This document shows, in pieces, positions 1-64,000 of a stretch of DNA of 64,000 bases (position 1 is the first letter of the stretch; each line of letters begins with the position of its first letter). Source of the stretch: Acutalibacteraceae bacterium (lineage in GTDB: Bacteria; Bacillota; Clostridia; Oscillospirales; Acutalibacteraceae); the NCBI GenBank assembly GCA_045532945.1, contig JAZSGZ010000013.1, positions 41,900 through 105,899 on the forward strand, in the 5' to 3' direction. A program made the position numbers and the translations under genes. Under the pieces are notes generated by a model. It did no database searches and was not told the DNA's origin. It saw only the letters and a list, made by a program, of their open reading frames with translations.

Positions 1-1
1 T

Positions 2-235
2 GCAATCGAGGGTACTTGGGATGCAGCACAGGGTCAGATTAAGGATGTTGTAAACAATGTTGTGTTTCCTGCTGTCGATTTAATCCTTGCTGTCCTTTTC
101 TTTGTTAAGCTTGGTACTGCTTACTTCGATTACAGAAAACACGGTCAGTTTGAGTTTACTGCTCCAGCAATTCTTTTCGCATGTTTGCTCTTTACACTTA
201 CAGCTCCTCTTTACATCTGGACAATTCTTTCATAA
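2..235 (+). CDS. small two-helix membrane protein, C-terminal part (start is upstream of the window); possible VirB2/TrbC-like T4SS subunit
   Basis: Frame open from the window edge to TAA 233-235 (...AVDLILAVLFFVKLGTAYFDYRKHGQFEFTAPAILFACLLFTLTAPLYIWTILS). Two hydrophobic segments. Heads the transfer cluster. Absent from the ORF track because it has no start codon. Confidence 0.4.
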   Translation, partial: AIEGTWDAAQGQIKDVVNNVVFPAVDLILAVLFFVKLGTAYFDYRKHGQFEFTAPAILFACLLFTLTAPLYIWTILS

Positions 236-245
236 GGAGCAAACT

Positions 246-653
246 ATGGATTTTTTTGAAAAAGAAATGCGAACCTTATTTGGAGATAACACAGTTATGT
301 CAGACCTCAAGTTTACAGGCAAAACTATGCTCGGAAGACTTGACGAAAACAAGCTGTGTAAGCTCCAGTTTGTAACAACAGGAACAGCAGGCAAATATAC
401 TGCAATTCAGTCAACCATAATCAATTCTGATGATGGTGTAATTGATAAACAGCTTTTCAAATTTTCTGATATAATCGGTTATTTCTGTAGTTCACTTTCA
501 GATAAAATTGAACCCTATATGTGGGATTATAATAAACCGGAGTGGTACACAAAAGTATCTCAGTCCGACAAAGCTAAAATTGCAGATACTGTCCTTGAGT
601 ATGTCGAAATGTTTCAGGACCAAAGCTATGCGATGGGTATGCAATTTAAATAA
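246..653 (+). CDS. hypothetical protein (135 aa) of the transfer module
   Basis: ATG 246 follows AAGGAG at 234-239. The track start at 87 would overlap the preceding membrane-protein gene. No recognisable motif. Confidence 0.5.
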   Translation: MDFFEKEMRTLFGDNTVMSDLKFTGKTMLGRLDENKLCKLQFVTTGTAGKYTAIQSTIINSDDGVIDKQLFKFSDIIGYFCSSLSDKIEPYMWDYNKPEWYTKVSQSDKAKIADTVLEYVEMFQDQSYAMGMQFK

Positions 654-740
654 AACTACAAGTTTTGAATTCCCATTTTATTGTACTGACTGTGGTTTTT
701 TAGTACTATTTTTCCATAATAAATATTTGTGGAGTTTAAT

Positions 741-1244
741 ATGGGAAATACTTGTTGTTTTACAGGTCACAGACCACAGAATTTACCATTTGGTTTTAAT
801 GAGGAAGAAGATGCATGCAAAAAATTAAAAGCATTACTGCTTAATTCAATTGTTTTGCTTATCACTAAATACAATGTTGACAATTTTATTTCAGGAATGG
901 CGTTAGGTGTGGATATGTATGCTGCTGAAATCGTATTAGAATTGAAGAAAACATACCCACACATTAAATTAGAAGCAGCTATTCCGTTTGAAGAACAATC
1001 AGTAAAGTGGTCAGAACCTTTTAGAGATAGATATTATGATATTTTAGCCAAATGTGATAAAGAATCTATGTTACAGTACCACTACACTTCAGATTGTATG
1101 CAAAAAAGGAATAAATATATGGTTGACAATTCCGATTATATAATTGCAGTTTGGGATGGAAAGCCAAGTGGAACAGGAAACACAGTAAAATATGCAAAAC
1201 AAAAAAATAAAAAAATCTTAATAATAAATCCATCGGATTTATGA
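741..1244 (+). CDS. SLOG-fold / DUF1273 (YpsA-like) family protein
   Basis: N-terminal CFTGHRPQNLPF motif, GMALGVD, and C-terminal ...VWDGKPSGTGNTVKYA, typical of DUF1273/SLOG proteins. ATG 741 sits after GGAG. Confidence 0.6.
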   Translation: MGNTCCFTGHRPQNLPFGFNEEEDACKKLKALLLNSIVLLITKYNVDNFISGMALGVDMYAAEIVLELKKTYPHIKLEAAIPFEEQSVKWSEPFRDRYYDILAKCDKESMLQYHYTSDCMQKRNKYMVDNSDYIIAVWDGKPSGTGNTVKYAKQKNKKILIINPSDL

Positions 1245-1280
1245 GAGCAAGACGAGGTTTTCTCGTCTTGCTCTTTTTTT
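1245..1280 (+). terminator. rho-independent terminator
   Basis: Perfect 12-bp stem gagcaagacgag / ctcgtcttgctc (1245-1256, 1262-1273) followed by T7. Confidence 0.8.
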
Positions 1281-1288
1281 GACAGGAG

Positions 1289-2233
1289 GTGCAGCCTTTG
1301 TTTGATTGGGTGACAGATATAGTTGAAGCCATAGGTGGTACTGTTTCCGAAACAGTTGCATCAATGGGTGAAGCTATTGCAGAATCAATATTCGGAGCAT
1401 TTCTCCAATGGATATATGAAATAGTATTCGGTGCAATAGCAGACTTTTTCACATACATCACTTCAATGGGAGCTGAATTATTTGATTTGGATTGGGTGAA
1501 AGCCGTAATCCTTCTTTTTACAACCTTCGGATGGGCATTGTTTGTTGCCGGAGTTGTAGTAGCCGTATTCGATACGGCAATTGAATATCAAAATGGTAGG
1601 GCTAACATCAAAAGCACAGCAATAAACATTTTAAAGGGTTTCTTTGCTTGTTCTTTAATTGGTGTTGTCCCAGTTGAGTTATATAAATTATGTATCACTT
1701 TACAAAACACTTTTGCACACGATTTAGCTTCGCTCGCAGGTGCAAATGCGGCTCGTGATATTGGGCAGTTGTGTTCAGATGTAATGAAAATATATTTCGA
1801 TATGAAGACAGGTTCATTACATATAAGTTTGTTTAGCTTACTTGCTCTTATTGCCTTTGCATACTGCGTTGTTAAAGTGTTCTTCCAAAACATTAAACGA
1901 GGTGGAATATTACTCATTCAGATGACTGTCGGTGCTTTATATATGTTCTCTGTACCAAGAGGATATACCGATGGTTTTAATCAATGGATGAAACAGATTG
2001 CTGCGTTATGTTTAACTGCATTTATGCAGACAACTTTGCTGTATCTTGGTTTAATGACATTCAAAACAAGTATGTTATTAGGTCTCGGTATTATGTTAGC
2101 AGCTAATGAAGTTCCACGAATTGCACAACAGTTCGGTCTCGATAGTTCAGTAAGAGTTAATATGATGAGTGTATTCCATGCATCAACTACTGCTGTAAAT
2201 TTGGGGCGAACAATTGTAAAAGCATTTAAATAA
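1289..2233 (+). CDS. VirB6/TrbL-like polytopic T4SS membrane protein
   Basis: About 310 aa with multiple hydrophobic helices, directly upstream of PrgI- and VirB4-like genes. AGGAGG at 1284-1289 makes the in-frame TTG 1298 the more likely start than GTG 1289. Confidence 0.55.
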   Translation: MQPLFDWVTDIVEAIGGTVSETVASMGEAIAESIFGAFLQWIYEIVFGAIADFFTYITSMGAELFDLDWVKAVILLFTTFGWALFVAGVVVAVFDTAIEYQNGRANIKSTAINILKGFFACSLIGVVPVELYKLCITLQNTFAHDLASLAGANAARDIGQLCSDVMKIYFDMKTGSLHISLFSLLALIAFAYCVVKVFFQNIKRGGILLIQMTVGALYMFSVPRGYTDGFNQWMKQIAALCLTAFMQTTLLYLGLMTFKTSMLLGLGIMLAANEVPRIAQQFGLDSSVRVNMMSVFHASTTAVNLGRTIVKAFK

Positions 2234-2247
2234 TTTGGAGGTGTAAA

Positions 2248-2508
2248 ATGAAAACATATATTTATCCACAGAACTTGAAAGCTACAGCAAATATATGGCT
2301 TTGGGGATTGAAAGAATTCTGCATTTTAGGAATCGCAGGTCTCATATCAATAGTTTTCTTGGTACGATTTACATTCGTAATTCCCTTTGCATTAACATTA
2401 TGCTATGGCTTTCTTACAATAAGAGTTGACGATATAACAATTCTTGATTTTATAAAATACGCAGGTAGATACCTTATATCTACACAGCAATACTTTGAAT
2501 GGAGGTAA
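2248..2508 (+). CDS. PrgI/VirB3-like small T4SS membrane protein
   Basis: 86 aa with two TM helices, immediately preceding VirB4 as in Gram-positive T4SS loci. GGAGG RBS present. Confidence 0.6.
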   Translation: MKTYIYPQNLKATANIWLWGLKEFCILGIAGLISIVFLVRFTFVIPFALTLCYGFLTIRVDDITILDFIKYAGRYLISTQQYFEWR

Positions 2509-2514
2509 CAGCCG

Positions 2515-3132
2515 ATGAAATTAAAAAGAAAAGATGTTTCGGTTCAGGAACTTTTGGGAATAAAGAGTTTTACAAAGTATGGGCTTTCCACTAAAAATGG
2601 AGAGCTTTTATTTTTTAACATTACTCCCACAAACATATCAGTTCTTTCAAAAGCAAGTATTGAAACAAAGATATATCACTTGATGATGGTTTTATCGTCA
2701 GTTCCCGATATTGAAATTGTGTGTGCCGATGCAAGTGAGTGCTTTGATGAGAACAAAAGATACCTGCAAGAAAGAAAACTTGCAGAGGAATCACATAAGG
2801 TCAGAAGAATAATTGAAAAGGACATTGTGTTCCTTGATAAAATCCAAACTGAAATGGCAACAGCCCGTCAGTTTATGTTAATCGGCAGATGTAAAAATGC
2901 AAAACCCGAACAGGTGTTTACCACACTTAATAACATAGAAAAGGTTATTTCTGAACAGGGATTCGAGGTTCAGAGAATGGGCAAGGATGATATAAAAAGA
3001 TTTATTGCCCTTTACTTTGATTCATCATTTAACGGTGAAAGACTTCCCGATGTTGACGGTCAGCAATATTTTGATTTAAGTGACGGTTTTTCAGGTTTTG
3101 ACAGAGAGGAGTTTTTTTATGAAAAGAAATAA
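2515..3132 (+). CDS. VirB4-family N-terminal domain encoded as a separate ORF (split or frameshifted VirB4)
   Basis: 205 aa resembling the N-terminus of Firmicutes VirB4/TcpF-type ATPases. Overlaps the next ORF by 14 nt. The T7 run at 3112-3118 sits at the junction, and loss of one T fuses both ORFs in frame. Confidence 0.55.
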   Translation: MKLKRKDVSVQELLGIKSFTKYGLSTKNGELLFFNITPTNISVLSKASIETKIYHLMMVLSSVPDIEIVCADASECFDENKRYLQERKLAEESHKVRRIIEKDIVFLDKIQTEMATARQFMLIGRCKNAKPEQVFTTLNNIEKVISEQGFEVQRMGKDDIKRFIALYFDSSFNGERLPDVDGQQYFDLSDGFSGFDREEFFYEKK

Positions 3133-4954
3133 GGAAGAAGTAATATTAACAGAGGAACAGAAAGAAGAAATTCGCACCAAAGATTTCTTTGACTGTGTCT
3201 GCCCAAGTACAATAAAGTTTCTTTCCGACCATTATATTGTTGGTGACAGTTTCCGTTGTGTATGGGCGATAAGAGAATATCCTCCAACAACAGAAGAACA
3301 GGCTATTCTCGCTCAGCTTGCAGACAGAAATGGTGTAACCCTTCGCATATATCATCGCTTGGTTGACCATACAGAGCAGCGTAAAATCATTCAGAATGCA
3401 ACAAGAAGAAACACTCTCAAAAGCACAGGTAATGATGTTAATGAAACTGTTGAAGCTGAAGGTAATTTACAGGATGTGGTTGACCTTCTCGCAAATATGA
3501 GAAAAAACAAGGAAGTCCTCCTTCATTGTGCCGTGTACATTGAACTTAAAGCAAAAAGCTATGAAGCACTCAAAGAACTTCAGAGTGACATATCAATGGA
3601 ACTTACTCGTTCAAAAATTATCGTTGACCGTCTTACATTAAGGCAGAAAGAAGGTTTCTTGTCGGTAATGCCTATGGGTTCAAACATGTTCGGTACACAG
3701 TTTGAAAGAGTATTGCCGGTATCAAGTGTAGCCAATCTCTATCCTTTCAACTTCTCAGGTAAAACCGATCCTCACGGAATATATATCGGACGAGATAAAT
3801 ACGGCACAAATATCCTTGTTGATTTCGACCACAGAGCTGAAGACAAAACCAATGCCAATGCCCTTATTCTCGGTAACTCAGGTCAGGGTAAAAGTTTCCT
3901 TATGAAACTTATGCTTACCAATATTCGTGAATCAGGAAAAAGAATTGTATGTCTTGACCCCGAATCTGAATATGAGGAATTGACAGAAACTCTTGGTGGT
4001 TGCTATATTGACCTTATGTCCGGTGAATACATCATAAACATACTTGAACCGAAGGAATGGTCTGATAATGAAAACGATTATAGCAAGGAAGATCCCGAAG
4101 CGTTCAGACGAGTTACAAGACTCAGTCAGCACATTGCTTTCTTGAAAGACTTTTTCAGAAGCTATAAAGATTTCACGGATGCACAGATTGATACTCTTGA
4201 AATTCTCCTCGGAAAGCTTTACGGTAACTTTGGTATTACCGATACAACCGATTTTTCAAGACTCAAGGCAACCGACTATCCTATTATGACTGACTTGTAC
4301 AATCTCTGCGATGCTGAATTCAAGGCATATAACAAAGAAGAAAAAAATCTTTATACAGAAGAAATACTTCAGGAAATCTGTCTTGGTATCAACTCAATGT
4401 GTGTAGGTGCTGAATCAAAATATTTTAATGGTTACACCAACATTACAGATGATGCCTTCTTGTGCTTCGGTGTTAAAGGTTTGCTTGATACCAACAAGCG
4501 ATTAAAGGATGCTATGTTGTTTAACATCCTCTCATATATGAGCAATCAGCTTTTAGGTGTGGGTAATACAGTTGCATCAATTGATGAGCTTTACCTCTTC
4601 TTAACCAATATGACTGCTATTGAATATATCCGAAATGCAATGAAACGAGTTCGTAAAAAGGACTCTGCTATTATTATTGCGAGTCAGAATATTGAGGATT
4701 TCTTAATTCCTACAATCCGTGAATTTACAAAACCAATGTTCAGTATTCCTACTCACCAATTCTTGTTCAACCCTGGTAGTATCAATCCCAAAGAATATAT
4801 GGAAGCTCTCCAGATAGAGCCGAGCGAATTTGAATTGATTAAGTATCCTGAACGTGGTACTTGCTTGTATAGATGTGGTAACGAAAGATATCTTCTCCAA
4901 GTTATTGCACCCGAATACAAGACTAAACTTTTCGGTAAATCAGGTGGTAGATAA
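3119..4954 (+). CDS. virB4: VirB4-like conjugative transfer ATPase (ATPase body)
   Basis: Walker A LILGNSGQGKSF. Walker B-like IDELYLF. GAGAGGAG RBS before ATG 3119. Confidence 0.85.
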   Translation: MKRNKEEVILTEEQKEEIRTKDFFDCVCPSTIKFLSDHYIVGDSFRCVWAIREYPPTTEEQAILAQLADRNGVTLRIYHRLVDHTEQRKIIQNATRRNTLKSTGNDVNETVEAEGNLQDVVDLLANMRKNKEVLLHCAVYIELKAKSYEALKELQSDISMELTRSKIIVDRLTLRQKEGFLSVMPMGSNMFGTQFERVLPVSSVANLYPFNFSGKTDPHGIYIGRDKYGTNILVDFDHRAEDKTNANALILGNSGQGKSFLMKLMLTNIRESGKRIVCLDPESEYEELTETLGGCYIDLMSGEYIINILEPKEWSDNENDYSKEDPEAFRRVTRLSQHIAFLKDFFRSYKDFTDAQIDTLEILLGKLYGNFGITDTTDFSRLKATDYPIMTDLYNLCDAEFKAYNKEEKNLYTEEILQEICLGINSMCVGAESKYFNGYTNITDDAFLCFGVKGLLDTNKRLKDAMLFNILSYMSNQLLGVGNTVASIDELYLFLTNMTAIEYIRNAMKRVRKKDSAIIIASQNIEDFLIPTIREFTKPMFSIPTHQFLFNPGSINPKEYMEALQIEPSEFELIKYPERGTCLYRCGNERYLLQVIAPEYKTKLFGKSGGR

Positions 4955-6009
4955 TGAGTGCTACCGTTGCCGCCGCTTTGAAAAAGATAGCGGTATCTAT
5001 ACTTACGAATCCGAAAATTCTAAAAAAAGTTTTATGTATTGTTCTTGTTCTTGTCATAGCACTTGCTACTCCACTACTCGCTGTTTATGCAGCTCTTACT
5101 GGTAAAGTAGAAGTTGATATTGATGGAATTGCAGAGAACTATATGGAGAACTTAAATGATGCACAAGTTAGAAAATTACAAAAAATGAATGACACAATGT
5201 TGGCTGTTGAATCTGCATTAAACGAAGCAGAACTCGGTGGGCATTATCGAGAAGCTCAGGTGCTGTATGCACTTGGGCTTTTTGATTTTTCAGACAATGA
5301 AAACTTCGCAAGTGATTTGGCAAGTTGCTTTAAAGATGACTTGTCAGATGCAGAATTGGTTGAGCTTGTTAACACAAAATTCGGTAGTGAAATAGATGCC
5401 GAAGAATACTCTACCGTAGTTAAAGATATTCGCAGTACCTACATTGACTCATCAGGATTTACCAATAACGGATACAAAAATAACATTGACCTTTGCATAT
5501 GGGCTGAAGAAGCAGTTGCAAATGGTTGGGGTTATGTATACGGAACATACGGAACAGTCCTCACACAAAAAATTCTCGACATAAAGGTAAAACAATATCC
5601 CGATGAGGTTGGTGGGAAATATGACTTCATCAAAAGTAATTGGCTTGGTGGTAGAACAGCCGACTGTGTAGGTCTCATAAAAGGATACAGTTGGCTTGAT
5701 GAAGCAACAGGTCAAATCAATTACGGAACGAATGGTATGCCCGATATTGGTGCTGACGGAATGTATTCTGCAGCTACGGAGAAAGGCACAATAGATACCA
5801 TTCCCGAAATACCCGGAGTAGCAGTTTGGCACAACGGTCACATCGGTATATATATCGGTGATGGTTATGTAATCCAAGCAGCTAACACAAAAAAAGGTGT
5901 TATAAAAACACCTTTGTCATATAACAGTTGGACTCATTGGTTGAAGATTCCATACATCACATACATCGAAGAAGAAACAACCAGTGAGCCGACAACAAAA
6001 ATTTTATAG
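4954..6009 (+). CDS. membrane-anchored NlpC/P60 cell-wall hydrolase (VirB1/TcpG functional analogue)
   Basis: N-terminal TM helix. C-terminal NlpC/P60 signature with Cys in GGRTADCVGLIKGY and His in WHNGHIGIYIGDG. Confidence 0.8.
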   Translation: MSATVAAALKKIAVSILTNPKILKKVLCIVLVLVIALATPLLAVYAALTGKVEVDIDGIAENYMENLNDAQVRKLQKMNDTMLAVESALNEAELGGHYREAQVLYALGLFDFSDNENFASDLASCFKDDLSDAELVELVNTKFGSEIDAEEYSTVVKDIRSTYIDSSGFTNNGYKNNIDLCIWAEEAVANGWGYVYGTYGTVLTQKILDIKVKQYPDEVGGKYDFIKSNWLGGRTADCVGLIKGYSWLDEATGQINYGTNGMPDIGADGMYSAATEKGTIDTIPEIPGVAVWHNGHIGIYIGDGYVIQAANTKKGVIKTPLSYNSWTHWLKIPYITYIEEETTSEPTTKIL

Positions 6010-6024
6010 AAAGAAGTTGATAAT

Positions 6025-6582
6025 ATGAGTACACGAAGTTTAATTGCAATGCAAATCGGTGCTGATAAATACAGAACGATTTATTGCCATAGTGATGGCT
6101 ATCTCTCACATAACGGTGCCTTGCTTATAGACCACTATGATACACCCGAAAAAGTAAAAGAACTTATCGATATAGGTGGTATTTCATGCCTTGCTCCGAA
6201 TCTTAATCCCGATCCTTCGAAACCTCATGGCTTTGAGTATACAACAAGGCAAGACGGTGTGGTTGTTGCATACGGTAGAGATCGTGGCGAAAAAGGTATG
6301 GAAGCTAAAGAGTATACGTTCAATGAGCTTGACGATCCCAATTCATGGGCAGATTACATCTATGTTTATACCGAAGAAAACCGTTGGAAATTCTTCAGGC
6401 ACGGTTATTCACAGGAAGGTTTAAAAGAAATTGAACCTGTTCTTAAATTCCAGTATGAGCAGTTTGGTGTTGAAAGACCCGAAGGTTATTATGGCTTCGT
6501 TACCCAAGAAATAATCGATGAGCTTGATAAAGACGGGCGAATTACTTATCTTGACTCATCACCAGATTTGGAGGTGAAATAA
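6025..6582 (+). CDS. hypothetical protein (185 aa)
   Basis: Good RBS and coding periodicity; contains YCHSDGYLSHNG but no family recognised. Confidence 0.5.
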   Translation: MSTRSLIAMQIGADKYRTIYCHSDGYLSHNGALLIDHYDTPEKVKELIDIGGISCLAPNLNPDPSKPHGFEYTTRQDGVVVAYGRDRGEKGMEAKEYTFNELDDPNSWADYIYVYTEENRWKFFRHGYSQEGLKEIEPVLKFQYEQFGVERPEGYYGFVTQEIIDELDKDGRITYLDSSPDLEVK

Positions 6583-6583
6583 T

Positions 6584-7651
6584 ATGTTTTTTCAAACTTC
6601 ATTAGATAGAAATGAGCAACAGGCCACAACTCAGTATTGTTCTATCGTGGAGGTTGTTGAGTTATCTGAAAATGATTTTAATCTTTTGAAAAACAATACT
6701 ATGAAGAATTTTGACTTCATTGCTGAATATGCAAATCTTATGCACAAGGACGAAACAGGAACGAACAGATGTGTCCTCTATCTTCGTAAGAATTATGATG
6801 AAGGTATTATTGTAAATTCAGAAGGAACTGAGTTTGCTAAAAACTTTGCATATCTTCCGCAAGCAAGAACTTTATACCTTGCTGACGAGTCTTTTACTCT
6901 GCAACAGTTTATGAAGTCGATGTTACATATCAGAAATGATATCGTTGACAAAGCGGTAAAAGATCAGGATGATGGTGTTTTCAAAATCGATTTGGATGAG
7001 ATACATAAGTTCTATAAACCCGAAATCTTTTCTCCTACACTTCTTTATGAAATGCTTCGTGACAGGATTGAATTTGATACAGTAGAATTTGATGACGAAG
7101 AATTCGGTATGCGACTTTCTTCTGAATATGCTATGTTTGAAGATGAATCTGTATACAGGGAATTGGAAAAAGAGGAAATCGACATAATGGTTGCAAAGCA
7201 TGTGCTATGGCTTTATGACGAACCCGGTGGAGTACAGGCAAACTTTTCAGGTTGTCTTGTTTCTAACTACGACTTTTCTGATAGGTCGTTAAACAGTTCT
7301 ATTTTGAACAACGCAAAGTTCGTAAATTGCAATTTCACTAATGCTGAGTTGTGCTTCTCAATTTCTGACCACACTAAATTCGTCGATTGCAGTATGATTC
7401 GAATTACCGGTGAGGAAATGTCTTGCAGAAGTACAAAGTTTAAAGGTTGCAATCTCTTTATGGCAATGCTTACACATTCGAATTTTTCTGATGCGTTATT
7501 TTCACGAACTTCAGTTAGCAATGCTAATTTTACTAATTGTTGCATTGATAATACCGAGTGGATACATACCGATGAAAATGAGGCTAATCTGCGTAACATT
7601 AGTATGGATGAACAGGCTTGGTCAGATGAAGATATGAATATGACAATGTGA
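6584..7651 (+). CDS. pentapeptide-repeat protein with an unknown N-terminal domain
   Basis: The C-terminal ~130 aa are tandem A(D/N)LXX-type pentapeptides (ANFSGCLVSNYDFSDRSLNSSILNNAKFVNCNFTNAELCFS...SNANFTNCCIDNTEW). Confidence 0.75.
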   Translation: MFFQTSLDRNEQQATTQYCSIVEVVELSENDFNLLKNNTMKNFDFIAEYANLMHKDETGTNRCVLYLRKNYDEGIIVNSEGTEFAKNFAYLPQARTLYLADESFTLQQFMKSMLHIRNDIVDKAVKDQDDGVFKIDLDEIHKFYKPEIFSPTLLYEMLRDRIEFDTVEFDDEEFGMRLSSEYAMFEDESVYRELEKEEIDIMVAKHVLWLYDEPGGVQANFSGCLVSNYDFSDRSLNSSILNNAKFVNCNFTNAELCFSISDHTKFVDCSMIRITGEEMSCRSTKFKGCNLFMAMLTHSNFSDALFSRTSVSNANFTNCCIDNTEWIHTDENEANLRNISMDEQAWSDEDMNMTM

Positions 7652-7661
7652 GGTGTTGTAC

Positions 7662-7868
7662 ATGAAAAAGGTTTCAATAAGCATTGAATATGATGAAACT
7701 AAAACGAAGGCTTTAAAGTACTTCCTCGAACAAAAAGGTAATAAAAGTGTTTCAGAAAAATTGGTTGAAACATTAGATTCATTATATAAAAAGAATGTAC
7801 CGTTAAATGTCAGAGATTACATTGAATCAAGTTCAGATAATTCTAATTCAAACACGGGTAATAAATGA
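7662..7868 (+). CDS. small hypothetical protein (68 aa)
   Basis: ATG 7662 after GAGGTG. Last ORF of the T4SS operon. Confidence 0.4.
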   Translation: MKKVSISIEYDETKTKALKYFLEQKGNKSVSEKLVETLDSLYKKNVPLNVRDYIESSSDNSNSNTGNK

Positions 7869-8027
7869 CACTTAACTGCTGTTTGTTGCCGTTTGTTTGC
7901 CCCAAATTGACGAGTTGTACGAAAAATGGTTAAAGTACCCGAACACACAATAAAAAGCCGATAAAAACGGACGTTCAGGCTCTTGTATATAACGAGTAAT
8001 TTCGTCCGATTTTTATTGCAGGAATAA

Positions 8028-8056
8028 GCACAGGGGTTGCAAAAGCATCCCTGTGC
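8028..8056 (+). promoter_or_regulatory. candidate oriT inverted repeat
   Basis: Perfect 8-bp inverted repeat gcacaggg-N13-ccctgtgc in the 350-nt non-coding gap directly upstream of the RHH accessory and relaxase genes. Confidence 0.3.
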
Positions 8057-8217
8057 GATTACAGCAGACGGCGATGCCGACTGCATAAAGGGTTTCAAGG
8101 CTTTCAAAAAGTGGACTCCTATATTTTACAATTTTCCTCCAATTATGAGAATTAGCCGATAAATCCCATCGTTTCAAGGATTTCATAAGGACTCCTATAA
8201 ATTCTAAGAAGGAAGTG

Positions 8218-8634
8218 ATGCTTATGGCAGTTGATCCAAACAAAAAGAAATTTCATTTGTGGGTATATCCCGATGTGTTAAATAAAGTAAAAGAAATGTA
8301 TCAAGATGATGGTTGCAAAAGTCAATCAGAGTTTATTGAGAAAGCAATAAGATTTTATTGCGGATATCTTTCAACACAAAATACTGATGAATATCTACCT
8401 GAACTAATTGATAATTCACTCAAAAGCAGAGTGCAAAATTTGGAAGATAAAATGTGTAATCAATTCTTCAAAAACACTGTAGAGTTATCAATGTTACTCC
8501 ATGTCTTTTCTGCTTTAAACAACATATCAGAAGCTCAATTAGATGATCTTCGTGCTACTTGTGTCAAAGAGGTGCGCTCTCTAAATGGTTCAATTTCTTT
8601 TAAAAATGCATTAAGATATCAAAGACATAGGTAA
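8218..8634 (+). CDS. ribbon-helix-helix relaxosome accessory protein (MobC-like)
   Basis: RHH-type signature SQSEFIEKAIRFY. Immediately precedes the relaxase gene. Confidence 0.5.
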   Translation: MLMAVDPNKKKFHLWVYPDVLNKVKEMYQDDGCKSQSEFIEKAIRFYCGYLSTQNTDEYLPELIDNSLKSRVQNLEDKMCNQFFKNTVELSMLLHVFSALNNISEAQLDDLRATCVKEVRSLNGSISFKNALRYQRHR

Positions 8635-8639
8635 AGTAT

Positions 8640-10016
8640 ATGGCAAGATTTGTTTTGAAATGGAGATATTTCAAATCATCTCCTAAAAGAAATTCTCAAT
8701 ATCTAAAGTACATTGCAACTCGAGATGGAGTAGAAAAGTGTGATGAAAGTTGGAGATATCAGCCTGCAACAATTGAGCAGCAAAGAATCATTTCTAGTTT
8801 AATAAAGGACTTTACAGATTCAATAAACACACCAATATATGAGGATTATTTATCAAACAAAACGAAAGGATTAGCTAGTGAATTCATTGATGATACGCTG
8901 GAAGAATACTTTGATTTAATAGATAAAAAAGAAAACTATATTGGGTATATTGCAAAGCGACCGCGAGTTGAAAAACAAGGAACACATGGTTTATTTTCAC
9001 TTCATGATGAAGAAATAAACCTTGAAATTGTCGCAAAAGATATTGCTAATCACGATGGTTTAGTCTTTACTACAATAATGTCTTTGAAACGAAATGATGC
9101 AGAAGCCTTAGACTATGCTCGTTCAATAAGATGGAAAGAATTATTAAAAAGAAACACAATTGCTATAGCAAAATCTATGAATATTCCTCCCTCTGATTTA
9201 AGGTGGTACGCAGCTTTTCATAATGAAACATATCATCCACATATACATTTGGTTGCTTATTCTGTAGGTAGAGAACCATACATAACTGAGAAACGTATAG
9301 ATAATCTTAAAAGAACTTTTGCAAAAGATATTTTTTCTTCTGAGATGCACAATATATATGTTGAACAAACAGACAGACGAAATGAATTGCGAAAAGAAGC
9401 AAAAAACAAGATTGAAGAATTGGTTTCTTTAATAAATGAAGGTCACTATTCTAATCCCATTGTCGCAGACTTATTAAAACAATTGGTAAGCGAATTAGAT
9501 AATTATTCAGGAAGAATGATGTATGGTTATCTTCCTAAAAAAGCGAAAAATCTAATTGATGGCATAGTTGATGAGATGGCATCAGATGAGAAAATAAAAG
9601 AACTATATGAGCTTTGGTATGAACAAAGAGAAATGATAGTTAAAATCTATCGTGAAGAAATACCACCTCGTGTACCATTATCTTCCAACAAAGATTTCAA
9701 AACTATTCGAAATGCAGTTCTGCAAGAAGCACTTAGACTCAAAGACATATCGGAATATCCTTTTATAGATGAAAATGTAGAGAAGATATATTTACCCGAA
9801 AAAGCTAAAGTCCCAGCTATTCCTGATTCATTTCAACCATCTAAAAAGTATCATTGGAAAACTGATATAGCACTTTCTTCTGCAAGATTATTTGCAAGGT
9901 TAACTCAAGCAATACAAGATAATTTCGAAGAAGATAGGCAGACTGATCAGCAAGTTGATAGAAAGGTGCTTAAAAAGATTCAAGAAAAGAAACATGCACA
10001 TGGATTAAAAATGTAA
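8640..10016 (+). CDS. MobL/MOBQ-type conjugative relaxase
   Basis: N-terminal YLKYIATRDGVEK motif and histidine triad HNETYHPHIHLVAY, characteristic of MobL-like relaxases. Confidence 0.7.
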   Translation: MARFVLKWRYFKSSPKRNSQYLKYIATRDGVEKCDESWRYQPATIEQQRIISSLIKDFTDSINTPIYEDYLSNKTKGLASEFIDDTLEEYFDLIDKKENYIGYIAKRPRVEKQGTHGLFSLHDEEINLEIVAKDIANHDGLVFTTIMSLKRNDAEALDYARSIRWKELLKRNTIAIAKSMNIPPSDLRWYAAFHNETYHPHIHLVAYSVGREPYITEKRIDNLKRTFAKDIFSSEMHNIYVEQTDRRNELRKEAKNKIEELVSLINEGHYSNPIVADLLKQLVSELDNYSGRMMYGYLPKKAKNLIDGIVDEMASDEKIKELYELWYEQREMIVKIYREEIPPRVPLSSNKDFKTIRNAVLQEALRLKDISEYPFIDENVEKIYLPEKAKVPAIPDSFQPSKKYHWKTDIALSSARLFARLTQAIQDNFEEDRQTDQQVDRKVLKKIQEKKHAHGLKM

Positions 10017-10108
10017 GTTTTATTTTAGTTTGTATATTTGAAATTAATGTGTGCATAGTATATAATAGTGATAACTAAAAAACATTAAGGTTTATCACTC
10101 ATACATTA

Positions 10109-10137
10109 TTGACACTAAACTACTTTTGTGGTACAAT
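10109..10137 (+). promoter_or_regulatory. near-consensus sigma-A promoter
   Basis: TTGACA (10109-10114), a 17-nt spacer, then TACAAT (10132-10137). Preceded by the dyad agtgataa-N17-ttatcact (10067-10099). Confidence 0.7.
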
Positions 10138-10145
10138 AATGATGC

Positions 10146-10238
10146 AAAAGGGATACGCAGTATCCGAAATGCATTGGCTTGGGTGTAAACTCTGGGGCCA
10201 TCGCAGGCGGGGAGTATATTCCTCGCCATTTTTTATTT
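10146..10238 (+). promoter_or_regulatory. structured 5' leader with terminator-like hairpin upstream of the DUF3800 gene
   Basis: Hairpin ggatac-gca-gtatcc (10151-10165). Second hairpin ggcgggg-N8-cctcgcc (10206-10227) followed by a T-rich run, just before the RBS and ATG 10247. Confidence 0.4.
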
Positions 10239-10246
10239 ATAAAAGG

Positions 10247-10939
10247 ATGTTTATCTTGAAGGAACTAAGTATATTTATTGATGAGTCAGGCGATTTTGGA
10301 GATGCGGTAAATCAATCTCCTTTCTATATTGTGACACTTATCTTTCACAATCAAGCTGACGACATTACTAATAATATAACGCGACTGAAGTCTTGGCTTG
10401 CTGAATGTGACATACAGGATGAATATGTACATACACACCCCATCATCCGGAAAGAATCCCCGTATAACAATTTGAATATTGATGAACGCAGAAAGATTTT
10501 AAACAAAATGTTGCGTTTTACTATCAGTTGTCCGATAAGATACTTCAATATCATTGTTAATAAACGAGAATGCAAAGATCGACATGCTTTATCGGCCAGT
10601 ATATCTAAGCAACTATCTAGATTCATAGAAGATAACCAAGAATACTTCTTTTCGTTTGACAGGATCGTTGTATATTATGATAATGGTCAAAATGAATTGA
10701 GTTATATCCTTAATGTGATTATGCACGCTAAATTAACAGCTGTTGAGTTTAAAAATGCTTCTCCGAAACAGTATCAGTTGTTACAATCTGCTGATTTTAT
10801 TTGTTCAATAGAGTTGCTCAAACAAAAAAGAGAAAACAATTTACTCACCAAATCTGAAACCAGCTTTTTCTACAAACCACAAGAATTGTATAAAAATTAT
10901 ATTAAGTCTGTAGAGAAAAAGAAATTCATAAAAAAATAA
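10247..10939 (+). CDS. DUF3800 family protein
   Basis: N-terminal LSIFIDESGDFGD motif typical of DUF3800. The track start at 10109 coincides with the promoter, so ATG 10247 (or TTG 10256) is preferred. Confidence 0.65.
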   Translation: MFILKELSIFIDESGDFGDAVNQSPFYIVTLIFHNQADDITNNITRLKSWLAECDIQDEYVHTHPIIRKESPYNNLNIDERRKILNKMLRFTISCPIRYFNIIVNKRECKDRHALSASISKQLSRFIEDNQEYFFSFDRIVVYYDNGQNELSYILNVIMHAKLTAVEFKNASPKQYQLLQSADFICSIELLKQKRENNLLTKSETSFFYKPQELYKNYIKSVEKKKFIKK

Positions 10940-10952
10940 ATTTTTTATATTA

Positions 10953-10992
10953 AACAGGTTGACTGAATTTACAGTCGACCTGTTATTTTTTT
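10953..10992 (+). terminator. rho-independent terminator
   Basis: 13-bp stem aacaggttgactg / cagtcgacctgtt (one G-U pair) followed by a T-rich tail (attttttt). Confidence 0.8.
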
Positions 10993-11010
10993 GAGAAAGA
11001 AGGTTCTACA

Positions 11011-11925
11011 ATGTCAAAATATATTCGTTTTTCTCCTGAACAAAAAGACAGAGCATATCATATGGATATTGCAGAACTCTTGCGTAAACAAGGCGATAAG
11101 CTGAGCCGATGTGGAAAAGAATATATATGGGAAAGCCCAACTGGAAAGGTATCTATTAGAAATAATGTTTGGTATCACCATTACGAGCAAGAAGGTGGTA
11201 ATGTTGTTAGTTTTCTTCAAAAGTTTTTTAATAAAACATACAGTGAAGCAATGGAGTATTTGCTTAATGAAAATGGTACTATTATATCGTATTCTTCACC
11301 TGTTCAAATACGAACCCAAGAATTAATAATGCCTCAAACAAATTCTAATATGAGAAGGCTGTATGAATATCTTATGAAAGACAGAGGGATTAGTAGAGAA
11401 ATAATCACTGCATTTGTTCATGCTAAAATGCTTCGAGAATCAGCAGATTACCATAATGTATTATTTATTGGATATGATTCCAATGGTGTTCCAAGACATA
11501 TTCATAAACGAGGAACAGCTAAAGAAAGTGCCTATAAAAGAAATGTTGCAGGTAGTGATAATAAATTTAGTTTCCATTGGCATGGTACCGGAAACGACAT
11601 TTATTTATTTGAAGCGCCAATAGATATGCTTTCGTTTATATCAATGTATCCCACTGAATGGAGAAACAACAGCTATGCAGCGGCATGCTCTGTTGCAGAT
11701 AATGTTTTGTTTCAATGTCTTGAAGATAACAAACATGTTGAACAAGTTTATATTTGTTTCGATAATGACAATGCCGGTCAAACAGCCGCACAAAGACTTT
11801 CGGATAAACTATTTATAAAAGGCATTAAATCAGAAATCCTCATTCCAACATTAAAAGATTGGAATGAGGATTTATTATTTTCTAAACAGGAGGTTGATAA
11901 AAAGTGGATGGTCCAATTATCTTAA
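11011..11925 (+). CDS. DUF3991/Toprim domain protein (conjugative primase-like)
   Basis: N-terminal VWYHHYEQEGGNVVSF (DUF3991-like). Toprim acidic motifs LFEAPIDMLSF and ICFDNDNAGQTAA. Confidence 0.7.
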   Translation: MSKYIRFSPEQKDRAYHMDIAELLRKQGDKLSRCGKEYIWESPTGKVSIRNNVWYHHYEQEGGNVVSFLQKFFNKTYSEAMEYLLNENGTIISYSSPVQIRTQELIMPQTNSNMRRLYEYLMKDRGISREIITAFVHAKMLRESADYHNVLFIGYDSNGVPRHIHKRGTAKESAYKRNVAGSDNKFSFHWHGTGNDIYLFEAPIDMLSFISMYPTEWRNNSYAAACSVADNVLFQCLEDNKHVEQVYICFDNDNAGQTAAQRLSDKLFIKGIKSEILIPTLKDWNEDLLFSKQEVDKKWMVQLS

Positions 11926-13781
11926 TTTTTGTGGGTATCGTAATGTTTGCTTTAATAGGTGGAATTACAATTGTTTCTCATATCTATAATCTTAACAGTA
12001 TCAAAAGTAAAACTGTCGGAGATGGTCAGCATGGAACAGCAAGATTTTTATCCAAACTTGAACAAAAGAAAGTGTATAAGCATGTTCCCTTTACTCCGGA
12101 TTTATGGAGAAAAAACAAAAATAAAAACGAATTACCACAAGGAGTTATTGTTGGATGCAGGACAATAGGTGGTCAAGATTATGCAATGGTTGATACTTCG
12201 GATGTACACACCATGATGATAGGTGCAGCTGGATGTGGTAAAACAGCATATTGGTTATATCCAAACCTTGAGTATGCTTGTGCATCAGGAATGTCATTTT
12301 TAACTACAGATACAAAAGGTGATTTGTATAGAAATTACGGTAACATTGCAAAAGAATATTATGGTTACGATGTTGCCATAATAGACCTTCGAAATCCAAC
12401 AAAATCGGATGGTAATAATTTGCTTCATCTTGTTAACAAATATATGGATTTATACAAGAATGAACCAAGTAATTTAACATATAAAGCTAAAGCTGAAAAA
12501 TATGCTAAAATTATTGGTAAGACGATTATATTTAGCGAAGGAGATGCGGCTTCATTTGGTCAAAATGCTTTCTTCTATGATGCAGCAGAAGGCTTGCTTA
12601 CCTCGTCAATTCTATTGGTTGCTGAATTTGCTCCACCCGAACAACGTCATATAGTTTCGGTATATAAACTTATTCAAGAGTTACTTGCTCCTGCACCTAA
12701 TATGGGTAAAGGTAAAACTCAATTTCATAAAATCATGGATAAGCTCCCGCCCGAACACAAAACCAAATGGTTTGCAGGTGCTGCACTTAACACAAGTGAC
12801 CAGGCCATGCAATCGGTTATGTCAACAGCAATGTCTCGTCTTAATGCATTTCTCGATTCAGAACTTGAACAAATACTTTGCTTTGATACGGCAATTGATG
12901 CCGAAAAGTTTTGTTCTAAAAAGAGTGCAATCTTTATTGTATTACCCGAAGAAAATCCAACAACATACTTCATGGTATCACTTCTTTTACAACAGTTATA
13001 TCGTGAAATACTTATGGTCGCAGATGAACAAGGTGGGGCATTAAAAGACAGAGTTATGTTTTATATGGACGAGTTCGGTACTCTTCCTGCAATCAGCTCT
13101 GCAGAAATGATGTATTCTGCATCTCGCTCAAGACGTCTGTCATTAGTAAGTATTATTCAGTCATTTCAACAGCTTGAAAAGAACTATGGCAGAGAAGGTG
13201 CTGCTATTATTCAGGACAACTGTCAGATAACTATTGCTAGTGGTTTTGCGCCTACTTCCGAAACGGCTGATATAATATCTAAATCGCTTGGTTCAAGAAC
13301 TGTAATGTCCGGTTCAGTATCAAGAAGTAAAAATGATCCATCTCAAAGTCTTCAAATGATAGAAAGACCATTGATGACTGCTGATGAGCTTAAATCGATG
13401 GATAAGGGTAATTTTATCGTTATGAAAACAGGTACGCATCCCTTTATATCTAAACTGAAACTGTTCTTTAAATGGGGAATAAAGTTTGATACAGACCCAT
13501 ATGTACCTAAAGATAAAGGTTCAAGAACTGTTAAATATACAAGTCGAAAGATTATTGAAGAGGCGATAAACGAGCTGTATCCATCCGAAGGAAAGATAAA
13601 TGACAGGGAAGAAAAATTCCCTGCAAACAAACCATTTAGCTCATCAGGTCAAGCATTAACTGAATATGAAGTTGAAGCAATACCTGAAGATGTTATGCAA
13701 GAACGGTCCGAATATATGGCTGAGCAAAAAGCACAACACACAGTCTTAAGAACTGAAAAAGGAGATATCAACAATGGATAA
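11904..13781 (+). CDS. virD4: VirD4/TraG-type type IV coupling protein
   Basis: N-terminal TM helix. Walker A GAAGCGKTAYW. Walker B-like VMFYMDEFG. GTG start 9 nt after AGGAGG. Confidence 0.85.
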   Translation: MDGPIILIFVGIVMFALIGGITIVSHIYNLNSIKSKTVGDGQHGTARFLSKLEQKKVYKHVPFTPDLWRKNKNKNELPQGVIVGCRTIGGQDYAMVDTSDVHTMMIGAAGCGKTAYWLYPNLEYACASGMSFLTTDTKGDLYRNYGNIAKEYYGYDVAIIDLRNPTKSDGNNLLHLVNKYMDLYKNEPSNLTYKAKAEKYAKIIGKTIIFSEGDAASFGQNAFFYDAAEGLLTSSILLVAEFAPPEQRHIVSVYKLIQELLAPAPNMGKGKTQFHKIMDKLPPEHKTKWFAGAALNTSDQAMQSVMSTAMSRLNAFLDSELEQILCFDTAIDAEKFCSKKSAIFIVLPEENPTTYFMVSLLLQQLYREILMVADEQGGALKDRVMFYMDEFGTLPAISSAEMMYSASRSRRLSLVSIIQSFQQLEKNYGREGAAIIQDNCQITIASGFAPTSETADIISKSLGSRTVMSGSVSRSKNDPSQSLQMIERPLMTADELKSMDKGNFIVMKTGTHPFISKLKLFFKWGIKFDTDPYVPKDKGSRTVKYTSRKIIEEAINELYPSEGKINDREEKFPANKPFSSSGQALTEYEVEAIPEDVMQERSEYMAEQKAQHTVLRTEKGDINNG

Positions 13782-14031
13782 CTATAGAAGAAAAGTCTAT
13801 GAAGTTGAGTTATCTTCACGTGCTAAATTGGTATACTTATATCTTGTAGACAGAGCTGACAAAGAAAACAAGTGTTTCCCAGGTATTAGAACTATAGCAA
13901 GACACTTGTCTATTTCGGAAAGTACTGTTCGTAGAGCATTAACAGATTTAGAAAAAGAGAAGTTGATTCGTAAAGAAATGCGAAAACGAGGTAACGGTTC
14001 TTTTTCAAGCAACACATATTATTTGTTGTAA
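13774..14031 (+). CDS. winged-helix DNA-binding protein
   Basis: 85 aa. GIRTIARHLSISESTVRRALTDLEKEKLI is a typical wHTH segment. Confidence 0.6.
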   Translation: MDNYRRKVYEVELSSRAKLVYLYLVDRADKENKCFPGIRTIARHLSISESTVRRALTDLEKEKLIRKEMRKRGNGSFSSNTYYLL

Positions 14032-14050
14032 AAAATCATCTAAAACTAAC

Positions 14051-14089
14051 AAGGGACTACTGCGCCTATATGGTGACAGTAGTCCCTTT
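14051..14089 (+). terminator. terminator hairpin closing the transfer module
   Basis: Perfect 12-bp stem aagggactactg / cagtagtccctt. Confidence 0.6.
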
Positions 14090-14124
14090 CATAGTGGATG
14101 GGCTAATAAGTATACAGTGAAGAA

Positions 14125-14159
14125 GGTAATAACAGAAGATGAATACCAAAGTTATTACC
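14125..14159 (-). terminator. terminator hairpin for the - strand ATPase operon
   Basis: 9-bp stem ggtaataac / gttattacc, 6 nt beyond the stop of the 14165-14797 gene. Confidence 0.5.
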
Positions 14160-14164
14160 TAAGA

Positions 14165-14797
14165 TTATTTTTTAATTAACTCATTGTTCCGATTAGTATT
14201 AAGTAATTCCAATGAAAAGTTTGTGTTCCCTGATTCTTTCCGTATTTGTTTTATAAGTTTTTTGGAATAATAAAAAATATTTTTATTATCTTTATCATTA
14301 CAATTGTTGATTATACAGTTTATAGTTGCGATCATTTTTGATGAAAAAGATATAGTAATTGCTGCTTTGTGTTTCTCTATGCAATCAAGAATATTGTTTT
14401 TTGCTTCAGTTGTAAAAGTTTTATCTAAAACTATAGGATTTAAAATTTTTGTTAGTTCTAAATACAGCTCTTTGTTGGTTTCAAATTGTTTTGACTCGTT
14501 TTCTTTTTTACGGCTGTAAACATTTAAGAAAAATGGAATCAGTATAGCAGTGATAATGATGCTTATAACAGGGGAAAATGGTTCTTTAATTTCATCTGGC
14601 AAAGTTGTATATGCCACTCCAAATAATATAAACAGTAATAACACAATGGCAATAATATACCCAAGCATTAGTTTTTGAAATATTCCATCACAAATATCAA
14701 AAGCCCTTTCAATTTTGGGATAGTTATTAAAAAAATTAATTAATCGTTTTTTGAAGCAAAGTATTATTTTGTTTTGGTGTTTGTTTGTTTTTTCCAT
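14165..14797 (-). CDS. two-TM membrane protein, co-operonic with the AAA_13 ATPase
   Basis: 210 aa with hydrophobic helices LMLGYIIAIVLLLFILFGVAY and VISIIITAILIPFFLNVY. Very AT-rich. No family recognised. Confidence 0.5.
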   Translation of the reverse strand: MEKTNKHQNKIILCFKKRLINFFNNYPKIERAFDICDGIFQKLMLGYIIAIVLLLFILFGVAYTTLPDEIKEPFSPVISIIITAILIPFFLNVYSRKKENESKQFETNKELYLELTKILNPIVLDKTFTTEAKNNILDCIEKHKAAITISFSSKMIATINCIINNCNDKDNKNIFYYSKKLIKQIRKESGNTNFSLELLNTNRNNELIKK

Positions 14798-14893
14798 TTT
14801 ATACCTTCTTTTGAATTTATTACTACAAATGACATTGACCTAAAGTCTATGTCATTTGTAGTTTATTCTTTTTGGTTTTATTATAAGTTTATA

Positions 14894-16987
14894 TTACGAA
14901 ACCTTTATTGTAGCTAATTCTTTATCACACTCATCAATAACAAATTGTGGTATGGTATCATATTCTCTTGGATTTAGTTGCCACACATAATCGTTTCCAA
15001 CATGGTATGTTTCGTTTACAAATTTTTTAACAACAGCATTTGGACTGTTTTCGTTATGTATAACTCTATATATTTGTAACTTTTCATAATTACTTGAGGC
15101 AGCATTATAAAGTTCAAGCAAGAAATTAATGTCCATAACTTTTTTGTGCTCAATAAAATAATCAAACCCAGGAATTGATTCACGAACTAAAATTTGTGCA
15201 GATGAAAACTCTTCATCAGTCATCGGTCTATCTTCTAAACTATTCCTTACATGTGGATAAGGATCTCTGTGCAAAAGACATGATGTCATTTGCCATATTA
15301 AACCTTTTTCATCTTCCACTTCGTATAAACGTCGTAAATAAATTGTTTTTATTATGTTATCAATCTCTAAAGTAAGATTATTTTTTGCAATTTTTTGTAT
15401 AGTGCAAATATTATTACTTTTTATTTCCGTTTCTATTAGTTTTCCGTCCTTAGTTGAGAGGAAACTCGCTTTAGGTGCAGGATTAAATTCACGTTTTTTT
15501 ACTTTCATAACATCAATAACAGTATTAAATTCGTGCGTTAACAATAAGACACTGCGGTTTTTTAGAGAGTTTTGAGATAAAAACAATAAATTTATCAATG
15601 CGAATTTTTTATTTCCATCAAAAGATGATATTGGATCATCAAGTATAATTAAGTCAGTATTATCCTTCTGCACAGTAAAAGCAAATAATGCTAAGGCTAA
15701 TGCATTCTTTTCACCGTAACTTAGATGCCTATTTATCGTTGTTAGTTCCAAATCAACATTTGCAGGTTTTAATATCATCCTATAATCACGATTGGTCTCT
15801 TCGATTATGTCTACGATATAATTATAGCCAGCACCGCGCAAAAACTCATTTATTGTGGCTTTATTGGCTTCAATAGTTCGTGCAATTAAAATGTTTTGCT
15901 GATTCACTTCACCTTGTAGTTTGCTTGCTAATCCTATTACTGTTTTTAAAGAACTATTTATAATATTTATTTTTTCCTCTGTTTTATTAGAAAACAAAAA
16001 TGGGAAATATGACAAATCAATCAAGAAACCATTCAATTCATCTGCTATTTTATCAACACTTTTAAGAGAATTATAATTTATGTTCCTAAGTCGCAAAAGA
16101 TTATTTAATAAATCCTTTACTTGGTTTTTAACTCTAACAAGGTATTCTTTTTGTTGCGAACTAATTGAAGAAACATTGTCCCTTATTTCTTGTATTTTAG
16201 TTGCTGTTGATTCAGAAAAGTAGGGGATAAGTTTTTCTAATAAAACCAAGACAGAATTAAGGTGTTCGATATCTTTTGATTTGTACTCCTCTGTTATTTT
16301 TAAAATTGTGTCCTTAGTGGTTGAAATGCTTCCAGAACAATATGGGCATTGATCTTCCATTTCCAAAAAATCTTTACCTGTTAATTGCCATTTTAACCAA
16401 GAAACATTTTTTCCACCTTCGCTATGTCTTAAATATGTACTGAATTTTTCCAGACCAGAAGGAATATGTTTGAGTTTGTTTCCCTTACTAATGGCTTTTG
16501 ATATAACACTATTGCTTGCTAATGTATCTGATTTTCCAAAACCAGATACGAACTGAGAGAATGCATCAATAAGTTCATTTAATTCTGGATGAGATGTGAA
16601 AGCAGTTGATACTTCTTCAAGTAGTCTTTCTATTTCTTTCATATGCTCATCATATTTAGGCGTTTTTACAAATATTGAAAAACTATCTTCTATAAGTTCA
16701 TCTTCTTTAAAAATATGACGATTTATATATTCCTCATTAAAAATAGAAACAGAACGAATTCCTTCTAAGCCACTTACATTGGGTAATGAAGCAGATGAAT
16801 TGCCAATGTTTGAATAAGGAATTAATTCTTCTTTTAAATTGTCATCATTATTAACAAAGGCTTCAATAACCTTAGAAATAGTTGATTTACCGGTTCCATT
16901 AACACCATATTTGATGTTTAAACAACCTTCGGCAATTTCAACTTGTCCGTTAGTTATGTTATTACAGTTTGTGAAATTAAGTATCAT
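14894..16987 (-). CDS. AAA_13-type ABC/SMC-like ATPase with CxxC zinc-hook-like insert (RloC/PrrC-like candidate defence ATPase)
   Basis: Walker A GVNGTGKST. CPYC at about residue 214 in a predicted coiled-coil insert. ABC signature LSYGEKNAL. Walker B LIILDDPISSFD. C-terminal domain contains RRLYE...LLHRDPYPH. Confidence 0.65.
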   Translation of the reverse strand: MILNFTNCNNITNGQVEIAEGCLNIKYGVNGTGKSTISKVIEAFVNNDDNLKEELIPYSNIGNSSASLPNVSGLEGIRSVSIFNEEYINRHIFKEDELIEDSFSIFVKTPKYDEHMKEIERLLEEVSTAFTSHPELNELIDAFSQFVSGFGKSDTLASNSVISKAISKGNKLKHIPSGLEKFSTYLRHSEGGKNVSWLKWQLTGKDFLEMEDQCPYCSGSISTTKDTILKITEEYKSKDIEHLNSVLVLLEKLIPYFSESTATKIQEIRDNVSSISSQQKEYLVRVKNQVKDLLNNLLRLRNINYNSLKSVDKIADELNGFLIDLSYFPFLFSNKTEEKINIINSSLKTVIGLASKLQGEVNQQNILIARTIEANKATINEFLRGAGYNYIVDIIEETNRDYRMILKPANVDLELTTINRHLSYGEKNALALALFAFTVQKDNTDLIILDDPISSFDGNKKFALINLLFLSQNSLKNRSVLLLTHEFNTVIDVMKVKKREFNPAPKASFLSTKDGKLIETEIKSNNICTIQKIAKNNLTLEIDNIIKTIYLRRLYEVEDEKGLIWQMTSCLLHRDPYPHVRNSLEDRPMTDEEFSSAQILVRESIPGFDYFIEHKKVMDINFLLELYNAASSNYEKLQIYRVIHNENSPNAVVKKFVNETYHVGNDYVWQLNPREYDTIPQFVIDECDKELATIKVS

Positions 16988-17030
16988 TTTTTAACATCCT
17001 TTCAAATGTTGTTTTAGTAAAGAGCGTTCT

Positions 17031-17059
17031 TTTAAAGGATAACTATTTGTTATCTCTTA
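17031..17059 (+). repeat. 29-bp dyad-symmetric site, copy 1 (candidate tyrosine-recombinase core site)
   Basis: tttaaaggataactatttgttatctctta is the exact reverse complement of 20682-20710. Internal arms gataac / gttatc flank the asymmetric spacer tattt. Confidence 0.85.
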
Positions 17060-17074
17060 AAAGGGTTGAAAAAC

Positions 17075-18319
17075 ATGTATAATCAAAAAATAGAAAACGC
17101 AGTAAATTTAATTAACGATTTTTATACTTACCATGAGTGCACAATACCATTATGTGCTGCTGAAAATATAATTTCACCTTTTTGCAAAATACCTTTAAAT
17201 GGTAATTTCCAAGAAAGATATATTATGGGGGGGACAACACACTATGACATTAATAACAATTTTATAGGTAGTCAATATTTGTTACCAATCTACAAATCAA
17301 TTGAAGATTGTTGCAAGGAGTTGTTTAATGCAAATTATGTTGATGCAAAAACGCTATCAGGAATGAACTGTGTTACCACCTTATTAATGAGTTTAACTCA
17401 AATTGGTGATAAAATAGTATTGCTTGAAGAAGATGCAGGTGGACATCCATCTGTAATTGAAATATGCAAGAGGCTTGGTTTAAATATAATATATACACCT
17501 TTTGATTATGATAATTACACAATAGATTACCAACAATTAAATTCTCTTATCGCAAAAGAAAAGCCCAATTATTTGTGTTTAGCACCATCTGATATCATTA
17601 TCCCAGTTTCAATTGAAAAAATTGAATTAAGTCAAACGATATTGCTGTATGATGTCAGTCAACTTTTAGGTTTAATTGCCGGAAATATTATAGAAAACCC
17701 TTTAGAAATTAACCCAAACATAATAATATTTGGTGGTACACATAAGACCCTGCCAGGTCCTACTCACGGACTTATAATGACCAATTCTGTTAATTTAGCA
17801 GAGGTTCTTGAAGAAAGAGTTAGTCCTGAATTCATAAGGAACACTCAAATGAATCAAGTTTTAAGCCTTCTTTTCACATTAATTGAGTTTAATGATTTTG
17901 GAAAATCATATATGGAGAAAATAGTAACAGTGGCCAATGACCTCGGTAAATTGCTAGAAAAACGCTCTTTCAATGTAGCAAAAACTGAGGAGAAATATAG
18001 TAATACACACCAAGTATTTATTAAATGTTCAAAAGAGGAAATGAACACGATATACGATAACGCAATTTTAACAGGAGTTACCCTAAATAAGAAGGAACGC
18101 AAGTTATTCGGTGGTTACGGAATAAGACTTGGAGTACAAGAAATAGCCCGATATGGTTGGAATCATAACGATTTAGAAATCATTGCCGATATTCTATCTT
18201 TATTAAGAACGGAAAACTTTGATACAAAAGCATTTAAACAATTTTCAAGAAAATTATCTCCCAAATGCATAGATTTCACATATAAGGATTCTCTTGGAGA
18301 AATTTTACATCATAAATAA
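17075..18319 (+). CDS. divergent serine hydroxymethyltransferase-like PLP-dependent enzyme
   Basis: PLCAAENIISPF compares with SHMT ELIASENF. GGTHKTLPGPTHGLI compares with SHMT TTHKTLRGPRGG (PLP lysine). About 415 aa, as for GlyA, but otherwise highly diverged. Confidence 0.6.
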   Translation: MYNQKIENAVNLINDFYTYHECTIPLCAAENIISPFCKIPLNGNFQERYIMGGTTHYDINNNFIGSQYLLPIYKSIEDCCKELFNANYVDAKTLSGMNCVTTLLMSLTQIGDKIVLLEEDAGGHPSVIEICKRLGLNIIYTPFDYDNYTIDYQQLNSLIAKEKPNYLCLAPSDIIIPVSIEKIELSQTILLYDVSQLLGLIAGNIIENPLEINPNIIIFGGTHKTLPGPTHGLIMTNSVNLAEVLEERVSPEFIRNTQMNQVLSLLFTLIEFNDFGKSYMEKIVTVANDLGKLLEKRSFNVAKTEEKYSNTHQVFIKCSKEEMNTIYDNAILTGVTLNKKERKLFGGYGIRLGVQEIARYGWNHNDLEIIADILSLLRTENFDTKAFKQFSRKLSPKCIDFTYKDSLGEILHHK

Positions 18320-20649
18320 CTGTAGGCACAAAGGGTTAAATGTTTCTGCTTTAAAAGCAATTGCATTTTTTTCAAGACCATTATGCTCAAGATATGACAA
18401 CATTTCTTCGTCAATAGGCTCTCTTTTTAATATTGTTAAAATTAAATTGGCTAGCATTTCATTAATGGTTAAATTGTGTTCTCTGGAAATTTTAATGGTT
18501 TTAATCAAAAGATTAATTTGCTCATTTTTGCAATTGTTATATATAAATTTAATAGCATCATACTCAGTTAAGATAATTCCTATATAAGACATAGTTTCTA
18601 AGTTTTTATCGCCATTTTTGTGAGAAAAATCTATTGCCTTACAATAATTATCTATCGCTTTATTGTGTTCTTGCATAAAACGATAGTATTCTCCTAACTC
18701 AAAATACATTGTATATATTAATCTTTTTTTTAGTTTTTCGTATCCAAGGAAAGCTTGTTCTAGTTGACCTTTTGCTTGTGTAGGAATATTTCCAGGGGTA
18801 CTATTGGAAATAAGGTATCTTGTATGATTCCTATAATATAATAATTTCGCGGCATTATCATTGTTCTTATTAATTAGAGCAAGAGTTTCTGTAAACATCT
18901 CTTCCAAGTTTTGATATCTTGTTTCTTTAGCAAAAAGATGTGGGTTAGACATATAAATAATGGTTAATTCCAAGTTAATTGTAAGTATTAATTTGGAAGA
19001 GTTTAAACTATTCGCTATTTCTAAAGCTCTGAAATAATAAATAATCGCATCTGAATAACACCCTATGTGTCTAAATGAGTGTGCGATTTTCATATCTATT
19101 GTCATTTCGAAATTTCTATCACAATTACTGGTTCCATTGATTTTGGATAGTATTATTTGAAACCAATATATTGCAGTATCATACATGCTTTGTAAATGAA
19201 ATAAATCAGCTAATTGAATGGCTAAATCTAATTGACCCATTTCAACAGCATAAGATATTAATATCCCTTCATTATCAAAAAATCTTTTTGCCGTAGGATA
19301 ATCACCTACACTTAATAATGCTAATATAAACCCATGTGCTATTTTATAATACATGTCATCTTTTATATTTTGATTACCATCTCGAAAGTAATGATTCCCA
19401 AAAGATATCAAAAACATATATTGTTCTTTCTGTATTGACTCATCTATACATTTGATGATTAAATTTTTATATGATGACAGATCCCTTCTCTTTAATAAAA
19501 CAGAATAGATGGAACAACTTTGTATATTTTTTCCCTTTTCATAAAAAAACAACAACCTTTTAATATCTTCATAATAAGAGAATTGAACAATGTTGTAAGT
19601 TATGTAGTCTCTTATAATATCATGCATTTTGATTGTTTTTTTGAATTCATTATATTTTATAAGAGAATACGAATTTATTTTTTTTAAAACTCTCATATTT
19701 GTATTAATTCTATTATCAAAGTTTGTTAGGAATGATACTTCAATTTCGGTATTAACCAAACTTAACAGCGCAATGTAAACTATAACCAAAGCTAAATTTG
19801 AATCTTCTCTTTTTAGATCATAAAATATTTTATCAATGTATTCATTATAAAATTCTCTATTGCAATGATCATCGTTTGAAATCATTAAATCAACCATTAT
19901 TGGTAAACCATTAGAACCTTCACATATTTCCTTTAGTACTTCAGGAGAAAGTTTCTTTTGACATTTTTTCGCGTACTCGTCTATGTCATCTACTTTAAAC
20001 TCTATTATTTCTATCTTCGGTTTATCATTACCTGATTTTGGAAGTGATAGTTTTTCTATAGAACCTAAAACAAAAACAAATTTTAAAGAGTAAGGTTGTA
20101 CATTTTTAATTAAATCTTCCACTGCGTTTTCGGTACATTTATTTGTAATGTTATCTAAAACAATTATAATCTTTTTATAAAAAAAAGAAGTTCTTAACAT
20201 TGTCTTTATTGCATTGTCAAGATTTTTGCTTTTTCCATTAGACAATATTTCGACAAGTTTATTAGTTAAAATATCATCACCTTCAATATTATTTACTTCA
20301 TAATAAATAACTTTTGTTCTTAATCTATCTATATAACTATAAGTCTTCTTTAGTTTTTTTAGTTCGGAACTTTTAATGGATATTTTATTGTTGATAAAAT
20401 CAGATACATACTTTAGAAAATAAGTTTTTCCTACACCTTTTTCCCATACACATTTATTATCTTTTTATCAGATTTGATCATTTGTATAAGAGTGATAATT
20501 TGATAATTCCTATCCGTGAATTTCTCATGTTCTACAAGTTGTCTTTTAGTTGTTTTAACAATGAATTTGCTAATAATCCCCAAAATAGTCAATACAGAAA
20601 CAACGCATGCTAATATTTTATAAACTGTATCTATGGAATTGATTTGCAT
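18305..20649 (-). pseudogene. membrane-anchored STAND-like P-loop NTPase with C-terminal TPR array; frameshifted within the Walker A motif
   Basis: The 87-aa ORF (TM helix, ends ...INVYGKKV*) and the 646-aa ORF frame (open from 20464, reads GVGKTYFL...) join into GKKGVGKT if one base is added at the A5 run (T5 on + strand, 20438-20442). Walker B IIIVLDN. Multiple TPR-like repeats. Alternative starts at 20667 and 20694. Confidence 0.65.
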
Positions 20650-20681
20650 GTTACAACCCTCTTTCATAAAATCCAATACTG

Positions 20682-20710
20682 TAAGAGATAACAAATAGTT
20701 ATCCTTTAAA
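20682..20710 (-). repeat. 29-bp dyad-symmetric site, copy 2 (inverted)
   Basis: taagagataacaaatagttatcctttaaa, a perfect inverted copy of 17031-17059. Confidence 0.85.
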
Positions 20711-20780
20711 TTTTATTTATGTACACTCGACAAGACAAGGTTTTTCCGTCATAATTACATAAAAAACGGAGGTTTTGTCA

Positions 20781-21683
20781 GTGAGTTTACAATCTGAAAT
20801 TAACAACTATATTGCAGTTTGCGAAAATCTCAAAGGTTTAAGTAAACTGACAATAAAGGCATATAAGATTGATTTAAAACAATATCAAGATTATGCCAAT
20901 GATTTAGACTGGCTTTCTAAAGAGTGTATGACCACATACATCGACCATTTATATAAAGCTTACAGTCCTAAAAGTGCTAAAAGAAAAATAGCATGTCTAA
21001 AAGCATTTTATAGATATCTGGAAATGGAAGACATCATAGAATACAATCCATTTCACAAAATAAAAATCAAATATAAAGAACCAATTGTATTGCCAAAGAC
21101 CATTTCATTAAACGATATAAAGAATATATTGATTTTTTCGTATAATCAAAAAGAAAACAGTAAAACAGACATTCAAAAAGAAACAAGATTACGGGATGTA
21201 TTAATTTTAGAAATGTTATTTTCAACGGGAATGCGTGTATCTGAAATTTCACACTTATCTGTTGATGATATCAATTTGATTGACGGTACAATTCGTATAT
21301 TTGGTAAAGGGTCAAAGGAAAGAATAATGTGTCTTACAAATGAATCTGTTCTCGAACTCTTAAGTGAATATATAAACACTCAAAATAAAACATCAAGCTA
21401 TATGTTTACAAACCGTTTAGGAAACAGGTTGTCCGAACAGTCAATAAGAAACATGGTAAACCACTATGCCTGCGCAGCCGGTGTAACGCAACACATAACG
21501 CCTCATATGTTCCGTCACACCTTTGCCACGGCTCTGCATGATGAAGATGTAGATATTAGGTATATTCAACAACTGCTTGGCCACAGTTCAATTTCAACAA
21601 CCCAAATCTACACTCACATCAGTACAAACAAAATACATAAGCTTCTTGAAGAAAAACACCCAAGAAACAAAATATTAATTTGA
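20781..21683 (+). CDS. XerC/XerD-like tyrosine recombinase
   Basis: C-terminal catalytic region HMFRHTFATAL...LLGHSSISTTQIYTH (R-H-R-Y family). GTG 20781 lies 8 nt after GGAGG; the track start is TTG 20775. Confidence 0.85.
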   Translation: MSLQSEINNYIAVCENLKGLSKLTIKAYKIDLKQYQDYANDLDWLSKECMTTYIDHLYKAYSPKSAKRKIACLKAFYRYLEMEDIIEYNPFHKIKIKYKEPIVLPKTISLNDIKNILIFSYNQKENSKTDIQKETRLRDVLILEMLFSTGMRVSEISHLSVDDINLIDGTIRIFGKGSKERIMCLTNESVLELLSEYINTQNKTSSYMFTNRLGNRLSEQSIRNMVNHYACAAGVTQHITPHMFRHTFATALHDEDVDIRYIQQLLGHSSISTTQIYTHISTNKIHKLLEEKHPRNKILI

Positions 21684-21690
21684 TTTATGA

Positions 21691-21730
21691 ACCTTCTACA
21701 CAATTGTTGTGTGGAAGGTGTTTTTTCTTT
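21691..21730 (+). terminator. rho-independent terminator
   Basis: 12-bp stem accttctacaca / tgtgtggaaggt (one G-U pair) followed by a T-run. Confidence 0.75.
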
Positions 21731-21756
21731 TAAAGGATAATATTTAATTATCTATT
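21728..21756 (+). repeat. degenerate third copy of the dyad site (direct relative to copy 1)
   Basis: tttaaaggataatatttaattatctatta matches copy 1 at about 23/29 positions. The 16-mer ttcttttaaaggataa (21725-21740) is identical to 17027-17042. Confidence 0.6.
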
Positions 21757-21769
21757 AATGAGGTGCAAA

Positions 21770-24451
21770 ATGAAGGTATTAAAAATCAATTCTATCGGAG
21801 GGCTATATCACGAAATGTTTGAACCTGATCCTGAGTTCTTTTGCTCAAAAATCAATGTGTCGAACTGCTTTATTGATGCAAACTCATTTTTTTGGTCAAA
21901 ACATTTTTCTGTATCAAAAATTAATGAACTAATAGATGTGTTATCTTTTAATAAGTCTAACATTTATAGCTTTTGTCCTCAATATAAGGCTGTTTTATCC
22001 AATCGTGAGCTCTTTGTACAAAAAGTAGTTGAAGCACCTAAAAAACTGTGTTATGAAGCTAACACTCCCCAAGAGTTTTTTTCGTGTTTAGAAACTATTT
22101 CGATATTGTGTAAACTATATTCAGATTTTGAATATTTTCCTTTTAACCTAAACATACAAAATGGATTTAATTTAAATGAAAACAATTCATATGAAATTTA
22201 TAACAATTGCCTTAATCCTAAAAAAAATCCATACTATAATTTTGTTGTTGAAGAAATAATCCCTATAATTAAAGAAAATAATCCAGATATATTATTCCTT
22301 TATGGTCAAATGAGTTATTATTTTGCAACTTTATCTTTATTAATTAAGCAATTTAATCCACAAATTCATATTTGTTTATCAAGGCACTCATCGGAATACT
22401 ATTCGATGAACAAAATCATTCCACTTTTAAAGCAAAACAAATATCTTTTCAAAATAATTGACAGTATTATTCTTGACTCATTCGAAGAAACAGAAGGAAA
22501 ATTAATTTCCTCATTGAAGAACAATGAACGCATTGATTGTGTTCCTAATATTTTATTTATCAATGACAGCAAAGAAATAATTGAGACTAACTTCTCTGAA
22601 CCTTGTTTCACAAATGATTATTCAATTTATAAAAGGATGCATAACGAAAAAAACACCAACAAGAAAGTTTATGATATTCATTTTGATCCATATATAAAAT
22701 GTCATTGGGATAAGTGTTCATTTTGTGGTATTAACAAAAAATACCGTAATAGAGATTTGTGTTATTCTGAACAAACTTTCAATAGAAAAGCTACTAGTCT
22801 TAATTTGTTGTCTCAAGAATGCGACTATTTGTGGTTTATAGATGAAGCGTTATCACCAGACAAGTTGAGAAATATAGCTGTTAGTTTTATTAATGCAAAA
22901 ACTGGTTTTAAATGGCAAGCTAGATGTCGAGCGGATTATGGTTTGCTTGAGAATGGTTTGCTTGAGAATGGTCTGCCAGAATTACTAGCTAAATCTGGAT
23001 TAAGAGAACTTCGCATAGGATTAGAATCCGGCTCTTATAAGGTACTTAAACTCATGAATAAATTTGATGAAAATTTTAATTTGAGTTTAATAGAATCTAT
23101 TGTTTCGACATACGAAAAAAATGGAATATCTATACACTGTCCTATGATAATAGGATTCCCACAAGAAGAAGATATCGACCGTCAGTATACTTATGAGTTT
23201 TTGTTAAAGCTTTCAAAGAGCCATCCTTCATTTACATTCAATTTAAATATTCTAAATTTAGATGTAAGTAGTGAACTATATAAAAATTGGGCAAATTATC
23301 AACTTGATAAATTGGAGTATCCTTGTGAGCCACAATATTTTTTGGGAAATTCGATTGCGTGGATTGATAGCCTTAAACATAACAAATTATCAATAGATGT
23401 AAATAATTTTATGCGAGAGGTACTTTTTCCATGGATACCTGCTGATTCCTTAATATCGCCTACTATATTTTATCGGTTATGCGAAACCAGTAGAAACACC
23501 CTTCGATGGAAATCTATAGGTACTTGGTATAAAAGCAAACAATTATTTTCTTCAGATATGAATTTAACATTATCGAATAAAGTTTCGATTAGTCAAAGCG
23601 AAGATAGAGTGTTTTTTTATCAATGGAACTCACATCACTATTTACATGGAAACACCTATCTTTATAATTTGCTTGTTGAATTCAAAATAAGCTCTAAGGT
23701 TTCAAAAGTAATTAATAAATTAAATGGTCTTGATCCTAACGTGTATGTAAAAGAAGAGTTAATTTCATTAATAAACAAATTGTTTGAGTTCGGTTTTTTA
23801 GAAGGAGAGTATATTTTTAGTGATTTAAAAAATCTTGGTGATATAGAAAAGGCATATGACTCTATATATCAAGAGGGAAACCTTATATATAAAATTGAAC
23901 CAGATAGATTATTAATAGATTGGCAAAATATTCTCGTTCCAGGTCAAGCTTTAGAATTAGGTGTAGGCTTGGGAAAAAACATAGATTTTCTTTTAGATAA
24001 AGGTTTTTCTGTAACTGGTGTGGATATTTCATCCGTAGCTATAGAAAAGCTAAATAAAAAGTACCATAGCTCCAATTGTTCTTTTTTTGTAAACAATATA
24101 AATACTTTTGAAATTCCTCGTGAAAAATATTCATTAATTATATGTTCTTTAGTTTTATCATATCTAAACGATACTGAACTCATTCTTTTATCTAATAAGA
24201 TTAAAAATGGTTTGTGTAAAGGAGGATTCTTTTATCTAACTGATTTGTCAGAAAGAGATCCTCTTTCTATAAAGCCAAACAATCAAACAACCGATCATAG
24301 GAATTTTTTTAGTTGTTCAAAAATTCAAAGTTTATTTAAAGAATTGGATATCATTGAGTTGAGCGATGTTTATAGAAAAAATCCGCATAGGATTGGCTGT
24401 GAAAATGCTTTTGGACTTATTAACTATTTAGGTTATAAACCCAAGTCATAA
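21770..24451 (+). CDS. fusion protein: B12-binding-like N-domain, radical SAM core and class I SAM-dependent methyltransferase
   Basis: Cys triad KCHWDKCSFCG has Cx4Cx2C spacing, confirmed from codons at about 22699-22728. C-terminal motif I LELGVGLGKN and LIICSLVLSYL indicate a Rossmann methyltransferase. ATG 21770 follows GAGGTG. Confidence 0.6.
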   Translation: MKVLKINSIGGLYHEMFEPDPEFFCSKINVSNCFIDANSFFWSKHFSVSKINELIDVLSFNKSNIYSFCPQYKAVLSNRELFVQKVVEAPKKLCYEANTPQEFFSCLETISILCKLYSDFEYFPFNLNIQNGFNLNENNSYEIYNNCLNPKKNPYYNFVVEEIIPIIKENNPDILFLYGQMSYYFATLSLLIKQFNPQIHICLSRHSSEYYSMNKIIPLLKQNKYLFKIIDSIILDSFEETEGKLISSLKNNERIDCVPNILFINDSKEIIETNFSEPCFTNDYSIYKRMHNEKNTNKKVYDIHFDPYIKCHWDKCSFCGINKKYRNRDLCYSEQTFNRKATSLNLLSQECDYLWFIDEALSPDKLRNIAVSFINAKTGFKWQARCRADYGLLENGLLENGLPELLAKSGLRELRIGLESGSYKVLKLMNKFDENFNLSLIESIVSTYEKNGISIHCPMIIGFPQEEDIDRQYTYEFLLKLSKSHPSFTFNLNILNLDVSSELYKNWANYQLDKLEYPCEPQYFLGNSIAWIDSLKHNKLSIDVNNFMREVLFPWIPADSLISPTIFYRLCETSRNTLRWKSIGTWYKSKQLFSSDMNLTLSNKVSISQSEDRVFFYQWNSHHYLHGNTYLYNLLVEFKISSKVSKVINKLNGLDPNVYVKEELISLINKLFEFGFLEGEYIFSDLKNLGDIEKAYDSIYQEGNLIYKIEPDRLLIDWQNILVPGQALELGVGLGKNIDFLLDKGFSVTGVDISSVAIEKLNKKYHSSNCSFFVNNINTFEIPREKYSLIICSLVLSYLNDTELILLSNKIKNGLCKGGFFYLTDLSERDPLSIKPNNQTTDHRNFFSCSKIQSLFKELDIIELSDVYRKNPHRIGCENAFGLINYLGYKPKS

Positions 24452-24464
24452 GGAGGTGAATTAA

Positions 24465-24626
24465 ATGAAAAAAGTTGGAATAGAAGTGGAGTTTGATGGA
24501 AAAGCTATAAACTTGACTTCTAAAGACTCCGCCTCTGTTATTGTTGCAACTCCTGCAACTGGCGGTGGCGGTGGCGGAAATAGCGGTGGCGGAAATAACG
24601 GCACCAACAACGGTGGTGGGAAATAA
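24465..24626 (+). CDS. 53-aa Gly/Asn-rich peptide, candidate RiPP precursor (not in ORF track)
   Basis: AGGAGG at 24451-24456, ATG at 24465. Sequence MKKVGIEVEFDGKAINLTSKDSASVIVATPATGGGGGGNSGGGNNGTNNGGGK, stop TAA 24624-24626. Lies 13 nt after the rSAM/MT stop. Confidence 0.6.
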   Translation: MKKVGIEVEFDGKAINLTSKDSASVIVATPATGGGGGGNSGGGNNGTNNGGGK

Positions 24627-24646
24627 CACTACCTACCCAAAACTCA

Positions 24647-24677
24647 GGGTGAAAAGGATTATTAAACCTTTTCACCC
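24647..24677. terminator. bidirectional terminator hairpin between convergent genes
   Basis: 11-bp stem gggtgaaaagg / ccttttcaccc. Overlaps the 3' end of the pentapeptide-repeat gene. Confidence 0.65.
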
Positions 24678-26284
24678 GATGAATCGTCATCATTTTCTTC
24701 AACTATTTCAATATAATATTCGCGTAATGGCAATGATTCCTCGTCAGGACTATTTAATTCAATTTTAATGGATTTAATGTTTTCTTTGATTATTGATGGA
24801 ACTAAGAGTTTCTTTTTGGGTTGTTCCTCAAGTTGCTTTTTGCGTTCTTCTAATTTTAAAATTGACATTTCAGTTTCTATCTGTTTACTTTTAATTTTTT
24901 CTTGTAATAAAGCGTTTTCAAGATGTGCTTTTTTTACATTAGCATCTTGTAAAACTTTTTCCGTTCTCGCTGATTGATATTCTTTGTAGACCGTTAAAAG
25001 ATGTTTAACAAATTTTATTGCAGTAGTTGAATAAGCACAAAATTGAATGAAATCTATTATGTATTCATATAGATTAAAAACGGAATCGCTTAAAAAGAAT
25101 TCAAACAACGGAGGTGAATTATGTCTAACACTAAAGTAATAGTTGCTTTGAGGCAAAACTTGTTTGACTGTTGTTTCAAATAATTCTATAAAACATATCC
25201 AACTATTATAATCCTCAGAATTAAAATTTGTATGACAAGTTATTGTCATTTGAGGCATTGAAAAAGGATTATCAATAAGTAATTTTTTGATTTCTAAAAC
25301 TTCATGTAGGTATATCTGATATTCATGATTATTCATTTCCGCTATGTGACTGTTAAATATGATTGCATTATATAATTTTTTTAAGTTTTCTTTTGTAAAG
25401 AAGTAATTTATAGAAGATAATTTGCAAAGATAACGTATGGTTCTAAAGTCTCTTTCTTTAAGAGCTTTATCTAATCCCATAAGAATATAAACCAATGCTT
25501 TTTCTTGATGTCCAAGAAATATATTTATATTAGCAAGTGCAAAAAATTCTTCTTTTTTATATAAATATGGTTGTATAGGTATGAGCAAATCAAAAAATTC
25601 ATTAACTTGAATTTCTTTGCCGGCTGCAGCATATTTTATTGTTACGTTCATGTTATCCTTTAACTCTAGTAACAATCCAAAGGATTTTAAAATTCCCCAA
25701 AAAGGCAAAACAACTCCATTAAATATAGGACTTACAAATGTTGAATATTCCAAATTCCCATGAATTAAATCGCATTGTTCAAAAACACAATTTTTAAACT
25801 GTGCATTTTCAAACGAGCAATGAGCAAATTCTGAACAAACAAATTTGCTTCCTACAAAATAGCCTTCATCAAAAACACTTGCATTAGCAAGAAAATGATT
25901 AAATTCAACGCCTGAAAAGTTTGATTTGTTACATCCACAATTATCAAAAAAACACATGTTTAAAAATTTAGAGTTTGAAAAATCACTACTTGTCATTCCT
26001 GAATCCTTAAAACGAGTTTCATTAAATGTACAGTTAATGATCTTTGAAGAAATACCATTTATTCCATCAAAGTGAACTTTGTTAAATACACTATTATAAA
26101 ATTGAGGTTGCTTAACACACTGACCTTGATAATCTGCTCCAATCACGGAGTCCGCAATATATGCAGATACATAATCATTACCTGAAAAATTACTAGGGTC
26201 TAGACTCTTCATTATATTTTCAGCGTTAATGTATTCAATTTGAGAAAAACCCTCATTGCTATTGAAGAAATCTAAATTACTCAT
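24662..26284 (-). CDS. pentapeptide-repeat protein with helical/coiled-coil C-terminal region and acidic tail
   Basis: Residues about 60-190 are tandem pentapeptides (FNKVHFDGINGISSKIINCTFNETRFKDSGMTSSDFSNSKFLN...FENAQFKNCVFEQCDL). The C-terminus has a KQ/E-rich coiled coil and EENDDDSSGEKV. Confidence 0.75.
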   Translation of the reverse strand: MSNLDFFNSNEGFSQIEYINAENIMKSLDPSNFSGNDYVSAYIADSVIGADYQGQCVKQPQFYNSVFNKVHFDGINGISSKIINCTFNETRFKDSGMTSSDFSNSKFLNMCFFDNCGCNKSNFSGVEFNHFLANASVFDEGYFVGSKFVCSEFAHCSFENAQFKNCVFEQCDLIHGNLEYSTFVSPIFNGVVLPFWGILKSFGLLLELKDNMNVTIKYAAAGKEIQVNEFFDLLIPIQPYLYKKEEFFALANINIFLGHQEKALVYILMGLDKALKERDFRTIRYLCKLSSINYFFTKENLKKLYNAIIFNSHIAEMNNHEYQIYLHEVLEIKKLLIDNPFSMPQMTITCHTNFNSEDYNSWICFIELFETTVKQVLPQSNYYFSVRHNSPPLFEFFLSDSVFNLYEYIIDFIQFCAYSTTAIKFVKHLLTVYKEYQSARTEKVLQDANVKKAHLENALLQEKIKSKQIETEMSILKLEERKKQLEEQPKKKLLVPSIIKENIKSIKIELNSPDEESLPLREYYIEIVEENDDDSSGEKV

Positions 26285-26331
26285 AAAACCTCCATGATAA
26301 TTAAATATTATCCTTTATTTGTTTTTAATTT

Positions 26332-27108
26332 TTACTTATATAGTTTTTCATCGATTAATAATTCACTTTTAAGATCATCATAATTACCGTACAATGATTC
26401 TATTGTGTTGTTATAATACTTTGCGTACCAAATATATTTACTATAAATATTATCCCTGTCTTTTGTTTCTATTAGATTTTTAATAATTGAAGATTTAATT
26501 TCGTTAAGATAATATGGATATTCTTCTGGAACATCTAATTCTTCATGCTGAGATAAAAAATCTAAATATATTTGTTTATCTTCTTCATCTTGTTTTAATA
26601 AACTTCTTAGATATTCTGCTTCTTCTTCACATGTATTAGCATATCCGGGTGATTTTAATCCATTGGCAATAGCTATAGTATCCACAATAATTCTAGGCGT
26701 GATGGCATGATTTTGCTCCATTTCATATGCAGTAATCATAGCAGGACCAAAACAAACATTTCTCTTGTGATACAATAAACCAAAAGTTACGCCACCACGA
26801 ACAAAAATCCCATTAATATTAAGTTGCAAACAAATAAATACTAAATCCATTAACAAGAAAAATAGTCCACCTCTGGTGTCACCAGGATATGATATAACTA
26901 TGCTATCAGAAAATACAGAAACTTCCTTTTTGGTTGTATCATATTGAGCAAGAAAACCATGATAATTTTCATTCCTAACTTCTGATATATAATTCAAAGC
27001 ATTGCTTATAGTTTCAAAATCGCTATTATCTTGTGTTGTTTTTTGCACTAAATCTTTAAACCCTAAAATATCTAAAAATACAATAAATCTATTTTCGTAA
27101 GACTTCAT
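26332..27108 (-). CDS. class III nucleotidyl-cyclase-like protein (stand-alone)
   Basis: Four motifs match the cyclase homology domain: FIVFLDILGFKDLV (FADIVGFT), VFSDSIVISY (IGDAxM), VRGGVTFGLLY (RIGIHTG) and FGPAMITAYEME (GxxVNxAARLE). ATG 27108 follows GGAG; the track N-terminal extension runs into the promoter repeat. Confidence 0.45.
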   Translation of the reverse strand: MKSYENRFIVFLDILGFKDLVQKTTQDNSDFETISNALNYISEVRNENYHGFLAQYDTTKKEVSVFSDSIVISYPGDTRGGLFFLLMDLVFICLQLNINGIFVRGGVTFGLLYHKRNVCFGPAMITAYEMEQNHAITPRIIVDTIAIANGLKSPGYANTCEEEAEYLRSLLKQDEEDKQIYLDFLSQHEELDVPEEYPYYLNEIKSSIIKNLIETKDRDNIYSKYIWYAKYYNNTIESLYGNYDDLKSELLIDEKLYK

Positions 27109-27159
27109 TTCAAATATCTCCTTAAAATTAATACTTACATCAGTGAAGATGTGCAAAAT

Positions 27160-27262
27160 TGTTCTACTTATATATGACAAATTTCGCGAAATACTTCAAA
27201 AAATTTTTGTGATTTTTATCTTTTCTACTTTTTGCACAAAATGATGTTGCGAAAATTGTCGA
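27160..27262 (-). promoter_or_regulatory. conserved promoter-like element, copy A
   Basis: In gene orientation: TTTTGTGCAAAAAGTAGAAA box, A/T tract, TTGAAGTATTT, then GTCATATATAA. Homologous to 28582-28690 and 44965-45044. Confidence 0.6.
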
Positions 27263-27279
27263 AAATTGCTATGTATCAG

Positions 27280-28533
27280 TTAAACTAAAACTGGTTCGGT
27301 GTCTCTTGGTGTGAAATCAACAATTTGTTCAGCAGACTCAAGTTGTGTTATGTTATCCAAATAACTAACGGCGTTAAACATGTTAACAATCCCGTACTTA
27401 ACCGGAATATCAGCAGTTTCACAAGAATTATATAGAATCTGCTTTATTTGTTCATTGTTTAAATTGGGGTATTGAGTTTTTATCATTGCACAAACAGAGG
27501 TTACAAACGGTGCAGCACAGGAGGTTCCTGTAAACTCAACATAATCTCCATCGGCATACGTGGATGGTAGTTTTAGGTTTTCTCCCGGTGCGGCTACTTT
27601 TACCCAGTCACCGAAAGCTGCCTTTTTGTATAATTTCTCTGATTGATTAATTGCAGTAACAGATATAACACCATCACAAGCAGCAGGGTACTGCGGTTGT
27701 GTGCTTTTTACGTTACCTACAGATGCAATGTGTAATGGTTTTGATATCCCGCTATTGAATTTAGCAAACATACCATAACTGCTATTTATAAAATCTACGC
27801 CATCAAGTTCCGCTTGCATTTCAGCCAAATGCAAAATGGATAGCGTTGTTTCATTATCAGTGAAAATTTTATATGATATAAACTTCACATTGGGGAGAGT
27901 GTTTTCCATCAGAACGCTACAGACCCTTGCTCCGTGTCCTGTACTGGACGTAAAAGGACTTTCAGGTTCTTCTGTAAAACAATGTGCTTCTAAAAGTCGA
28001 TGAGCAAAGTCCTCATTTCCCGTTTCAACACCGTCATCGATTATACCTACTACAACATCAGGTAAATCATCAAGGCTTTTGTTTTTCAATATGTATTCAA
28101 ACGCTTCCTTACTTTTGGTGCGTTCATATCCCCAAGAGTGCTGAATTTCAGCTCTGTGAAGTGAAAGTTTAGATGTGTCAGATGAGTGTGTTTTTTCCAG
28201 TTCAATTACAATATCAGGTACAACAAGTTTTATATTAGGATTTTTGGTGTATTTGGTGAAAGCTGAGAAGGCATCAAGGGGAGTAGCATACTGCAAAATG
28301 TGCATATCACCATAGCCTGAAATATGGTCTATTGCTCCATATTTATCAAAAGCTACATCAGCGTAAACAATTAATCGTTTTGATGTGAAATGCTTTTGGA
28401 TAGAATCTTTTTTGTCATTGTTATTGTTGAAACTATAGTAGTTTATAAATTGTAAAACTTCTTTTGAAAAACCTTTTAATTCAGAAGAATGGGGAGTAGT
28501 ATTCTGAAAATTGTTGTTTGCATTTTGAATCAT
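27280..28533 (-). CDS. subtilisin-like S8 serine peptidase without a signal peptide
   Basis: Catalytic triad contexts VVGIIDDGV (Asp), STGHGARVCS (His) and GTSCAAPFVTS (Ser). I9-like prodomain. No N-terminal hydrophobic signal. Confidence 0.8.
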   Translation of the reverse strand: MIQNANNNFQNTTPHSSELKGFSKEVLQFINYYSFNNNNDKKDSIQKHFTSKRLIVYADVAFDKYGAIDHISGYGDMHILQYATPLDAFSAFTKYTKNPNIKLVVPDIVIELEKTHSSDTSKLSLHRAEIQHSWGYERTKSKEAFEYILKNKSLDDLPDVVVGIIDDGVETGNEDFAHRLLEAHCFTEEPESPFTSSTGHGARVCSVLMENTLPNVKFISYKIFTDNETTLSILHLAEMQAELDGVDFINSSYGMFAKFNSGISKPLHIASVGNVKSTQPQYPAACDGVISVTAINQSEKLYKKAAFGDWVKVAAPGENLKLPSTYADGDYVEFTGTSCAAPFVTSVCAMIKTQYPNLNNEQIKQILYNSCETADIPVKYGIVNMFNAVSYLDNITQLESAEQIVDFTPRDTEPVLV

Positions 28534-28581
28534 TGAATCATCCGTTTTTATTAATATATTATTACTATAACTTTAAATATA

Positions 28582-28690
28582 GTTTCTATTTATATATGAC
28601 GGTTTTCGCTAAATACTTCACAATTTTTTTGCGTTTTTTGCTTCTTTTTATCACTTTCTACTTTTTGCACAAAATAAATTTTGTCGATTT
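28582..28690 (-). promoter_or_regulatory. conserved promoter-like element, copy B
   Basis: Same box order as copy A (TTTTGTGCAAAAAGTAGAAA ... GTGAAGTATTTAGCG ... GTCATATATAA), with a 12-nt insertion. Confidence 0.6.
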
Positions 28691-28719
28691 GTGGGTTTTG
28701 CTGCCTTTTTGGTACTCTT

Positions 28720-28770
28720 TTTAAGAAAAACAGAGATTATCGTATTGGAAATTAGTAACGATAATCTCTG
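28720..28770 (-). terminator. terminator of the RHS/protease/lipoprotein operon
   Basis: 13-bp stem cagagattatcgt / acgataatctctg (28731-28770), followed on the - strand by tttttcttaaaaa. Confidence 0.7.
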
Positions 28771-28850
28771 CAATTTGTTTTAGGGTGAACTAAAATTATT
28801 TTTGAAATGGTAACACACAAATTGTGTTAATTATCTTTGTATTGGGTTTA

Positions 28851-29309
28851 TTAGAATAAAATATTAGAGCTATTTTCATTTCCTTCTGAAATACATAACA
28901 CACCATTGTGTTCGTTTTCAAAAGCTTGAATGTATATTTTGTTCTCGGCTCCGGTATATACTTTGCCGAATTCAACCATTTCATTACTGCTTTTGTATTG
29001 AACCCATACAGAGCCAATTTCCTTCATAGAGTCGTCCAAAATGGGTTCTTTTATTATCTTAGCTTTTTCAAGTTGGTCATTTAATTCTTGGCTTATGGTT
29101 GCATTAACCTTATTGCCGAACATTTCAAAATATACCTTTTCATAAACAGAATCCTCAAATACTTGTTTTTCTGTGGTAGTTCTGTTTGGGAAGGTTATGA
29201 TAACCTCGGTTGTATTTTTTATGTTTGTATTATTTGTACCTTTATCAGAGCAAGCTGAAAAACATAAGATAGCAATGATTAATAATAAAAAGCTTATTAT
29301 TTTTTTCAT
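28851..29309 (-). CDS. small lipoprotein
   Basis: Signal peptide with lipobox MKKIISFLLLIIAILCFSAC. Confidence 0.65.
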   Translation of the reverse strand: MKKIISFLLLIIAILCFSACSDKGTNNTNIKNTTEVIITFPNRTTTEKQVFEDSVYEKVYFEMFGNKVNATISQELNDQLEKAKIIKEPILDDSMKEIGSVWVQYKSSNEMVEFGKVYTGAENKIYIQAFENEHNGVLCISEGNENSSNILF

Positions 29310-29321
29310 ATCAATCCTCCT

Positions 29322-32300
29322 TTAACCTGCTAAAACCAAGTTCACAACCTGAGCATAATCTTCAACAGTTATTTCTTGGTCCAAGTTTGTATCTGCTGCA
29401 AGGAAATATTCATCCTCTAATGTTGCTAAATTATTAGCAACCAAAGCTACGACAGATGCATCTATAACATCTACTGCGCTATCGCCATCAACGTCACCTT
29501 CAACAATTAGTGTGTAATGTTCTCGATTAGACATATTGTAAATAACAAATTCAGAACCAGTACCATACCAAGAATATTCTTTATATACTAAAGACGGCAA
29601 AGAAGAATAGCTTGTGTTTTCTTGAATTCCAATGATATTAAAGAAATCCTTACAACCTGTTGTTTTGGTGTAAATTAAATTATTATCAAAATCAATGTGT
29701 GTATTGGGAAGGGAAACCATATAATAAAGCCTATTCTGACACATAGAACTTTTAATTATAACTTGACTAACAATATTACCATCAATATCTTTATCCGTAC
29801 TTGTCATAATACAATAATAATAAGGGTATGATTTGTAATCATCAGGATTAAATGTTTTATCTGTTGCATTTGTTATAGGTTTGTCATCATAGTTACCTTG
29901 AATTTTATCCTTTGAACCGTACCATTGATAAGTTCTATTAAATCCTCTTGCATCAAATTCAAGTGGCTCGTATGAATACTTATCCCAAATGGGCTCAATA
30001 TCCTCAACAACGGCAGTTTCTTGCGATATGTTTATAAACTCAATATCATTTTTCTCTGCCCATTGTTCTGCATAGCTATTTACACCTGATGTACCATAGA
30101 CTACGTATTCGATATACTCATTTTTGTAGTCTTTAGCAGGGACACAGTGTTTAAGGGTTGAGGGAAAGATTAAATCTACACTAACAGGTTGATAATACGA
30201 ACTATACCAACATTTACCACCACTTAAAGTATCTGGTAAATCATAAATGTATTCAACGTTAGATAGCAAAACTGTTTTGATGGGACTTGCCTCAAAAAAA
30301 GCAGACCCAATACTTGTGATTTTCGGTAAATCAATTACACTGAGCTTGGAACATTTATTGAACATATTGCGAGTGGATTCGGGATTATCTACTGTGAGAA
30401 TTTCATCAACCAAATCATATTTATCTAAAAAATCCGCTTTGGGAGCATACATAACCCTTAGATATGTGTTGAAAGCAAATGCATCGTTACCTATGCTTTC
30501 ACATTCAGGTAAATATATTTCTCGCACCTTTGCAACATTGTAAAAGGCCTCATTACCAACCTTTTTAACTTTAGGAAATACTGCTCCCAAAAAACTCGAT
30601 TGATAAAATCCAGCCTGCATTATTTCCTCGCAGTTTGGAAATTGTACCTCATATAGATTTGGTAAAAACGAAACGCCATAATAACCAATGGTTTTAATCC
30701 CGTTACCAATTATAAAATCCAAGGTCTCATTTTCATTAAATGCTCCATACTGCTCATCAAGTGTCATAGGGCGTTCATACCTGTCTAACGTATCTCCTAG
30801 AACCTCAACTGTATCAGGAAGAATAACACCATATAACTCTGCTTTATAAAATCCGCTATCCCATGAAATTTCTTTTACTGTTATTCCGTTTATTACTTCA
30901 GGGATTTTAAGATATTTGACATTGCCTGTATATCCCGTTAAAACCCCTTTTTCGTTTACCGTGAACATATCATCAGTACCTAAAACCAATGAACAAAACT
31001 TACCAAAAACATAATTACTTTTATTGCCGTCTTTATAAGCAACAGCACGTATTTTTGCTGAATCATCATATAGTGTAATTGGTTCGGTATATAAAAATCC
31101 ATTTGTGGGCGATGGATATGAATAGTCGGTTGTATAATATATATTTGAACCTGATTCGGCTGAAAGCTCTAATGTGATTTCACCAACATATTTACCCGGT
31201 TCGATACTGAATTGAGGTGCGGATAATGAATCTAAACCAAATAATTTTAAAGGATTTACAATACCGCTACCGAAAAAGTTGGTAACGTATTCTTCATCAG
31301 TTCCCGAACCGCAATTTATCACGGCTCGGATTCGTTCTTCAAAAGAACATTTTTGATTAACGCTCAAATACATTGCATATACACTTACCATAAATGGTGA
31401 AGAAAAAGATGTTCCAGCACTTGAGGTAATTTTATTATTCAAGGAGATTAAACTCATATCAGTACCAGGGGCCATTATGTCTATGTGTTTTCCGAAGTTA
31501 GTAAAATTTGCGGGCGCATTATATTTAGTGCTTGCACCAACACTAAAAATATATTCAGAGGATGTTAAAGGCGAGCCTGCAGTGAACTGAACATCGCTAC
31601 CCTCATTTCCAGCACTTGTAAAAACAGCGCAATACGAGGACCATGCATATTCAAGCGTTTCATCAAGTAGTTTAAAGCTAGGGGAGGAACCTAAACTAAT
31701 ATTTATCACATTAGCTCCATTACTAATTGCCTGAAGAATAGCTGCACACAAGAGAGTGTAACTTTCTATTGCACCATACCTGTTTACACAACGATAGTTT
31801 GCTATTTTAACATTTGGAGTTGTACAGTTAGCAATGAGGCTTGTTACCTTTGTTCCATGTCCTTGATAATCTTGTTCAGAATTCTCATCACCATCACCGG
31901 CATTATTAAAACCTGTCGGTATTAATCTGTCTTGTAAATATTTGCAATTTAAATCCACCCCAGTGTCGACAACAGCTACAATGACTTTTGGTAAGTTTTG
32001 GTTTTTATATTTTTCCAAAACCAAATCCATCCCCGTTGCTTCCAAATACCAATCATTTTTATAATTCTCGTAGGTTAATTCGGTACTGTTGGTAGTTTCT
32101 TCTGTTGTTAAAGCGACAGCATTGTAGGAAAAGTCATACTCAACAGAAATGATATCCGGATTATTTTTATATTGCTCATAGGCGTAGTTTATATCTTCTT
32201 CACTTTTAAACTGTAAAATATAGAAATCAAAAAAACCACTTACTACATCAACTGCATTATATGTATCAATAGGCTTATCAGACTGAACGATAAGACGAGG

Positions 32301-32531
32301 ACAATAATTGATTTCGATTTCTTCGTATGTGTTTTCTGTTGTTTGTTCTTCCTCAATAAATTCGGGAGTAACAAACTCAGATTCACTATATTCGTTTATC
32401 ATTTCATTTACATCTTTGCAGAATTCTTCTATGCTTTCTGAAACAATAACCTCTTCCATTGCTGAAACAGGAATACATATCATTGATGCAAGTAATGAAA
32501 CACTTAAAATAAAACTTATTGTTTTCTTCAT
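29322..32531 (-). CDS. secreted S8 peptidase with BspA-type leucine-rich repeats and a C-terminal dockerin
   Basis: Signal peptide present. Triad contexts AVVDTGVD, HGTKVTS and GTSFSSPFM. LRR_5-like repeats (...IGNDAFAFNTYL...). Dockerin Ca-loops DVDGDSAVDVIDA and DTNLDQEITVEDY. Confidence 0.8.
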   Translation of the reverse strand: MKKTISFILSVSLLASMICIPVSAMEEVIVSESIEEFCKDVNEMINEYSESEFVTPEFIEEEQTTENTYEEIEINYCPRLIVQSDKPIDTYNAVDVVSGFFDFYILQFKSEEDINYAYEQYKNNPDIISVEYDFSYNAVALTTEETTNSTELTYENYKNDWYLEATGMDLVLEKYKNQNLPKVIVAVVDTGVDLNCKYLQDRLIPTGFNNAGDGDENSEQDYQGHGTKVTSLIANCTTPNVKIANYRCVNRYGAIESYTLLCAAILQAISNGANVINISLGSSPSFKLLDETLEYAWSSYCAVFTSAGNEGSDVQFTAGSPLTSSEYIFSVGASTKYNAPANFTNFGKHIDIMAPGTDMSLISLNNKITSSAGTSFSSPFMVSVYAMYLSVNQKCSFEERIRAVINCGSGTDEEYVTNFFGSGIVNPLKLFGLDSLSAPQFSIEPGKYVGEITLELSAESGSNIYYTTDYSYPSPTNGFLYTEPITLYDDSAKIRAVAYKDGNKSNYVFGKFCSLVLGTDDMFTVNEKGVLTGYTGNVKYLKIPEVINGITVKEISWDSGFYKAELYGVILPDTVEVLGDTLDRYERPMTLDEQYGAFNENETLDFIIGNGIKTIGYYGVSFLPNLYEVQFPNCEEIMQAGFYQSSFLGAVFPKVKKVGNEAFYNVAKVREIYLPECESIGNDAFAFNTYLRVMYAPKADFLDKYDLVDEILTVDNPESTRNMFNKCSKLSVIDLPKITSIGSAFFEASPIKTVLLSNVEYIYDLPDTLSGGKCWYSSYYQPVSVDLIFPSTLKHCVPAKDYKNEYIEYVVYGTSGVNSYAEQWAEKNDIEFINISQETAVVEDIEPIWDKYSYEPLEFDARGFNRTYQWYGSKDKIQGNYDDKPITNATDKTFNPDDYKSYPYYYCIMTSTDKDIDGNIVSQVIIKSSMCQNRLYYMVSLPNTHIDFDNNLIYTKTTGCKDFFNIIGIQENTSYSSLPSLVYKEYSWYGTGSEFVIYNMSNREHYTLIVEGDVDGDSAVDVIDASVVALVANNLATLEDEYFLAADTNLDQEITVEDYAQVVNLVLAG

Positions 32532-32597
32532 TTGTTACTCCCTCTTTCGGTTTAAATTACTCAGTTGCGTATAATTGAATAACTATATAATAGGTCA

Positions 32598-35500
32598 TTA
32601 TAAAGTGATATAAATACCATTTGCTGTTGCAAATGATTTAATGGATGGAGCTGCTAACCAAATCTTAAGGTATTTGTCTGCATTGGTGTCTGTTTCAGTT
32701 ATAGAAATGATTTCACTATTTCTATTACTTACAATCCAACCATCGCCCCAAGTAGCGTTAACTCTGTTAATAGCACTTTCTGCATAATTACCTACACAAC
32801 GTGCAAAAAGATTTGATGCAATTCTTTCAACACTCATATTTTTTATATTTCTGCCATTAAGATAATCCCATGTACCTGACTCGCTTATTATTTTAGATGC
32901 ATACAGAGTGCAGAAAGGTCTTGAAAGGAAAGCTTTGTCCATATCCACCTGAATACCACGTGATTGGTCACTTGTGAAAGTGAATTTGTTTCTGTCCCAT
33001 TCCGCATTTGCATCATGATTGTTAATAAGATTATTGTTGCAAATAATATGCGAGTTTATCTTAAGTGGTTCATCGGTGGGGGATGTAAGTTCTTCTAAGG
33101 ATGTCTCATTAAGAGTACGACCCCAAGTTGGTGAATAACATTTGTTTTGGATAAAATATGTACCCAATTCGTAGTCATATAAATATCCTTTATATGTGCA
33201 AGGATTATACATAACTTCTATAGTATTGAAAACTTCTTCAAGGGTTGTATTTCCTTTTACATCCATATAAAGACTTCCAAAAGCATCATAGATGAATTCA
33301 ACAATTATTTCACCTTCTACATTTACTAATCCACAAACATTATCGGAAGAATCTTTAAGGAAATAGTAGGGTATTCCTGTGGGGCTTATAATTCCACAAG
33401 GCGATCCCAGATTATCATACAAAATGTTCGTGTACATATATTCTTCTGAGCCTTCATCAAGTAAAACCAGTTGCATATTAGATAATTGACCATTTTCCCA
33501 AACATAATTAATCTGTTGCTGTTCTACAAAAGGATCAGGATCAGTATTACTCTCAGGGGCATATTCGTGTACTGTTTTATTAATTCTGAAACCATTTTCA
33601 TCGTAAGCAAAAGTCAATTTTTGTTCAGGTGTTGAACCGGAATAAATTATTGCACTTGTAAGTTGGTTACCATTCCAACTTAAATCTGCTACAATTGTTT
33701 CGTTAACGGTATTTTTACCAATATATTTAAGGGGGTTACCATAACTGTCGTATGGGATTTCAAAACTGTTTTCAACAGTCGTATTAGCAAGGTTACCTTC
33801 GGAATCGTATGAAAAGCTTTTTTCTTCATACTTTATCATTTGTCCTAAAGAATCATATGTGAAATATTGAATAGATTCAGGCTCAACAGGTGTAATACGC
33901 ATATTGTTGAATGCAGACCAATCAATAGTATTCCATGTTTCGTATGTTACATTTTCCAAAATGCCAATTAATGTTGCATCAATACCACTTATTGCAACAT
34001 CTTCAGAAAGAATTTTTTCAATAATATTGCCATTGTCATCATACACATAGAACTCACAACCCAATGGACTTAAGGTAGCAGTTACCTGGTTGGCTTCGTC
34101 ATATTGATAGTAACTTTCCATATAGCAACTACCATCGTGGTAAAATCTATATACAAAACGAATATTGCCATGACTATCATATGCATAATTATAGGTGAAG
34201 TCATTTGTAGTTGTGTTACCAATTGTTAGTTCATTAGTGATGCTTTCGATCAAATTGCTCGTTCTATTACCAGGAATAGATTCATCAGGTTCAAGAGTTT
34301 TATATGTATAGTTATTAGTTAAGCCAAATACTATAGAGTCAGAATCTGTTGAACCTAATAAATTGGTCTCTAAAGTGAAATATTTTGAAGAAATTCTACC
34401 AAAATAATCTGTTACTACATTGTTGCTACCGTTAGTAGCGACAATTGACTCAGAGTCAACTATTGAAAGTTTTTCGCTATAAAATTCCGAATAAAGTTCA
34501 GTTGTTGTTCCAATAGTTGTTTCGGTAATTGGGGTTTTTGAAATTGTTTCATATTCATTAACGCCACTTACAGATGAAATAAAAGTTTCAACAGTATTTA
34601 TATCTTCTTGTTCTTTTGAATATACCAATGTTCCTATATCGTTTTGTAAATAGTAAATCTCAATTTTTGAATCTGTGCACTTGATTTTTATGTCGTGTGA
34701 TAAATCAACAGAACTTATTATAGTTTCAGAAATATGACCATCTGAATATGTATACATGTAAGATCCAACAACAGTATAGTCATTATTTTCATCAAGCTTA
34801 TAACCGGTGATATTAGTTATTTCACCATTTTCGTTATATGAATATTCTAACTTGTATCCGTTTGAATAAACAATAGAACCTATATTGTTATTGACATAGG
34901 TATAATCTACTAAATTGTTTGTTTGAGGCATCTCTGAAGAAAGCTCATTTTTGTTTATGTTGGTTAAGTTACCAATATCATCATAGGTGAAATTGTAACT
35001 ATAATTGTTATTAGAAACAGTAGTTATACGATCGGAAGAATCGTATGTGTAGTTTGTTAACAAATCAAGATTTTCACCTGTTACACTATTGATAGTTTGC
35101 GACACCTTTTTCAAAAGACCCGCACGATTGTATTCGAACTCAATTGGATTTGATATATAGTTGCCATCAAGTGCAGAACCTTTTTCAGAAAGCAAAGTTG
35201 ATCTTCCACTATAATCGAAGAACGTTGATGCATCATTAAAATCAGTGGTGTTGATAAGATTTTGTCCATTTGAAGAATATTTATATTCTTGCAACATATA
35301 GGTTGAGCCGTCTGAAATGTATTCTTTGATTACAGTACCATCCTCAGTAATCGTTGTTGTTATTGGGTCTGATAAGGAAACACCGGGCATAGTAGCGGAA
35401 CCATCTTCTGGAACTGCTTCATAAACATAGACATTATCTAAATAGATTTCACCAAGTTGTCCTTCAGCATATATAGATACTGTAGCGGCACATTCAATAT

Positions 35501-37856
35501 CTGATTTAAATGAGCATAATCGTATTTGTTCTTCTTCTAATAAAGATACGTCGAAAGGTAATTCAAATGCACCTAAAGATATATCTGTACCAGGTACGAA
35601 CAATTCAATAGTTGCTTTTAAAGCATAATCGTCGCTAGGGATACTATCAGCAACAATGATTTCTGCTGAAAAAACATATGTTGTATCTGCTTTAAGATTT
35701 TGAGACCCTGGAATTTCAGGATCTTCTTCGATAGTTTGACGTATACCAAGAGTAGTTCCAGCGTTATCGTTTTCAATTATAACTCTTTGGTTGTCAGCGT
35801 CATAATCTGGCATTCCTGTTAAAAATTCCTCCCACAGACATTCGTCAAGGGGACTATCAAAACAACCATTGTCAAGTAAATTGTGTATCTCACTGTAATC
35901 AGATTTTTTTAAGGCATAAGAATCAATAGAGTTTCCCTCGTAGTTAACGCCCATGACATTATTACCATAATAGTATGTAATTAACTGAAAATCTGCGTTA
36001 TATCGCTGTGTTTCTTTTTGAATAAGGGTACCTTCAAAAACCCTTTCGAATGTATTATCTGATGTGATTGTAAAAGTATTAAGTACTTCATTATTTTTCT
36101 TCTGCGTATATCCGGTTAAATATGAATTATCTTCACTCTTGTAATAGAGTTCGGTGATGGTTCCATCAGTGCCTTGAATATACAGCAACTTGCCGTTTAA
36201 ATCATAAGTGTATGCAACACGTATAGGAATATCGTTTTCACTTGGATAAGTGAAAGTGCTCGTAATTGTATTGTCTGTTACTGTGTTTAAAACATCAATT
36301 ACCAAAGGTGTGTTGTCAAACAAAATATACTGGTTTTCAGAATCTTTGACTTCAATCTTATTTGCGTAAATATAATCAGTATCATTGACGGTATATGCAG
36401 AATACGAAATTAAATACTGATTACCTACAGCATCTGTGAGTTTGCTAATGACTAACTGATCCGTATTAGAAAAATAAGAGTATTCCACTTTTAATTCTTT
36501 ATCAGCCTTTTTTATGTATTCAATTCTGCCAACAGAATTGAACCAATATTCAATACCATTGATATCTACATAACAATCCTGATATATATCACCAACAGTG
36601 GTTGAATTTAAAGCAGATTCGGTAATATGGAATGTAGCTCCATCTACATAATCCCTATTCGTATCTTGCTCCCAAACTTGGTATTGGTCAATAGTTTCCA
36701 CATTTTCAGGTTGCTTGAAATCAATTATTGTTCCTTGGGGCAATATTAGTGTTGCATATGGTCCTGCAACGGATAAGCCATAATTATAATTCCATTCACT
36801 GCTTACATTAGCATAAGAATTAAGTGAAAATTTTGCGGAATCAATAGTTTTTGTTAATGTAACAGGTAACAAAGAGCAATCAAGTCCGGCAATAGTCTGT
36901 TCAAGTTTATATGCATTTGTTACATCATTTATTGAGAGAACACCCGCCCTGCCCAAATCTAATGTATGGTATGTAAATGAAGAATCATTTGCTGACACAT
37001 CTTTATAACTTATAGATAAAATTACGGAAGTGATCTCAAATCCATTACCTTTAATTCCAGATCCAACTAAGGCTACGCCATTATTATCAACAATATCTCT
37101 TTCCCATTTGGAATATATATCAGTTATATCAAAAGAATATTCGCTTTTTGTTTTGTCGTACAGTTTATAATAAATATTTTTGCATGTATTAATAGCTGCA
37201 TAAGTTGAGGAATCATCTTCAGATGTAATGTGTTTTAAATATAAGGGTCTGCTGTTGTTCCTCTGGCTTTCAGAAATACTTACGCTTAAAGTAGCTGAAA
37301 GCAAAACTTGGTTGGCCATAGAAAACCTTGTTATTTCTGATGGTTTTATAACCAATGCACCATTAGAAAGTAAAGTGTATTTTGAATTGGTGTATGAAGC
37401 GTTACCTACACAATTTACTGTTATAGGTGAAACATTATCATGCAAGGAAAAAGTATTAATTTTATCAGAATTGGTGTTAGCAGTTTCAATATACGCTTTT
37501 ACCATTTCTTCAGCTTCTGAAATCGTTGACGGAGTTTCGTTTAAACAATCATCAATATTAACCCACTTATCTTCGATGAATTCATGGATTGCAACAGGGG
37601 AAACATAAGTATAATATGTGCCATCTGTCATTAAAAATGTCTTGGAAAACTCATCACGTTCTTCTTCAACTTCTCTGATAATATTATCTGAATAATCATT
37701 TGAAGAGGAATTGATGGTTGCATTTTCTGACAAGATTTCTGTAGTATCTATTGTTGTAGCTAAAACATTCATAGGCAATGCGATACTTGCTACAAGAGTG
37801 GTTGACAGAATACTAGCAGCTAACTTTAAACAAAATCTTTTTGTTGATTTTTTCAT
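32598..37856 (-). CDS. secreted RHS/YD-repeat protein with unclassified ~200-aa C-terminal domain (polymorphic-toxin architecture)
   Basis: Signal peptide present. Many YD repeats (YTYDxxGNL types). RHS core end YKGYLYDYELGTYFIQNKCYSPTWGRTLNETS, followed by a novel tail. Confidence 0.8.
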   Translation of the reverse strand: MKKSTKRFCLKLAASILSTTLVASIALPMNVLATTIDTTEILSENATINSSSNDYSDNIIREVEEERDEFSKTFLMTDGTYYTYVSPVAIHEFIEDKWVNIDDCLNETPSTISEAEEMVKAYIETANTNSDKINTFSLHDNVSPITVNCVGNASYTNSKYTLLSNGALVIKPSEITRFSMANQVLLSATLSVSISESQRNNSRPLYLKHITSEDDSSTYAAINTCKNIYYKLYDKTKSEYSFDITDIYSKWERDIVDNNGVALVGSGIKGNGFEITSVILSISYKDVSANDSSFTYHTLDLGRAGVLSINDVTNAYKLEQTIAGLDCSLLPVTLTKTIDSAKFSLNSYANVSSEWNYNYGLSVAGPYATLILPQGTIIDFKQPENVETIDQYQVWEQDTNRDYVDGATFHITESALNSTTVGDIYQDCYVDINGIEYWFNSVGRIEYIKKADKELKVEYSYFSNTDQLVISKLTDAVGNQYLISYSAYTVNDTDYIYANKIEVKDSENQYILFDNTPLVIDVLNTVTDNTITSTFTYPSENDIPIRVAYTYDLNGKLLYIQGTDGTITELYYKSEDNSYLTGYTQKKNNEVLNTFTITSDNTFERVFEGTLIQKETQRYNADFQLITYYYGNNVMGVNYEGNSIDSYALKKSDYSEIHNLLDNGCFDSPLDECLWEEFLTGMPDYDADNQRVIIENDNAGTTLGIRQTIEEDPEIPGSQNLKADTTYVFSAEIIVADSIPSDDYALKATIELFVPGTDISLGAFELPFDVSLLEEEQIRLCSFKSDIECAATVSIYAEGQLGEIYLDNVYVYEAVPEDGSATMPGVSLSDPITTTITEDGTVIKEYISDGSTYMLQEYKYSSNGQNLINTTDFNDASTFFDYSGRSTLLSEKGSALDGNYISNPIEFEYNRAGLLKKVSQTINSVTGENLDLLTNYTYDSSDRITTVSNNNYSYNFTYDDIGNLTNINKNELSSEMPQTNNLVDYTYVNNNIGSIVYSNGYKLEYSYNENGEITNITGYKLDENNDYTVVGSYMYTYSDGHISETIISSVDLSHDIKIKCTDSKIEIYYLQNDIGTLVYSKEQEDINTVETFISSVSGVNEYETISKTPITETTIGTTTELYSEFYSEKLSIVDSESIVATNGSNNVVTDYFGRISSKYFTLETNLLGSTDSDSIVFGLTNNYTYKTLEPDESIPGNRTSNLIESITNELTIGNTTTNDFTYNYAYDSHGNIRFVYRFYHDGSCYMESYYQYDEANQVTATLSPLGCEFYVYDDNGNIIEKILSEDVAISGIDATLIGILENVTYETWNTIDWSAFNNMRITPVEPESIQYFTYDSLGQMIKYEEKSFSYDSEGNLANTTVENSFEIPYDSYGNPLKYIGKNTVNETIVADLSWNGNQLTSAIIYSGSTPEQKLTFAYDENGFRINKTVHEYAPESNTDPDPFVEQQQINYVWENGQLSNMQLVLLDEGSEEYMYTNILYDNLGSPCGIISPTGIPYYFLKDSSDNVCGLVNVEGEIIVEFIYDAFGSLYMDVKGNTTLEEVFNTIEVMYNPCTYKGYLYDYELGTYFIQNKCYSPTWGRTLNETSLEELTSPTDEPLKINSHIICNNNLINNHDANAEWDRNKFTFTSDQSRGIQVDMDKAFLSRPFCTLYASKIISESGTWDYLNGRNIKNMSVERIASNLFARCVGNYAESAINRVNATWGDGWIVSNRNSEIISITETDTNADKYLKIWLAAPSIKSFATANGIYITL

Positions 37857-38002
37857 AGTATTTAATCTCCTTTTGTTTTTATTTTTTGAAACTTAATTCT
37901 AAAAGAATGTCACCTCCAAAGAAATCAGATACTATATTTCACCTTCATAATAATAGATACAAATTAAAAAGTAAGGTGTGTTGCAAAAAAATGAAAAAAA
38001 GC

Positions 38003-38034
38003 GACAAAAAAATAAACGATCAATAAAGATCGCT
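38003..38034 (-). terminator. terminator after the histidine kinase gene
   Basis: On the - strand: aagcgatc-tttatt-gatcgttt followed by atttttttt. Confidence 0.55.
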
Positions 38035-38037
38035 TAT

Positions 38038-39327
38038 TTATACAGGTATTAAAATTGTAATTTTGAATTCGTTGTTATCATATATCCATTCAAGCTCGCC
38101 ATTGTAATTTTTTAATGCTTTAAGAACACTTTTTATACCAAATCCATGTATGTTTTTGTTTTCCTTGGTGGAAATAAGCATTTCTTTGTTTTCTACAGGT
38201 TTTGTTGAGCAACTGTTTTTTACTACGATTTTGTGGAATTTATTATCGCTTTCTAAAAATAAATTAATATATGGGTTTATTTCTTTTTCGGCTCTTTCAA
38301 CAGCATTTCCCAGAAGGTTATCAAGAATGGAAGATAAATCGTAATCATTGATGAAAGACAGATTTTCGTTTAGCGAGACGGTATTGAACTGTATATGTTT
38401 ATCTTTGCAAAGCAAAGCATATTTGTTAATTATCACATCCAGCAATTTGTTTTTTGTTTTAGCTTTAATGGATATTTCATTTGACCTATCGTACATATCT
38501 TTGATGTATTGCTTAACATTTTCTTCTGTTGTCAGGTTTCCAATGTTTATAAGATTGTTGCGAATATCGTGTATAAAAATTCGTGTTTCTTCATCTTTCT
38601 TTTCGAGAATATCAAGATATTCTAAGTTTATTGCTTGTTTTTGTTCAACCATTTCTATATCGTGAAGTTTCTTTTGGTTTGTGATGTCTCTCTCGTGCAC
38701 AGCAAAAACAACAATGTTTGCAATAAACATGAGAACTTCGGCAACTACACACATAGCCGTGGATAATACTGATGATTCAAAGAATTGACTTTGAACTCGT
38801 AGAACAACGGTTATAAAGAAAGTGGTAATAGGTAATATCGTTAAATATATAGAAATTTTCGTTCCTTCTTTTTTTATGCGTTTTTTAGCAAAGGAAGAAA
38901 TTATAGTTAAAAGTATAAAATATAAAAATTTTGCCGCAAAAGCTTCTTCGATAAATATAATAATATCGTTTTTGAAATGTGTTACCTCTAAGTTTAGCAT
39001 GTGTGAAACTATGAATAAAACAGTATATTCCGCAATCCACATTAATGCTACAAGTAATAAAGAATGGAAAAACGCAAGTTTTCGGTCACATTTGAAACCT
39101 AATAAAAGAACTAATCCAAACAAAATGAGTGTTGCTATGATGTTTATAGCTTCACTAAAGAAAAGGTTCAGTAGTAACCACAGAATAATATTTGCAGAAA
39201 AACAAATACATATGGTTGTTTTAAAGTTCGTTTTATAAGGGAAAAGACGATAACCATACCAAAATACTAAATATGTATTTAATAAATATATCAGAAGGGT
39301 TAATGCGTATATCATTGGTTTGCTCAT
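38038..39327 (-). CDS. agrC: AgrC-like (HPK10) membrane sensor histidine kinase
   Basis: About 6 N-terminal TM helices. HDIRNNL H-box. GHKL C-terminus NIHGFGIKSV. Adjacent to a LytTR response regulator. Confidence 0.75.
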   Translation of the reverse strand: MSKPMIYALTLLIYLLNTYLVFWYGYRLFPYKTNFKTTICICFSANIILWLLLNLFFSEAINIIATLILFGLVLLLGFKCDRKLAFFHSLLLVALMWIAEYTVLFIVSHMLNLEVTHFKNDIIIFIEEAFAAKFLYFILLTIISSFAKKRIKKEGTKISIYLTILPITTFFITVVLRVQSQFFESSVLSTAMCVVAEVLMFIANIVVFAVHERDITNQKKLHDIEMVEQKQAINLEYLDILEKKDEETRIFIHDIRNNLINIGNLTTEENVKQYIKDMYDRSNEISIKAKTKNKLLDVIINKYALLCKDKHIQFNTVSLNENLSFINDYDLSSILDNLLGNAVERAEKEINPYINLFLESDNKFHKIVVKNSCSTKPVENKEMLISTKENKNIHGFGIKSVLKALKNYNGELEWIYDNNEFKITILIPV

Positions 39328-39329
39328 TC

Positions 39330-40037
39330 TTACATCCCTCTTTCTGCATACAAGAACATTTTTGTTCTGAATTCTTTTTGTTTTTTAGGAGCGATTGATA
39401 TATCTGTTGTTTTTTCGTCATATTCCAAAACGAGAGAAGTGCGATTAAAGCTTTTAATGAAATTAAAGTTAACAATAAAGCTTGTGTGAGGTGAATAGAA
39501 ATTAACTTCATTTAATTTTTCTTTCCAAAACTCAATCTTTTCTTTAGAAACATATTCACCATCAGTTGTGATGATACGAGTTTTTCGTTTGTATATTTCG
39601 CAATATACTATTGTGTTAGTTGATATAATTGCAGAATTATTATCGGCACATATGATTTTTATTTCTTTGTTTGAGATTGAAAGTAGTGCCGCATCTAATG
39701 AACGATACAAACGAATTATATCCAATGGCTTTTGTAAAAATCTATATGCACCTATTTCAAAAGCATCATCAAGATAATCAGAGTAAGCAGTAACCATAAA
39801 TATAATTATATTGTTGAATTTTTGTTTAAGCTTTTTACCAATTTCAACACCACTTATAGAAGGCATTTCTACATCAAGAAACGCCATATCAAAGCATATA
39901 TCACTATCAAGAAGCTCGTTGCCATCTTCATATGAGTAAATTTCGGTGCTTATCGTTTTGTCATTGAAATAGTTAACCAATGCATTTTCAACATCTTTTA
40001 TAATTTTCTTATCATCGTCACAAATCGCAATTTTCAC
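39330..40037 (-). CDS. agrA: LytTR-family response regulator (AgrA-like)
   Basis: Receiver domain KIAICDDD...FLDVEMP, plus a C-terminal LytTR domain. GTG 40037 follows GGAGGG. Confidence 0.8.
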   Translation of the reverse strand: MKIAICDDDKKIIKDVENALVNYFNDKTISTEIYSYEDGNELLDSDICFDMAFLDVEMPSISGVEIGKKLKQKFNNIIIFMVTAYSDYLDDAFEIGAYRFLQKPLDIIRLYRSLDAALLSISNKEIKIICADNNSAIISTNTIVYCEIYKRKTRIITTDGEYVSKEKIEFWKEKLNEVNFYSPHTSFIVNFNFIKSFNRTSLVLEYDEKTTDISIAPKKQKEFRTKMFLYAERGM

Positions 40038-40121
40038 AATTACCCTCCAAAAAATAAATGCCGTAAACATTATTTTAAGTTTACGGCATTAAAAATAGTT
40101 TGTCAAATGTTATTTGGAGTA

Positions 40122-40442
40122 TTATTTATGACTGTCAACAAGAGCTTTTACGAATATTTTCACTACACCCATTTCTTCATCTGTGCATTCTCGTAGGTAT
40201 TCTTCTATTTCATCAATGTCATTTTTCTTAGCAACACCTAATGTGAAGTAATCGACAGTTACATTTAAAGCTGTAGCTATTTCATACAACAATTGTATAT
40301 TGGTTTTTGTTCTACCAGTTTCAATTGCAGATATATGTTTGGCAGATACGCCAACCTTTTCTGCTAAATCCTCTTGAGTTATGTTTAATTGTCTTCTTCG
40401 TGTGCCGATTCTGAATCCCATCATTTTTAAATTTAATTTCAT
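40122..40442 (-). CDS. XRE-family HTH regulator
   Basis: LNITQEDLAEKVGVSAKHISAIETGRT. ATG 40442 chosen over the longer track ORF. Confidence 0.7.
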   Translation of the reverse strand: MKLNLKMMGFRIGTRRRQLNITQEDLAEKVGVSAKHISAIETGRTKTNIQLLYEIATALNVTVDYFTLGVAKKNDIDEIEEYLRECTDEEMGVVKIFVKALVDSHK

Positions 40443-40660
40443 ATAACCACCATATGTGATTTTATCATCAAATTTAATTATTAAACACTCCCTTGTATTA
40501 GAGTTCTCTAATATGAGGTTGTAATATGAACTTTTCAATAGATAATTTTACCAATTATTTCGAAAATGATTATTTTCATATTCTTTTGTGATTTATTTGT
40601 GAAATATATTGAAAATAAAATAATACACAATTATATTGCTTTTAGATGGGAGGTGAAAAA

Positions 40661-40822
40661 ATGAATGTGAAAAACAAAATTCAGGTGAAAACTGCATCTG
40701 TAATTAAAAAGGCGGTTAATCATTCTTGCAAGGTTGATGCTAATTCAACAACGTGTCTTTCAATTTATCAGCCTAAAGCACCGGCAGCACTTAAAAACTT
40801 CAGTAAGTTTAATAAAGAATGA
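40661..40822 (+). CDS. agrD: AgrD-type cyclic-lactone autoinducer peptide precursor (not in ORF track)
   Basis: GGGAGGTG RBS present. Sequence MNVKNKIQVKTASVIKKAVNHSCKVDANSTTCLSIYQPKAPAALKNFSKFNKE. A Cys plus 4 residues followed by a QPKAP motif, as in clostridial AgrD. Stop overlaps the agrB start (ATGA). Confidence 0.7.
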   Translation: MNVKNKIQVKTASVIKKAVNHSCKVDANSTTCLSIYQPKAPAALKNFSKFNKE

Positions 40823-41409
40823 TTAGCAGTATCGCTTCAAAGGTTGTAAAAAAACTTATTGATAGTGCAGTTATCTCTGACACTGAGCAAGAACTATATT
40901 TATATGGATTCTTTGTATTGATTTCACAGATACTATATTTCACTTTAACAATAATATTTGGAATTATATTGGATATAGTTCTTGAAAGTGTTGTTTTCTA
41001 CATTGCTTTTCAATTTATCAGAAGGTATGCCGGTGGAATACATGCTTCAAGTGAATTGAAATGTGCAGTTGCAACCACAACATCAATATTTCTTTGCCTG
41101 TTTTGTGTTAAGTTGTGTGAAACAAGTAATATACAGGTTTTTGTTTTGATGCTTACAGCATTATCATCTGCTTTTATATTTGTTTTTTGTCCGCTTGATA
41201 CACCTGAAAAACCACTTACTGAAAAAGAATATAAATATTTTCGCAAGATTTCCAGAATAGTGTTAATGGTTTTGTTAGTTGTTATTATTGTCTGTGTAAT
41301 TATAAAATCAAATGTAGCATATTCTGTGTGTTTTGGCATAATACTAGAATCCTTTTTGTTAATTGCCGGAAGATTAAAAAGATTCTATAACAGAAAATAT
41401 GTTGGATAA
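40819..41409 (+). CDS. agrB: AgrB-family autoinducer-processing membrane protease
   Basis: Polytopic membrane protein with the conserved FIRRYAGGIHA motif. Confidence 0.8.
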   Translation: MISSIASKVVKKLIDSAVISDTEQELYLYGFFVLISQILYFTLTIIFGIILDIVLESVVFYIAFQFIRRYAGGIHASSELKCAVATTTSIFLCLFCVKLCETSNIQVFVLMLTALSSAFIFVFCPLDTPEKPLTEKEYKYFRKISRIVLMVLLVVIIVCVIIKSNVAYSVCFGIILESFLLIAGRLKRFYNRKYVG

Positions 41410-41788
41410 TAATATATTTGGTGTGTTTCTTAAAGAGCAACGCAAGCAGAAAGGCGTCTCGCTAAGAGTACTTGCGGACAAATTAAATGTATCACATTCA
41501 TACTTGTCAAATATAGAAAATGGTAAAAAACCACCACCAAGTAATGCTTTGCTAATTGAAATTGCTTCAGCGTTATCATTAGATTACAAATCAAAAACGT
41601 TACTTTTTGATATTGCTTCGGAAATAAAAAATATTAATAACAAAGATATTAGTGCTCCAGCAGATATTTCAAAATACTTGATGGAAAAACCGTCTTTAAA
41701 AGTATTGATACGAGAAGCTGATAAACATGGTTGTTCAAATGAGTTTTGGGAAGAAGTATTGCAAGTTGTTAAAGATATGTCCCAGTAA
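41399..41788 (+). CDS. XRE-family HTH regulator
   Basis: VSLRVLADKLNVSHSYLSNIENGKK. Confidence 0.75.
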   Translation: MLDNNIFGVFLKEQRKQKGVSLRVLADKLNVSHSYLSNIENGKKPPPSNALLIEIASALSLDYKSKTLLFDIASEIKNINNKDISAPADISKYLMEKPSLKVLIREADKHGCSNEFWEEVLQVVKDMSQ

Positions 41789-41803
41789 AATGGGATATAT
41801 TTT

Positions 41804-42040
41804 TTGACGAAAATGGTAACCAATGGTGAACAAGAAAATATGATTATAATTACACGGGTTGTACCCGTATCTATTAACGTTAAGAAGGTTCATTGTCCAG
41901 TGTGTGGAGCAAGATTATGTGATGTAAAAAAGAGTCAGCAAATTAGTGAGGAGTTTTTAAATAATGATTATTTAAATGGTATCATTATAAAATGCTATAA
42001 ATGTGGGAGAAAATTTAATATAGTTACTAAAGACTTATAA
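41804..42040 (+). CDS. small zinc-ribbon protein
   Basis: Two CxxC pairs (CPVCGARLC ... CYKCGRKF). Start uncertain: TTG 41804, ATG 41813 or ATG 41840. Confidence 0.5.
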   Translation: MTKMVTNGEQENMIIITRVVPVSINVKKVHCPVCGARLCDVKKSQQISEEFLNNDYLNGIIIKCYKCGRKFNIVTKDL

Positions 42041-42076
42041 AAAAGATTAAATTATATGTACAGTGCACCATAGTGA

Positions 42077-42117
42077 TAGGAGCCTGACGAGTTTTCGTCA
42101 GGCTCCTATTATTTTTT
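42077..42117 (+). terminator. rho-independent terminator
   Basis: Perfect 14-bp stem taggagcctgacga / tcgtcaggctccta followed by ttatttttt. Confidence 0.85.
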
Positions 42118-42234
42118 GAACTTGATGGAAACAGAAAGGTCAAAATGAAATTTATATGGCAACCCTACATAGCTGAATATCCATAATCTCCAGTTTTTGA
42201 AAACTGAAATTCAAAAACAAAGGAGATTATAAAA

Positions 42235-42690
42235 ATGTATAAAAATAAAAAATTTGATTACGATTTATGGACAACCAATGATGATGGCGTTAAGCGTTAC
42301 TGGGTAAGAATCCGTGCAACACAGGAAGTTGTTGAAGTAGATCTCAAAACCTTGCGTTTTTTAAGAACTGAAGAGAAAAAGATATATCGAGCCATAGAAG
42401 ATGCTCGTAATAATGCAGGTACAGTTTTGTCATATGAAATTTTTGAAGATGAAGAAGTTTCGGGTGAATGGTTGATAGATGAAAAAGACTTAGAAACTCA
42501 AGTACTTATGCAAACAGAAATTGATGCCGTTGTGAAAACACTCACATCCAAACAGTTTTGGGTTTATAAGAATTGCATATTGGAAGGTATGGAGTTGCGA
42601 GAATTTGCAAGAAAAAACAACTTATCTTACTCAACGGTTAAAGACATAAGAGATGCAATAAGAAAAAAATTTCAAAAAAGTTTTAATTGA
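42235..42690 (+). CDS. sigma-70 region-4-like HTH protein (ICE regulatory)
   Basis: The C-terminus LTSKQFWVYKNCILEGMELREFARKNNLSYSTVKDIRDAIRKK resembles a sigma region 4 / LuxR-type HTH. Confidence 0.5.
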   Translation: MYKNKKFDYDLWTTNDDGVKRYWVRIRATQEVVEVDLKTLRFLRTEEKKIYRAIEDARNNAGTVLSYEIFEDEEVSGEWLIDEKDLETQVLMQTEIDAVVKTLTSKQFWVYKNCILEGMELREFARKNNLSYSTVKDIRDAIRKKFQKSFN

Positions 42691-43114
42691 TACCCGCTCA
42701 AAAGCTAAAAAAATGTCCGTTGTCAAGTAGAGGGGGTTAAAACCTCGAATGCACTTTGACAACAGAATAGATATTTTATCAAGTACGTTGCTATTATTCT
42801 TGCAGAGGCAAGAGCCACGATAGGACTGCGCCATGATCTGACAGAACAGATGTTGTTTTTATTAACAACATCTTGTTCTGTTGTGGGAGCGATAAACAGT
42901 TGCTATAGATATCAAATAGCTTTTGATATGGCGATAACCGATAATAGTGATAATGATACTCCTGTTTAGTCACAGGTCGAGCGTGATAAAACCGTCGCAA
43001 CCAATGAGGGCAGTTGGCAGAGAACCTGCCGAGGGTGAAATTCCCGTGGAGCTGAGTAGCTATCAGCCGCTTGATAAGATTCAAAAGTATTTCTTCAAAA
43101 CATGGAGGTTAGCT

Positions 43115-43264
43115 ATGGATTTACATAAGGTACAAGAAAACACTTATACAACCACTATTGATGGTTCGATTATTACATTAAAATTTTCAAAAGAGCCTAA
43201 TGAAGTATTAGTAAAAAATATTAAAGAATGTTTGTTGAATTCTATTGTAAAATTATCAAAATAA
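43115..43264 (+). CDS. small hypothetical protein (49 aa) preceding the recombinase
   Basis: GGAGG at 43103-43107, ATG at 43115. The track ORF 42947-43264 extends into structured non-coding sequence. Confidence 0.4.
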   Translation: MDLHKVQENTYTTTIDGSIITLKFSKEPNEVLVKNIKECLLNSIVKLSK

Positions 43265-43327
43265 TGCTGGATATATAAATGTTGTTGTGATAGTGTTGTG
43301 TCGAAATCAAGTAAAGGTGGTGCACTA

Positions 43328-44914
43328 ATGGCTGGCGAAAGAGTGTATTGTTTATATCGTGTATCAACTTCAAAGCAAGTTGATATGGATGAACATAATT
43401 TAGCGGATATCCCTATGCAACGAAAAGCTTGCAGAGAGTTTGCTAAAAAAATGGGTTGGGACATTATTCGTGAGGAACAAGAAAACGGAGTATCCGGATT
43501 CAAAAAGAGTGCTGCTGAAAGAGATAAGATACAACTTATTAAAGAGCATGCCGTAAAAGGTTTGTTTGACATATTACTAGTTTTTATGTTTGACAGATTA
43601 GGAAGGAAATCAGATGAGACACCATTTATTGTAGAATGGCTCTGCTCACAAGGTATTAAGGTTTGGAGCGTCAATGAAGGTGAACAACGCTTTGACTCTC
43701 ACACAGATAGACTCACCAACTACATAAGATATTGGCAGGCTGATGGTGAAAGCCAAAAAACTGCAATCAGAACAAGAACTGCCATGGAACAAATGGTCAT
43801 GGATGGCAGATGGCGTGGTGGTATACCACCATTTGGATATAGAGCTGTAAAAAGCGGTATAGTTAACAAAAGAAAACATGAAGTATATAAATTGGAGATA
43901 AACGAAGAAGAAGCTGTAATAGTAAGACTGATATTCGACCTATCTGCAAATAGTGGATATGGAAGATGGAAAATTGCTACCATATTAAATGAACGTGGTT
44001 ATAAAACTCGTAGTGGTGGTACATGGGTAGATTCAAGTGTAGGACATATACTTCATAACAATATTTACATAGGTATGTTAAAGAATGGTTCGGCAATATC
44101 GGGACCGTATGAAGAATTAAGAATTATTGATGATGTTACTTTCTATAAAGTACAAAAACAAACAAATTTACGAACTAATGAAAAAAACAATGAAAGAACA
44201 ATACCTTTAAATATATCGGGTCAATCACTGTTATCCGGTAATGTGTTCTGCGGACATTGTAAAGGCAGACTCACATTAACAACCAATGGTGAAACCCGAA
44301 AACATGTAGACGGTACATCTGTACACAGAAGAAAAGTCAGATACGTTTGCTATAATAAAACAAGAAAAAAATTAAACTGCGATGGCCAAACAGGATACAC
44401 TATGCGTATCTTGGATGAAAAGGTCATCGCAGTTTTACATATGATTTTTGATAAAATGAAAGATATGACACCACAGGAAATGGCAAGTCATATTCATGAC
44501 AAACAGATGTCAAATTTAAAAATTGAGTTATCGGCAGCAAAAGCAAAATTTGATAAAGCGGAGAAAGAATACAATGCCTTAAAAAGTGAAATTGTAAAAT
44601 CTATCCAAGGTGAAAGCAAGTACAATGCAGATATACTATCGGAGCTTTTGATATCAGCTCAAGAAACGTTAGAAACTGCAAAGAAAAGTTATTTAGAAGC
44701 TCAAAACAACTATACTCAAGGTGAATTACAAATACAGGAATTAACTAACAACTATACTCGAATACTCAGATGGTCAGAGATTTTTGATGAGAGTCCTATG
44801 GAAACCAAAAAACAAATAGCTAGTATGATAATAAATAGAGTGTATGTTTATGAAGGTTATCGGTTGGAGTTTGAGTTTAATATTAATTTTGAAAACATTT
44901 GCAAAAACAAATGA
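43328..44914 (+). CDS. large serine recombinase (ICE integrase)
   Basis: Resolvase catalytic domain with YCLYRVSTSKQ. Recombinase and zinc-ribbon region CGHCKGRL...VCYNK. C-terminal coiled coil. Confidence 0.85.
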   Translation: MAGERVYCLYRVSTSKQVDMDEHNLADIPMQRKACREFAKKMGWDIIREEQENGVSGFKKSAAERDKIQLIKEHAVKGLFDILLVFMFDRLGRKSDETPFIVEWLCSQGIKVWSVNEGEQRFDSHTDRLTNYIRYWQADGESQKTAIRTRTAMEQMVMDGRWRGGIPPFGYRAVKSGIVNKRKHEVYKLEINEEEAVIVRLIFDLSANSGYGRWKIATILNERGYKTRSGGTWVDSSVGHILHNNIYIGMLKNGSAISGPYEELRIIDDVTFYKVQKQTNLRTNEKNNERTIPLNISGQSLLSGNVFCGHCKGRLTLTTNGETRKHVDGTSVHRRKVRYVCYNKTRKKLNCDGQTGYTMRILDEKVIAVLHMIFDKMKDMTPQEMASHIHDKQMSNLKIELSAAKAKFDKAEKEYNALKSEIVKSIQGESKYNADILSELLISAQETLETAKKSYLEAQNNYTQGELQIQELTNNYTRILRWSEIFDESPMETKKQIASMIINRVYVYEGYRLEFEFNINFENICKNK

Positions 44915-44964
44915 AATGAATATTTACATTTCTTGAATTGCTTTTTCACCCAAAAATAAAACTG

Positions 44965-45044
44965 TTTTTTTGTGGAAAAAGTCGAATTTTGTAAAAACTG
45001 AAAAATTTTTTGAAGTATTTGCAATATTTTGTCATATATATATG
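44965..45044 (+). promoter_or_regulatory. conserved promoter-like element, copy C
   Basis: TTTTGTGGAAAAAGTCG ... AAAAATTTTTTGAAGTATTTGC ... TTTGTCATATATATA. Aligns with copies A and B. Lies 35 nt upstream of the FRG gene. Confidence 0.6.
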
Positions 45045-45078
45045 CAGGGTAATTCAATTAAGAAAGGAATAAATACAG

Positions 45079-45945
45079 ATGTATTATTTTAGTCAAGTAC
45101 AAATTAATAGTATAGGTAGTTATATCGAAGAAGTAATTAGAATGAAATATATCTGCGACTCGTCCAAAGAATATTTCCAGTGGTATAGAGGACATGCCGA
45201 TGCATCTTGGGAACTTTTACCCAAAATTCAAAGGGGTTTTAATGGAGCTGACGAAGAATTGTTTCGTAAAGAAAGGTTTTACACTAATGATTTTCAAGCT
45301 CGAGCAAGCATTTTTAAATCACCCAAGCCTAAACTTAATGAATATGCCAATTGGCTTACTTTAATGCAACACTATGGGCTTCCTACTAGACTGTTGGATT
45401 GGTCTAGATCGCCACTAGTTGCATTATACTTTGCCGTTTCCGAAGAAACTGAAATTGAAAAAGATGCTTGTGTATGGGTCTTAACTCCAGGTAAATTGAA
45501 TGAGTTAGAAAGACTAGAAAAATCTTCTCAAGTAGATGATAAAGAATATGATAATACATTTATATATAATATGGAACACAAAACAGTATCAACGATGATT
45601 TATACAGCATTTAAGCGCTGGGAGTTAAGCGATAACAAAAAAGCGATAACACCAGAAGATAAAAAATTTGATTACAGATTTAAAACACTAAGAGATAAAA
45701 TAGTGGCTTGCTATCCGACAGAATCAGACTCTAGAGTTTATAATCAGTTGGCTGCATTTACAGTACATAATTCCACAAGAAAATTAGAAGATATATGTAA
45801 TGATAAAACACTTATGAAAATAATTATTCCTCATGAATTTAAACAAACATTATTATATGAATTGCGTGTTTGTGGAATAACCGATAGTTATATATATCCG
45901 GATTTGGAACATTTAGCAAAAGAACTTGAAAGTTTTATAGATTAA
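45079..45945 (+). CDS. FRG-domain protein
   Basis: WYRGH...W.LLPK and LMQHYGLPTRLLDWSRSPLVALYFAV match the FRG domain signature. Confidence 0.7.
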   Translation: MYYFSQVQINSIGSYIEEVIRMKYICDSSKEYFQWYRGHADASWELLPKIQRGFNGADEELFRKERFYTNDFQARASIFKSPKPKLNEYANWLTLMQHYGLPTRLLDWSRSPLVALYFAVSEETEIEKDACVWVLTPGKLNELERLEKSSQVDDKEYDNTFIYNMEHKTVSTMIYTAFKRWELSDNKKAITPEDKKFDYRFKTLRDKIVACYPTESDSRVYNQLAAFTVHNSTRKLEDICNDKTLMKIIIPHEFKQTLLYELRVCGITDSYIYPDLEHLAKELESFID

Positions 45946-46004
45946 CTTTTGGGTATTATCAACTTATATTTTTATTAAAATACACCTTGGTGGGGAGTGT
46001 AAAT

Positions 46005-48275
46005 ATGTTAGAATTAAAAGTTTTTATTGCATCTTCAGGAGAATTATCAGAAGAAAGAGAAGTTCTAAAAACATTTATTAATACTGAAAGTGATTTTTAT
46101 CATGATTTTGGTCTTTATATAAAACCAATTATGTGGGAATTGGAGTCAAAAAAATTTGCGGAAGGAAGAAAACAAGAAGAGTATAACGAATTGCTAAGAA
46201 ATTGTGATATAGCAATTTTTATGTTTGGCACAAAAGTAGGTAATTATACTAAGGAAGAATTTAATGTTGCTGTAAAGAACAAACGAAAAAATAATATACC
46301 AAAATATATTTTCACCTATTTTAAAGAGGGTAAAATATCATCTGGAAAACTTTCCAAAGAAGATATAGTAAACCTACGAGCTGTTTTTGATTTCAAAAAA
46401 CAAATAGCCAACAATCATAAACAAGTTTATGATTTCTTTTATAATATTGATGATTTACGACTGAAAATTGGTCGCGAAATAAATAAAATAGTTCTTCCAT
46501 TAATTGTTGATAAAAAGAATACTATTCAAATTGGTAAATCCCAGGAATTTATTGATTTGTACAATAGTATAGAGCCAGCATTCCAGACAATATATAAAAA
46601 CACCATAATTGATTCTGCAATAAATCAATTATACTTACTACGGAGATACAATATAAAACCTAAACTCAGTCAATTAAGCGAAGAAGAATTTTATGTATTG
46701 TGTAACACAATAATTGATAGTACACAAAGAGGTTCGGAGATTAAAGCTCTTTCTATGATGTTGAAGTGCGAATGGAACAACTCTAATCACGAAAAAAGTT
46801 TTTGGAAGTCAAATGCTGATGCCGTATCTAGACAAGCAATGTTGGAAAGAATATTTATAGTAAAAAGAGATGAAGCACACCGGATAAAAAACATCCCACA
46901 AATACTTCAACATATCGAAAATGATAGTGAATATTTAAAACCTTATGTAGTTGAAAAAGAGTATCTCCAAGAAAACAATCCTGAACTTCTTAAAAGAGCA
47001 CAGGAGGGCTTTATATTAATAAATGATCAGACTAATAGAGTTGCTCTTTTAGATAACGATCCACAGAGTGGTATGCGTGGAACACCAATTTTTGATAATG
47101 AGGAACTTAACAATTTAGAAAATATTTTTAACGATATAAAAAATATTGCTGTTCCTTTAAATGAATACCTGAAAGAAATAAAATTATCTCATTACAAAAA
47201 AGAAATGTTCTCTGTATTTGTTACCACTGAATGCAATTTGAACTGTGATTATTGTTTTACTAACAAATACTCTGATAATCATCAAAATCAAACTATAGAT
47301 TTTGATTTTGTCAAAAAGGGTATTGATGACTATTTTGCAACAGATTATTTGCGCCATATTAGATTTTTCGGTGCAGGAGAGCCTACAGTAAAACTAGAAC
47401 TAATAAAAAAAATATGTTCATATGCTGTTGATAAAGGCGGAGAAGCGGTAACCTTTGAAATACAAACCAACGGTGCTTTTAATGACAATACTGCGTATTG
47501 GCTTTCACAAAATATTGATGTAATATGGATCTCCTGTGATGGAACACCGGAGATGCAAGATTTACATAGGTTGTGTTTGGATAAAACAAAAAAATCATCT
47601 CAACTTATAGAAAAAAATATAAAGATCCTAAAAAAAAGCAAGAAGTGCTTCGTTGGAATAAGAGCAACAATAACAAACGAAAATATCAACAGGCAACTTG
47701 AAATGATTGATTATTTTTATAGCTTAGGTATAACCGAAATATGGGTAGATCCACTATTTCCTTCTGTTGCAGAAACAATTGAAAAAGTTGATTTTGATAA
47801 TATGCATTTTGCTAAAAAATTTCTTGAAGCATCTAGATATGCCAATGACAAAGGAATATTTTATGGCAGTATAATGACATGTAATTTTGGTGATTCTGTA
47901 ACCAAACACTGTAGAGCATGCATTCCGGTACCTCATTTAACAACGGATGGTTATGTATCTGCTTGTGATATGGCATTATTTGGAGAAGACAAAAATCATA
48001 TGAGCGATTTTATATACGGTAGATGGAATTCTAATACAAAAGAAATAGAATATGATCAAGCAAAAATAAAAAAACTGCAGTCACGTAGTACTGAAAATAT
48101 GAATCATTGTAACGATTGCCCATCTAAAGATCATTGCGGAGGTTATTGTTTGGGGGAAGTACTTAACGAGACAAAAGATTTATTTGGAAGAAAAAAAGGC
48201 GTTTGCGAAGCAATAAAATATTTAGATAAAAATATGGAAAATAGACTTCGAAACTATAAACATACACATCCTTAA
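46005..48275 (+). CDS. three-part fusion: DUF4062/TIR-like N-domain, unknown middle domain, radical SAM with full SPASM domain
   Basis: N-terminus KVFIASSGELSEEREVL. rSAM CNLNCDYC (Cx3Cx2C) and GAGEPT. SPASM GYVSAC ... CNDCPSKDHCGGYC (Cx2Cx5Cx3C). ATG 46005 follows GGTGGGGAG. Confidence 0.7.
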   Translation: MLELKVFIASSGELSEEREVLKTFINTESDFYHDFGLYIKPIMWELESKKFAEGRKQEEYNELLRNCDIAIFMFGTKVGNYTKEEFNVAVKNKRKNNIPKYIFTYFKEGKISSGKLSKEDIVNLRAVFDFKKQIANNHKQVYDFFYNIDDLRLKIGREINKIVLPLIVDKKNTIQIGKSQEFIDLYNSIEPAFQTIYKNTIIDSAINQLYLLRRYNIKPKLSQLSEEEFYVLCNTIIDSTQRGSEIKALSMMLKCEWNNSNHEKSFWKSNADAVSRQAMLERIFIVKRDEAHRIKNIPQILQHIENDSEYLKPYVVEKEYLQENNPELLKRAQEGFILINDQTNRVALLDNDPQSGMRGTPIFDNEELNNLENIFNDIKNIAVPLNEYLKEIKLSHYKKEMFSVFVTTECNLNCDYCFTNKYSDNHQNQTIDFDFVKKGIDDYFATDYLRHIRFFGAGEPTVKLELIKKICSYAVDKGGEAVTFEIQTNGAFNDNTAYWLSQNIDVIWISCDGTPEMQDLHRLCLDKTKKSSQLIEKNIKILKKSKKCFVGIRATITNENINRQLEMIDYFYSLGITEIWVDPLFPSVAETIEKVDFDNMHFAKKFLEASRYANDKGIFYGSIMTCNFGDSVTKHCRACIPVPHLTTDGYVSACDMALFGEDKNHMSDFIYGRWNSNTKEIEYDQAKIKKLQSRSTENMNHCNDCPSKDHCGGYCLGEVLNETKDLFGRKKGVCEAIKYLDKNMENRLRNYKHTHP

Positions 48276-48314
48276 AAATCTTCGTAAGTATATTAATAAA
48301 GTCAAGGAGTTTTC

Positions 48315-49106
48315 ATGAAAAAAGATAATACTTTTTGGATATATTGGAAAAGCAATGTATTGAAAAACAAAGATATTATTAGCCTCATGTTTTCAATATG
48401 TACGCTTATCCAGACTAGTATTTTGTATTGGATATATAACAAATACGGCCAATTCTTAGAACAATACCATAATATTTTTTATGCAGGAATAATTGTACTT
48501 TTCTTTGTAATGTTATTAAGTTTTTTAATACACATATGTACAGAGTCAATTGAAAAATCTGTTGATGAGTTTTCTAAAGCAGAGAAAATAAAATGTTGTA
48601 AAAGAGATTTGCTAACACCTACACCACAAGAATATCAAAAAGCAATGAAAATAATTTCACTAAATGAGATTGAAGACATAGAAAGCAACATCTCCAAAGA
48701 TGGAAAGATATGGGTGCTCACATCCAATGTTAACCTAGAAACAACAATTAGTACAATATCTCAAATTATATTAGATAATTTGAGTCGAAGCATTGAATAT
48801 AAGTATTTTATTCCTAACACACGAAATAATGCTGCAAAATTTCTCGAATTGCATGAAAAGTATAAAGAATATCCAACCTTTCAAATATTAAAAATCGACG
48901 AAAAATACAAATTGTTATTTGAGAATTTTGATGTCATTATTTATTATCCGAACAAGAATCACAAAGAAGGCAGAAAAGCTTTTATTTGCATTAAATTTTC
49001 AGATAATGAAAATGAAATCTTGTTTAGGCAACTTTCGGAGGAGGATACCGAAAACCTCGTTAGCCATTTAATAAGAATAGAAGTTGAGGAATCTTTAACA
49101 TGTTAA
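48315..49106 (+). CDS. membrane protein (2 TM) with cytoplasmic C-terminal domain; paralogue of the next gene
   Basis: Two N-terminal helices. C-terminal domain IWVLTSN...IEYKYFIP...FDVIIYYP...AFICI. Confidence 0.55.
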   Translation: MKKDNTFWIYWKSNVLKNKDIISLMFSICTLIQTSILYWIYNKYGQFLEQYHNIFYAGIIVLFFVMLLSFLIHICTESIEKSVDEFSKAEKIKCCKRDLLTPTPQEYQKAMKIISLNEIEDIESNISKDGKIWVLTSNVNLETTISTISQIILDNLSRSIEYKYFIPNTRNNAAKFLELHEKYKEYPTFQILKIDEKYKLLFENFDVIIYYPNKNHKEGRKAFICIKFSDNENEILFRQLSEEDTENLVSHLIRIEVEESLTC

Positions 49107-49867
49107 GGAATAGAATTAAAAAAATTTTTTATATATCATCATGCATAATAGCAATTCTTTCGTTTGCCATTAAAGTTATAATTGATAAAATTGGCTCAAC
49201 ATCGTTGAACATCTCTTCACATACTTATATTAAAATATTAGTGTTTTCTATTATCTTTACATTAATGGTGTATACTCTTCTAATATACTTTAAGTATAAT
49301 AATGATACTAGACGTAGTGCTTGCTCTTGCATTTATGATCCTAAATTTTTGTGCTGCTTTTTACATGCTAACCATCTCAAAGAATTTTATGGAGAAAATT
49401 CTAAAATATTTGATGATGTTGAATTAGCAGAAATTGAAATAAATGTGAAAACTAAAGAAATCTGGCTTTTATCTCCAGATTTTTCTTGTGAAGAAGGAAA
49501 TAATACTTTTGATTACGTTGTAAGTACAAGATTGAGAGAGGGAGTACATTACCGATTTGTTGCATTAGATACTCCGATTTCTAGAGAACGTGCAAGGAGA
49601 ATTTTCAAGAAATACAGTACCATAGTTACACGAAAGTATATTCATTTTTATTTAATAACTAGTGATGAATATTCATTATTTCTATCTCTATATTCTTTAG
49701 CAATTTATAATCCAACTAATATTGATACAGAAGCTTATGTATGTATTGGTGAAACAGGTAATAACGAAAACGCAATTTATGCAAAGCTTAACGAAAAACA
49801 CACGCAATTAGCTACCGAAACTGTTAGAGAACTACTCGAAAATAGTAAAGAAATTAAAATTATTTAG
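49100..49867 (+). CDS. membrane protein (2 TM) with cytoplasmic C-terminal domain; paralogue of the previous gene
   Basis: Overlaps the upstream gene by 7 nt. C-terminal domain IWLLSPD...VHYRFVAL...YSLAIYNP...AYVCI. Confidence 0.55.
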   Translation: MLRNRIKKIFYISSCIIAILSFAIKVIIDKIGSTSLNISSHTYIKILVFSIIFTLMVYTLLIYFKYNNDTRRSACSCIYDPKFLCCFLHANHLKEFYGENSKIFDDVELAEIEINVKTKEIWLLSPDFSCEEGNNTFDYVVSTRLREGVHYRFVALDTPISRERARRIFKKYSTIVTRKYIHFYLITSDEYSLFLSLYSLAIYNPTNIDTEAYVCIGETGNNENAIYAKLNEKHTQLATETVRELLENSKEIKII

Positions 49868-50089
49868 ATAGAATTATACACTAATGATACATATAACTTA
49901 TTAATAATTAGCAAAGTTGTGTTTTGCTTTTAAACCCGATAAAATGGACAGAACATTCATAACAACTTTTGCCGATAAGATAATAAATAAAGTTGATAAG
50001 CATTATTAACTTGCAAAATTGTCAATAGTTTTTATAACATGGTGCATAGAGTTTTTATGACAATCAATAAAATAATATTATACGGTGTC

Positions 50090-50214
50090 TTTTATTGATT
50101 TTTGTGCCAAAAGTGGTTGCGATAATTTAGAATGAAGACTTGTTAGGAACAAAAAGTCTTTTGTTTTATAATTAAAATTCATTTCTGAGGATGTTTATCT
50201 GTTAATTCGGGAGA
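50090..50214 (+). repeat. direct repeat, left copy
   Basis: Core ggatgtttatctgttaattcgggaga (50189-50214) matches 51935-51960 at 25/26 positions. Upstream blocks ttttattgatttttgtgcc and gttttataattaaaatt also recur at 51657 and 51901. Confidence 0.7.
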
Positions 50215-50347
50215 ATTATGAAATGGCATTTAGATGTACTGAGACTTCTTAAATATTGTTTTATTGATTGACCACATTGGAAAAGTATGTTATATTTTAT
50301 TCGAGTTGAGGTGATTTGTTATAGCAACCAAGAAAAAGCTTCCTAAT

Positions 50348-51604
50348 GTGGCACTAAGAGATTCGGATATTATAATAAATAGAATGGATCATCCGTCTTG
50401 TGTAACTGCATTCATTCGTTGTGTCAATCTTGCAATAAAGCGTAAGCGAAAAAGTTTGAATGTAATATGTAAGTGTGAAAGAAACAGTATTTTTCCAGAT
50501 GCATGTCTGCCAATTTCGGCACTTATTCAAAATTATAAAAAGTTTTATGATGTGGATTTCAATATAGTTATAAATGATAATATGTATTTGCAACAATGTC
50601 ATTTTGACTCTCCCATAGACCCAACATTAGAAGAATTAGAAAAATGCAGAAATCCCTTAAATAAAATATTTATGTATTCTTACAAGGAAGGTAATGCCGG
50701 ACAGGTTGGCAAGCTAGTTCAAGCATATATTGATTGTATCAGTAGAACAACACAATGCGAAGATGGTGTGCTTTCAGGATTAATTTGGTGTATCAATGAA
50801 GTTATGGACAATGTTTTGGTTCATAGCAAAGAAAATACCGGTTATATTATGGCACAATATCACAGAAAAAAGAAAATTCTTGCAATTTGTGTTTATGACT
50901 GCGGTATAGGTATTTTCGAATCGCTTTCTGAAAGCAAGCATAAACCCGCAACAGAAATTGATGCTCTCACTATGGCAATTCAAGAGGGCGTTGGTGATGG
51001 TAAAGGTCAGGGAAATGGACTTTATGGTTTGTATCAGATTGTTGATGAAAATGGTGGAAAATTGACAATTACTTCGGGTAAATCATCAATAATGCTGAGA
51101 AACGGAGCTTTAGAAAAATTCGATAATGGTGTTTTGGTCGCAGATAAACATGCAGGTACTATTGTTGATTTTCAACTTGATTTGTCAAAGAAAATTGATA
51201 TACAGTCAGCTTTAAAAAGTTTAGATGGTTTTGATGGCTTTGATATTCGTATAGACGATATGTGGCAAGACGACGATTGGTTAAAATATGATGTTTATAA
51301 GAATTGCAGCGGTACGGGAACAAGATTAGCAGGAAAAGAATTAAGAAATGATGTTCTCAATATTATGCGTAAAACAAATGCACCTATGATTTTAGACTTT
51401 TCTTCAGTTAAAGCATGTAGTTCATCATTCATTGATGAATTTATAGCAAAACTAATGGTTGAAATAGGTCCTTTAGAATTTAACAAGACTATAAAAATCA
51501 TCAACATGAATCAATTGGTTTCTCATTTGTGTGAACGTTCAATACTTATGCGTATGCATCAAAGTTGGCAAGAGATAATTGAAACTGACGAAGATGTAGA
51601 TTGA
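50348..51604 (+). CDS. GHKL (histidine-kinase-like) ATPase fused to a DUF4325/STAS-like domain
   Basis: N-box INEVMDNVLVHS. G1 box VYDCGIGI. G2 box GKGQGNGLYG. The C-terminus ILDFSSVKACSSSFIDEFIAKL is typical of DUF4325. Start uncertain: GTG 50348 or ATG 50384. Confidence 0.6.
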   Translation: MALRDSDIIINRMDHPSCVTAFIRCVNLAIKRKRKSLNVICKCERNSIFPDACLPISALIQNYKKFYDVDFNIVINDNMYLQQCHFDSPIDPTLEELEKCRNPLNKIFMYSYKEGNAGQVGKLVQAYIDCISRTTQCEDGVLSGLIWCINEVMDNVLVHSKENTGYIMAQYHRKKKILAICVYDCGIGIFESLSESKHKPATEIDALTMAIQEGVGDGKGQGNGLYGLYQIVDENGGKLTITSGKSSIMLRNGALEKFDNGVLVADKHAGTIVDFQLDLSKKIDIQSALKSLDGFDGFDIRIDDMWQDDDWLKYDVYKNCSGTGTRLAGKELRNDVLNIMRKTNAPMILDFSSVKACSSSFIDEFIAKLMVEIGPLEFNKTIKIINMNQLVSHLCERSILMRMHQSWQEIIETDEDVD

Positions 51605-51718
51605 TTTAATAAGAAAAAACACAATATGTTGTTCGTTTCCAAAAATTCTCGTGATTTTTTATTGATTTTTATGCAAAAAAAGTGTTTACTTTTTTACAAA
51701 AATGCATATAATAAAATA

Positions 51719-51893
51719 TAGAAATAACACATTTTGTGTGATTTCTATGCCTATGATATTCAACTTCAGTTGAGAGAATGTTGAATTAAGGCCCTCGTAT
51801 GGTTATGCATGAGCCGGTTCTCAACTATGTCTTTAAGACAAAAAATGCTATTATACAGAAATGAGGCTTTTCGGAAACGAAAAGCCTTTTTCT
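51719..51893 (+). ncRNA. candidate small RNA (promoter to terminator, no plausible ORF)
   Basis: Perfect TATAAT at 51707-51712. Internal hairpins at 51718-51746 and 51759-51787. Strong terminator at 51864-51900. The longest ORF inside is 8 codons. Confidence 0.3.
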
Positions 51894-51900
51894 GTGTTTT
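51864..51900 (+). terminator. rho-independent terminator
   Basis: 10-bp stem aggcttttcg / cgaaaagcct with a GAAA loop, followed by tttttctgtgtttt. Confidence 0.8.
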
Positions 51901-52143
51901 GTTTTAGATTAAATTGTATCAAAATGTTTGTTGGGGATGTTTACCTGTTAATTCGGGAGAGCGTTTGACTGGCAGTCAAGAGGTCTCGAACCCATAGTCC
52001 ATCTCGTGCGGTTCGCCTTGGCGGAGCACGAGGGACATAAAATCGGGGGAATTCGCTCATTCTCCGTCTTTATTGAAATACCTGTGCGTTTATGGTATAC
52101 TTTTATAAATAAATTACAACGCTGTATCTGTGAGGTATGTAAT

Positions 52144-53274
52144 ATGGGAATTTATGATATTGCCGCATTTGTCTGGCCGTCATATACAGGTGACGAGCCC
52201 CGTACACGTATTTTTTGGCCTGATGGCATTGGTGAATGGCAGACAGTGAAGGCTATGACCGATAAAGGATATGAGGGTTGCCGTTGGCCTCGTGTTCCTT
52301 TGTGGGGCTATGTAAATGAGGCGGATAGCTCCGTTATGGAAATGCAGATTGATTGTGCCGTTTCATACGGAGTAAATGTTTTTATTTATGACTGGTACTG
52401 GTATGATAACAGACCTTTTCTTGAAAATTGCCTTAACGACGGTTTTCTCAAGGCAAAAAACAACGAGAAAATGAAGTTCTGCCTTATGTGGGCAAACCAC
52501 GATGCAACACATTTATGGGATAAACGCAATTCGGACCGTGATTTATCAACAGTTATTTGGAGCGGAGTGGTGACACCGAAGATTTTTTCTGAGATATGCG
52601 ACAGAACTATAGAAAAATACTTTAAGAAGAAAAATTACTATTGTATCAACGGTTGTCCTGTTTATATGATTTTTGATATTGATAATTTTATTCGTTCATT
52701 CGGCACAAGTGACGAGTGTAAAAAGGGGATAGAGGAGTTTCGTCAAAAGACTATAGCCGCAGGCTTTAGGGGACTTTATTTTCAGGTTGTTCATTGGCGC
52801 AACCGTGTGTTCAACTGGCTTCGTGACGATGATTCACAAAAAGGTGCTGACTCTGCTCAGATGTACGATTATCTTGGCGTTGACTCGGTAACAAGCTACA
52901 ATTGGGGTTGCTCAACAGACTTTGACGGAAATTATACCGATGTTGCGGACAGATATATTGATGCGGTTACGGAGGAATCGCAGAGGCTTACTGTACCGTT
53001 TTATCCGAATATTTCCGTGGGCTGGGACAATAATGTGCGTTTCAATGATTTTGTTCCCGGTGTAGTGGTGAATAACACTCCCGAAAACTTCCGACTTGCC
53101 TGTGAGAAAATAAAAGGCTTTGCAGATGCTTCGATAAAAAACGGAGTTATGAAAGCCCCCTTTGTAACCGTAAACAGTTGGAATGAATGGACTGAAACAA
53201 GCTATCTTCAACCTGATGATCTTTACGGTTACGGTTACCTTGAAGCAATAAAAGATATTTTTGACGAGGGATAA
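52144..53274 (+). CDS. GH99-like / WbsX-like glycoside hydrolase family protein
   Basis: PLWGYVNEADSSVMEMQIDCAVSYGVNVFIYDWYWYDNRPFLE resembles the WbsX/GH99-like core. ATG 52144 follows GAGG. Confidence 0.5.
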   Translation: MGIYDIAAFVWPSYTGDEPRTRIFWPDGIGEWQTVKAMTDKGYEGCRWPRVPLWGYVNEADSSVMEMQIDCAVSYGVNVFIYDWYWYDNRPFLENCLNDGFLKAKNNEKMKFCLMWANHDATHLWDKRNSDRDLSTVIWSGVVTPKIFSEICDRTIEKYFKKKNYYCINGCPVYMIFDIDNFIRSFGTSDECKKGIEEFRQKTIAAGFRGLYFQVVHWRNRVFNWLRDDDSQKGADSAQMYDYLGVDSVTSYNWGCSTDFDGNYTDVADRYIDAVTEESQRLTVPFYPNISVGWDNNVRFNDFVPGVVVNNTPENFRLACEKIKGFADASIKNGVMKAPFVTVNSWNEWTETSYLQPDDLYGYGYLEAIKDIFDEG

Positions 53275-53276
53275 TT

Positions 53277-54086
53277 ATGAGTAAGTTTGAGTTGTTCAGT
53301 GACGTGTCCTACGGCACTCACGAAAGGCATAAATTTGATGTTTTTATACCCGAAGCTGTAAAAAACAAATCGGGCGCAATACTCTTTATTCACGGCGGCG
53401 GTTGGCATGATGGTGACAAAACAATTCATCACAAGGATTGTCGGTATTTCTGTGATTTGGGGTACATATGTGCTACAATGAACTATCGCTTTGTTACAGA
53501 TGAACTGACTGTTTTTGACGAGCTTGATGACATAACCTGTGCCGTTAAAAAGCTGAAAGAATTTTTGTCTGAAAAAGGTTATAATATTGAAAATCTGATT
53601 TTGTCCGGTGGGTCAGCAGGGGCGCACCTGTCACTTATGTATGCTTACACATGGGTAAACGAAGCTCCTGTAAACCTTGTTGCGGTGTGTGCTTACTGTC
53701 CGCCTGTTAACTGTGCAAAGCCCGATTTTCTTATGGGTCTTGCAGATGAGTTTGAGGAATGGAAAAACGGACTTATGTCACAATGCTGCGGATTTACAAT
53801 TACAAGAGAAACATTTATGAATGAAGCACAACAAAAAGCGCTTTATAACATTTCGCCCGAAAAATATCTATCACCCGATTGTATTCCCACAGCAATATTC
53901 TACGGAAAATCCGATGAGCTTATTCCCTCACCACACATAGAGGAATTTATACGACTCCTTAATGAAAATAACATAAAAAATGATGTTTTATTATATGAAA
54001 ACTCTGGTCACGCTCTCGACAAAGACCCCGAAACTGCCCAACGGGCAAGGGATATCATAGAAAATTATGCAAAAATGTATTTGTGA
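53277..54086 (+). CDS. alpha/beta hydrolase (esterase/lipase type)
   Basis: Oxyanion motif ILFIHGGGW. Nucleophile elbow GGSAGAH. C-terminal GHALD. Confidence 0.75.
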   Translation: MSKFELFSDVSYGTHERHKFDVFIPEAVKNKSGAILFIHGGGWHDGDKTIHHKDCRYFCDLGYICATMNYRFVTDELTVFDELDDITCAVKKLKEFLSEKGYNIENLILSGGSAGAHLSLMYAYTWVNEAPVNLVAVCAYCPPVNCAKPDFLMGLADEFEEWKNGLMSQCCGFTITRETFMNEAQQKALYNISPEKYLSPDCIPTAIFYGKSDELIPSPHIEEFIRLLNENNIKNDVLLYENSGHALDKDPETAQRARDIIENYAKMYL

Positions 54087-54200
54087 TAAGGCGATTTATG
54101 ATGAGCAAGTTTCTTGAGGATTTTTTGGAATACGTAAAGCAAAACAACAGCAAATGAACGAAAAACAAAAGCAGGGTTCGGATTGAACTCTGCTTTCGAT

Positions 54201-54626
54201 TTATATAGTTTTTCTCAATTTTTCATTCGTCTTTTTTACAGTGTGCTTTACACAGATGTAAACCGTTATCCACACAATCGCATAGATAGCAATGAAAATG
54301 CCTGTGAAAATGCCGAAAACCTTGAGGTTGAAGGGGATCCAGGTGTTGATAAGGTAGCAGATTGAATATGCTACATAGAGCACACCGAAGTGCCAGCCGA
54401 TGGATTTGTTGAGTCCCCATTCCTCTATCTGATTGAAAACGCTTGCACCTGCGTGCACGAATGCAAGCAGATAAACCGAAACAATACCAAGCAGTATTTC
54501 TGTTCCGTTGAAGGTGGTTTCGGGATGAACCTTCTCAACTATAAAGTATATTATGGCCAATATAATAGGCCCGAAACCACCAAACATCATGCCTCTTAAT
54601 AAAAATTCCTTCGCGTATCTGTTCAT
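54201..54626 (-). CDS. DUF3021 family membrane protein
   Basis: Four-TM 141-aa protein translationally coupled to a LytTR regulator, the usual DUF3021 partner. Confidence 0.6.
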   Translation of the reverse strand: MNRYAKEFLLRGMMFGGFGPIILAIIYFIVEKVHPETTFNGTEILLGIVSVYLLAFVHAGASVFNQIEEWGLNKSIGWHFGVLYVAYSICYLINTWIPFNLKVFGIFTGIFIAIYAIVWITVYICVKHTVKKTNEKLRKTI

Positions 54627-55066
54627 AATTTTACACCTAACCTTTCTTTTACTTTTTTCAGATTACGTCTTGAAATATAGTCGCGATATCCGTTCTTGAA
54701 AACTACGCAGATTGCCCCTGAAAACGTTGCCTGTAGCTTTTCAATACATCGCACGTTAGCAATACATGACTGATTTATCCTGATGAAGTTATCGTCGAGC
54801 ATATTCTCAATCTGATAAAGCCGTGATTTAACCCTGTATTTTTTATCGGTCAGCGCAAAGACTTTGTCGTTTTCACTTGTAAAGCAGTTTACGTTGAACA
54901 GATTTAATTTTACTGCTTCGTAATCTTTATAACCAATCAAATCCTGATTGTTTTCAGATACAAGTCTTTCAATTTCTGTAACAAGCTCGGTTTTCTCGTG
55001 AGTATAAATTAAAACCTCCTCGTCTTTTGATTTGTCTATGATTATTCTGATATTCGTTTTAACCAC
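54623..55066 (-). CDS. LytTR-domain DNA-binding protein
   Basis: 147 aa. LytTR-like C-terminal core FIRINQSCIANV... Confidence 0.65.
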   Translation of the reverse strand: MVKTNIRIIIDKSKDEEVLIYTHEKTELVTEIERLVSENNQDLIGYKDYEAVKLNLFNVNCFTSENDKVFALTDKKYRVKSRLYQIENMLDDNFIRINQSCIANVRCIEKLQATFSGAICVVFKNGYRDYISRRNLKKVKERLGVKL

Positions 55067-55174
55067 CTTGCTTTCCTGAGTGTTCCTCGTGATTTTATTT
55101 TATGTTGACTTTTCGGAAATTTCAAGGAATTCTCGGTGTTTGGTATATTTGGTTTGATAAGCGGTATTATTACA

Positions 55175-55222
55175 TTCGGAAAAGAAAAGCTGTCTGCTAC
55201 CTTGTGGGGCATCAGACAGCTT
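55175..55222 (-). terminator. rho-independent terminator of the sulfatase gene
   Basis: 10-bp stem aagctgtctg / cagacagctt, 5 nt after the stop, followed on the - strand by a T-rich tract. Confidence 0.75.
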
Positions 55223-55226
55223 GTGT

Positions 55227-56543
55227 TTAATACTTTTTTGCCTTGCACGGCTTGTGGAATATAGGCATTTTTTCACCTGCATTTACCATTTCCCGGGCCA
55301 GAAGTGTCCGCATCTGCTGTAAAACCTTGGAGTAATTTTCATCCTTCACAAGATTATTCTTCTCGCAGGGGTCGTTTTTCAGGTCGTAGAGATAATCGTC
55401 AAAGTAATGAACAGCCCTCGGCTTGTGCCAGCCCGATCCGATTGCCCTCGCTGAATATTTCCATTCCTTTGTGCGGACTGCTCTGCCTATATGTGACTCG
55501 CTTATCTGAATGAATACACAATCCCTTTCAGGCGCATCTGTGCCATTTACAGGCAAAGCATTGCCTGAATAGCTTTCGGGGATTTCTATACCTGCCAGAT
55601 TAAGTATTGTGGGAGGCAGGTCAATAAGGCTTGCAAGTGCATCGGTATTTTCTGCTACAGGTATTGCACCGCCACCAAAAACAAGGGGAGTGTGAATACA
55701 GGAGTCGTGACAGCTGCGTTTGTATTCAAAATTACGTGTTTTGAAGTGGCACCCGTGGTCACTTGTATAAATAATTATCGTGTTATCATATATGCCCTTT
55801 TCCTTAAGTGTATCAACAAGCTTGCCCACGTTTTCGTCAAGCCTGTTGATAGCCGCGATGTAATCGGGGTATTCTTTTTTGTAGTCACCGCTTAAAAATG
55901 ATAAATCCTCGGGGATGGGGTAATCCTTATATTTATCAATAGCTTCCTTAGGTCCTTCAAAGTGACCGTGGTCATTCTGGTGGTGAGGCTCAAGCTGTGA
56001 AATGAACATAAAGAACGGCTTTTCACCGTTGTGGTTGTTTATGTATTCAACCGCAAAATCATTTATACAATCTGCACGGTAGCCTGTGAACTCAACTTTA
56101 TTTCCTTTTTCATCGAAAACGTATCCGTCATAGCCGTGTGATGTGAATTCAAGTACGTCTGCACCGCGCCAATATTTGTAACCGCCTTGTTTTTCAAGGG
56201 GGACAGCGGTTTTTTCACAATGACAGCCTCTGCCGGGAGCTCTGTCTGATGCAAGGTGCCATTTGCCGATATATGCAGTATCGTAGCCGTTTTCATTAAA
56301 GTGGTCGGCTAAAGTTTTTGAATTTTCCTGCAACGGAATACCGTTCCAATAGCATTTGTTTTCTGTGGCATACTGACCTGTCTGCAAGCAGGCGCGGGCG
56401 GGACCGCACACAGGCTGACATGTGAAGGAATTTTCAAACAATAATCCTTGCTCACCAAGTGTCCACACATTCGGCATAATGTTTTCATTAAGAGTATCCC
56501 AACGCTGTTGGTCTGAAAAATAAAATATAATGTTCGGTTTCAT
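55227..56543 (-). CDS. sulfatase (Cys-type, formylglycine-dependent)
   Basis: IIFYFSDQQRWD and the CxPxR motif QPVCGPARACLQTG. Confidence 0.8.
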   Translation of the reverse strand: MKPNIIFYFSDQQRWDTLNENIMPNVWTLGEQGLLFENSFTCQPVCGPARACLQTGQYATENKCYWNGIPLQENSKTLADHFNENGYDTAYIGKWHLASDRAPGRGCHCEKTAVPLEKQGGYKYWRGADVLEFTSHGYDGYVFDEKGNKVEFTGYRADCINDFAVEYINNHNGEKPFFMFISQLEPHHQNDHGHFEGPKEAIDKYKDYPIPEDLSFLSGDYKKEYPDYIAAINRLDENVGKLVDTLKEKGIYDNTIIIYTSDHGCHFKTRNFEYKRSCHDSCIHTPLVFGGGAIPVAENTDALASLIDLPPTILNLAGIEIPESYSGNALPVNGTDAPERDCVFIQISESHIGRAVRTKEWKYSARAIGSGWHKPRAVHYFDDYLYDLKNDPCEKNNLVKDENYSKVLQQMRTLLAREMVNAGEKMPIFHKPCKAKKY

Positions 56544-56671
56544 AAAAAACTCCTGTAATAGTTATACATCCACTATATCACCGTAAAGTGCTCATATCAA
56601 GATTTTTTATATGTGAATAATACAAAAAAATCGGGGCAATCTCTTTTTAAAATGATATAAGAGGTGTTTTT

Positions 56672-57106
56672 ATGGTAGAACAGGATACAATAAGACTTCT
56701 GCGAGAGTGCGATGCAGGTGTTAAAATGGGTATTTCATCTATCGATGATGTGCTCAATAAGGTGAAGTCGGATGCTCTCAGACAGTACCTCGTTGATTGT
56801 CGCAACGAGCACGTAAGATTGCAGGATGAAATCAACATTTTGCTTGAAAATTATCAGGATGACGGCAAAGAGCCTAACCCTATTGCAAAGGGTATGTCCT
56901 GGATGAAAACAAATGTGAAGCTTGCAGTTGAGGAGTCAGACGAAACCATTGCTGACCTTATGACAGACGGTTGCAATATGGGTGTGAAATCGCTTAACAA
57001 GTATCTTAACGAATACGAGGCGGCAAACGAAAAAAGTAAGGATATATGTAAAAAGCTTATCAATCTTGAAGAGAAGCTGATCACGGATATCAGAGGATAT
57101 CTGTAA
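56672..57106 (+). CDS. hypothetical helical protein (possibly a ferritin-like four-helix bundle)
   Basis: 144 aa with a good RBS (AGAGGTG). No firm motif. Confidence 0.4.
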   Translation: MVEQDTIRLLRECDAGVKMGISSIDDVLNKVKSDALRQYLVDCRNEHVRLQDEINILLENYQDDGKEPNPIAKGMSWMKTNVKLAVEESDETIADLMTDGCNMGVKSLNKYLNEYEAANEKSKDICKKLINLEEKLITDIRGYL

Positions 57107-57111
57107 AAACG

Positions 57112-57147
57112 AAAAACGCATCTACCGAAAGGCGGATGCGTTTTTCT
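57112..57147 (+). terminator. rho-independent terminator
   Basis: aaaaacgcatc ... gatgcgttttt stem followed by a T-run. Confidence 0.75.
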
Positions 57148-57324
57148 TAGGGGTAAATATGGAAATAAGGAGATAGGAATGAAAACAATGTAATCAACGG
57201 TGGGATTGGCGTTTCCCGTTCCGTTGATTACACTATACATCATAAAAATAAATTGGGTATTAAAAACTTATGAACAATTAAAAATAAACAATGAACATTT
57301 TGTGAATTTGGAATTATCTCTGTT

Positions 57325-58494
57325 TTATTTTAAAAATCTTGAATTCTTCTTCTGCTCAATTGTAACAGAGCCGTCCCCGGCAATGCTTGTGAGAGTGCAG
57401 CCCTGGAGCCACTCGCTTTCAGGTAAATATACGGCGTTGTTGTATCCGCCGAGTCCGTAAAGGTTGTAATCACTGCTCTGGGTGTATACAAGATATATAC
57501 CCTCGTAGAGTGCAGCCCAGTCATTTACATGGTCGTGACCGGAGAAAACCGCTTGGGCACCCATTTCCTTCATAGCATCAAACAGACCGCTGTTGTGTGG
57601 TGAGCAACCCGGCAGCTCGTACTGTACACCATAAATGAGCTCCGCCTTGCCTGTAGGTATGTATCTTTCGTTTTCATCCTTCTCTGTACCGAAAACCTCG
57701 GCATATTCGGGAATAGGGATATGCATATAAAGGAGTGATTTCACTTCGCCATATTTCTTTTTGAGTGAGGTGATTTCCTTTTTGTACCACTCTATCTGAG
57801 AGGGCTTGATGTAGTCATATCCATTCTCAAAAGAAACTTTATCATTTGTTTTGTGGGGCTCGCAGATGTCTCTGCCTGAATCAAACAGAACTAAGCTTTG
57901 TCTTAATTCGGACTCCGAATTCATTATATTTATCACATAGTTTCCGTAGCCGAAGAGGGTAGGGTCACCAAATTTTGAAAGGCAGTACGGGGAATCCGTA
58001 AGGCTTTTGAAAAGAAGATATTTGTAATATTCCTTTTCTTCTCTTGCCTCGTGGTTACCGAAAACATAAGCCCAATAAACCCCCATTTTTTCGAAAAGCT
58101 GACTGAACTGGATTGCATCAATCTGCTGATACTTTGCCTGGATACAGTCACCGGTGAAAATAACAAGATCAGGCTTTATTTCCTCAATGTTATCAATCAT
58201 CAACTGCATTACCTTGTCGTTAAGGTCATAGTCCTCGCCTGTATGCATATCGGTGAAAGTGAGAATCTTAAAGGGAGAGCTGTCGTAGCTGCCGTCGGGG
58301 TTGAACTTTCCGATGTAGGTTGATGTTTCGTTTTCTTTTATGATTCTGACATTTGAACCGATGTGTGGAATCCTTAAGGATGAAAGGAACAGGTTTCTTG
58401 CAAGCTTTCCCTTTGAAAGGTTGTACAGGGGCCTTTCTGCCTTAAGTGTGAGACGGATGCCGTTTTGCTGTATGAAAGTGCGTAATGGTTTCAT
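57325..58494 (-). CDS. calcineurin-like metallophosphoesterase
   Basis: Motifs VIFTGDCIQ, FGNHEAR and FSGHDHVND. Confidence 0.8.
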   Translation of the reverse strand: MKPLRTFIQQNGIRLTLKAERPLYNLSKGKLARNLFLSSLRIPHIGSNVRIIKENETSTYIGKFNPDGSYDSSPFKILTFTDMHTGEDYDLNDKVMQLMIDNIEEIKPDLVIFTGDCIQAKYQQIDAIQFSQLFEKMGVYWAYVFGNHEAREEKEYYKYLLFKSLTDSPYCLSKFGDPTLFGYGNYVINIMNSESELRQSLVLFDSGRDICEPHKTNDKVSFENGYDYIKPSQIEWYKKEITSLKKKYGEVKSLLYMHIPIPEYAEVFGTEKDENERYIPTGKAELIYGVQYELPGCSPHNSGLFDAMKEMGAQAVFSGHDHVNDWAALYEGIYLVYTQSSDYNLYGLGGYNNAVYLPESEWLQGCTLTSIAGDGSVTIEQKKNSRFLK

Positions 58495-58793
58495 AAAATA
58501 CCTTCTTCAAATGTTAATTTTTACTATACCACAATATAACACATAAAAGTGGTTATTTCAATAGCAAAGAGGTTTAAAAAACGGCATATATTGTGCTCGT
58601 ATTTGTATGATTTTGAAAATACATACAAATTATTGTGGTCTCTTTTGTGCAATAGGTAGATTCTTGCTTTTTCGCCGTTTTTTTCAATAAAAAGCCTTAC
58701 ATTTGCTTGCATTTGTGGTATACTACATATAGAGGTTTTCTGACTTATTTTTTACAAGAAATTGTGCTTTTTGAGCATTTCGGGGGTGTTGAG

Positions 58794-59264
58794 TTGAAGA
58801 CGTTGTTTGTGTATTGTTCAGGCGATGATACGGTAAATTCCCTTTGCAGTGAAAGTGTTCTCAGAAAACGTGATACAAAAGCTCTTGAGCTCAACCGTGA
58901 TACTCATAAGTCTGCCTTCAGCCGTTATTTCGGCATTAACCGTGTACGCAGATTTTCATCCGTCGGCAGCTACGGTGTGGACGTTGAGGATTTCGATAAA
59001 ATCATTTTTGCCTGTGACGAGTATATGGGTGAGATTCCTCCTGAGGTTTGTGCTTTTATAACAAAGAATGATCTTCGCTATAAAACTATTGACTGTATTG
59101 TTTTCGGTGACGGCAGAAATGTGAAAAAGGCAAAGGATATGCTTCGTAACAGGATTTCTCTTTCGGGCGGTACTGTCAGAAACATCATCAGTATTTCCAT
59201 AAAAGAGCTCAAGCGTGAGGAGGAGGACGTGCTCTTCAGCGTGCGCCACAGAATGGCGGTTTAA
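58794..59264 (+). CDS. hypothetical protein
   Basis: Frame of track ORF 58707-59264. TTG 58794 follows GGGGGTG and is the more plausible start. No motif recognised. Confidence 0.35.
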   Translation: MKTLFVYCSGDDTVNSLCSESVLRKRDTKALELNRDTHKSAFSRYFGINRVRRFSSVGSYGVDVEDFDKIIFACDEYMGEIPPEVCAFITKNDLRYKTIDCIVFGDGRNVKKAKDMLRNRISLSGGTVRNIISISIKELKREEEDVLFSVRHRMAV

Positions 59265-59492
59265 TTCACAGTTAATTCATACACAGTTTTTAGTTTATTT
59301 GTATTTTATTTCTAGTGTATAAAATTTGCACAGTTTTTTTGGTCAATTTTACATTTTCTTTTGAGCCGTTTTCGTTGACACGAGACGGTTTTTTTGTTAT
59401 ATTTATTATGTACAATTTATCATAGGGTGGACTGTGTTCTTTTTGCCGCCCTATAGTCAAAATCCGGTTTTTATTGAAAGGAAGATAACCTG

Positions 59493-61343
59493 ATGAAGAA
59501 AAGCTTATCATTCGTTATGTGCGTGATTATGCTCGTTTCGATCTTTTCTGTTCTGAGTGTTACTGCGAGCGCTGTTTCGCCGCTGAATGCTATGAGAATT
59601 GAATCGAGCTCCTTTGAAAATGATTACGTAACATACAACATTTATCTTAAAAAGAATGTTACCCTTAACGGTGCTATTATAAGGGTGGTTTATGATGCAT
59701 CCGTTCTTCAGCCCGTTTGTGCTAATGACGGTGCATTTATGAGGAAGGATTCTTACGGAGACCCTGTGCAGAATGTTCCCGGTTTTTATACTTCCGGCAA
59801 TTCCATTGACGGAACAAATATTTTTACAATCGGTTACGTTACCCTTAATGCGTACAGCACGGGCTCGAGCGAGAAGGGCTTTATGACACTTAAGTTTAAA
59901 GCAATTCACCCCGACAGACCCCAGACACAGGTTAAGTTCTACTGTATGGAATTCAACAGCACTGACCCGAATCTTAATATCCCCAAGACTGATACTTATC
60001 CTGAAGGTATGTACACACACACAACCTCAACAATCAGCAGACTTAAGCTGAGCTCAGTTGTTGCCACCGGCACAGGCCTTAGAGTTACGTGGCAAAAGGG
60101 TGCAGGTGCCGCAAACTACAGAGTTTTCAAATTAAATAAAACAACAAACAAGTATGATCTTATTGCTACTGTGCCTGCAACACAGACTTTTTATGATGAT
60201 AATACCGTGAAGTCCGGTGAAACTGCAACATATTCAGTAAGAGCCCTTGATAAGAACGGTATTCTTGACTCAGGTTTTGCGGGTAGTATATCGGGTTCAT
60301 TTGTTGTTGCACCTGCAAAGGTTTCGACCTCGGTTCAGCCCACGGGCATGAAGGTGGGTTGGACTCTTGTATCAGGAGCAACCTCCTACAAGATATACAG
60401 ACGTGAAGCGGGTACATCGACCTGGACTTATGTTGCCGACGCAAAGAAAGATGCAACAACGTACATTGATGTACAGGCGCCCAGCGGAAAAAGACTTGAG
60501 TACGGTGTTAAGGCTTGTGTGAGCAGCGGTTCGAGTGCCACAAAGATATCTGCACCTATGTGGTTTTATAAAGCTCCCGTGTTTACATTGACTGCGGTTA
60601 CCGGCGGTGTAAATGTTAAATGGAGTGCTGTAGCGGGTGCTGCGAAGTATAACGTTTATCGTAAATACAATGGTGCAAAGAGCTGGACATATATTGCTAC
60701 TGTCAGTTCAACGTCGTATCTTGACAAAGCGGCTGTTTCCGGCAGAAATATTGATTATACTGTAAAAGCGTATGGAGCAAACGGAAACAGCGCATATGTT
60801 TCAAAGCGTATTGCTTATGTTGGTGTTCCTCACCTCACAAGTATTACCAATGCTACAAATGGTATTACGGTCAAGTGGAGTGCGGTACAGAATGCAAGTG
60901 GCTACAGAGTTTACAGACGTGCCGCGGGCGAGAAATCCTGGACATATCTTACAACCACAACGGCTGTATCATATACGGATAAGAATGTTAAAAGCGGTGT
61001 TTACTATAAGTACACCGTAAGAACTGTTTTCTATAAACTGTACAGTAATTTTGAAAGCGGCTTGCTTATCAAGTGTGTAGCAACACCAAAGCTTACATCA
61101 ATTGCCAACAGTTCAGCAGGTATTACGGTTAAGTGGAATACCGTAAGCGGTGCAAACGGCTACAGAGTTTATCGCCGTGGTGCAGGTCAGACTACATGGA
61201 CCTACCTCGGAACAGTAACCGGCGGTTCATATACGGATAAAAATGTTGCTAAGGGTCAGTATTACAGATATACGGTAAGAGCTGCATCCGGCAATGTATT
61301 CAGCGGTTTTGATACAAACGGTCTTGTTACCAAGCGTTCATAA
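59493..61343 (+). CDS. secreted surface protein: cohesin-like N-domain plus about 7 FN3-like repeats
   Basis: Signal peptide present. N-domain ...IRVVYDASVLQPV. Repeats follow the pattern W..V.GA.GYRVYRR...W.Y......YTD..V..G..Y.YTVRA. Confidence 0.65.
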   Translation: MKKSLSFVMCVIMLVSIFSVLSVTASAVSPLNAMRIESSSFENDYVTYNIYLKKNVTLNGAIIRVVYDASVLQPVCANDGAFMRKDSYGDPVQNVPGFYTSGNSIDGTNIFTIGYVTLNAYSTGSSEKGFMTLKFKAIHPDRPQTQVKFYCMEFNSTDPNLNIPKTDTYPEGMYTHTTSTISRLKLSSVVATGTGLRVTWQKGAGAANYRVFKLNKTTNKYDLIATVPATQTFYDDNTVKSGETATYSVRALDKNGILDSGFAGSISGSFVVAPAKVSTSVQPTGMKVGWTLVSGATSYKIYRREAGTSTWTYVADAKKDATTYIDVQAPSGKRLEYGVKACVSSGSSATKISAPMWFYKAPVFTLTAVTGGVNVKWSAVAGAAKYNVYRKYNGAKSWTYIATVSSTSYLDKAAVSGRNIDYTVKAYGANGNSAYVSKRIAYVGVPHLTSITNATNGITVKWSAVQNASGYRVYRRAAGEKSWTYLTTTTAVSYTDKNVKSGVYYKYTVRTVFYKLYSNFESGLLIKCVATPKLTSIANSSAGITVKWNTVSGANGYRVYRRGAGQTTWTYLGTVTGGSYTDKNVAKGQYYRYTVRAASGNVFSGFDTNGLVTKRS

Positions 61344-61372
61344 AAACAGTAAGAAGTTAAGGAGGAATTAAA

Positions 61373-64000
61373 TTGAAAAGATTTATTTCTGTTTTGCTTT
61401 GCTGTGTTATGTTGATGTCTGCTTTTTCAGCAGCATTCACAGTATCGGCAGCAAATGCAAGTGATTATCTGAAGGTTTCGACCGCAGGTATGAAGGATGG
61501 AATTATCACATATACTATCAGCCTTCTTCCGGGTCAGAATAAGCTTATCGGCTCTATCGTTCATGCTGTATATGACAGCAGTGCACTCAGGGTTGTAAGT
61601 GAAGCAACCGGAGCTGCAGGCGGTGCAAACCCTTATGTTTCAGGTGTATACGAGACAGATGCGGTTTATAATGATGCTAATAAATATTCATTGGCGTATA
61701 TGAGCACAAGCGGAGTAAATATCACAGCCGAAAAGGATTTCTTCACAATTACATTTGAGGTGATTGCGGAGGATGGTTCAATGGCAGATGTAGAATTCCG
61801 TTGCCTTGAACACAGAACCGATGACGGTAATAGCGAAAATGACGTTCAGAGAACTGATGATGGTGTAAGCTTTTATTCAGACAGCTTCCTTACTCTTGAT
61901 ACTCCTGCAGTAACAAAGGTTTATTCAACAGACAAGAATCTTGTTGTTGAATGGGGTACAGTTTCCGGTGCAGAGTTCTATAACGTATATCGCAAGGTAT
62001 CAGGTGCTTCTGCATTTGAGAGAATTGCTGAAAATGTGGTAGGCACAAGCTACACGGATAACACAATCGTTATCGGTACAGAGTATGAATATACAGTATC
62101 TGCAGGCAATGGAAACGGTGAAACAGCATGCAACACGAATGGTGTTGTTGGCTTCAACTTCGGTACAATTGAAACACTTTCCGCAACTCCTTCAGTTGAT
62201 GGTATTACTGTTAGCTGGGGTGCACTTCAGAAGACAGAGTATTACGAGGTATACAGAAAAGAAGCAACAGAGCCTGAAAATGCATGGGTTAAGGTTGCAT
62301 CTGTTCTTAATACAAGCACAAGCTACAAGGACACAGCAATTATCAGCGGTGTTAATTACAACTATAAGGTGGAGGCTATCAGGGGTACATACCGTGCAGG
62401 TACAAGTGCAGCTATTCCCACAGTTAAATACCTTAAGACAACAGCCCCCGCAGTGAACAAGGTTTATTCAACTTCCGGCGCTCTCGTTGCAGAGTGGGGT
62501 GCTGTTGAGAATGGTGCATCATATAATGTTTACCGTAAAACAGCTTCTTCCGCTTGGGAGAAGATTGCATCAAATGTGAAAACTACAAATTATGTAGATA
62601 GCACTGTTGCACTCGGTACAGAGTATTTCTATTCGGTATCAGCAGTTAATGAACTTGAGTGTGAAACTGCATATAACAAAACAGGTGTTGCCGGTCTTAA
62701 TTTTGGTACAATTACAACGCTGAGTGCTGTTGCAGCTCCTTACGGTGCAACAGTTACCTGGGGTGCACTTCAATATGCTGAAAGCTATGAGGTGTACAGA
62801 AAAAGAGCAACTGAGTCAGACAGTGCGTGGGTAAAGGTTGCAACTACAACCAAGACCACATATACAGACGAAACCATTGAAAGCTTCATTGAGTATAACT
62901 ACAAGGTTGAGGCTATCAAAGGTATTTACCGTGCAGGTACAAGTGCTGCTATTCCGACAGTCAAATTCCTTTCTGCACCCGAGTTTGCAGTTGCAAACAC
63001 AGAAAACGGTATCGAGCTTTACTTCAACAATGTCAACGGTGCCACAAAATATGTTATCGAGAAAAAGACAGGTACAGGTAGCTTTGTGAAGCTTGCAGAG
63101 GTTTCTCCTGCAGACGGTGTTTATGTTGATAAGGCCATCGTTGTTAACGGTACTTACACATACAGAATTCAGGCATTTAGTTCAGATGTGAATCTTAACA
63201 GTAAGACTGTAACAAATAACGCGATTACAAGGCTTGCTACACCTGAAAAAATGGTATCAATTGCCGTAGATGTTGCCGGTATGACAATAACATGGACTCC
63301 TGTTGCAGGTGCTACAAAGTACAATGTTTACAGAAAAGAGATTGACGGCAAGGCATATGCAGTTATCGGTACTGCAACAGGTACAACTTATACAGATAAG
63401 ACTGCCAAGAGCAATGTAGTATACACATATACTGTTTCTGCCGCAAATGATACAGGCTGTGGTGCATATATAGCAAAGGGTATCACAAGACTCTTCCTTG
63501 CAACACCTAAGCTTCTCAGCCGTGAAAATGTTGTTAACGGTGTTAAGATTACATGGTCTGCGATTGAGGGTGCAACAGGCTACAGAGTTTACAGACGTGG
63601 CGCAGGTGCCAAGACATGGACATATCTTGGCACATTCAGCTCATCAAAAACATATTATGTTGATTACGGCAAGGATTCTACCGGTAAAAATATAGGTATG
63701 AAGAATGGTGAGTATTATAGATATACGGTAAGAGCAACAACAGAAAACCGTGGGTCAAATGTGACATATCCCGGTGGATATAATCAAACCGTACTTAGCG
63801 GATTCGATCCTACAGGTTTGTATCTTAAGTATGTTGCAACACCCAAGCTTATTAGTGTAACAAACGCTTCAACAGGTCTTCAGATTAAGTGGAATGCTGT
63901 TAGCGGTGCAACAAAATACAGAGTTTACCGTCGTGGTGCAGGTGCGAAATCTTGGTACTACCTCGGTGAGGTAAAAGGTACAACATATACTGATACAGGC
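61373..64000 (+). CDS. paralogous secreted cohesin-like/FN3-repeat protein, 5' part (runs off the window)
   Basis: AAGGAGG at 61359-61365, TTG at 61373. Signal peptide LKRFISVLLCCVMLMSAFSAAFTVSA. The frame was read codon by codon to 64000 with no stop. Absent from the track because it has no stop. Confidence 0.7.
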   Translation, partial: MKRFISVLLCCVMLMSAFSAAFTVSAANASDYLKVSTAGMKDGIITYTISLLPGQNKLIGSIVHAVYDSSALRVVSEATGAAGGANPYVSGVYETDAVYNDANKYSLAYMSTSGVNITAEKDFFTITFEVIAEDGSMADVEFRCLEHRTDDGNSENDVQRTDDGVSFYSDSFLTLDTPAVTKVYSTDKNLVVEWGTVSGAEFYNVYRKVSGASAFERIAENVVGTSYTDNTIVIGTEYEYTVSAGNGNGETACNTNGVVGFNFGTIETLSATPSVDGITVSWGALQKTEYYEVYRKEATEPENAWVKVASVLNTSTSYKDTAIISGVNYNYKVEAIRGTYRAGTSAAIPTVKYLKTTAPAVNKVYSTSGALVAEWGAVENGASYNVYRKTASSAWEKIASNVKTTNYVDSTVALGTEYFYSVSAVNELECETAYNKTGVAGLNFGTITTLSAVAAPYGATVTWGALQYAESYEVYRKRATESDSAWVKVATTTKTTYTDETIESFIEYNYKVEAIKGIYRAGTSAAIPTVKFLSAPEFAVANTENGIELYFNNVNGATKYVIEKKTGTGSFVKLAEVSPADGVYVDKAIVVNGTYTYRIQAFSSDVNLNSKTVTNNAITRLATPEKMVSIAVDVAGMTITWTPVAGATKYNVYRKEIDGKAYAVIGTATGTTYTDKTAKSNVVYTYTVSAANDTGCGAYIAKGITRLFLATPKLLSRENVVNGVKITWSAIEGATGYRVYRRGAGAKTWTYLGTFSSSKTYYVDYGKDSTGKNIGMKNGEYYRYTVRATTENRGSNVTYPGGYNQTVLSGFDPTGLYLKYVATPKLISVTNASTGLQIKWNAVSGATKYRVYRRGAGAKSWYYLGEVKGTTYTDTG

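Follow-up and report, generated by a model that had tools for sequence, protein, structure and literature searches.

A conserved promoter-like module heads unrelated, mostly defence-related genes in ruminant-gut Acutalibacteraceae

The 64-kb window (i.e., the whole stretch of Acutalibacteraceae DNA that was analysed) contains three copies (A, B, and C) of a conserved promoter-like element, each preceding a different gene or operon (Table 1). Copy A is followed by the gene for a 258-aa protein, called cyclase-like in the sequence-only reading, which has no match in Pfam, NCBIfam, or PADLOC and has a homologue of 91% identity behind the same element at another locus (L004). Behind copy B lies a 417-aa cytoplasmic S8 (subtilase) protease, whose family is found downstream of the element in 10 loci. 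A module with 94% conservation between genomes has copy C at its 3′ end and includes a 151-aa sigma-4-like protein, a pemK RNA, and a large serine recombinase; the slot behind copy C holds an operon with FRG and radical-SAM (rSAM) genes here and other genes elsewhere (L020, L078/L084, L168). Two direct repeats, the second continued by a tRNA 3′ fragment, probably mark where the ICE or island ends on the right, directly ahead of a conserved WbsX gene. In L010 and L168, too, this tRNA-fragment repeat marks the end of the island ahead of the WbsX gene, and for this reason the FRG/rSAM operon is assigned to a cargo slot. The earlier placement of copy C and its operon outside the ICE is probably wrong, since this border lies beyond the operon; element C probably lies inside the ICE, with the operon in a slot between recombinase and border.

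Table 1. Element copies and neighbouring features in the 64-kb window
Feature	Position	Strand	Remark
Element copy A	27162..27243	-	HMM E = 5.6e-13
Copy A, box1 TTTTGTGCAAAAAGTAGAAA	27222-27241	-	exact match
Copy A, A-tract	27199-27221	-	
Copy A, core	27169-27198	-	0 mismatches
Copy A, -35-like block TGAAGTATTT	27189-27198	-	
Copy A, -10-like block GTCATATATA	27169-27178	-	
Copy A, predicted start site	near 27165	-	
Gene behind copy A, 258-aa protein	26332..27108	-	
Element copy B	28585..28674	-	HMM E = 9.9e-9
Copy B, box1 TTTTGTGCAAAAAGTAGAAA	28655-28674	-	exact match
Copy B, core	28591-28620	-	0 mismatches
Copy B, TGAAGTATTT	28611-28620	-	
Copy B, GTCATATATA	28591-28600	-	
Gene behind copy B, S8 protease	27280..28533	-	PADLOC subtilase, 6.6e-10
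Conserved module ending in copy C	42078..45041	+	94% nucleotide identity, three other species MAGs
151-aa sigma-4-like protein	42235-42690	+	
pemK RNA	42950-43049	+	
Large serine recombinase	43298-44914	+	
Element copy C	44966..45048	+	HMM E = 1.6e-13
Copy C, box1	44968-44987	+	3 mismatches to TTTTGTGCAAAAAGTAGAAA
Copy C, core	45011-45040	+	0 mismatches
Copy C, TGAAGTATTT	45011-45020	+	
Copy C, GTCATATATA	45031-45040	+	
Copy C, predicted start site	near 45044	+	
Operon behind copy C	45079..49867	+	
FRG protein	45079-45945	+	
Radical-SAM + DUF4062 protein	45987-48275	+	
Two proteins without assignment	48315-49106, 49100-49867	+	
Probable right border of ICE/island	50189..51985		
26-nt direct repeats	50189-50214, 51935-51960	+	probable att remnants
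tRNA 3′ fragment	51956-51985	+	continues second repeat

The three copies are confirmed at these positions and strands, with matches far above chance. The upstream box TTTTGTGCAAAAAGTAGAAA is expected 0.06 times in the window, and none of 100 shuffles reached three matches; the core TGAAGTATTT-N10-GTCATATATA, which is free of mismatches in all three copies, is expected 0.01 times. An HMM made from 76 independent copies, all from other genomes, found exactly A, B, and C and no other match at E ≤ 1. The box is identical in A and B, as had been claimed, while copy C differs from it at three positions rather than two. Two supposed weaker copies (50097-50116 and 51664-51684) are not members of the family because the independent-copy HMM matches A, B, and C and nothing else; these sites have a box1-like stretch only (5/20 mismatches at 50100-50119) and lack the core, and the one at 51664 stands before an ordinary TTTAC-N-TATAAT promoter. 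The ATG stands 60 nt past the end of GTCATATATA in A, 57 nt in B, and 38 nt in C.

The module is ~90-120 bp long and consists, in order, of the upstream box (box1; pattern TTGTGCAAAAC-N-GAAA, often preceded by a terminator or a further "box0"), an A-tract, the core with its T-rich 10-bp spacer, and a likely start site predicted ~5-7 nt past GTCATATATA. The A-tract occupies the position of an UP element (~-40 to -44 from the predicted start). Outside the searched pattern, conservation extends to a G at -1, AAAAA at -9 to -5, box1 at -41 to -22, and TA-W-R-TG after the core. Among unique copies, the offset of box1 from the core is -41 (±1) in 68/75, -30/-29 in 4/75, and -52/-53 in 3/75 (copy B, with box1 at -52, is such a +11-bp variant). 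These offsets differ by 11-bp steps, i.e., helical turns, and keep box1 on one face of the helix, as in activator- or UP-dependent promoters. The N10 and upstream spacers have diverged and the blocks have been kept, although the conserved blocks were set by the search pattern and unbiased invariance refers to ~12 secondary copies, about half of which match exactly at 18 positions.

A scan of 185,579 species genomes, together with phage contigs and environmental metagenomes, returned 79 further copies at 73 loci in ~35 MAGs of ruminant-gut Acutalibacteraceae/Clostridia, each with 1-5 exact copies, as well as about ten copies in the environmental metagenomes, and none in the phage contigs scanned. 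A further 18 pattern matches in other phyla, ~50 in metagenomes, and 2 in phage contigs are chance occurrences inside ORFs whose agreement with the HMM is limited to the searched pattern. Among the species genomes, the element is restricted to one clade of uncultured ruminant-gut Acutalibacteraceae. Recent horizontal spread could account in part for the very high conservation of the core, given the 94% identity of the module around copy C in different species. Full-text literature searches on the element, its regulation, or the host clade brought up no account of anything like it.

The idea that the element is promoter-like and heads unrelated genes is borne out across these loci. The next gene is co-oriented with the element in 71 of 73 cases, at a median gap of ~40 nt and with Shine-Dalgarno sites, whereas the upstream neighbour is tandem in 36 and divergent in 32. 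Instead of an unbiased dispersed repeat, the comparison of loci reveals copies that favour one orientation and a short distance relative to the start codons of non-homologous genes, as a regulon-type promoter would. The ~40 unrelated downstream families are mostly defence or conflict genes, including TIR+GAF, SIR2, SIR2+STALD (ThsA), AAA_21+DUF4435 (AriA/AriAB; PARIS-like), RVT_1 (reverse transcriptase), SMODS, type IIG and type I methylases (R-M), Dcm, QueC-like, DUF4062, STAND/AAA_35, SF1 helicase, SMEK, PDC-M30A, subtilase, and FRG/rSAM. The term "defence" fits the majority rather than all of them, because ~17 of 41 representative genes are unannotated and two encode secreted proteins. At one locus (L077), two defence genes alternate through a recombinase-driven inversion switch, for which the element supplies the fixed outside promoter. 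A position upstream of genes would also suit a structured non-coding RNA or leader, and nothing more speaks for one: RNAalifold gave 0 consensus pairs on 38 diverse copies, and Rfam gave no match even at E ≤ 10. Most of the conserved stretch lies upstream of possible transcript starts, since the smallest gaps to the ATG are 17-20 nt. The RNA reading is effectively refuted, with almost no probability left to it.

The promoter class is less conventional. Sigma-70 consensus scans made no call on the element in A, B, or C and found no other promoter between it and the ATG. An ordinary, strong constitutive sigma-A promoter with an UP-like A-tract, spread with mobile cargo and tied to no regulator or regulon, is an unlikely explanation, but it has points in its favour. 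The stretch from nTGAAG to CATATA (17-nt spacer, 3-4/6 matches, the base before TGAAG mostly G) is a possible weak match to a TTGACA-like -35 placed 16-18 bp before the -10, the A-tract is placed like an UP element, the 94% identity of flanking modules between species indicates rapid horizontal spread, and no regulator is seen near the copies. A weak sigma-A promoter aided by the A-tract could likewise account for the element. Against the sigma-A reading, GTCATATATAWRTG offers no -10 register with both A at position 2 (A-11) and T at position 6 (T-7), so that no hexamer close to TATAAT can be assigned; the invariant GTATTT (after TGAA) and GTC (before ATATA) fall outside sigma-A hexamers; the N10 and upstream spacers diverged where the blocks did not; and the spacing of box1 is quantised by helical turns. 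Moreover, ~10 loci have a canonical TTGAAA-N17-TATAAT promoter in tandem ~100 nt downstream of the element, which is of the clostridial sigma-A type (PMC4031146). Promoters of the TcdR/UviA/BotR/TetR group 5 have a -35 TTTACA and a -10 GTTATA (PMC4031146). The element has TGAAGTATTT in all copies in place of TTTACA, which excludes a group-5 -35, although its GTCATA is one position away from the -10. A LytTR target (AgrA/ComE-type; two 9-bp direct repeats with ~21-bp periodicity upstream of the -35) was also rejected, the lag-21 score being 5.64 compared with 5.62 for shuffled sequence. ECF sigma promoters combine a "GAAC"-type -35 with a "CGTC"-type -10 at 16-17 bp; TGAAGT and GTC are present in the element, yet at an invariant spacing of 14 bp, and this class was rejected.

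As the core lacks a sigma-A-type -10 and box1 is held on one helix face, initiation would need a dedicated factor, which may be an alternative sigma or else an activator that binds box1 and/or the -35 block. No candidate sigma or regulator gene recurs within 8 kb of the copies, so this factor is one that we infer purely from the anatomy of the element. The ICE-borne 151-aa sigma-4-like protein, which would make the element an ICE regulon for ICE cargo, is a candidate because its gene shares contigs with the element in at least 5 MAGs, and it does so in the window as well. The C-terminal domain of the protein can be superposed on region 4 of ECF sigma factors, which binds the -35 (3hug, 1.4 Å over 60 residues; 2h27, 1.4 Å over 63), and the -35-like TGAAGT resembles the ECF "GAAC" motif. 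Such a role is nevertheless quite improbable. The protein is not a complete sigma-70 family factor (region 2 plus region 4), since only its C-terminal domain is region-4-like; it has no sigma-2 domain, and its N-domain is beta-rich (a 3-stranded sheet and a helix). Its family score is 23.7 bits against a cut-off of 126, and the fold E-values are weak (0.02-0.3). The gene occurs within 8 kb of C-type copies only, relatives of its module come without the element, and loci with an identical protein but another recombinase module have no element within 6 kb. Furthermore, the DNA-binding C-terminus varies within the family while the element core is invariant.

The proposed cassette-type acquisition held up in part. 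Synteny breaks occur at or inside the element, and different genes follow the same copy: depending on the genome, copy C precedes FRG, a 259-aa TM protein, a 509-aa protein, or SUa-2TM, and copy B precedes S8, SIR2-STALD, or nothing. An integron-like att site did not stand. A primary function as a recombination site (att of the adjacent large serine recombinase, or an integron-like boundary), with the promoter look secondary, has some attraction at copy C, where the 94% module stops at 45041-45047 in three other genomes, exactly at the end of GTCATATATA, the differing genes behind it are all co-oriented and start 40-55 nt away, and ICE relatives integrate site-specifically in spoVAD, ~100 nt after their own recombinase gene. 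This explanation is very unlikely given that the element has no dyad symmetry, that the window, L020, and L078 continue with unrelated sequence past the break, that breakpoints lie 20 and 45 nt past the -10 at copy B and upstream of the -35 in the L068 chimera, and that no recombinase occurs within 8 kb of most copies. The island probably ends ~5-7 kb further on, at the tRNA-fragment repeat, and a promoter would be expected to show such polarity towards start codons. As specific candidates, a large-serine-recombinase att site (no common junction sequence, no dyad, recombinase rarely nearby) and an integron attC (an imperfect palindrome at the cassette 3′ end with IntI adjacent) were both rejected, the element having no pairing potential and lying at the 5′ end. 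The window's tyrosine recombinase acts on sites other than the element. Because breakpoints scatter, dyad symmetry is lacking, and no sequence is shared past the break, exchange looks anchored on the conserved promoter rather than on an att-like site.

The element is probably a portable, DNA-level, factor-dependent promoter module that heads defence and conflict cassettes in ICE cargo and islands. Roughly ten unrelated defence loci per genome would come under one transcriptional input, and the module would double as a cassette exchange point, probably via homologous recombination, as it is far more conserved than the sequence behind it. The pattern suggests one common switch for much of the clade's immune gene set. 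A bolder version, possible but doubtful, is a clade-wide "immune regulon" in which one factor (an alternative sigma, an activator, or the ICE sigma-4-like protein would be candidates) switches on dozens of unrelated defence systems and the module is also the homology anchor for cassette swaps between ICEs and islands. If so, "guilt by promoter" would lead to new defence genes (e.g., a 74-aa/242-aa pair, the 258-aa protein, and several unannotated proteins of 250-730 aa). The element can serve as DNA bait for finding the regulator and as a sequence tag for uncharacterised defence genes in rumen bacteria, and it presents a conserved promoter as the fixed edge of exchangeable ICE cargo slots, including inversion switches between alternative defence genes.

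Class I activator-dependent promoters keep the upstream site on one helical face (e.g., CRP sites at -61.5/-72.5/-82.5), as do UP-element promoters and the element (-30/-41/-52 from the core), although box1 has no recognisable CRP/FNR palindrome. Like the group-5 promoters, the element is lineage-restricted, highly conserved, placed before accessory and often mobile conflict genes in Clostridia, and distinct from the TTGAAA/TATAAT sigma-A type, with a -10 that begins with G followed by an A/T-rich run (GTCATA versus GTTATA). It differs in its -35 block (TGAAGT, not TTTACA), in the absence of a TcdR-like sigma gene near any copy, and in driving ~40 unrelated families where group 5 drives one toxin or bacteriocin locus. 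Conjugative transposons of the Tn916/Tn1549/Tn5397 type have sigma-like regulators, and for such factors of clostridial conjugative elements the promoter consensus is unknown (PMC7438776). Here too a small sigma-region-4-like protein lies beside a clostridial ICE recombinase, and conserved promoters occur in ICE cargo, but the 151-aa protein has no sigma-2 domain and is only a candidate link to the element.

Most of what is known about how anti-phage defence is regulated concerns individual systems and their cis-encoded regulators, of which the defence-system-associated CapH-CapP is an example. BrxR/CapW-type regulators likewise attach transcriptional control to many different systems (bioRxiv 10.1101/2022.04.27.489752). 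With both kinds, each system has its own regulator gene in cis and the regulator binds a palindrome nearby, whereas the element is one promoter sequence common to many systems, with no regulator gene travelling along. If one conserved promoter precedes ~40 unrelated defence families in ~35 species of a single gut clade, a whole defence repertoire would seem to be controlled in a coordinated way. Sedentary chromosomal integrons also store defence cassettes, and the element resembles them in that unrelated, often defence, cassettes are swapped behind a conserved sequence and in the arrays of single-gene units (B-S8-A-258aa in the window; tandem copies in L026, L057, and L068). It is unlike them in having no attC-like palindrome, no IntI, scattered breakpoints, and copies over several loci, and in that the conserved unit lies at the cassette 5′ end and carries the promoter. 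If the immune regulon is real, Clostridia would have in it a counterpart of integron cassette arrays that is defined by its promoter.

A conserved promoter-like element of ~90-120 bp, present in three copies in the window, probably acts as a portable, factor-dependent promoter module that gives unrelated defence cassettes one input and cargo slots a fixed 5' edge. The three copies (A, B and C) stand where the sequence-only reading had placed them, in the same orientations, before a gene for a 258-aa protein, an S8 protease gene (417 aa) and the FRG/rSAM operon, respectively. The core, TGAAGTATTT-N10-GTCATATATA, is free of mismatches in all three (0.01 expected by chance) and lies 60 (A), 57 (B) and 38 nt (C) from the start codon. 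The 20-nt upstream box (box1) is exact in A and B and is also present in C, there with 3 mismatches rather than the 2 previously counted; its chance expectation is 0.06 matches, and three copies were reached by 0 of 100 shuffles. With an HMM made from independent copies of other genomes, these three sites are the only ones recovered in the window (E = 1.6e-13, 5.6e-13 and 9.9e-9), and the weaker copies proposed at 50097 and 51664 are non-members, with a partial box1 only, no core and no HMM support.

Scanning 185,579 species, each represented by one genome, for the exact pattern returned 91 loci; the genome of the window is not among these representatives. All 73 loci from ruminant-gut metagenome-assembled genomes (MAGs) labelled Acutalibacteraceae, Eubacteriales, Oscillospiraceae or Clostridia show shared conservation beyond the pattern searched, and these contain 79 copies in ~35 MAGs (1-5 exact copies per MAG); the remaining 18 matches lie within ORFs of unrelated phyla and have dissimilar flanks. 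Because about half of the secondary copies in the fetched loci are exact and about half carry 1-4 changes (e.g., TGAAGTATTC, GACATATATA), the copy number is estimated at ~ten per genome. A scan of 241 million metagenome records yielded 60 loci, ~ten of which are true members (full-length HMM match, E <= 1e-7), the others matching the HMM over the searched pattern only (E >= 1e-5). Amongst 2.9 million viral contigs (IMG/VR), the same pattern gave 2 chance matches, both within ORFs, and a phage origin of the element was rejected on this basis. The contig JAZUPJ010000027.1 (GCA_045605105.1) is 99.4% identical to the window over 42706-48945.

Features of the window, with element blocks (numbered with the T of TGAAG as reference; derived from 38 diverse copies in an alignment and an anchored profile of 76) and lists of loci in other genomes (L handles)
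Feature	Position	Strand	Details
Copy A	27162-27243	-	box1 at 27222-27241
Copy B	28585-28674	-	box1 at 28655-28674
Copy C	44966-45048	+	box1 at 44968-44987
box0	about -80 to -60		TTGTnnnnTTTnACyAA; weakly conserved; terminator hairpin instead in one subfamily
box1	-41 to -22		TTGTGCAAAAC-N-GAAA
A-rich stretch	-9 to -5		AAAAA at these positions; the stretch lies between box1 and TGAAGTATTT
-35-like block			TGAAGTATTT, then ten variable bases, T-rich at end
-10-like block			GTCATATATA, then W-R-TG
Conjugation module	1-14 kb
DUF3800-XI RNA	10175-10221
DUF3800 ORF	10109-10939
Putative inversion-switch sites, first pair	17037-17055; 20686-20704	+; -
Tyrosine recombinase	20775-21683
Putative inversion-switch sites, second pair	21731-21752; 26296-26317	+; -
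ICE regulatory block	38038-44914
Block shared with other species	42078-45041
151-aa protein	42235-42690
pemK RNA	42950-43049
Large serine recombinase	43298-44914
FRG/rSAM operon	45079-49867
26-nt direct repeat	50189-50214; from 51935
HATPase+DUF4325 gene	50348-51604
tRNA 3' fragment	51956-51985
74-aa/242-aa pair			L006, L007, L010, L017, L023, L026, L031, L032, L034, L050, L057, L064, L073, L075, L087 and others
TAGTCCT-N-AGGATTA block			L041, L059, L067, L069, L074, L076, L085, L086, L091

A positional bias towards start codons, as asked for by the sequence-only reading, is found: amongst the 79 copies in other genomes, 73 have a downstream neighbour, and 71 of these genes point the same way as the element (median gap ~40 nt), whereas the upstream neighbour is tandem in 36 and divergent in 32. 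The minimum gaps to a start codon with a Shine-Dalgarno site are 17-20 nt, so that transcription would start within a few bases of the conserved TG, and the predicted -10 and -35 regions must then be GTCATA/CATATA and TGAAGT. The offset of box1 amongst 75 unique copies is -41 (+/-1) in 68, -30/-29 in 4 and -52/-53 in 3, copy B belonging to the -52 class; steps of 11 bp would retain the same helical face, and judged by this spacing box1 behaves like a putative protein-binding site needing contact with the transcription machinery. RNAalifold predicts 0 consensus base pairs on the element alignment and an Rfam search gives no match at the gathering threshold or at E <= 10, which suggests that the element acts as DNA and leaves a structured RNA with virtually no probability.

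The element could alternatively be a plain strong sigma-A promoter spread by transfer. Clostridial sigma-A promoters are of the TTGAAA/TATAAT type (PMC4031146). No hexamer register in the element combines A at position 2 with T at position 6. A scan for the sigma-70 consensus calls neither the element itself in A, B and C nor any further promoter candidate between it and the ATG. In ~ten loci, the gene behind the element also has a textbook TTGAAA-N17-TATAAT promoter, which stands ~100 nt downstream of the element. These observations argue for a promoter class other than sigma-A, sometimes in tandem with a housekeeping promoter, and the plain sigma-A reading is rather unlikely. An imperfect palindrome, TAGTCCT-N-AGGATTA, adjoins the 5' side of the canonical promoter ~60-130 nt downstream of the element, mostly before restriction-modification genes, and the block is likely to be an operator plus sigma-A promoter in tandem with the element. 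Twenty of the 79 copies contain a perfect Spo0A-type '0A box' (TGTCGAA) at offsets of -40 and -51 from the core, either at box1 or a fixed 10 nt upstream of it, and other subfamilies carry TGTGCAA; since the box is not conserved across subfamilies, Spo0A control was rejected and kept as a lead only. Control by LytTR/agr, an idea arising from the neighbouring agr-like locus, was also rejected, as the element contains no LytTR-type repeats of 21-bp period and agr genes are near only 4 element loci.

The first genes downstream form ~40 unrelated clusters, with 2 secreted proteins and no housekeeping genes amongst the representatives. As identified by Pfam and PADLOC, the cargo includes signalling and effector genes (TIR+GAF, SIR2, SIR2+STALD (ThsA), AAA_21+DUF4435 (AriA/AriAB), SMODS/nucleotidyltransferase, reverse transcriptase), restriction-modification genes (type IIG enzyme, HsdM, C5 methylase, QueC-like protein), NTPases and helicases (AAA_35/STAND, SF1 helicase/nSTAND), S8 subtilases (10 loci) and others (DUF4062, SMEK, DUF5655, CoiA nuclease, PDC-M30A, FRG, radical-SAM+DUF4062). 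About 17 of the 41 representative genes are without annotation; PADLOC matches two of ten such proteins, one strongly (PDC-M30A, E = 1.7e-27) and one marginally (RTasNitrilase/DRT, E = 0.0004), and the other eight not at all. The commonest cassette behind the element, found at 17 loci, is unannotated and encodes a 74-aa protein (MFKKLVFSF...) and then a 242-aa protein, neither with a Pfam, NCBIfam or PADLOC match; in every case a terminator hairpin joined to the element stands before the pair, which is a candidate for a new module of defence or addiction. FRG-domain homologues (65-71% identity) in other taxa adjoin an 856-aa S8 protease or a DUF4062 protein (L164-L167, L161-L163), and this recurrence of FRG, S8 protease and DUF4062 as partners agrees with a conflict-system role common to the three window genes behind the element. 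These closest homologues outside the clade stand in different contexts without the element, and no 'empty site' for copy C was recovered through them.

In the window cargo, A and B head consecutive units of one gene each. L004, L077 and L050 share copy B, together with the lipoprotein gene and S8-LRR-dockerin gene of its upstream flank, at 76-81% identity, which stops 20-45 nt past the -10; the element is followed by an S8 protease (window, L004), a SIR2-STALD gene (L077) or nothing (L050). At L068, the S8 gene is only 73% identical, against 92% identity to copy B over core and leader; that element's upstream half belongs to another subtype, which places the breakpoint inside the element, and the next element there precedes different genes. 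The cassette-type acquisition envisaged from the sequence is partly supported: different genes lie behind the same copy, but this does not look like an att site. Breakpoints scattered over the element, the lack of dyad symmetry and the lack of a common sequence past the break argue for homologous exchange anchored on the conserved promoter over an att site, and a primary role in recombination is very unlikely.

The tyrosine recombinase gene of the window is flanked by two pairs of perfect inverted repeats (TTTAAAGGATAA-N7-TTATC; 29 and 22 nt) within 17037-26317. Each pair encloses convergent genes with start codons 10-40 nt from the sites (SHMT-like versus TPR; rSAM/methyltransferase versus pentapeptide protein), an arrangement suggestive of two inversion switches that swap genes, of which one would be fed by element A via the 258-aa gene. 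L068 and L077 have the same sites and recombinase (92-95% aa identity); in L077, a site lies 12 nt past the element and the segment holds a SIR2-STALD versus a TIR-like gene.

The integrative conjugative element (ICE) comprises a conjugation module (VirB4-like ATPase, MobL relaxase, Toprim primase, coupling protein) and cargo up to a large serine recombinase (RHS-type protein, agr-like quorum-sensing set, two XRE proteins, 151-aa protein). The block that has copy C as its final 80 bp is shared with other species (L020, L078, L084) at 94% identity; this identity ends at 45041-45047, at the end of GTCATATATA, with different co-oriented genes beyond. A fifth context, L168, has the element, then one gene (SUa-2TM), a tRNA 3' fragment and a WbsX gene. 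Since the same fragment precedes WbsX in the window, L010 (4683-4740) and L168 (9726-9793), and the genes behind C vary, the FRG/rSAM operon is most likely a variable cargo slot within the ICE, and its earlier placement outside the ICE is probably wrong. The 26-nt direct repeats flank the HATPase+DUF4325 gene, the second copy running into the tRNA fragment, and ARAGORN finds no intact tRNA; repeats and fragment are probably att remnants of tandem integrations at the right border of the ICE/island. The ICE regulatory block (RHS protein, agr-like HK/LytTR-RR/AgrD/AgrB, XRE proteins, 151-aa protein) also occurs in L154, L157 and L168-L177 and pairs with two alternative large serine recombinases, the first of 531-540 aa with variable flanks, the second a 568-573 aa enzyme accompanied by DUF6870, inserted in spoVAD and resembling a sporulation-gene intervening element. 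Two Rfam matches in the window exceed the gathering threshold: a pemK RNA (63.3 bits) upstream of the serine recombinase, and a DUF3800-XI RNA (39.4 bits) that overlaps the start given for the DUF3800 ORF.

Dependence of the element on the sigma-4-like 151-aa protein of the ICE is another possible explanation; the protein family is widespread in the clade (74 clusters), and the protein and elements share contigs in at least 5 MAGs, as judged from contigs of equal length. Pfam returns nothing for it, and its region-4 matches in NCBIfam stay below threshold (23.7 bits; cut-off 126). In the structure model (mean pLDDT 77), a disordered linker connects a three-stranded sheet and long helix to a C-terminal domain of four helices, and superposition on sigma region 4 is limited to that last domain (3hug, 1.4 A over 60 residues; 2h27, 1.4 A over 63; Foldseek E-values weak, 0.02-0.3), which indicates that the modelled protein is not a complete sigma factor. 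The DNA-binding end of the family is variable whereas the element core is invariant, and an identical 151-aa protein with the other recombinase in spoVAD has no element within 6 kb. The target promoters of sigma-like proteins in clostridial conjugative elements are unknown (PMC7438776). The 151-aa protein is a candidate reader of the element, nothing more, and dependence on it is unlikely. The idea that the element belongs integrally to the sigma-like/serine-recombinase module was rejected, since diverged relatives and the spoVAD-inserting variant are without it; at L174, a canonical promoter takes its place. A local sigma factor was also rejected, as an ECF sigma and anti-sigma lie between two copies in L063 and L055 only and jackhmmer searches with the ECF sigma and the 151-aa protein add no homologues in any locus.

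Full-text literature searches related to the element, its regulation or its host clade turned up no account of such an element. Compared with the promoters of TcdR/UviA group-5 sigma factors (PMC4031146), the -10-like GTCATA is one base off their GTTATA, whereas the -35 is TGAAGT rather than TTTACA. ECF promoters are similar in TGAAGT...GTC, but are spaced by 16-17 bp instead of 14 bp. Regulon promoters as a kind of feature are known; what is new is the scope, with one promoter shared across a defence repertoire, along with its architecture and its link to cassette exchange.

Follow-up and report, generated by a model that had tools for sequence, protein, structure and literature searches.

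A candidate mobile conflict module with a DUF4062–radical SAM/SPASM fusion protein and two paralogous membrane proteins in an Acutalibacteraceae bacterium

Described systems closest to the locus

DUF4062, also called NIR, was recognized in 2026 as an immune NADase domain shared with human TEP1, and its function as an NADase effector has been shown experimentally in Avs, Vulcan, Vesta, Swarozyc, and Evangelion (2026 preprints). Proteins carrying this domain are strongly associated with defense (2026 preprint), and its fold is akin to that of nucleoside deoxyribosyltransferases (2026 DUF4062 papers). In Evangelion, Swarozyc, Vulcan/Vesta, and NIR-Avs, a single gene, located on a mobile element or in a defense island, encodes a TIR-like DUF4062 core at the N-terminus, marked by aromatic, W-E, and catalytic Glu motifs, and a variable C-terminus. 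The second of four co-directional genes from an Acutalibacteraceae bacterium has the same characteristics. However, it falls slightly short of the Pfam cutoff for DUF4062, its C-terminus is composed of a middle domain (Mid) and a complete radical SAM/SPASM enzyme, and two membrane proteins may be encoded after it. No described system with a DUF4062–radical SAM/SPASM fusion was found in the literature, and radical SAM is mentioned in none of the three 2026 DUF4062 papers.

Several other systems resemble parts of this locus. Prokaryotic viperins (pVips) are, like gene 2, radical SAM enzymes found in defense islands, but they lack SPASM, the fusion to NIR or Mid, and PLD-like partners. A small-molecule (nucleotide) product, as with pVips, is plausible for gene 2. 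The best structural and sequence matches are CteB, anaerobic sulfatase maturases (anSMEs), PapB, and ChlB, which share the full CX3CX2C and seven-cysteine SPASM motif. Unlike these enzymes, gene 2 has no RRE, precursor peptide, or conserved sulfatase partner, and genes for SDRs and other small-molecule enzymes recur nearby instead. In CBASS, Thoeris, and Pycsar (2TM-SAVED, TM-Macro ThsA, TIR-SAVED), too, an effector such as a transmembrane hairpin, a TIR-like NADase, or a phosphoesterase is joined to a C-terminal sensor-like domain and encoded next to an enzyme, although this likeness is in architecture only. In the present case, the putative generator is a radical SAM/SPASM enzyme and not a CD-NTase, cyclase, or TIR, whereas the putative sensor is PLD-like or Mid and not SAVED, SLOG, Macro, or STING. 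The PADLOC and Pfam models for the generators and sensors of CBASS, Pycsar, and Thoeris (SAVED, SLOG, Macro, cNMP-binding) were matched neither by genes 2–4 nor by their relatives.

Organization of the locus and its encoded domains

The window, which is the whole 64,000-nucleotide stretch of contig JAZSGZ010000013.1 (assembly GCA_045532945.1) that was analyzed, carries four co-directional ORFs at 45079-49867 (Table 1), as set out in the original prediction. An upstream ORF (43298-44914) encodes a large serine recombinase according to a Pfam scan. The four genes are indeed tightly packed on one strand: The first two gaps measure 41 nt and 39 nt, genes 3 and 4 overlap by 7 nt, and no terminator-like site was found between the genes. 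The shared promoter-like element thought to drive them is also real: Three copies align across the window and have AAAAATTTTTTGAAGTATTT-N10-GTCATATATA in common. Copies A and B are upstream of two minus-strand S8-peptidase genes. The element may function as a promoter, and genes 1–4 are probably cotranscribed from copy C. The genes are AT-rich as claimed (26%–34% GC), but they do not form an islet. All of the stretch from 38 to 52 kb has ∼30% GC, compared with 38%–44% after 52 kb, and thus low GC is a property of the whole mobile element.

Table 1. Features of the locus, in coordinates of the window
Feature	Coordinates	Strand	Description
Promoter-like element, copies A and B	27140-27235 and 28562-28657	reverse	Three-way alignment with 44975-45070
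Promoter-like element, copy C	44975-45070	+	TTGAAG at 45010-45015; GTCATATATA at 45031-40
Gene 1	45079-45945	+	288 aa; FRG-domain protein
Gene 2	45987-48275	+	762 aa; DUF4062/NIR–Mid–radical SAM/SPASM
DUF4062/NIR TIR-like domain	46005-46517	+	Gene 2 residues 7-177; predicted NADase effector
Mid domain	46527-47186	+	Gene 2 residues 181-400; helical linker plus alpha/beta domain (229-387)
Radical SAM core and complete SPASM	47187-48275	+	Gene 2 residues 401-762; two auxiliary-cluster motifs
Gene 3	48315-49106	+	263 aa; membrane protein; TM helices at about aa 20-41 and 53-76; CC at aa 94-95; cytoplasmic PLD-like domain, by paralogy to gene 4
Gene 4	49100-49867	+	255 aa; membrane protein; TM helices at aa 2-33 and 40-70; C77/C85/C86; domain at aa 103-248, PLD-like by modeling

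According to the family alignment, translation of gene 2 probably begins at Met7 (nt 46005). The proposed DUF4062-X-radical SAM/SPASM fusion is genuine, being kept over its whole length in ∼66 clusters, and the motifs quoted for it (KVFIASSGELSEEREVL, CNLNCDYC, GAGEPT, and the SPASM cysteines) are all present in the translation. This long form (NIR–Mid–radical SAM) constitutes a single clade in the tree. Generator, sensor, and effector would reside in one chain, an arrangement that is unusual for signaling systems and that counts against the model preferred below.

The N-terminal domain of gene 2 scores 20.2 bits against DUF4062 (PF13271), just below the cutoff of 24.7, and 19 of 37 family members match this model at E ≤ 0.1 (best 7e-5). 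Residues F13, W50-E51, and T88/E91-F92 are invariant among the 37 aligned sequences. When motifs are defined as in the Evangelion and NIR preprints, gene 2 has the N-terminal aromatic residue, the Q/W/E motif, and the catalytic Glu in the acidic-SYT/E-Y region, with Phe instead of Tyr after the catalytic Glu. An HMM of the domain finds three NLR-like proteins (E about 1e-25), and an annotated DUF4062 protein from an Acaryochloris plasmid matches residues 4-169 (tblastn, 6e-16). From its sequence, the domain is predicted to be an NADase effector.

The Mid domain is predicted to be a ligand- or signal-sensing module. At E ≤ 1e-3 it is matched by 306 representative proteins (clusters), most of which are ∼300 aa long, begin with a transmembrane region, and end in Mid. 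In other proteins it is fused to a metallophosphoesterase, to HD-CE, or to HTH plus SDR, and the fused metallophosphoesterase matches a CBASS effector model. Similarity to DUF6879 is weak (22.7 bits in one protein, P0130). No match was obtained when PDB sequences were searched with Mid profiles, and the fold could not be read from a Foldseek search with the full gene-2 model, whose lists were filled by radical SAM matches. A metagenome scan for 2TM-Mid genes yielded four loci. Two of these have no adjacent enzyme, which also tells against the preferred model, the third is too short to reveal neighbors, and the Mid protein of the fourth is itself an SDR-Mid fusion. A plasmid search with a 2TM-Mid protein gave no match.

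The remainder of gene 2 matches Radical_SAM in Pfam (38.9 bits). The cluster motif CNLNCDYC (C416/C420/C423, CX3CX2C) and the SAM motif GAGEPT are invariant in the family alignment, as are the SPASM auxiliary motifs (C645…G655-x4-C660 and C708-x2-C711-x5-C717-x3-C721, C740). Foldseek matches CteB (5why, 7e-14) and an anaerobic sulfatase maturase (4k37, 1e-10) with probability 1.0, and phmmer against PDB sequences also finds CteB (7e-14). Stand-alone enzymes from Bacteria, Archaea, and CPR share ∼50% identity with this part. Because the catalytic and cluster residues are kept and identity to stand-alone forms is this high, the enzyme appears to be under selection for chemistry and is not a mere scaffold. 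The characterized close structural relatives (CteB, anSME, ChlB) all modify peptides or proteins and not small molecules, an observation that weighs against the preferred model.

Gene 2 is not an anSME, a PapB, or a viperin, and the SPASM maturase family models all score far below their cutoffs. A function as the maturase of a nearby sulfatase was rejected on score (TIGR03942, 70 bits versus a cutoff of 349.45) and on absent linkage: The sulfatase at 55227-56543 is real but lies outside the AT-rich element, and a sulfatase accompanies the enzyme at none of the related loci. Among RiPP maturases (PapB/SCIFF/sactipeptide), PapB gives the highest score, 107 bits versus 340. Pfam detects no RRE leader-binding domain, and a RiPP cluster was rejected for want of a conserved precursor peptide, as the small ORFs downstream at four loci are mutually unrelated. 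Viperin was rejected as well (NF038283, 40.8 bits versus a cutoff of 180, core region only). The PADLOC pVip model likewise covers only residues 410-572 (E = 1e-12), and this core-level match is the only one that PADLOC offers for gene 2; it has no model for genes 3 and 4. Both points speak against the preferred model.

Genes 3 and 4 were described as paralogs, and this is borne out by BLASTP (E = 5e-10) and by HHalign of their family profiles (probability 98%, E = 2e-13). An AF2 model of the gene-4 protein (pLDDT 78) retrieves TrmBL2, the sugar-binding domain of TrmB, Nuc, FAM83, and PLD2 by Foldseek (1e-4 to 1e-2), with Nuc (1byr) at E = 1.1e-4 and TMt 0.62, and also matches F13. On the evidence of this model, the cytoplasmic domain of both proteins is of PLD-like fold. 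The HxK(x)4D (HKD) motif is missing, with H182-F-Y in the gene-4 family and no His at this location in the gene-3 family. The domains are therefore predicted to be catalytically dead pseudo-PLDs that bind a ligand or partner. TrmB and the DUF1669 domain of FAM83 likewise have this fold without the motif. The gene-4 domain differs from TrmB in having no detectable sequence similarity to it, in being anchored to the membrane (2 TM), and in belonging to a paralogous pair. Residues C77, C85, and C86 are invariant in the linker of the gene-4 family, and a juxtamembrane Cys (x-C-[CSY]-[KR]-[RK]) immediately behind the second TM helix is conserved among gene-3 proteins. The two proteins may form a heterodimer. 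By word-indexed search, gene 3 had no homologs outside its own cluster, and its orthologs were found only through gene neighborhoods.

The original prediction also held that the middle of gene 2 shares a module of ∼110 aa with genes 3 and 4. This homology was rejected because the statistics are nonsignificant by every method: BLASTP gives no match, hmmsearch about 1 bit, and HHalign a probability <1% with narrow profiles, broad profiles (132 sequences), and secondary-structure scoring. The 420-aa family described below, whose C-terminus is related to the gene-3/4 domain, reaches only E = 0.021 against Mid. The lack of a statistical link is a further point against the preferred model. Nevertheless, the predicted order of secondary structures is identical in the two domains, and the three motif triplets that had been noticed fall on equivalent strands. 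Moreover, both types of domain are commonly C-terminal to a transmembrane hairpin, and both are encoded beside one radical SAM clade. These features may keep the idea of kinship alive against the negative sequence statistics.

Gene neighborhoods of the enzyme clade

Conservation of the set is genuine in one respect, since genes 2–4 recur together in other genomes at ∼50% identity, but gene 2 is widespread without genes 3 and 4. Every gene-4 homolog examined adjoins a gene-3 homolog and a radical SAM enzyme of the gene-2 clade. This enzyme is a long form at three loci (L041–L043) and a short form of 383 aa, without NIR, at five others (L044–L047 and L052). Gene-3 orthologs lie between the radical SAM gene and the gene-4 homolog at L041, L043, L044, L046, and L052, whereas gene order differs at another locus (L023). 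Genes 3 and 4 were never found without an enzyme of this clade. Conversely, genes 3 and 4 are missing from about 7 of 10 distinct long-form contexts, and no Mid or gene-3/4-type partner is recognizable at roughly half of the loci with a stand-alone enzyme; the partners expected from the preferred model are missing there.

The partners that do occur are diverse. At the five short-form loci, the operon of a second clade enzyme also encodes a transmembrane-Mid protein (E about 1e-48) and two SDRs, and the TM part of this Mid protein at L044 shows weak similarity to ThsA, KwaA, and CBASS 2TM effectors. At four other loci, a 420-aa protein precedes the stand-alone enzyme. By HHalign (95%, E = 2.9e-8), this protein ends in a homolog of the gene-3/4 domain; it begins with an HTH-like region, an architecture that resembles TrmB. 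SDR genes recur beside the clade enzyme, SDR-Mid fusions exist, and the neighbors at one locus (L018) are PAD_porph and SDR. A 41%-identical relative on a C. perfringens plasmid is in a cluster with MFS, SDR, AsnB, AMP-binding, and two radical SAM genes. The constant part of the module is a distinctive radical SAM/SPASM clade partnered by pseudo-PLD or Mid proteins.

Related loci have mobile-element neighbors, including ICE serine recombinases and integrases, and defense-type neighbors, including type I RM, T5orf172, ThsB-TIR plus caspase-like, AbiJ, GmrSD, and BrxC/D-like genes. An adjacent pair, AAA_15/OLD-TOPRIM and a UvrD helicase, is read here as Gabija-like. Neither gene 2 nor gene 4 has relatives in IMG/VR, and a phage origin of the module was rejected on this ground.

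Explanations for the module

The explanation that we tentatively prefer is that genes 2–4 form a mobile conflict module, most likely directed against phages or plasmids, in which a small molecule made by the enzyme acts on NADase and membrane effectors. A defense role is suggested by genomic context and by one domain. The module as such is favored by the constant company of gene-4 homologs and clade enzymes, by the HTH-fused and transmembrane-Mid partners, and by the occurrence of Mid in fusions with effector-type modules. According to this model, the radical SAM enzyme would make or transform a small molecule, at some loci with the help of SDR oxidoreductases, and this molecule would be bound by the Mid and PLD-like domains. 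The ligand-bound domains would then turn on the effector modules fused to them. The DUF4062/NIR NADase would be activated in cis within gene 2, causing NAD+ depletion, and the transmembrane hairpins of a putative gene-3/gene-4 heterodimer would be activated in trans, causing membrane damage. Growth arrest or abortive infection would be the expected outcome. A small-molecule rather than a peptide substrate is hinted at by the adjoining SDRs, the SDR-Mid fusions, the C. perfringens cluster, and the likeness to the TrmB sugar-binding domain.

A possible, although doubtful, alternative is that gene 2 alone is an abortive-infection protein of the Evangelion, Swarozyc, or Vulcan kind, with NIR as its effector and with Mid and radical SAM/SPASM parts that sense a phage cue, with genes 3 and 4 being an add-on or a separate system. 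Described DUF4062 systems consist of a DUF4062 core and a variable AUX/sensor region (2026 preprints), most gene-2 homologs stand alone in mobile or defense contexts, and the long form is one clade. However, retention of every catalytic and cluster-binding residue argues for an enzyme and not a scaffold. In addition, the strict dependence of genes 3 and 4 on a clade enzyme, including short forms that lack NIR, is difficult to reconcile with a single-gene system.

We consider it unlikely that the SPASM enzyme is a maturase that arms or regulates the membrane proteins by acting on their juxtamembrane cysteines, through a thioether cross-link or formylglycine-type oxidation. The closest solved relatives do have Cys-containing peptides or proteins as substrates, PapB is the top-scoring NCBIfam model, the cysteines in question are conserved in both families, and genes 3 and 4 are strictly linked to the enzyme. 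But transmembrane-Mid partners, P0117 for example, lack a conserved cysteine, and many clade enzymes have no such neighbor. Furthermore, the SDR, AsnB, and AMP-binding neighbors point to small-molecule chemistry, and the low scores of peptide-maturase models and the lack of a detected RRE speak against a peptide substrate.

It is rather improbable that the locus has no immune function and instead represents a mobile pathway for a secondary metabolite or cofactor. In such a pathway, the PLD-like and Mid proteins would provide regulation, transport, or immunity, and NIR would catalyze a metabolic step on NAD+ or a nucleoside. The C. perfringens cluster, the PAD_porph and SDR neighbors, the resemblance of the HTH-fused protein to a pathway regulator, and the relation of the DUF4062 fold to nucleoside deoxyribosyltransferases could all be explained in this way. 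Yet DUF4062 proteins are strongly defense-associated and are shown NADases. Moreover, neighbors vary by genome and are typically defense or mobile-element genes, and the module is limited to one to three genes and lacks consistent biosynthetic partners.

Gene 1 encodes an FRG protein (PF08867, 86.4 bits, cutoff 25, E = 2.6e-24) and matches 15 PADLOC models for PDC-S15, a single-gene FRG candidate (best PDLC04938, E = 6.7e-54). FRG has been placed in the ART superfamily, with NAD+ use predicted (PMC9503650). The likeness to PDC-S15 is limited to gene 1, which has no conserved tie to genes 2–4. That the FRG protein acts with genes 2–4 in an obligate system of four genes, as first proposed from the tight packing and the single promoter-like element upstream of gene 1, and despite FRG and NIR both being predicted NAD+-utilizing domains, is highly improbable, because an FRG gene accompanies homologs of gene 2, genes 3/4, or the short enzyme in 0 of roughly 15 related loci and FRG alone is already a PADLOC candidate. 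The FRG gene was therefore rejected as a component, and the conserved unit consists of three genes. Gene 1 is best explained as an independent candidate defense gene nearby that merely shares the transcript of genes 2–4.

Returning to the conflict module, we regard as possible but uncertain the broader proposal that it represents an undescribed class of immune signaling or toxin-producing systems in which a radical SAM/SPASM generator and pseudo-PLD/Mid sensors gate NADase, membrane, phosphoesterase, or HD effectors on mobile cassettes across Bacteria, Archaea, and CPR. To our knowledge, the role of radical SAM enzymes in prokaryotic immunity has so far been limited to viperins. If the model is true, then a SPASM enzyme wired to an NADase and membrane proteins would be a second, chemically different radical SAM branch of immunity. 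The fusion of DUF4062/NIR to an enzyme could also cast light on the triggering of such effectors. Mid and pseudo-PLD are widespread unannotated modules, and a ligand would annotate many genes, including the Mid clusters, which are mostly membrane proteins. With one to three genes, the module is small enough for these ideas to be tested directly.

Genes 1 to 4 and their mobile-element setting

The four open reading frames lie exactly where the original prediction placed them, and every motif that it quoted is present in their translations. Gaps of 41 nt and 39 nt separate the first three, genes 3 and 4 overlap by 7 nt, and no terminator-like sites are found between the four genes. A family alignment suggests that the true start of gene 2 is probably Met7 (nt 46005). 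A large serine recombinase gene is located directly upstream of the set. Gene 1 encodes an FRG-domain protein (PF08867, 86 bits) that matches 15 PADLOC models of the single-gene candidate PDC-S15 (best E = 6.7e-54). FRG is grouped with the ADP-ribosyltransferases at superfamily level and is predicted to be an immune domain that uses NAD+ (PMC9503650). The GC content of the four-gene region is 26%–34%, but equally low values extend from 38 to 52 kb, and 38%–44% is reached only past about 52 kb. Thus, low GC is a property of the whole mobile element rather than of an AT-rich islet restricted to these genes, as had been proposed.

The promoter-like element noted earlier is genuine. Its three copies in the window have the common sequence AAAAATTTTTTGAAGTATTT-N10-GTCATATATA (roughly 45 nt), and this sharing suggests a common regulator for the mobile element's cargo operons.

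Other features were observed in the window. An agr-like quorum-sensing set lies within the AT-rich element. The gene that follows gene 4 encodes a GHKL ATPase plus DUF4325 (STAS-like) protein with a match to the N-terminal portion of the DISARM DrmA model (E = 2e-27). Direct repeats of 40 nt with 83% identity flank this gene, which gives it the look of a cassette that was inserted separately. Close to the window end are several direct-repeat families (25–133 nt, 66%–91% identity), some of them inside an ORF.

Positions of features in the window and at loci from other genomes or metagenomes
Sequence	Feature	Position	Strand	Remark
Window	Promoter-like element	27140-27235	-	upstream of minus-strand S8-peptidase gene
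Window	Promoter-like element	28562-28657	-	upstream of minus-strand S8-peptidase gene
Window	agr-like set	38038-41409		
Window	GHKL kinase	38038-39327		agr-like set
Window	LytTR response regulator	39330-40070		agr-like set
Window	AgrB	40819-41409		agr-like set
Window	Promoter-like element	44975-45070	+	upstream of gene 1 (FRG)
Window	Gene 1	45079-45945	+	ORF
Window	Gene 2	45987-48275	+	ORF
Window	Gene 3	48315-49106	+	ORF
Window	Gene 4	49100-49867	+	ORF
Window	Direct repeats, 40 nt	50175-50214, 51921-51960		
Window	GHKL/DUF4325 gene	50348-51604		
Window	Sulfatase gene	55227-56543	-	
Window	ORF with repeats	59493-61343		repeats at 60849-61343
Window	Direct-repeat families	60849-63995		
L001	Peptidase_C14 and TIR genes	5601-7902		
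L014	Genes in place of genes 3 and 4	2860-4294		
L019	HTH-fused cassette, Cys-rich protein	3072-4606		
L020	HTH-fused cassette, Cys-rich protein	3595-4572		
L025	HTH-fused cassette, Cys-rich protein	3118-4497		
L036	HTH-fused cassette, Cys-rich protein	2931-4559		
L039	Peptidase_C14 and TIR genes	4546-5922		
L044	Integrase-flanked island	4805-11638		
L054	Operon on plasmid NZ_CP102303.1	64926-72686		

The three domains of the gene 2 protein

The predicted DUF4062-X-radical SAM/SPASM fusion in gene 2 is borne out as a conserved three-part family. When 5.8 billion proteins were searched, about 66 full-length clusters were recovered (747–789 aa; 50%–100% identity across 99% of the query), mostly from gut and rumen Clostridia. 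These matches indicate that the fusion is a stable family and not an assembly artefact.

The DUF4062 model is matched by 19 of 37 family members, and the N-terminal domain of the window protein (residues 7–177) falls just under its threshold. An HMM of this domain retrieves, at about 1e-25, NLR-like proteins of the LRR-Roc and TPR kinds, and tblastn matches an Acaryochloris plasmid protein that is annotated as DUF4062. Preprints from 2026 show that DUF4062 ("NIR"), a TIR-like domain, acts as an NADase effector in Avs, Vulcan, Vesta, Swarozyc, and Evangelion. The motifs that they define are an aromatic residue near the N-terminus, a Q/W/E motif, and an E-Y region that contains the catalytic Glu. 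In the gene 2 family alignment, F13, W50-E51, and T88/E91-F92 are invariant.

The middle domain (Mid, residues 181–400) yields a profile that matches 306 proteins at E ≤ 1e-3 among 1.84 billion representatives. In about 60% of the best 148, Mid comes after one or two transmembrane helices predicted at the N-terminus. In other proteins, Mid is fused to HD-CE, to a combination of HTH and SDR, or to a calcineurin-like phosphoesterase; the phosphoesterase is matched by a CBASS effector model and by PDC-S60. These heads identify Mid as a widespread C-terminal module on effector-type heads. One member lies just below the DUF6879 threshold (22.7/23.9 bits). A profile of the 2TM-Mid form found four metagenome loci, and in the two with readable flanks (L048 and L049) the gene stands alone amid mobile-element genes.

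The C-terminal domain (residues 401–762) is a complete radical SAM/SPASM enzyme in which every cluster cysteine is invariant. Its AF2 model (pLDDT 81) best matches CteB, an anaerobic sulfatase maturase, and ChlB, and the match to viperin is limited to the core. All curated NCBIfam models score far below their cutoffs (PapB, 107/340; anaerobic sulfatase maturase, 70/349; viperin, 41/180), and therefore this part of gene 2 is a new SPASM clade. Clustering with sulfatase maturases, the outcome that the original prediction had set against itself, is not observed. The window does contain a sulfatase gene (PF00884, E = 8.5e-45), which lies outside the element in the higher-GC flank and has no relation to the radical-SAM gene.

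When one genome was scanned for each GTDB species, the enzyme domain was also recovered in stand-alone forms of 360–380 aa. Identity is about 50% in Actinomycetes, Bacteroidota, Chloroflexota, Melainabacteria, CPR, and Bathyarchaeia, and 34%–38% in several further archaeal and bacterial lineages. A 41%-identical relative on a C. perfringens plasmid (L054) resides in an apparent small-molecule biosynthetic operon with an MFS transporter, an SDR, an AsnB-like protein, an AMP-binding protein, and two radical-SAM proteins.

Partners of the enzyme

Genes 3 and 4 are indeed paralogs (BLASTP E = 5e-10; family-profile HHalign 98%, E = 2e-13 across 234 columns). The gene 4 model (pLDDT 78) contains two transmembrane helices, a low-confidence hairpin bearing the invariant C77, C85, and C86, and then an alpha/beta domain. 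A single juxtamembrane cysteine is conserved across the gene 3 family. The best structural matches of the alpha/beta domain are Nuc, TrmBL2, the TrmB sugar-binding domain, FAM83, PLD2, and vaccinia F13 (E = 1e-4 to 1e-2). The domain shares the fold of PLD proteins but not their HKD motif, since this site reads H-F-Y in gene 4 and has no His in gene 3. Lacking the catalytic motif, genes 3 and 4 carry pseudo-PLD domains, and this type of partner domain is non-catalytic.

A module of about 110 aa had also been proposed to be common to gene 2 and genes 3 and 4. Homology is not detected by BLASTP (nothing), hmmsearch (about 1 bit), or HHalign (below 1% probability with narrow, broad, and secondary-structure-augmented profiles), so the claim fails by profile comparison. 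However, gene 2 (229–387) and gene 4 (103–248) have the same predicted succession of elements, beta-alpha-beta-alpha-beta-alpha-beta-alpha-beta-beta-beta-alpha, and the three motif triplets first seen by eye map to strands 2, 3, and 5 in both. Mid and the gene 3/4 domain also usually lie C-terminal to a transmembrane hairpin and are encoded beside the same radical-SAM clade. This agreement in element order, position, and partner enzyme keeps the idea alive despite the negative sequence tests.

Long-form homologs of gene 2 are often alone amid variable neighbors, which include ThsB-TIR plus caspase-like genes, AAA plus S8 peptidase, AbiJ, integrases, T4SS, and even housekeeping genes. At L001 and L039, the homolog lies downstream of genes for a caspase-like Peptidase_C14 and a ThsB-type TIR protein; at L039, it is a fragment. 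A receiver-domain protein at L001 weakly matches the NIR HMM (E = 3e-4).

All five gene 4 homologs that were looked up occur in the order enzyme, gene-3-like, gene-4-like. The enzyme in this arrangement is long (759–761 aa) at L041–L043 and short (383 aa) at L044–L047 and L052. Elsewhere, a gene 3/4 pair lies upstream of a short enzyme (L023), or a gene-4-like ORF directly abuts one (L037). At four loci (L019, L020, L025, and L036), a 420-aa protein is encoded ahead of the stand-alone enzyme. It has an HTH-like N-terminus and a C-terminus homologous to the gene 3/4 domain (HHalign 95%, E = 2.9e-8), and the cassette adjoins an integrase, transposase, or BrxC/D-like gene. The constant companion of these two proteins is a Cys-rich protein (15–19 cysteines, several CxxC) with no Pfam match, whose FPEM motif recalls carbon-nitrogen hydrolases.

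The integrase-flanked island at L044, and likewise at L046 and L052, holds two convergent operons of one radical-SAM clade. The first comprises the enzyme with gene-3-like and gene-4-like genes. The second comprises another clade enzyme (370 aa), an SDR, a transmembrane protein (303–307 aa) whose C-terminus is the Mid of gene 2 (E about 1e-48), and a second SDR. T5orf172 and a type I RM system come next.

The closest gene 2 relative outside the window's own protein cluster (L014, 89% identical) has, in place of genes 3 and 4, an SDR gene and a gene for an unrelated membrane protein of 234 aa whose C-terminus bears an HCC motif, which indicates that the downstream partner swaps rapidly. Gene-3/4-linked enzymes are spread over several separate branches of a neighbor-joining tree; therefore, the partnership was either kept through about 45%–55% divergence or repeatedly re-assembled. 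The enzyme is constant and its partners are swappable: each is a PLD-like or Mid domain fused to a transmembrane hairpin or an HTH or, as happens within gene 2, to an immune NADase.

Possible mechanism and significance

Our preferred model falls somewhat short of being probable, and in it we infer the steps beyond domain presence and linkage. A small molecule would be made or altered by the radical-SAM enzyme and bound by the Mid and pseudo-PLD domains. The bound domains would trigger, in cis, the depletion of NAD+ and, in trans, damage to the membrane, and the end result would be abortive infection. Four features hint at a small-molecule substrate: SDR genes recurrently adjoin the enzyme, SDR-Mid fusions are known, the C. 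perfringens relative lies in an MFS/SDR/AsnB/AMP-binding cluster, and the modeled gene 4 domain resembles the TrmB sugar-binding domain.

It is less likely that gene 2 encodes a self-contained protein resembling Evangelion, in which the C-terminal part is only a sensor. Maturation of genes 3 and 4 by the SPASM enzyme via their conserved cysteines is suggested by the enzyme's closest solved relatives, but we consider it improbable, and a non-immune metabolic cluster slightly more so. The obligate four-gene system first envisaged is very unlikely, since no other locus bearing relatives of genes 2–4 has an FRG gene, and gene 1 is a neighbor that probably shares the transcript in the window but lies outside the conserved unit.

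DUF4062 defence proteins and radical-SAM viperins are each already known. Neither PADLOC nor the 2026 DUF4062 preprints nor a full-text literature search yielded the NIR-Mid-radical SAM/SPASM architecture or the enzyme-plus-pseudo-PLD cassettes, in keeping with the initial impression that the gene 2 domain combination is unlike described systems. With a likelihood that we judge appreciable and well below even, they may represent a new class of radical-SAM-based immune chemistry.
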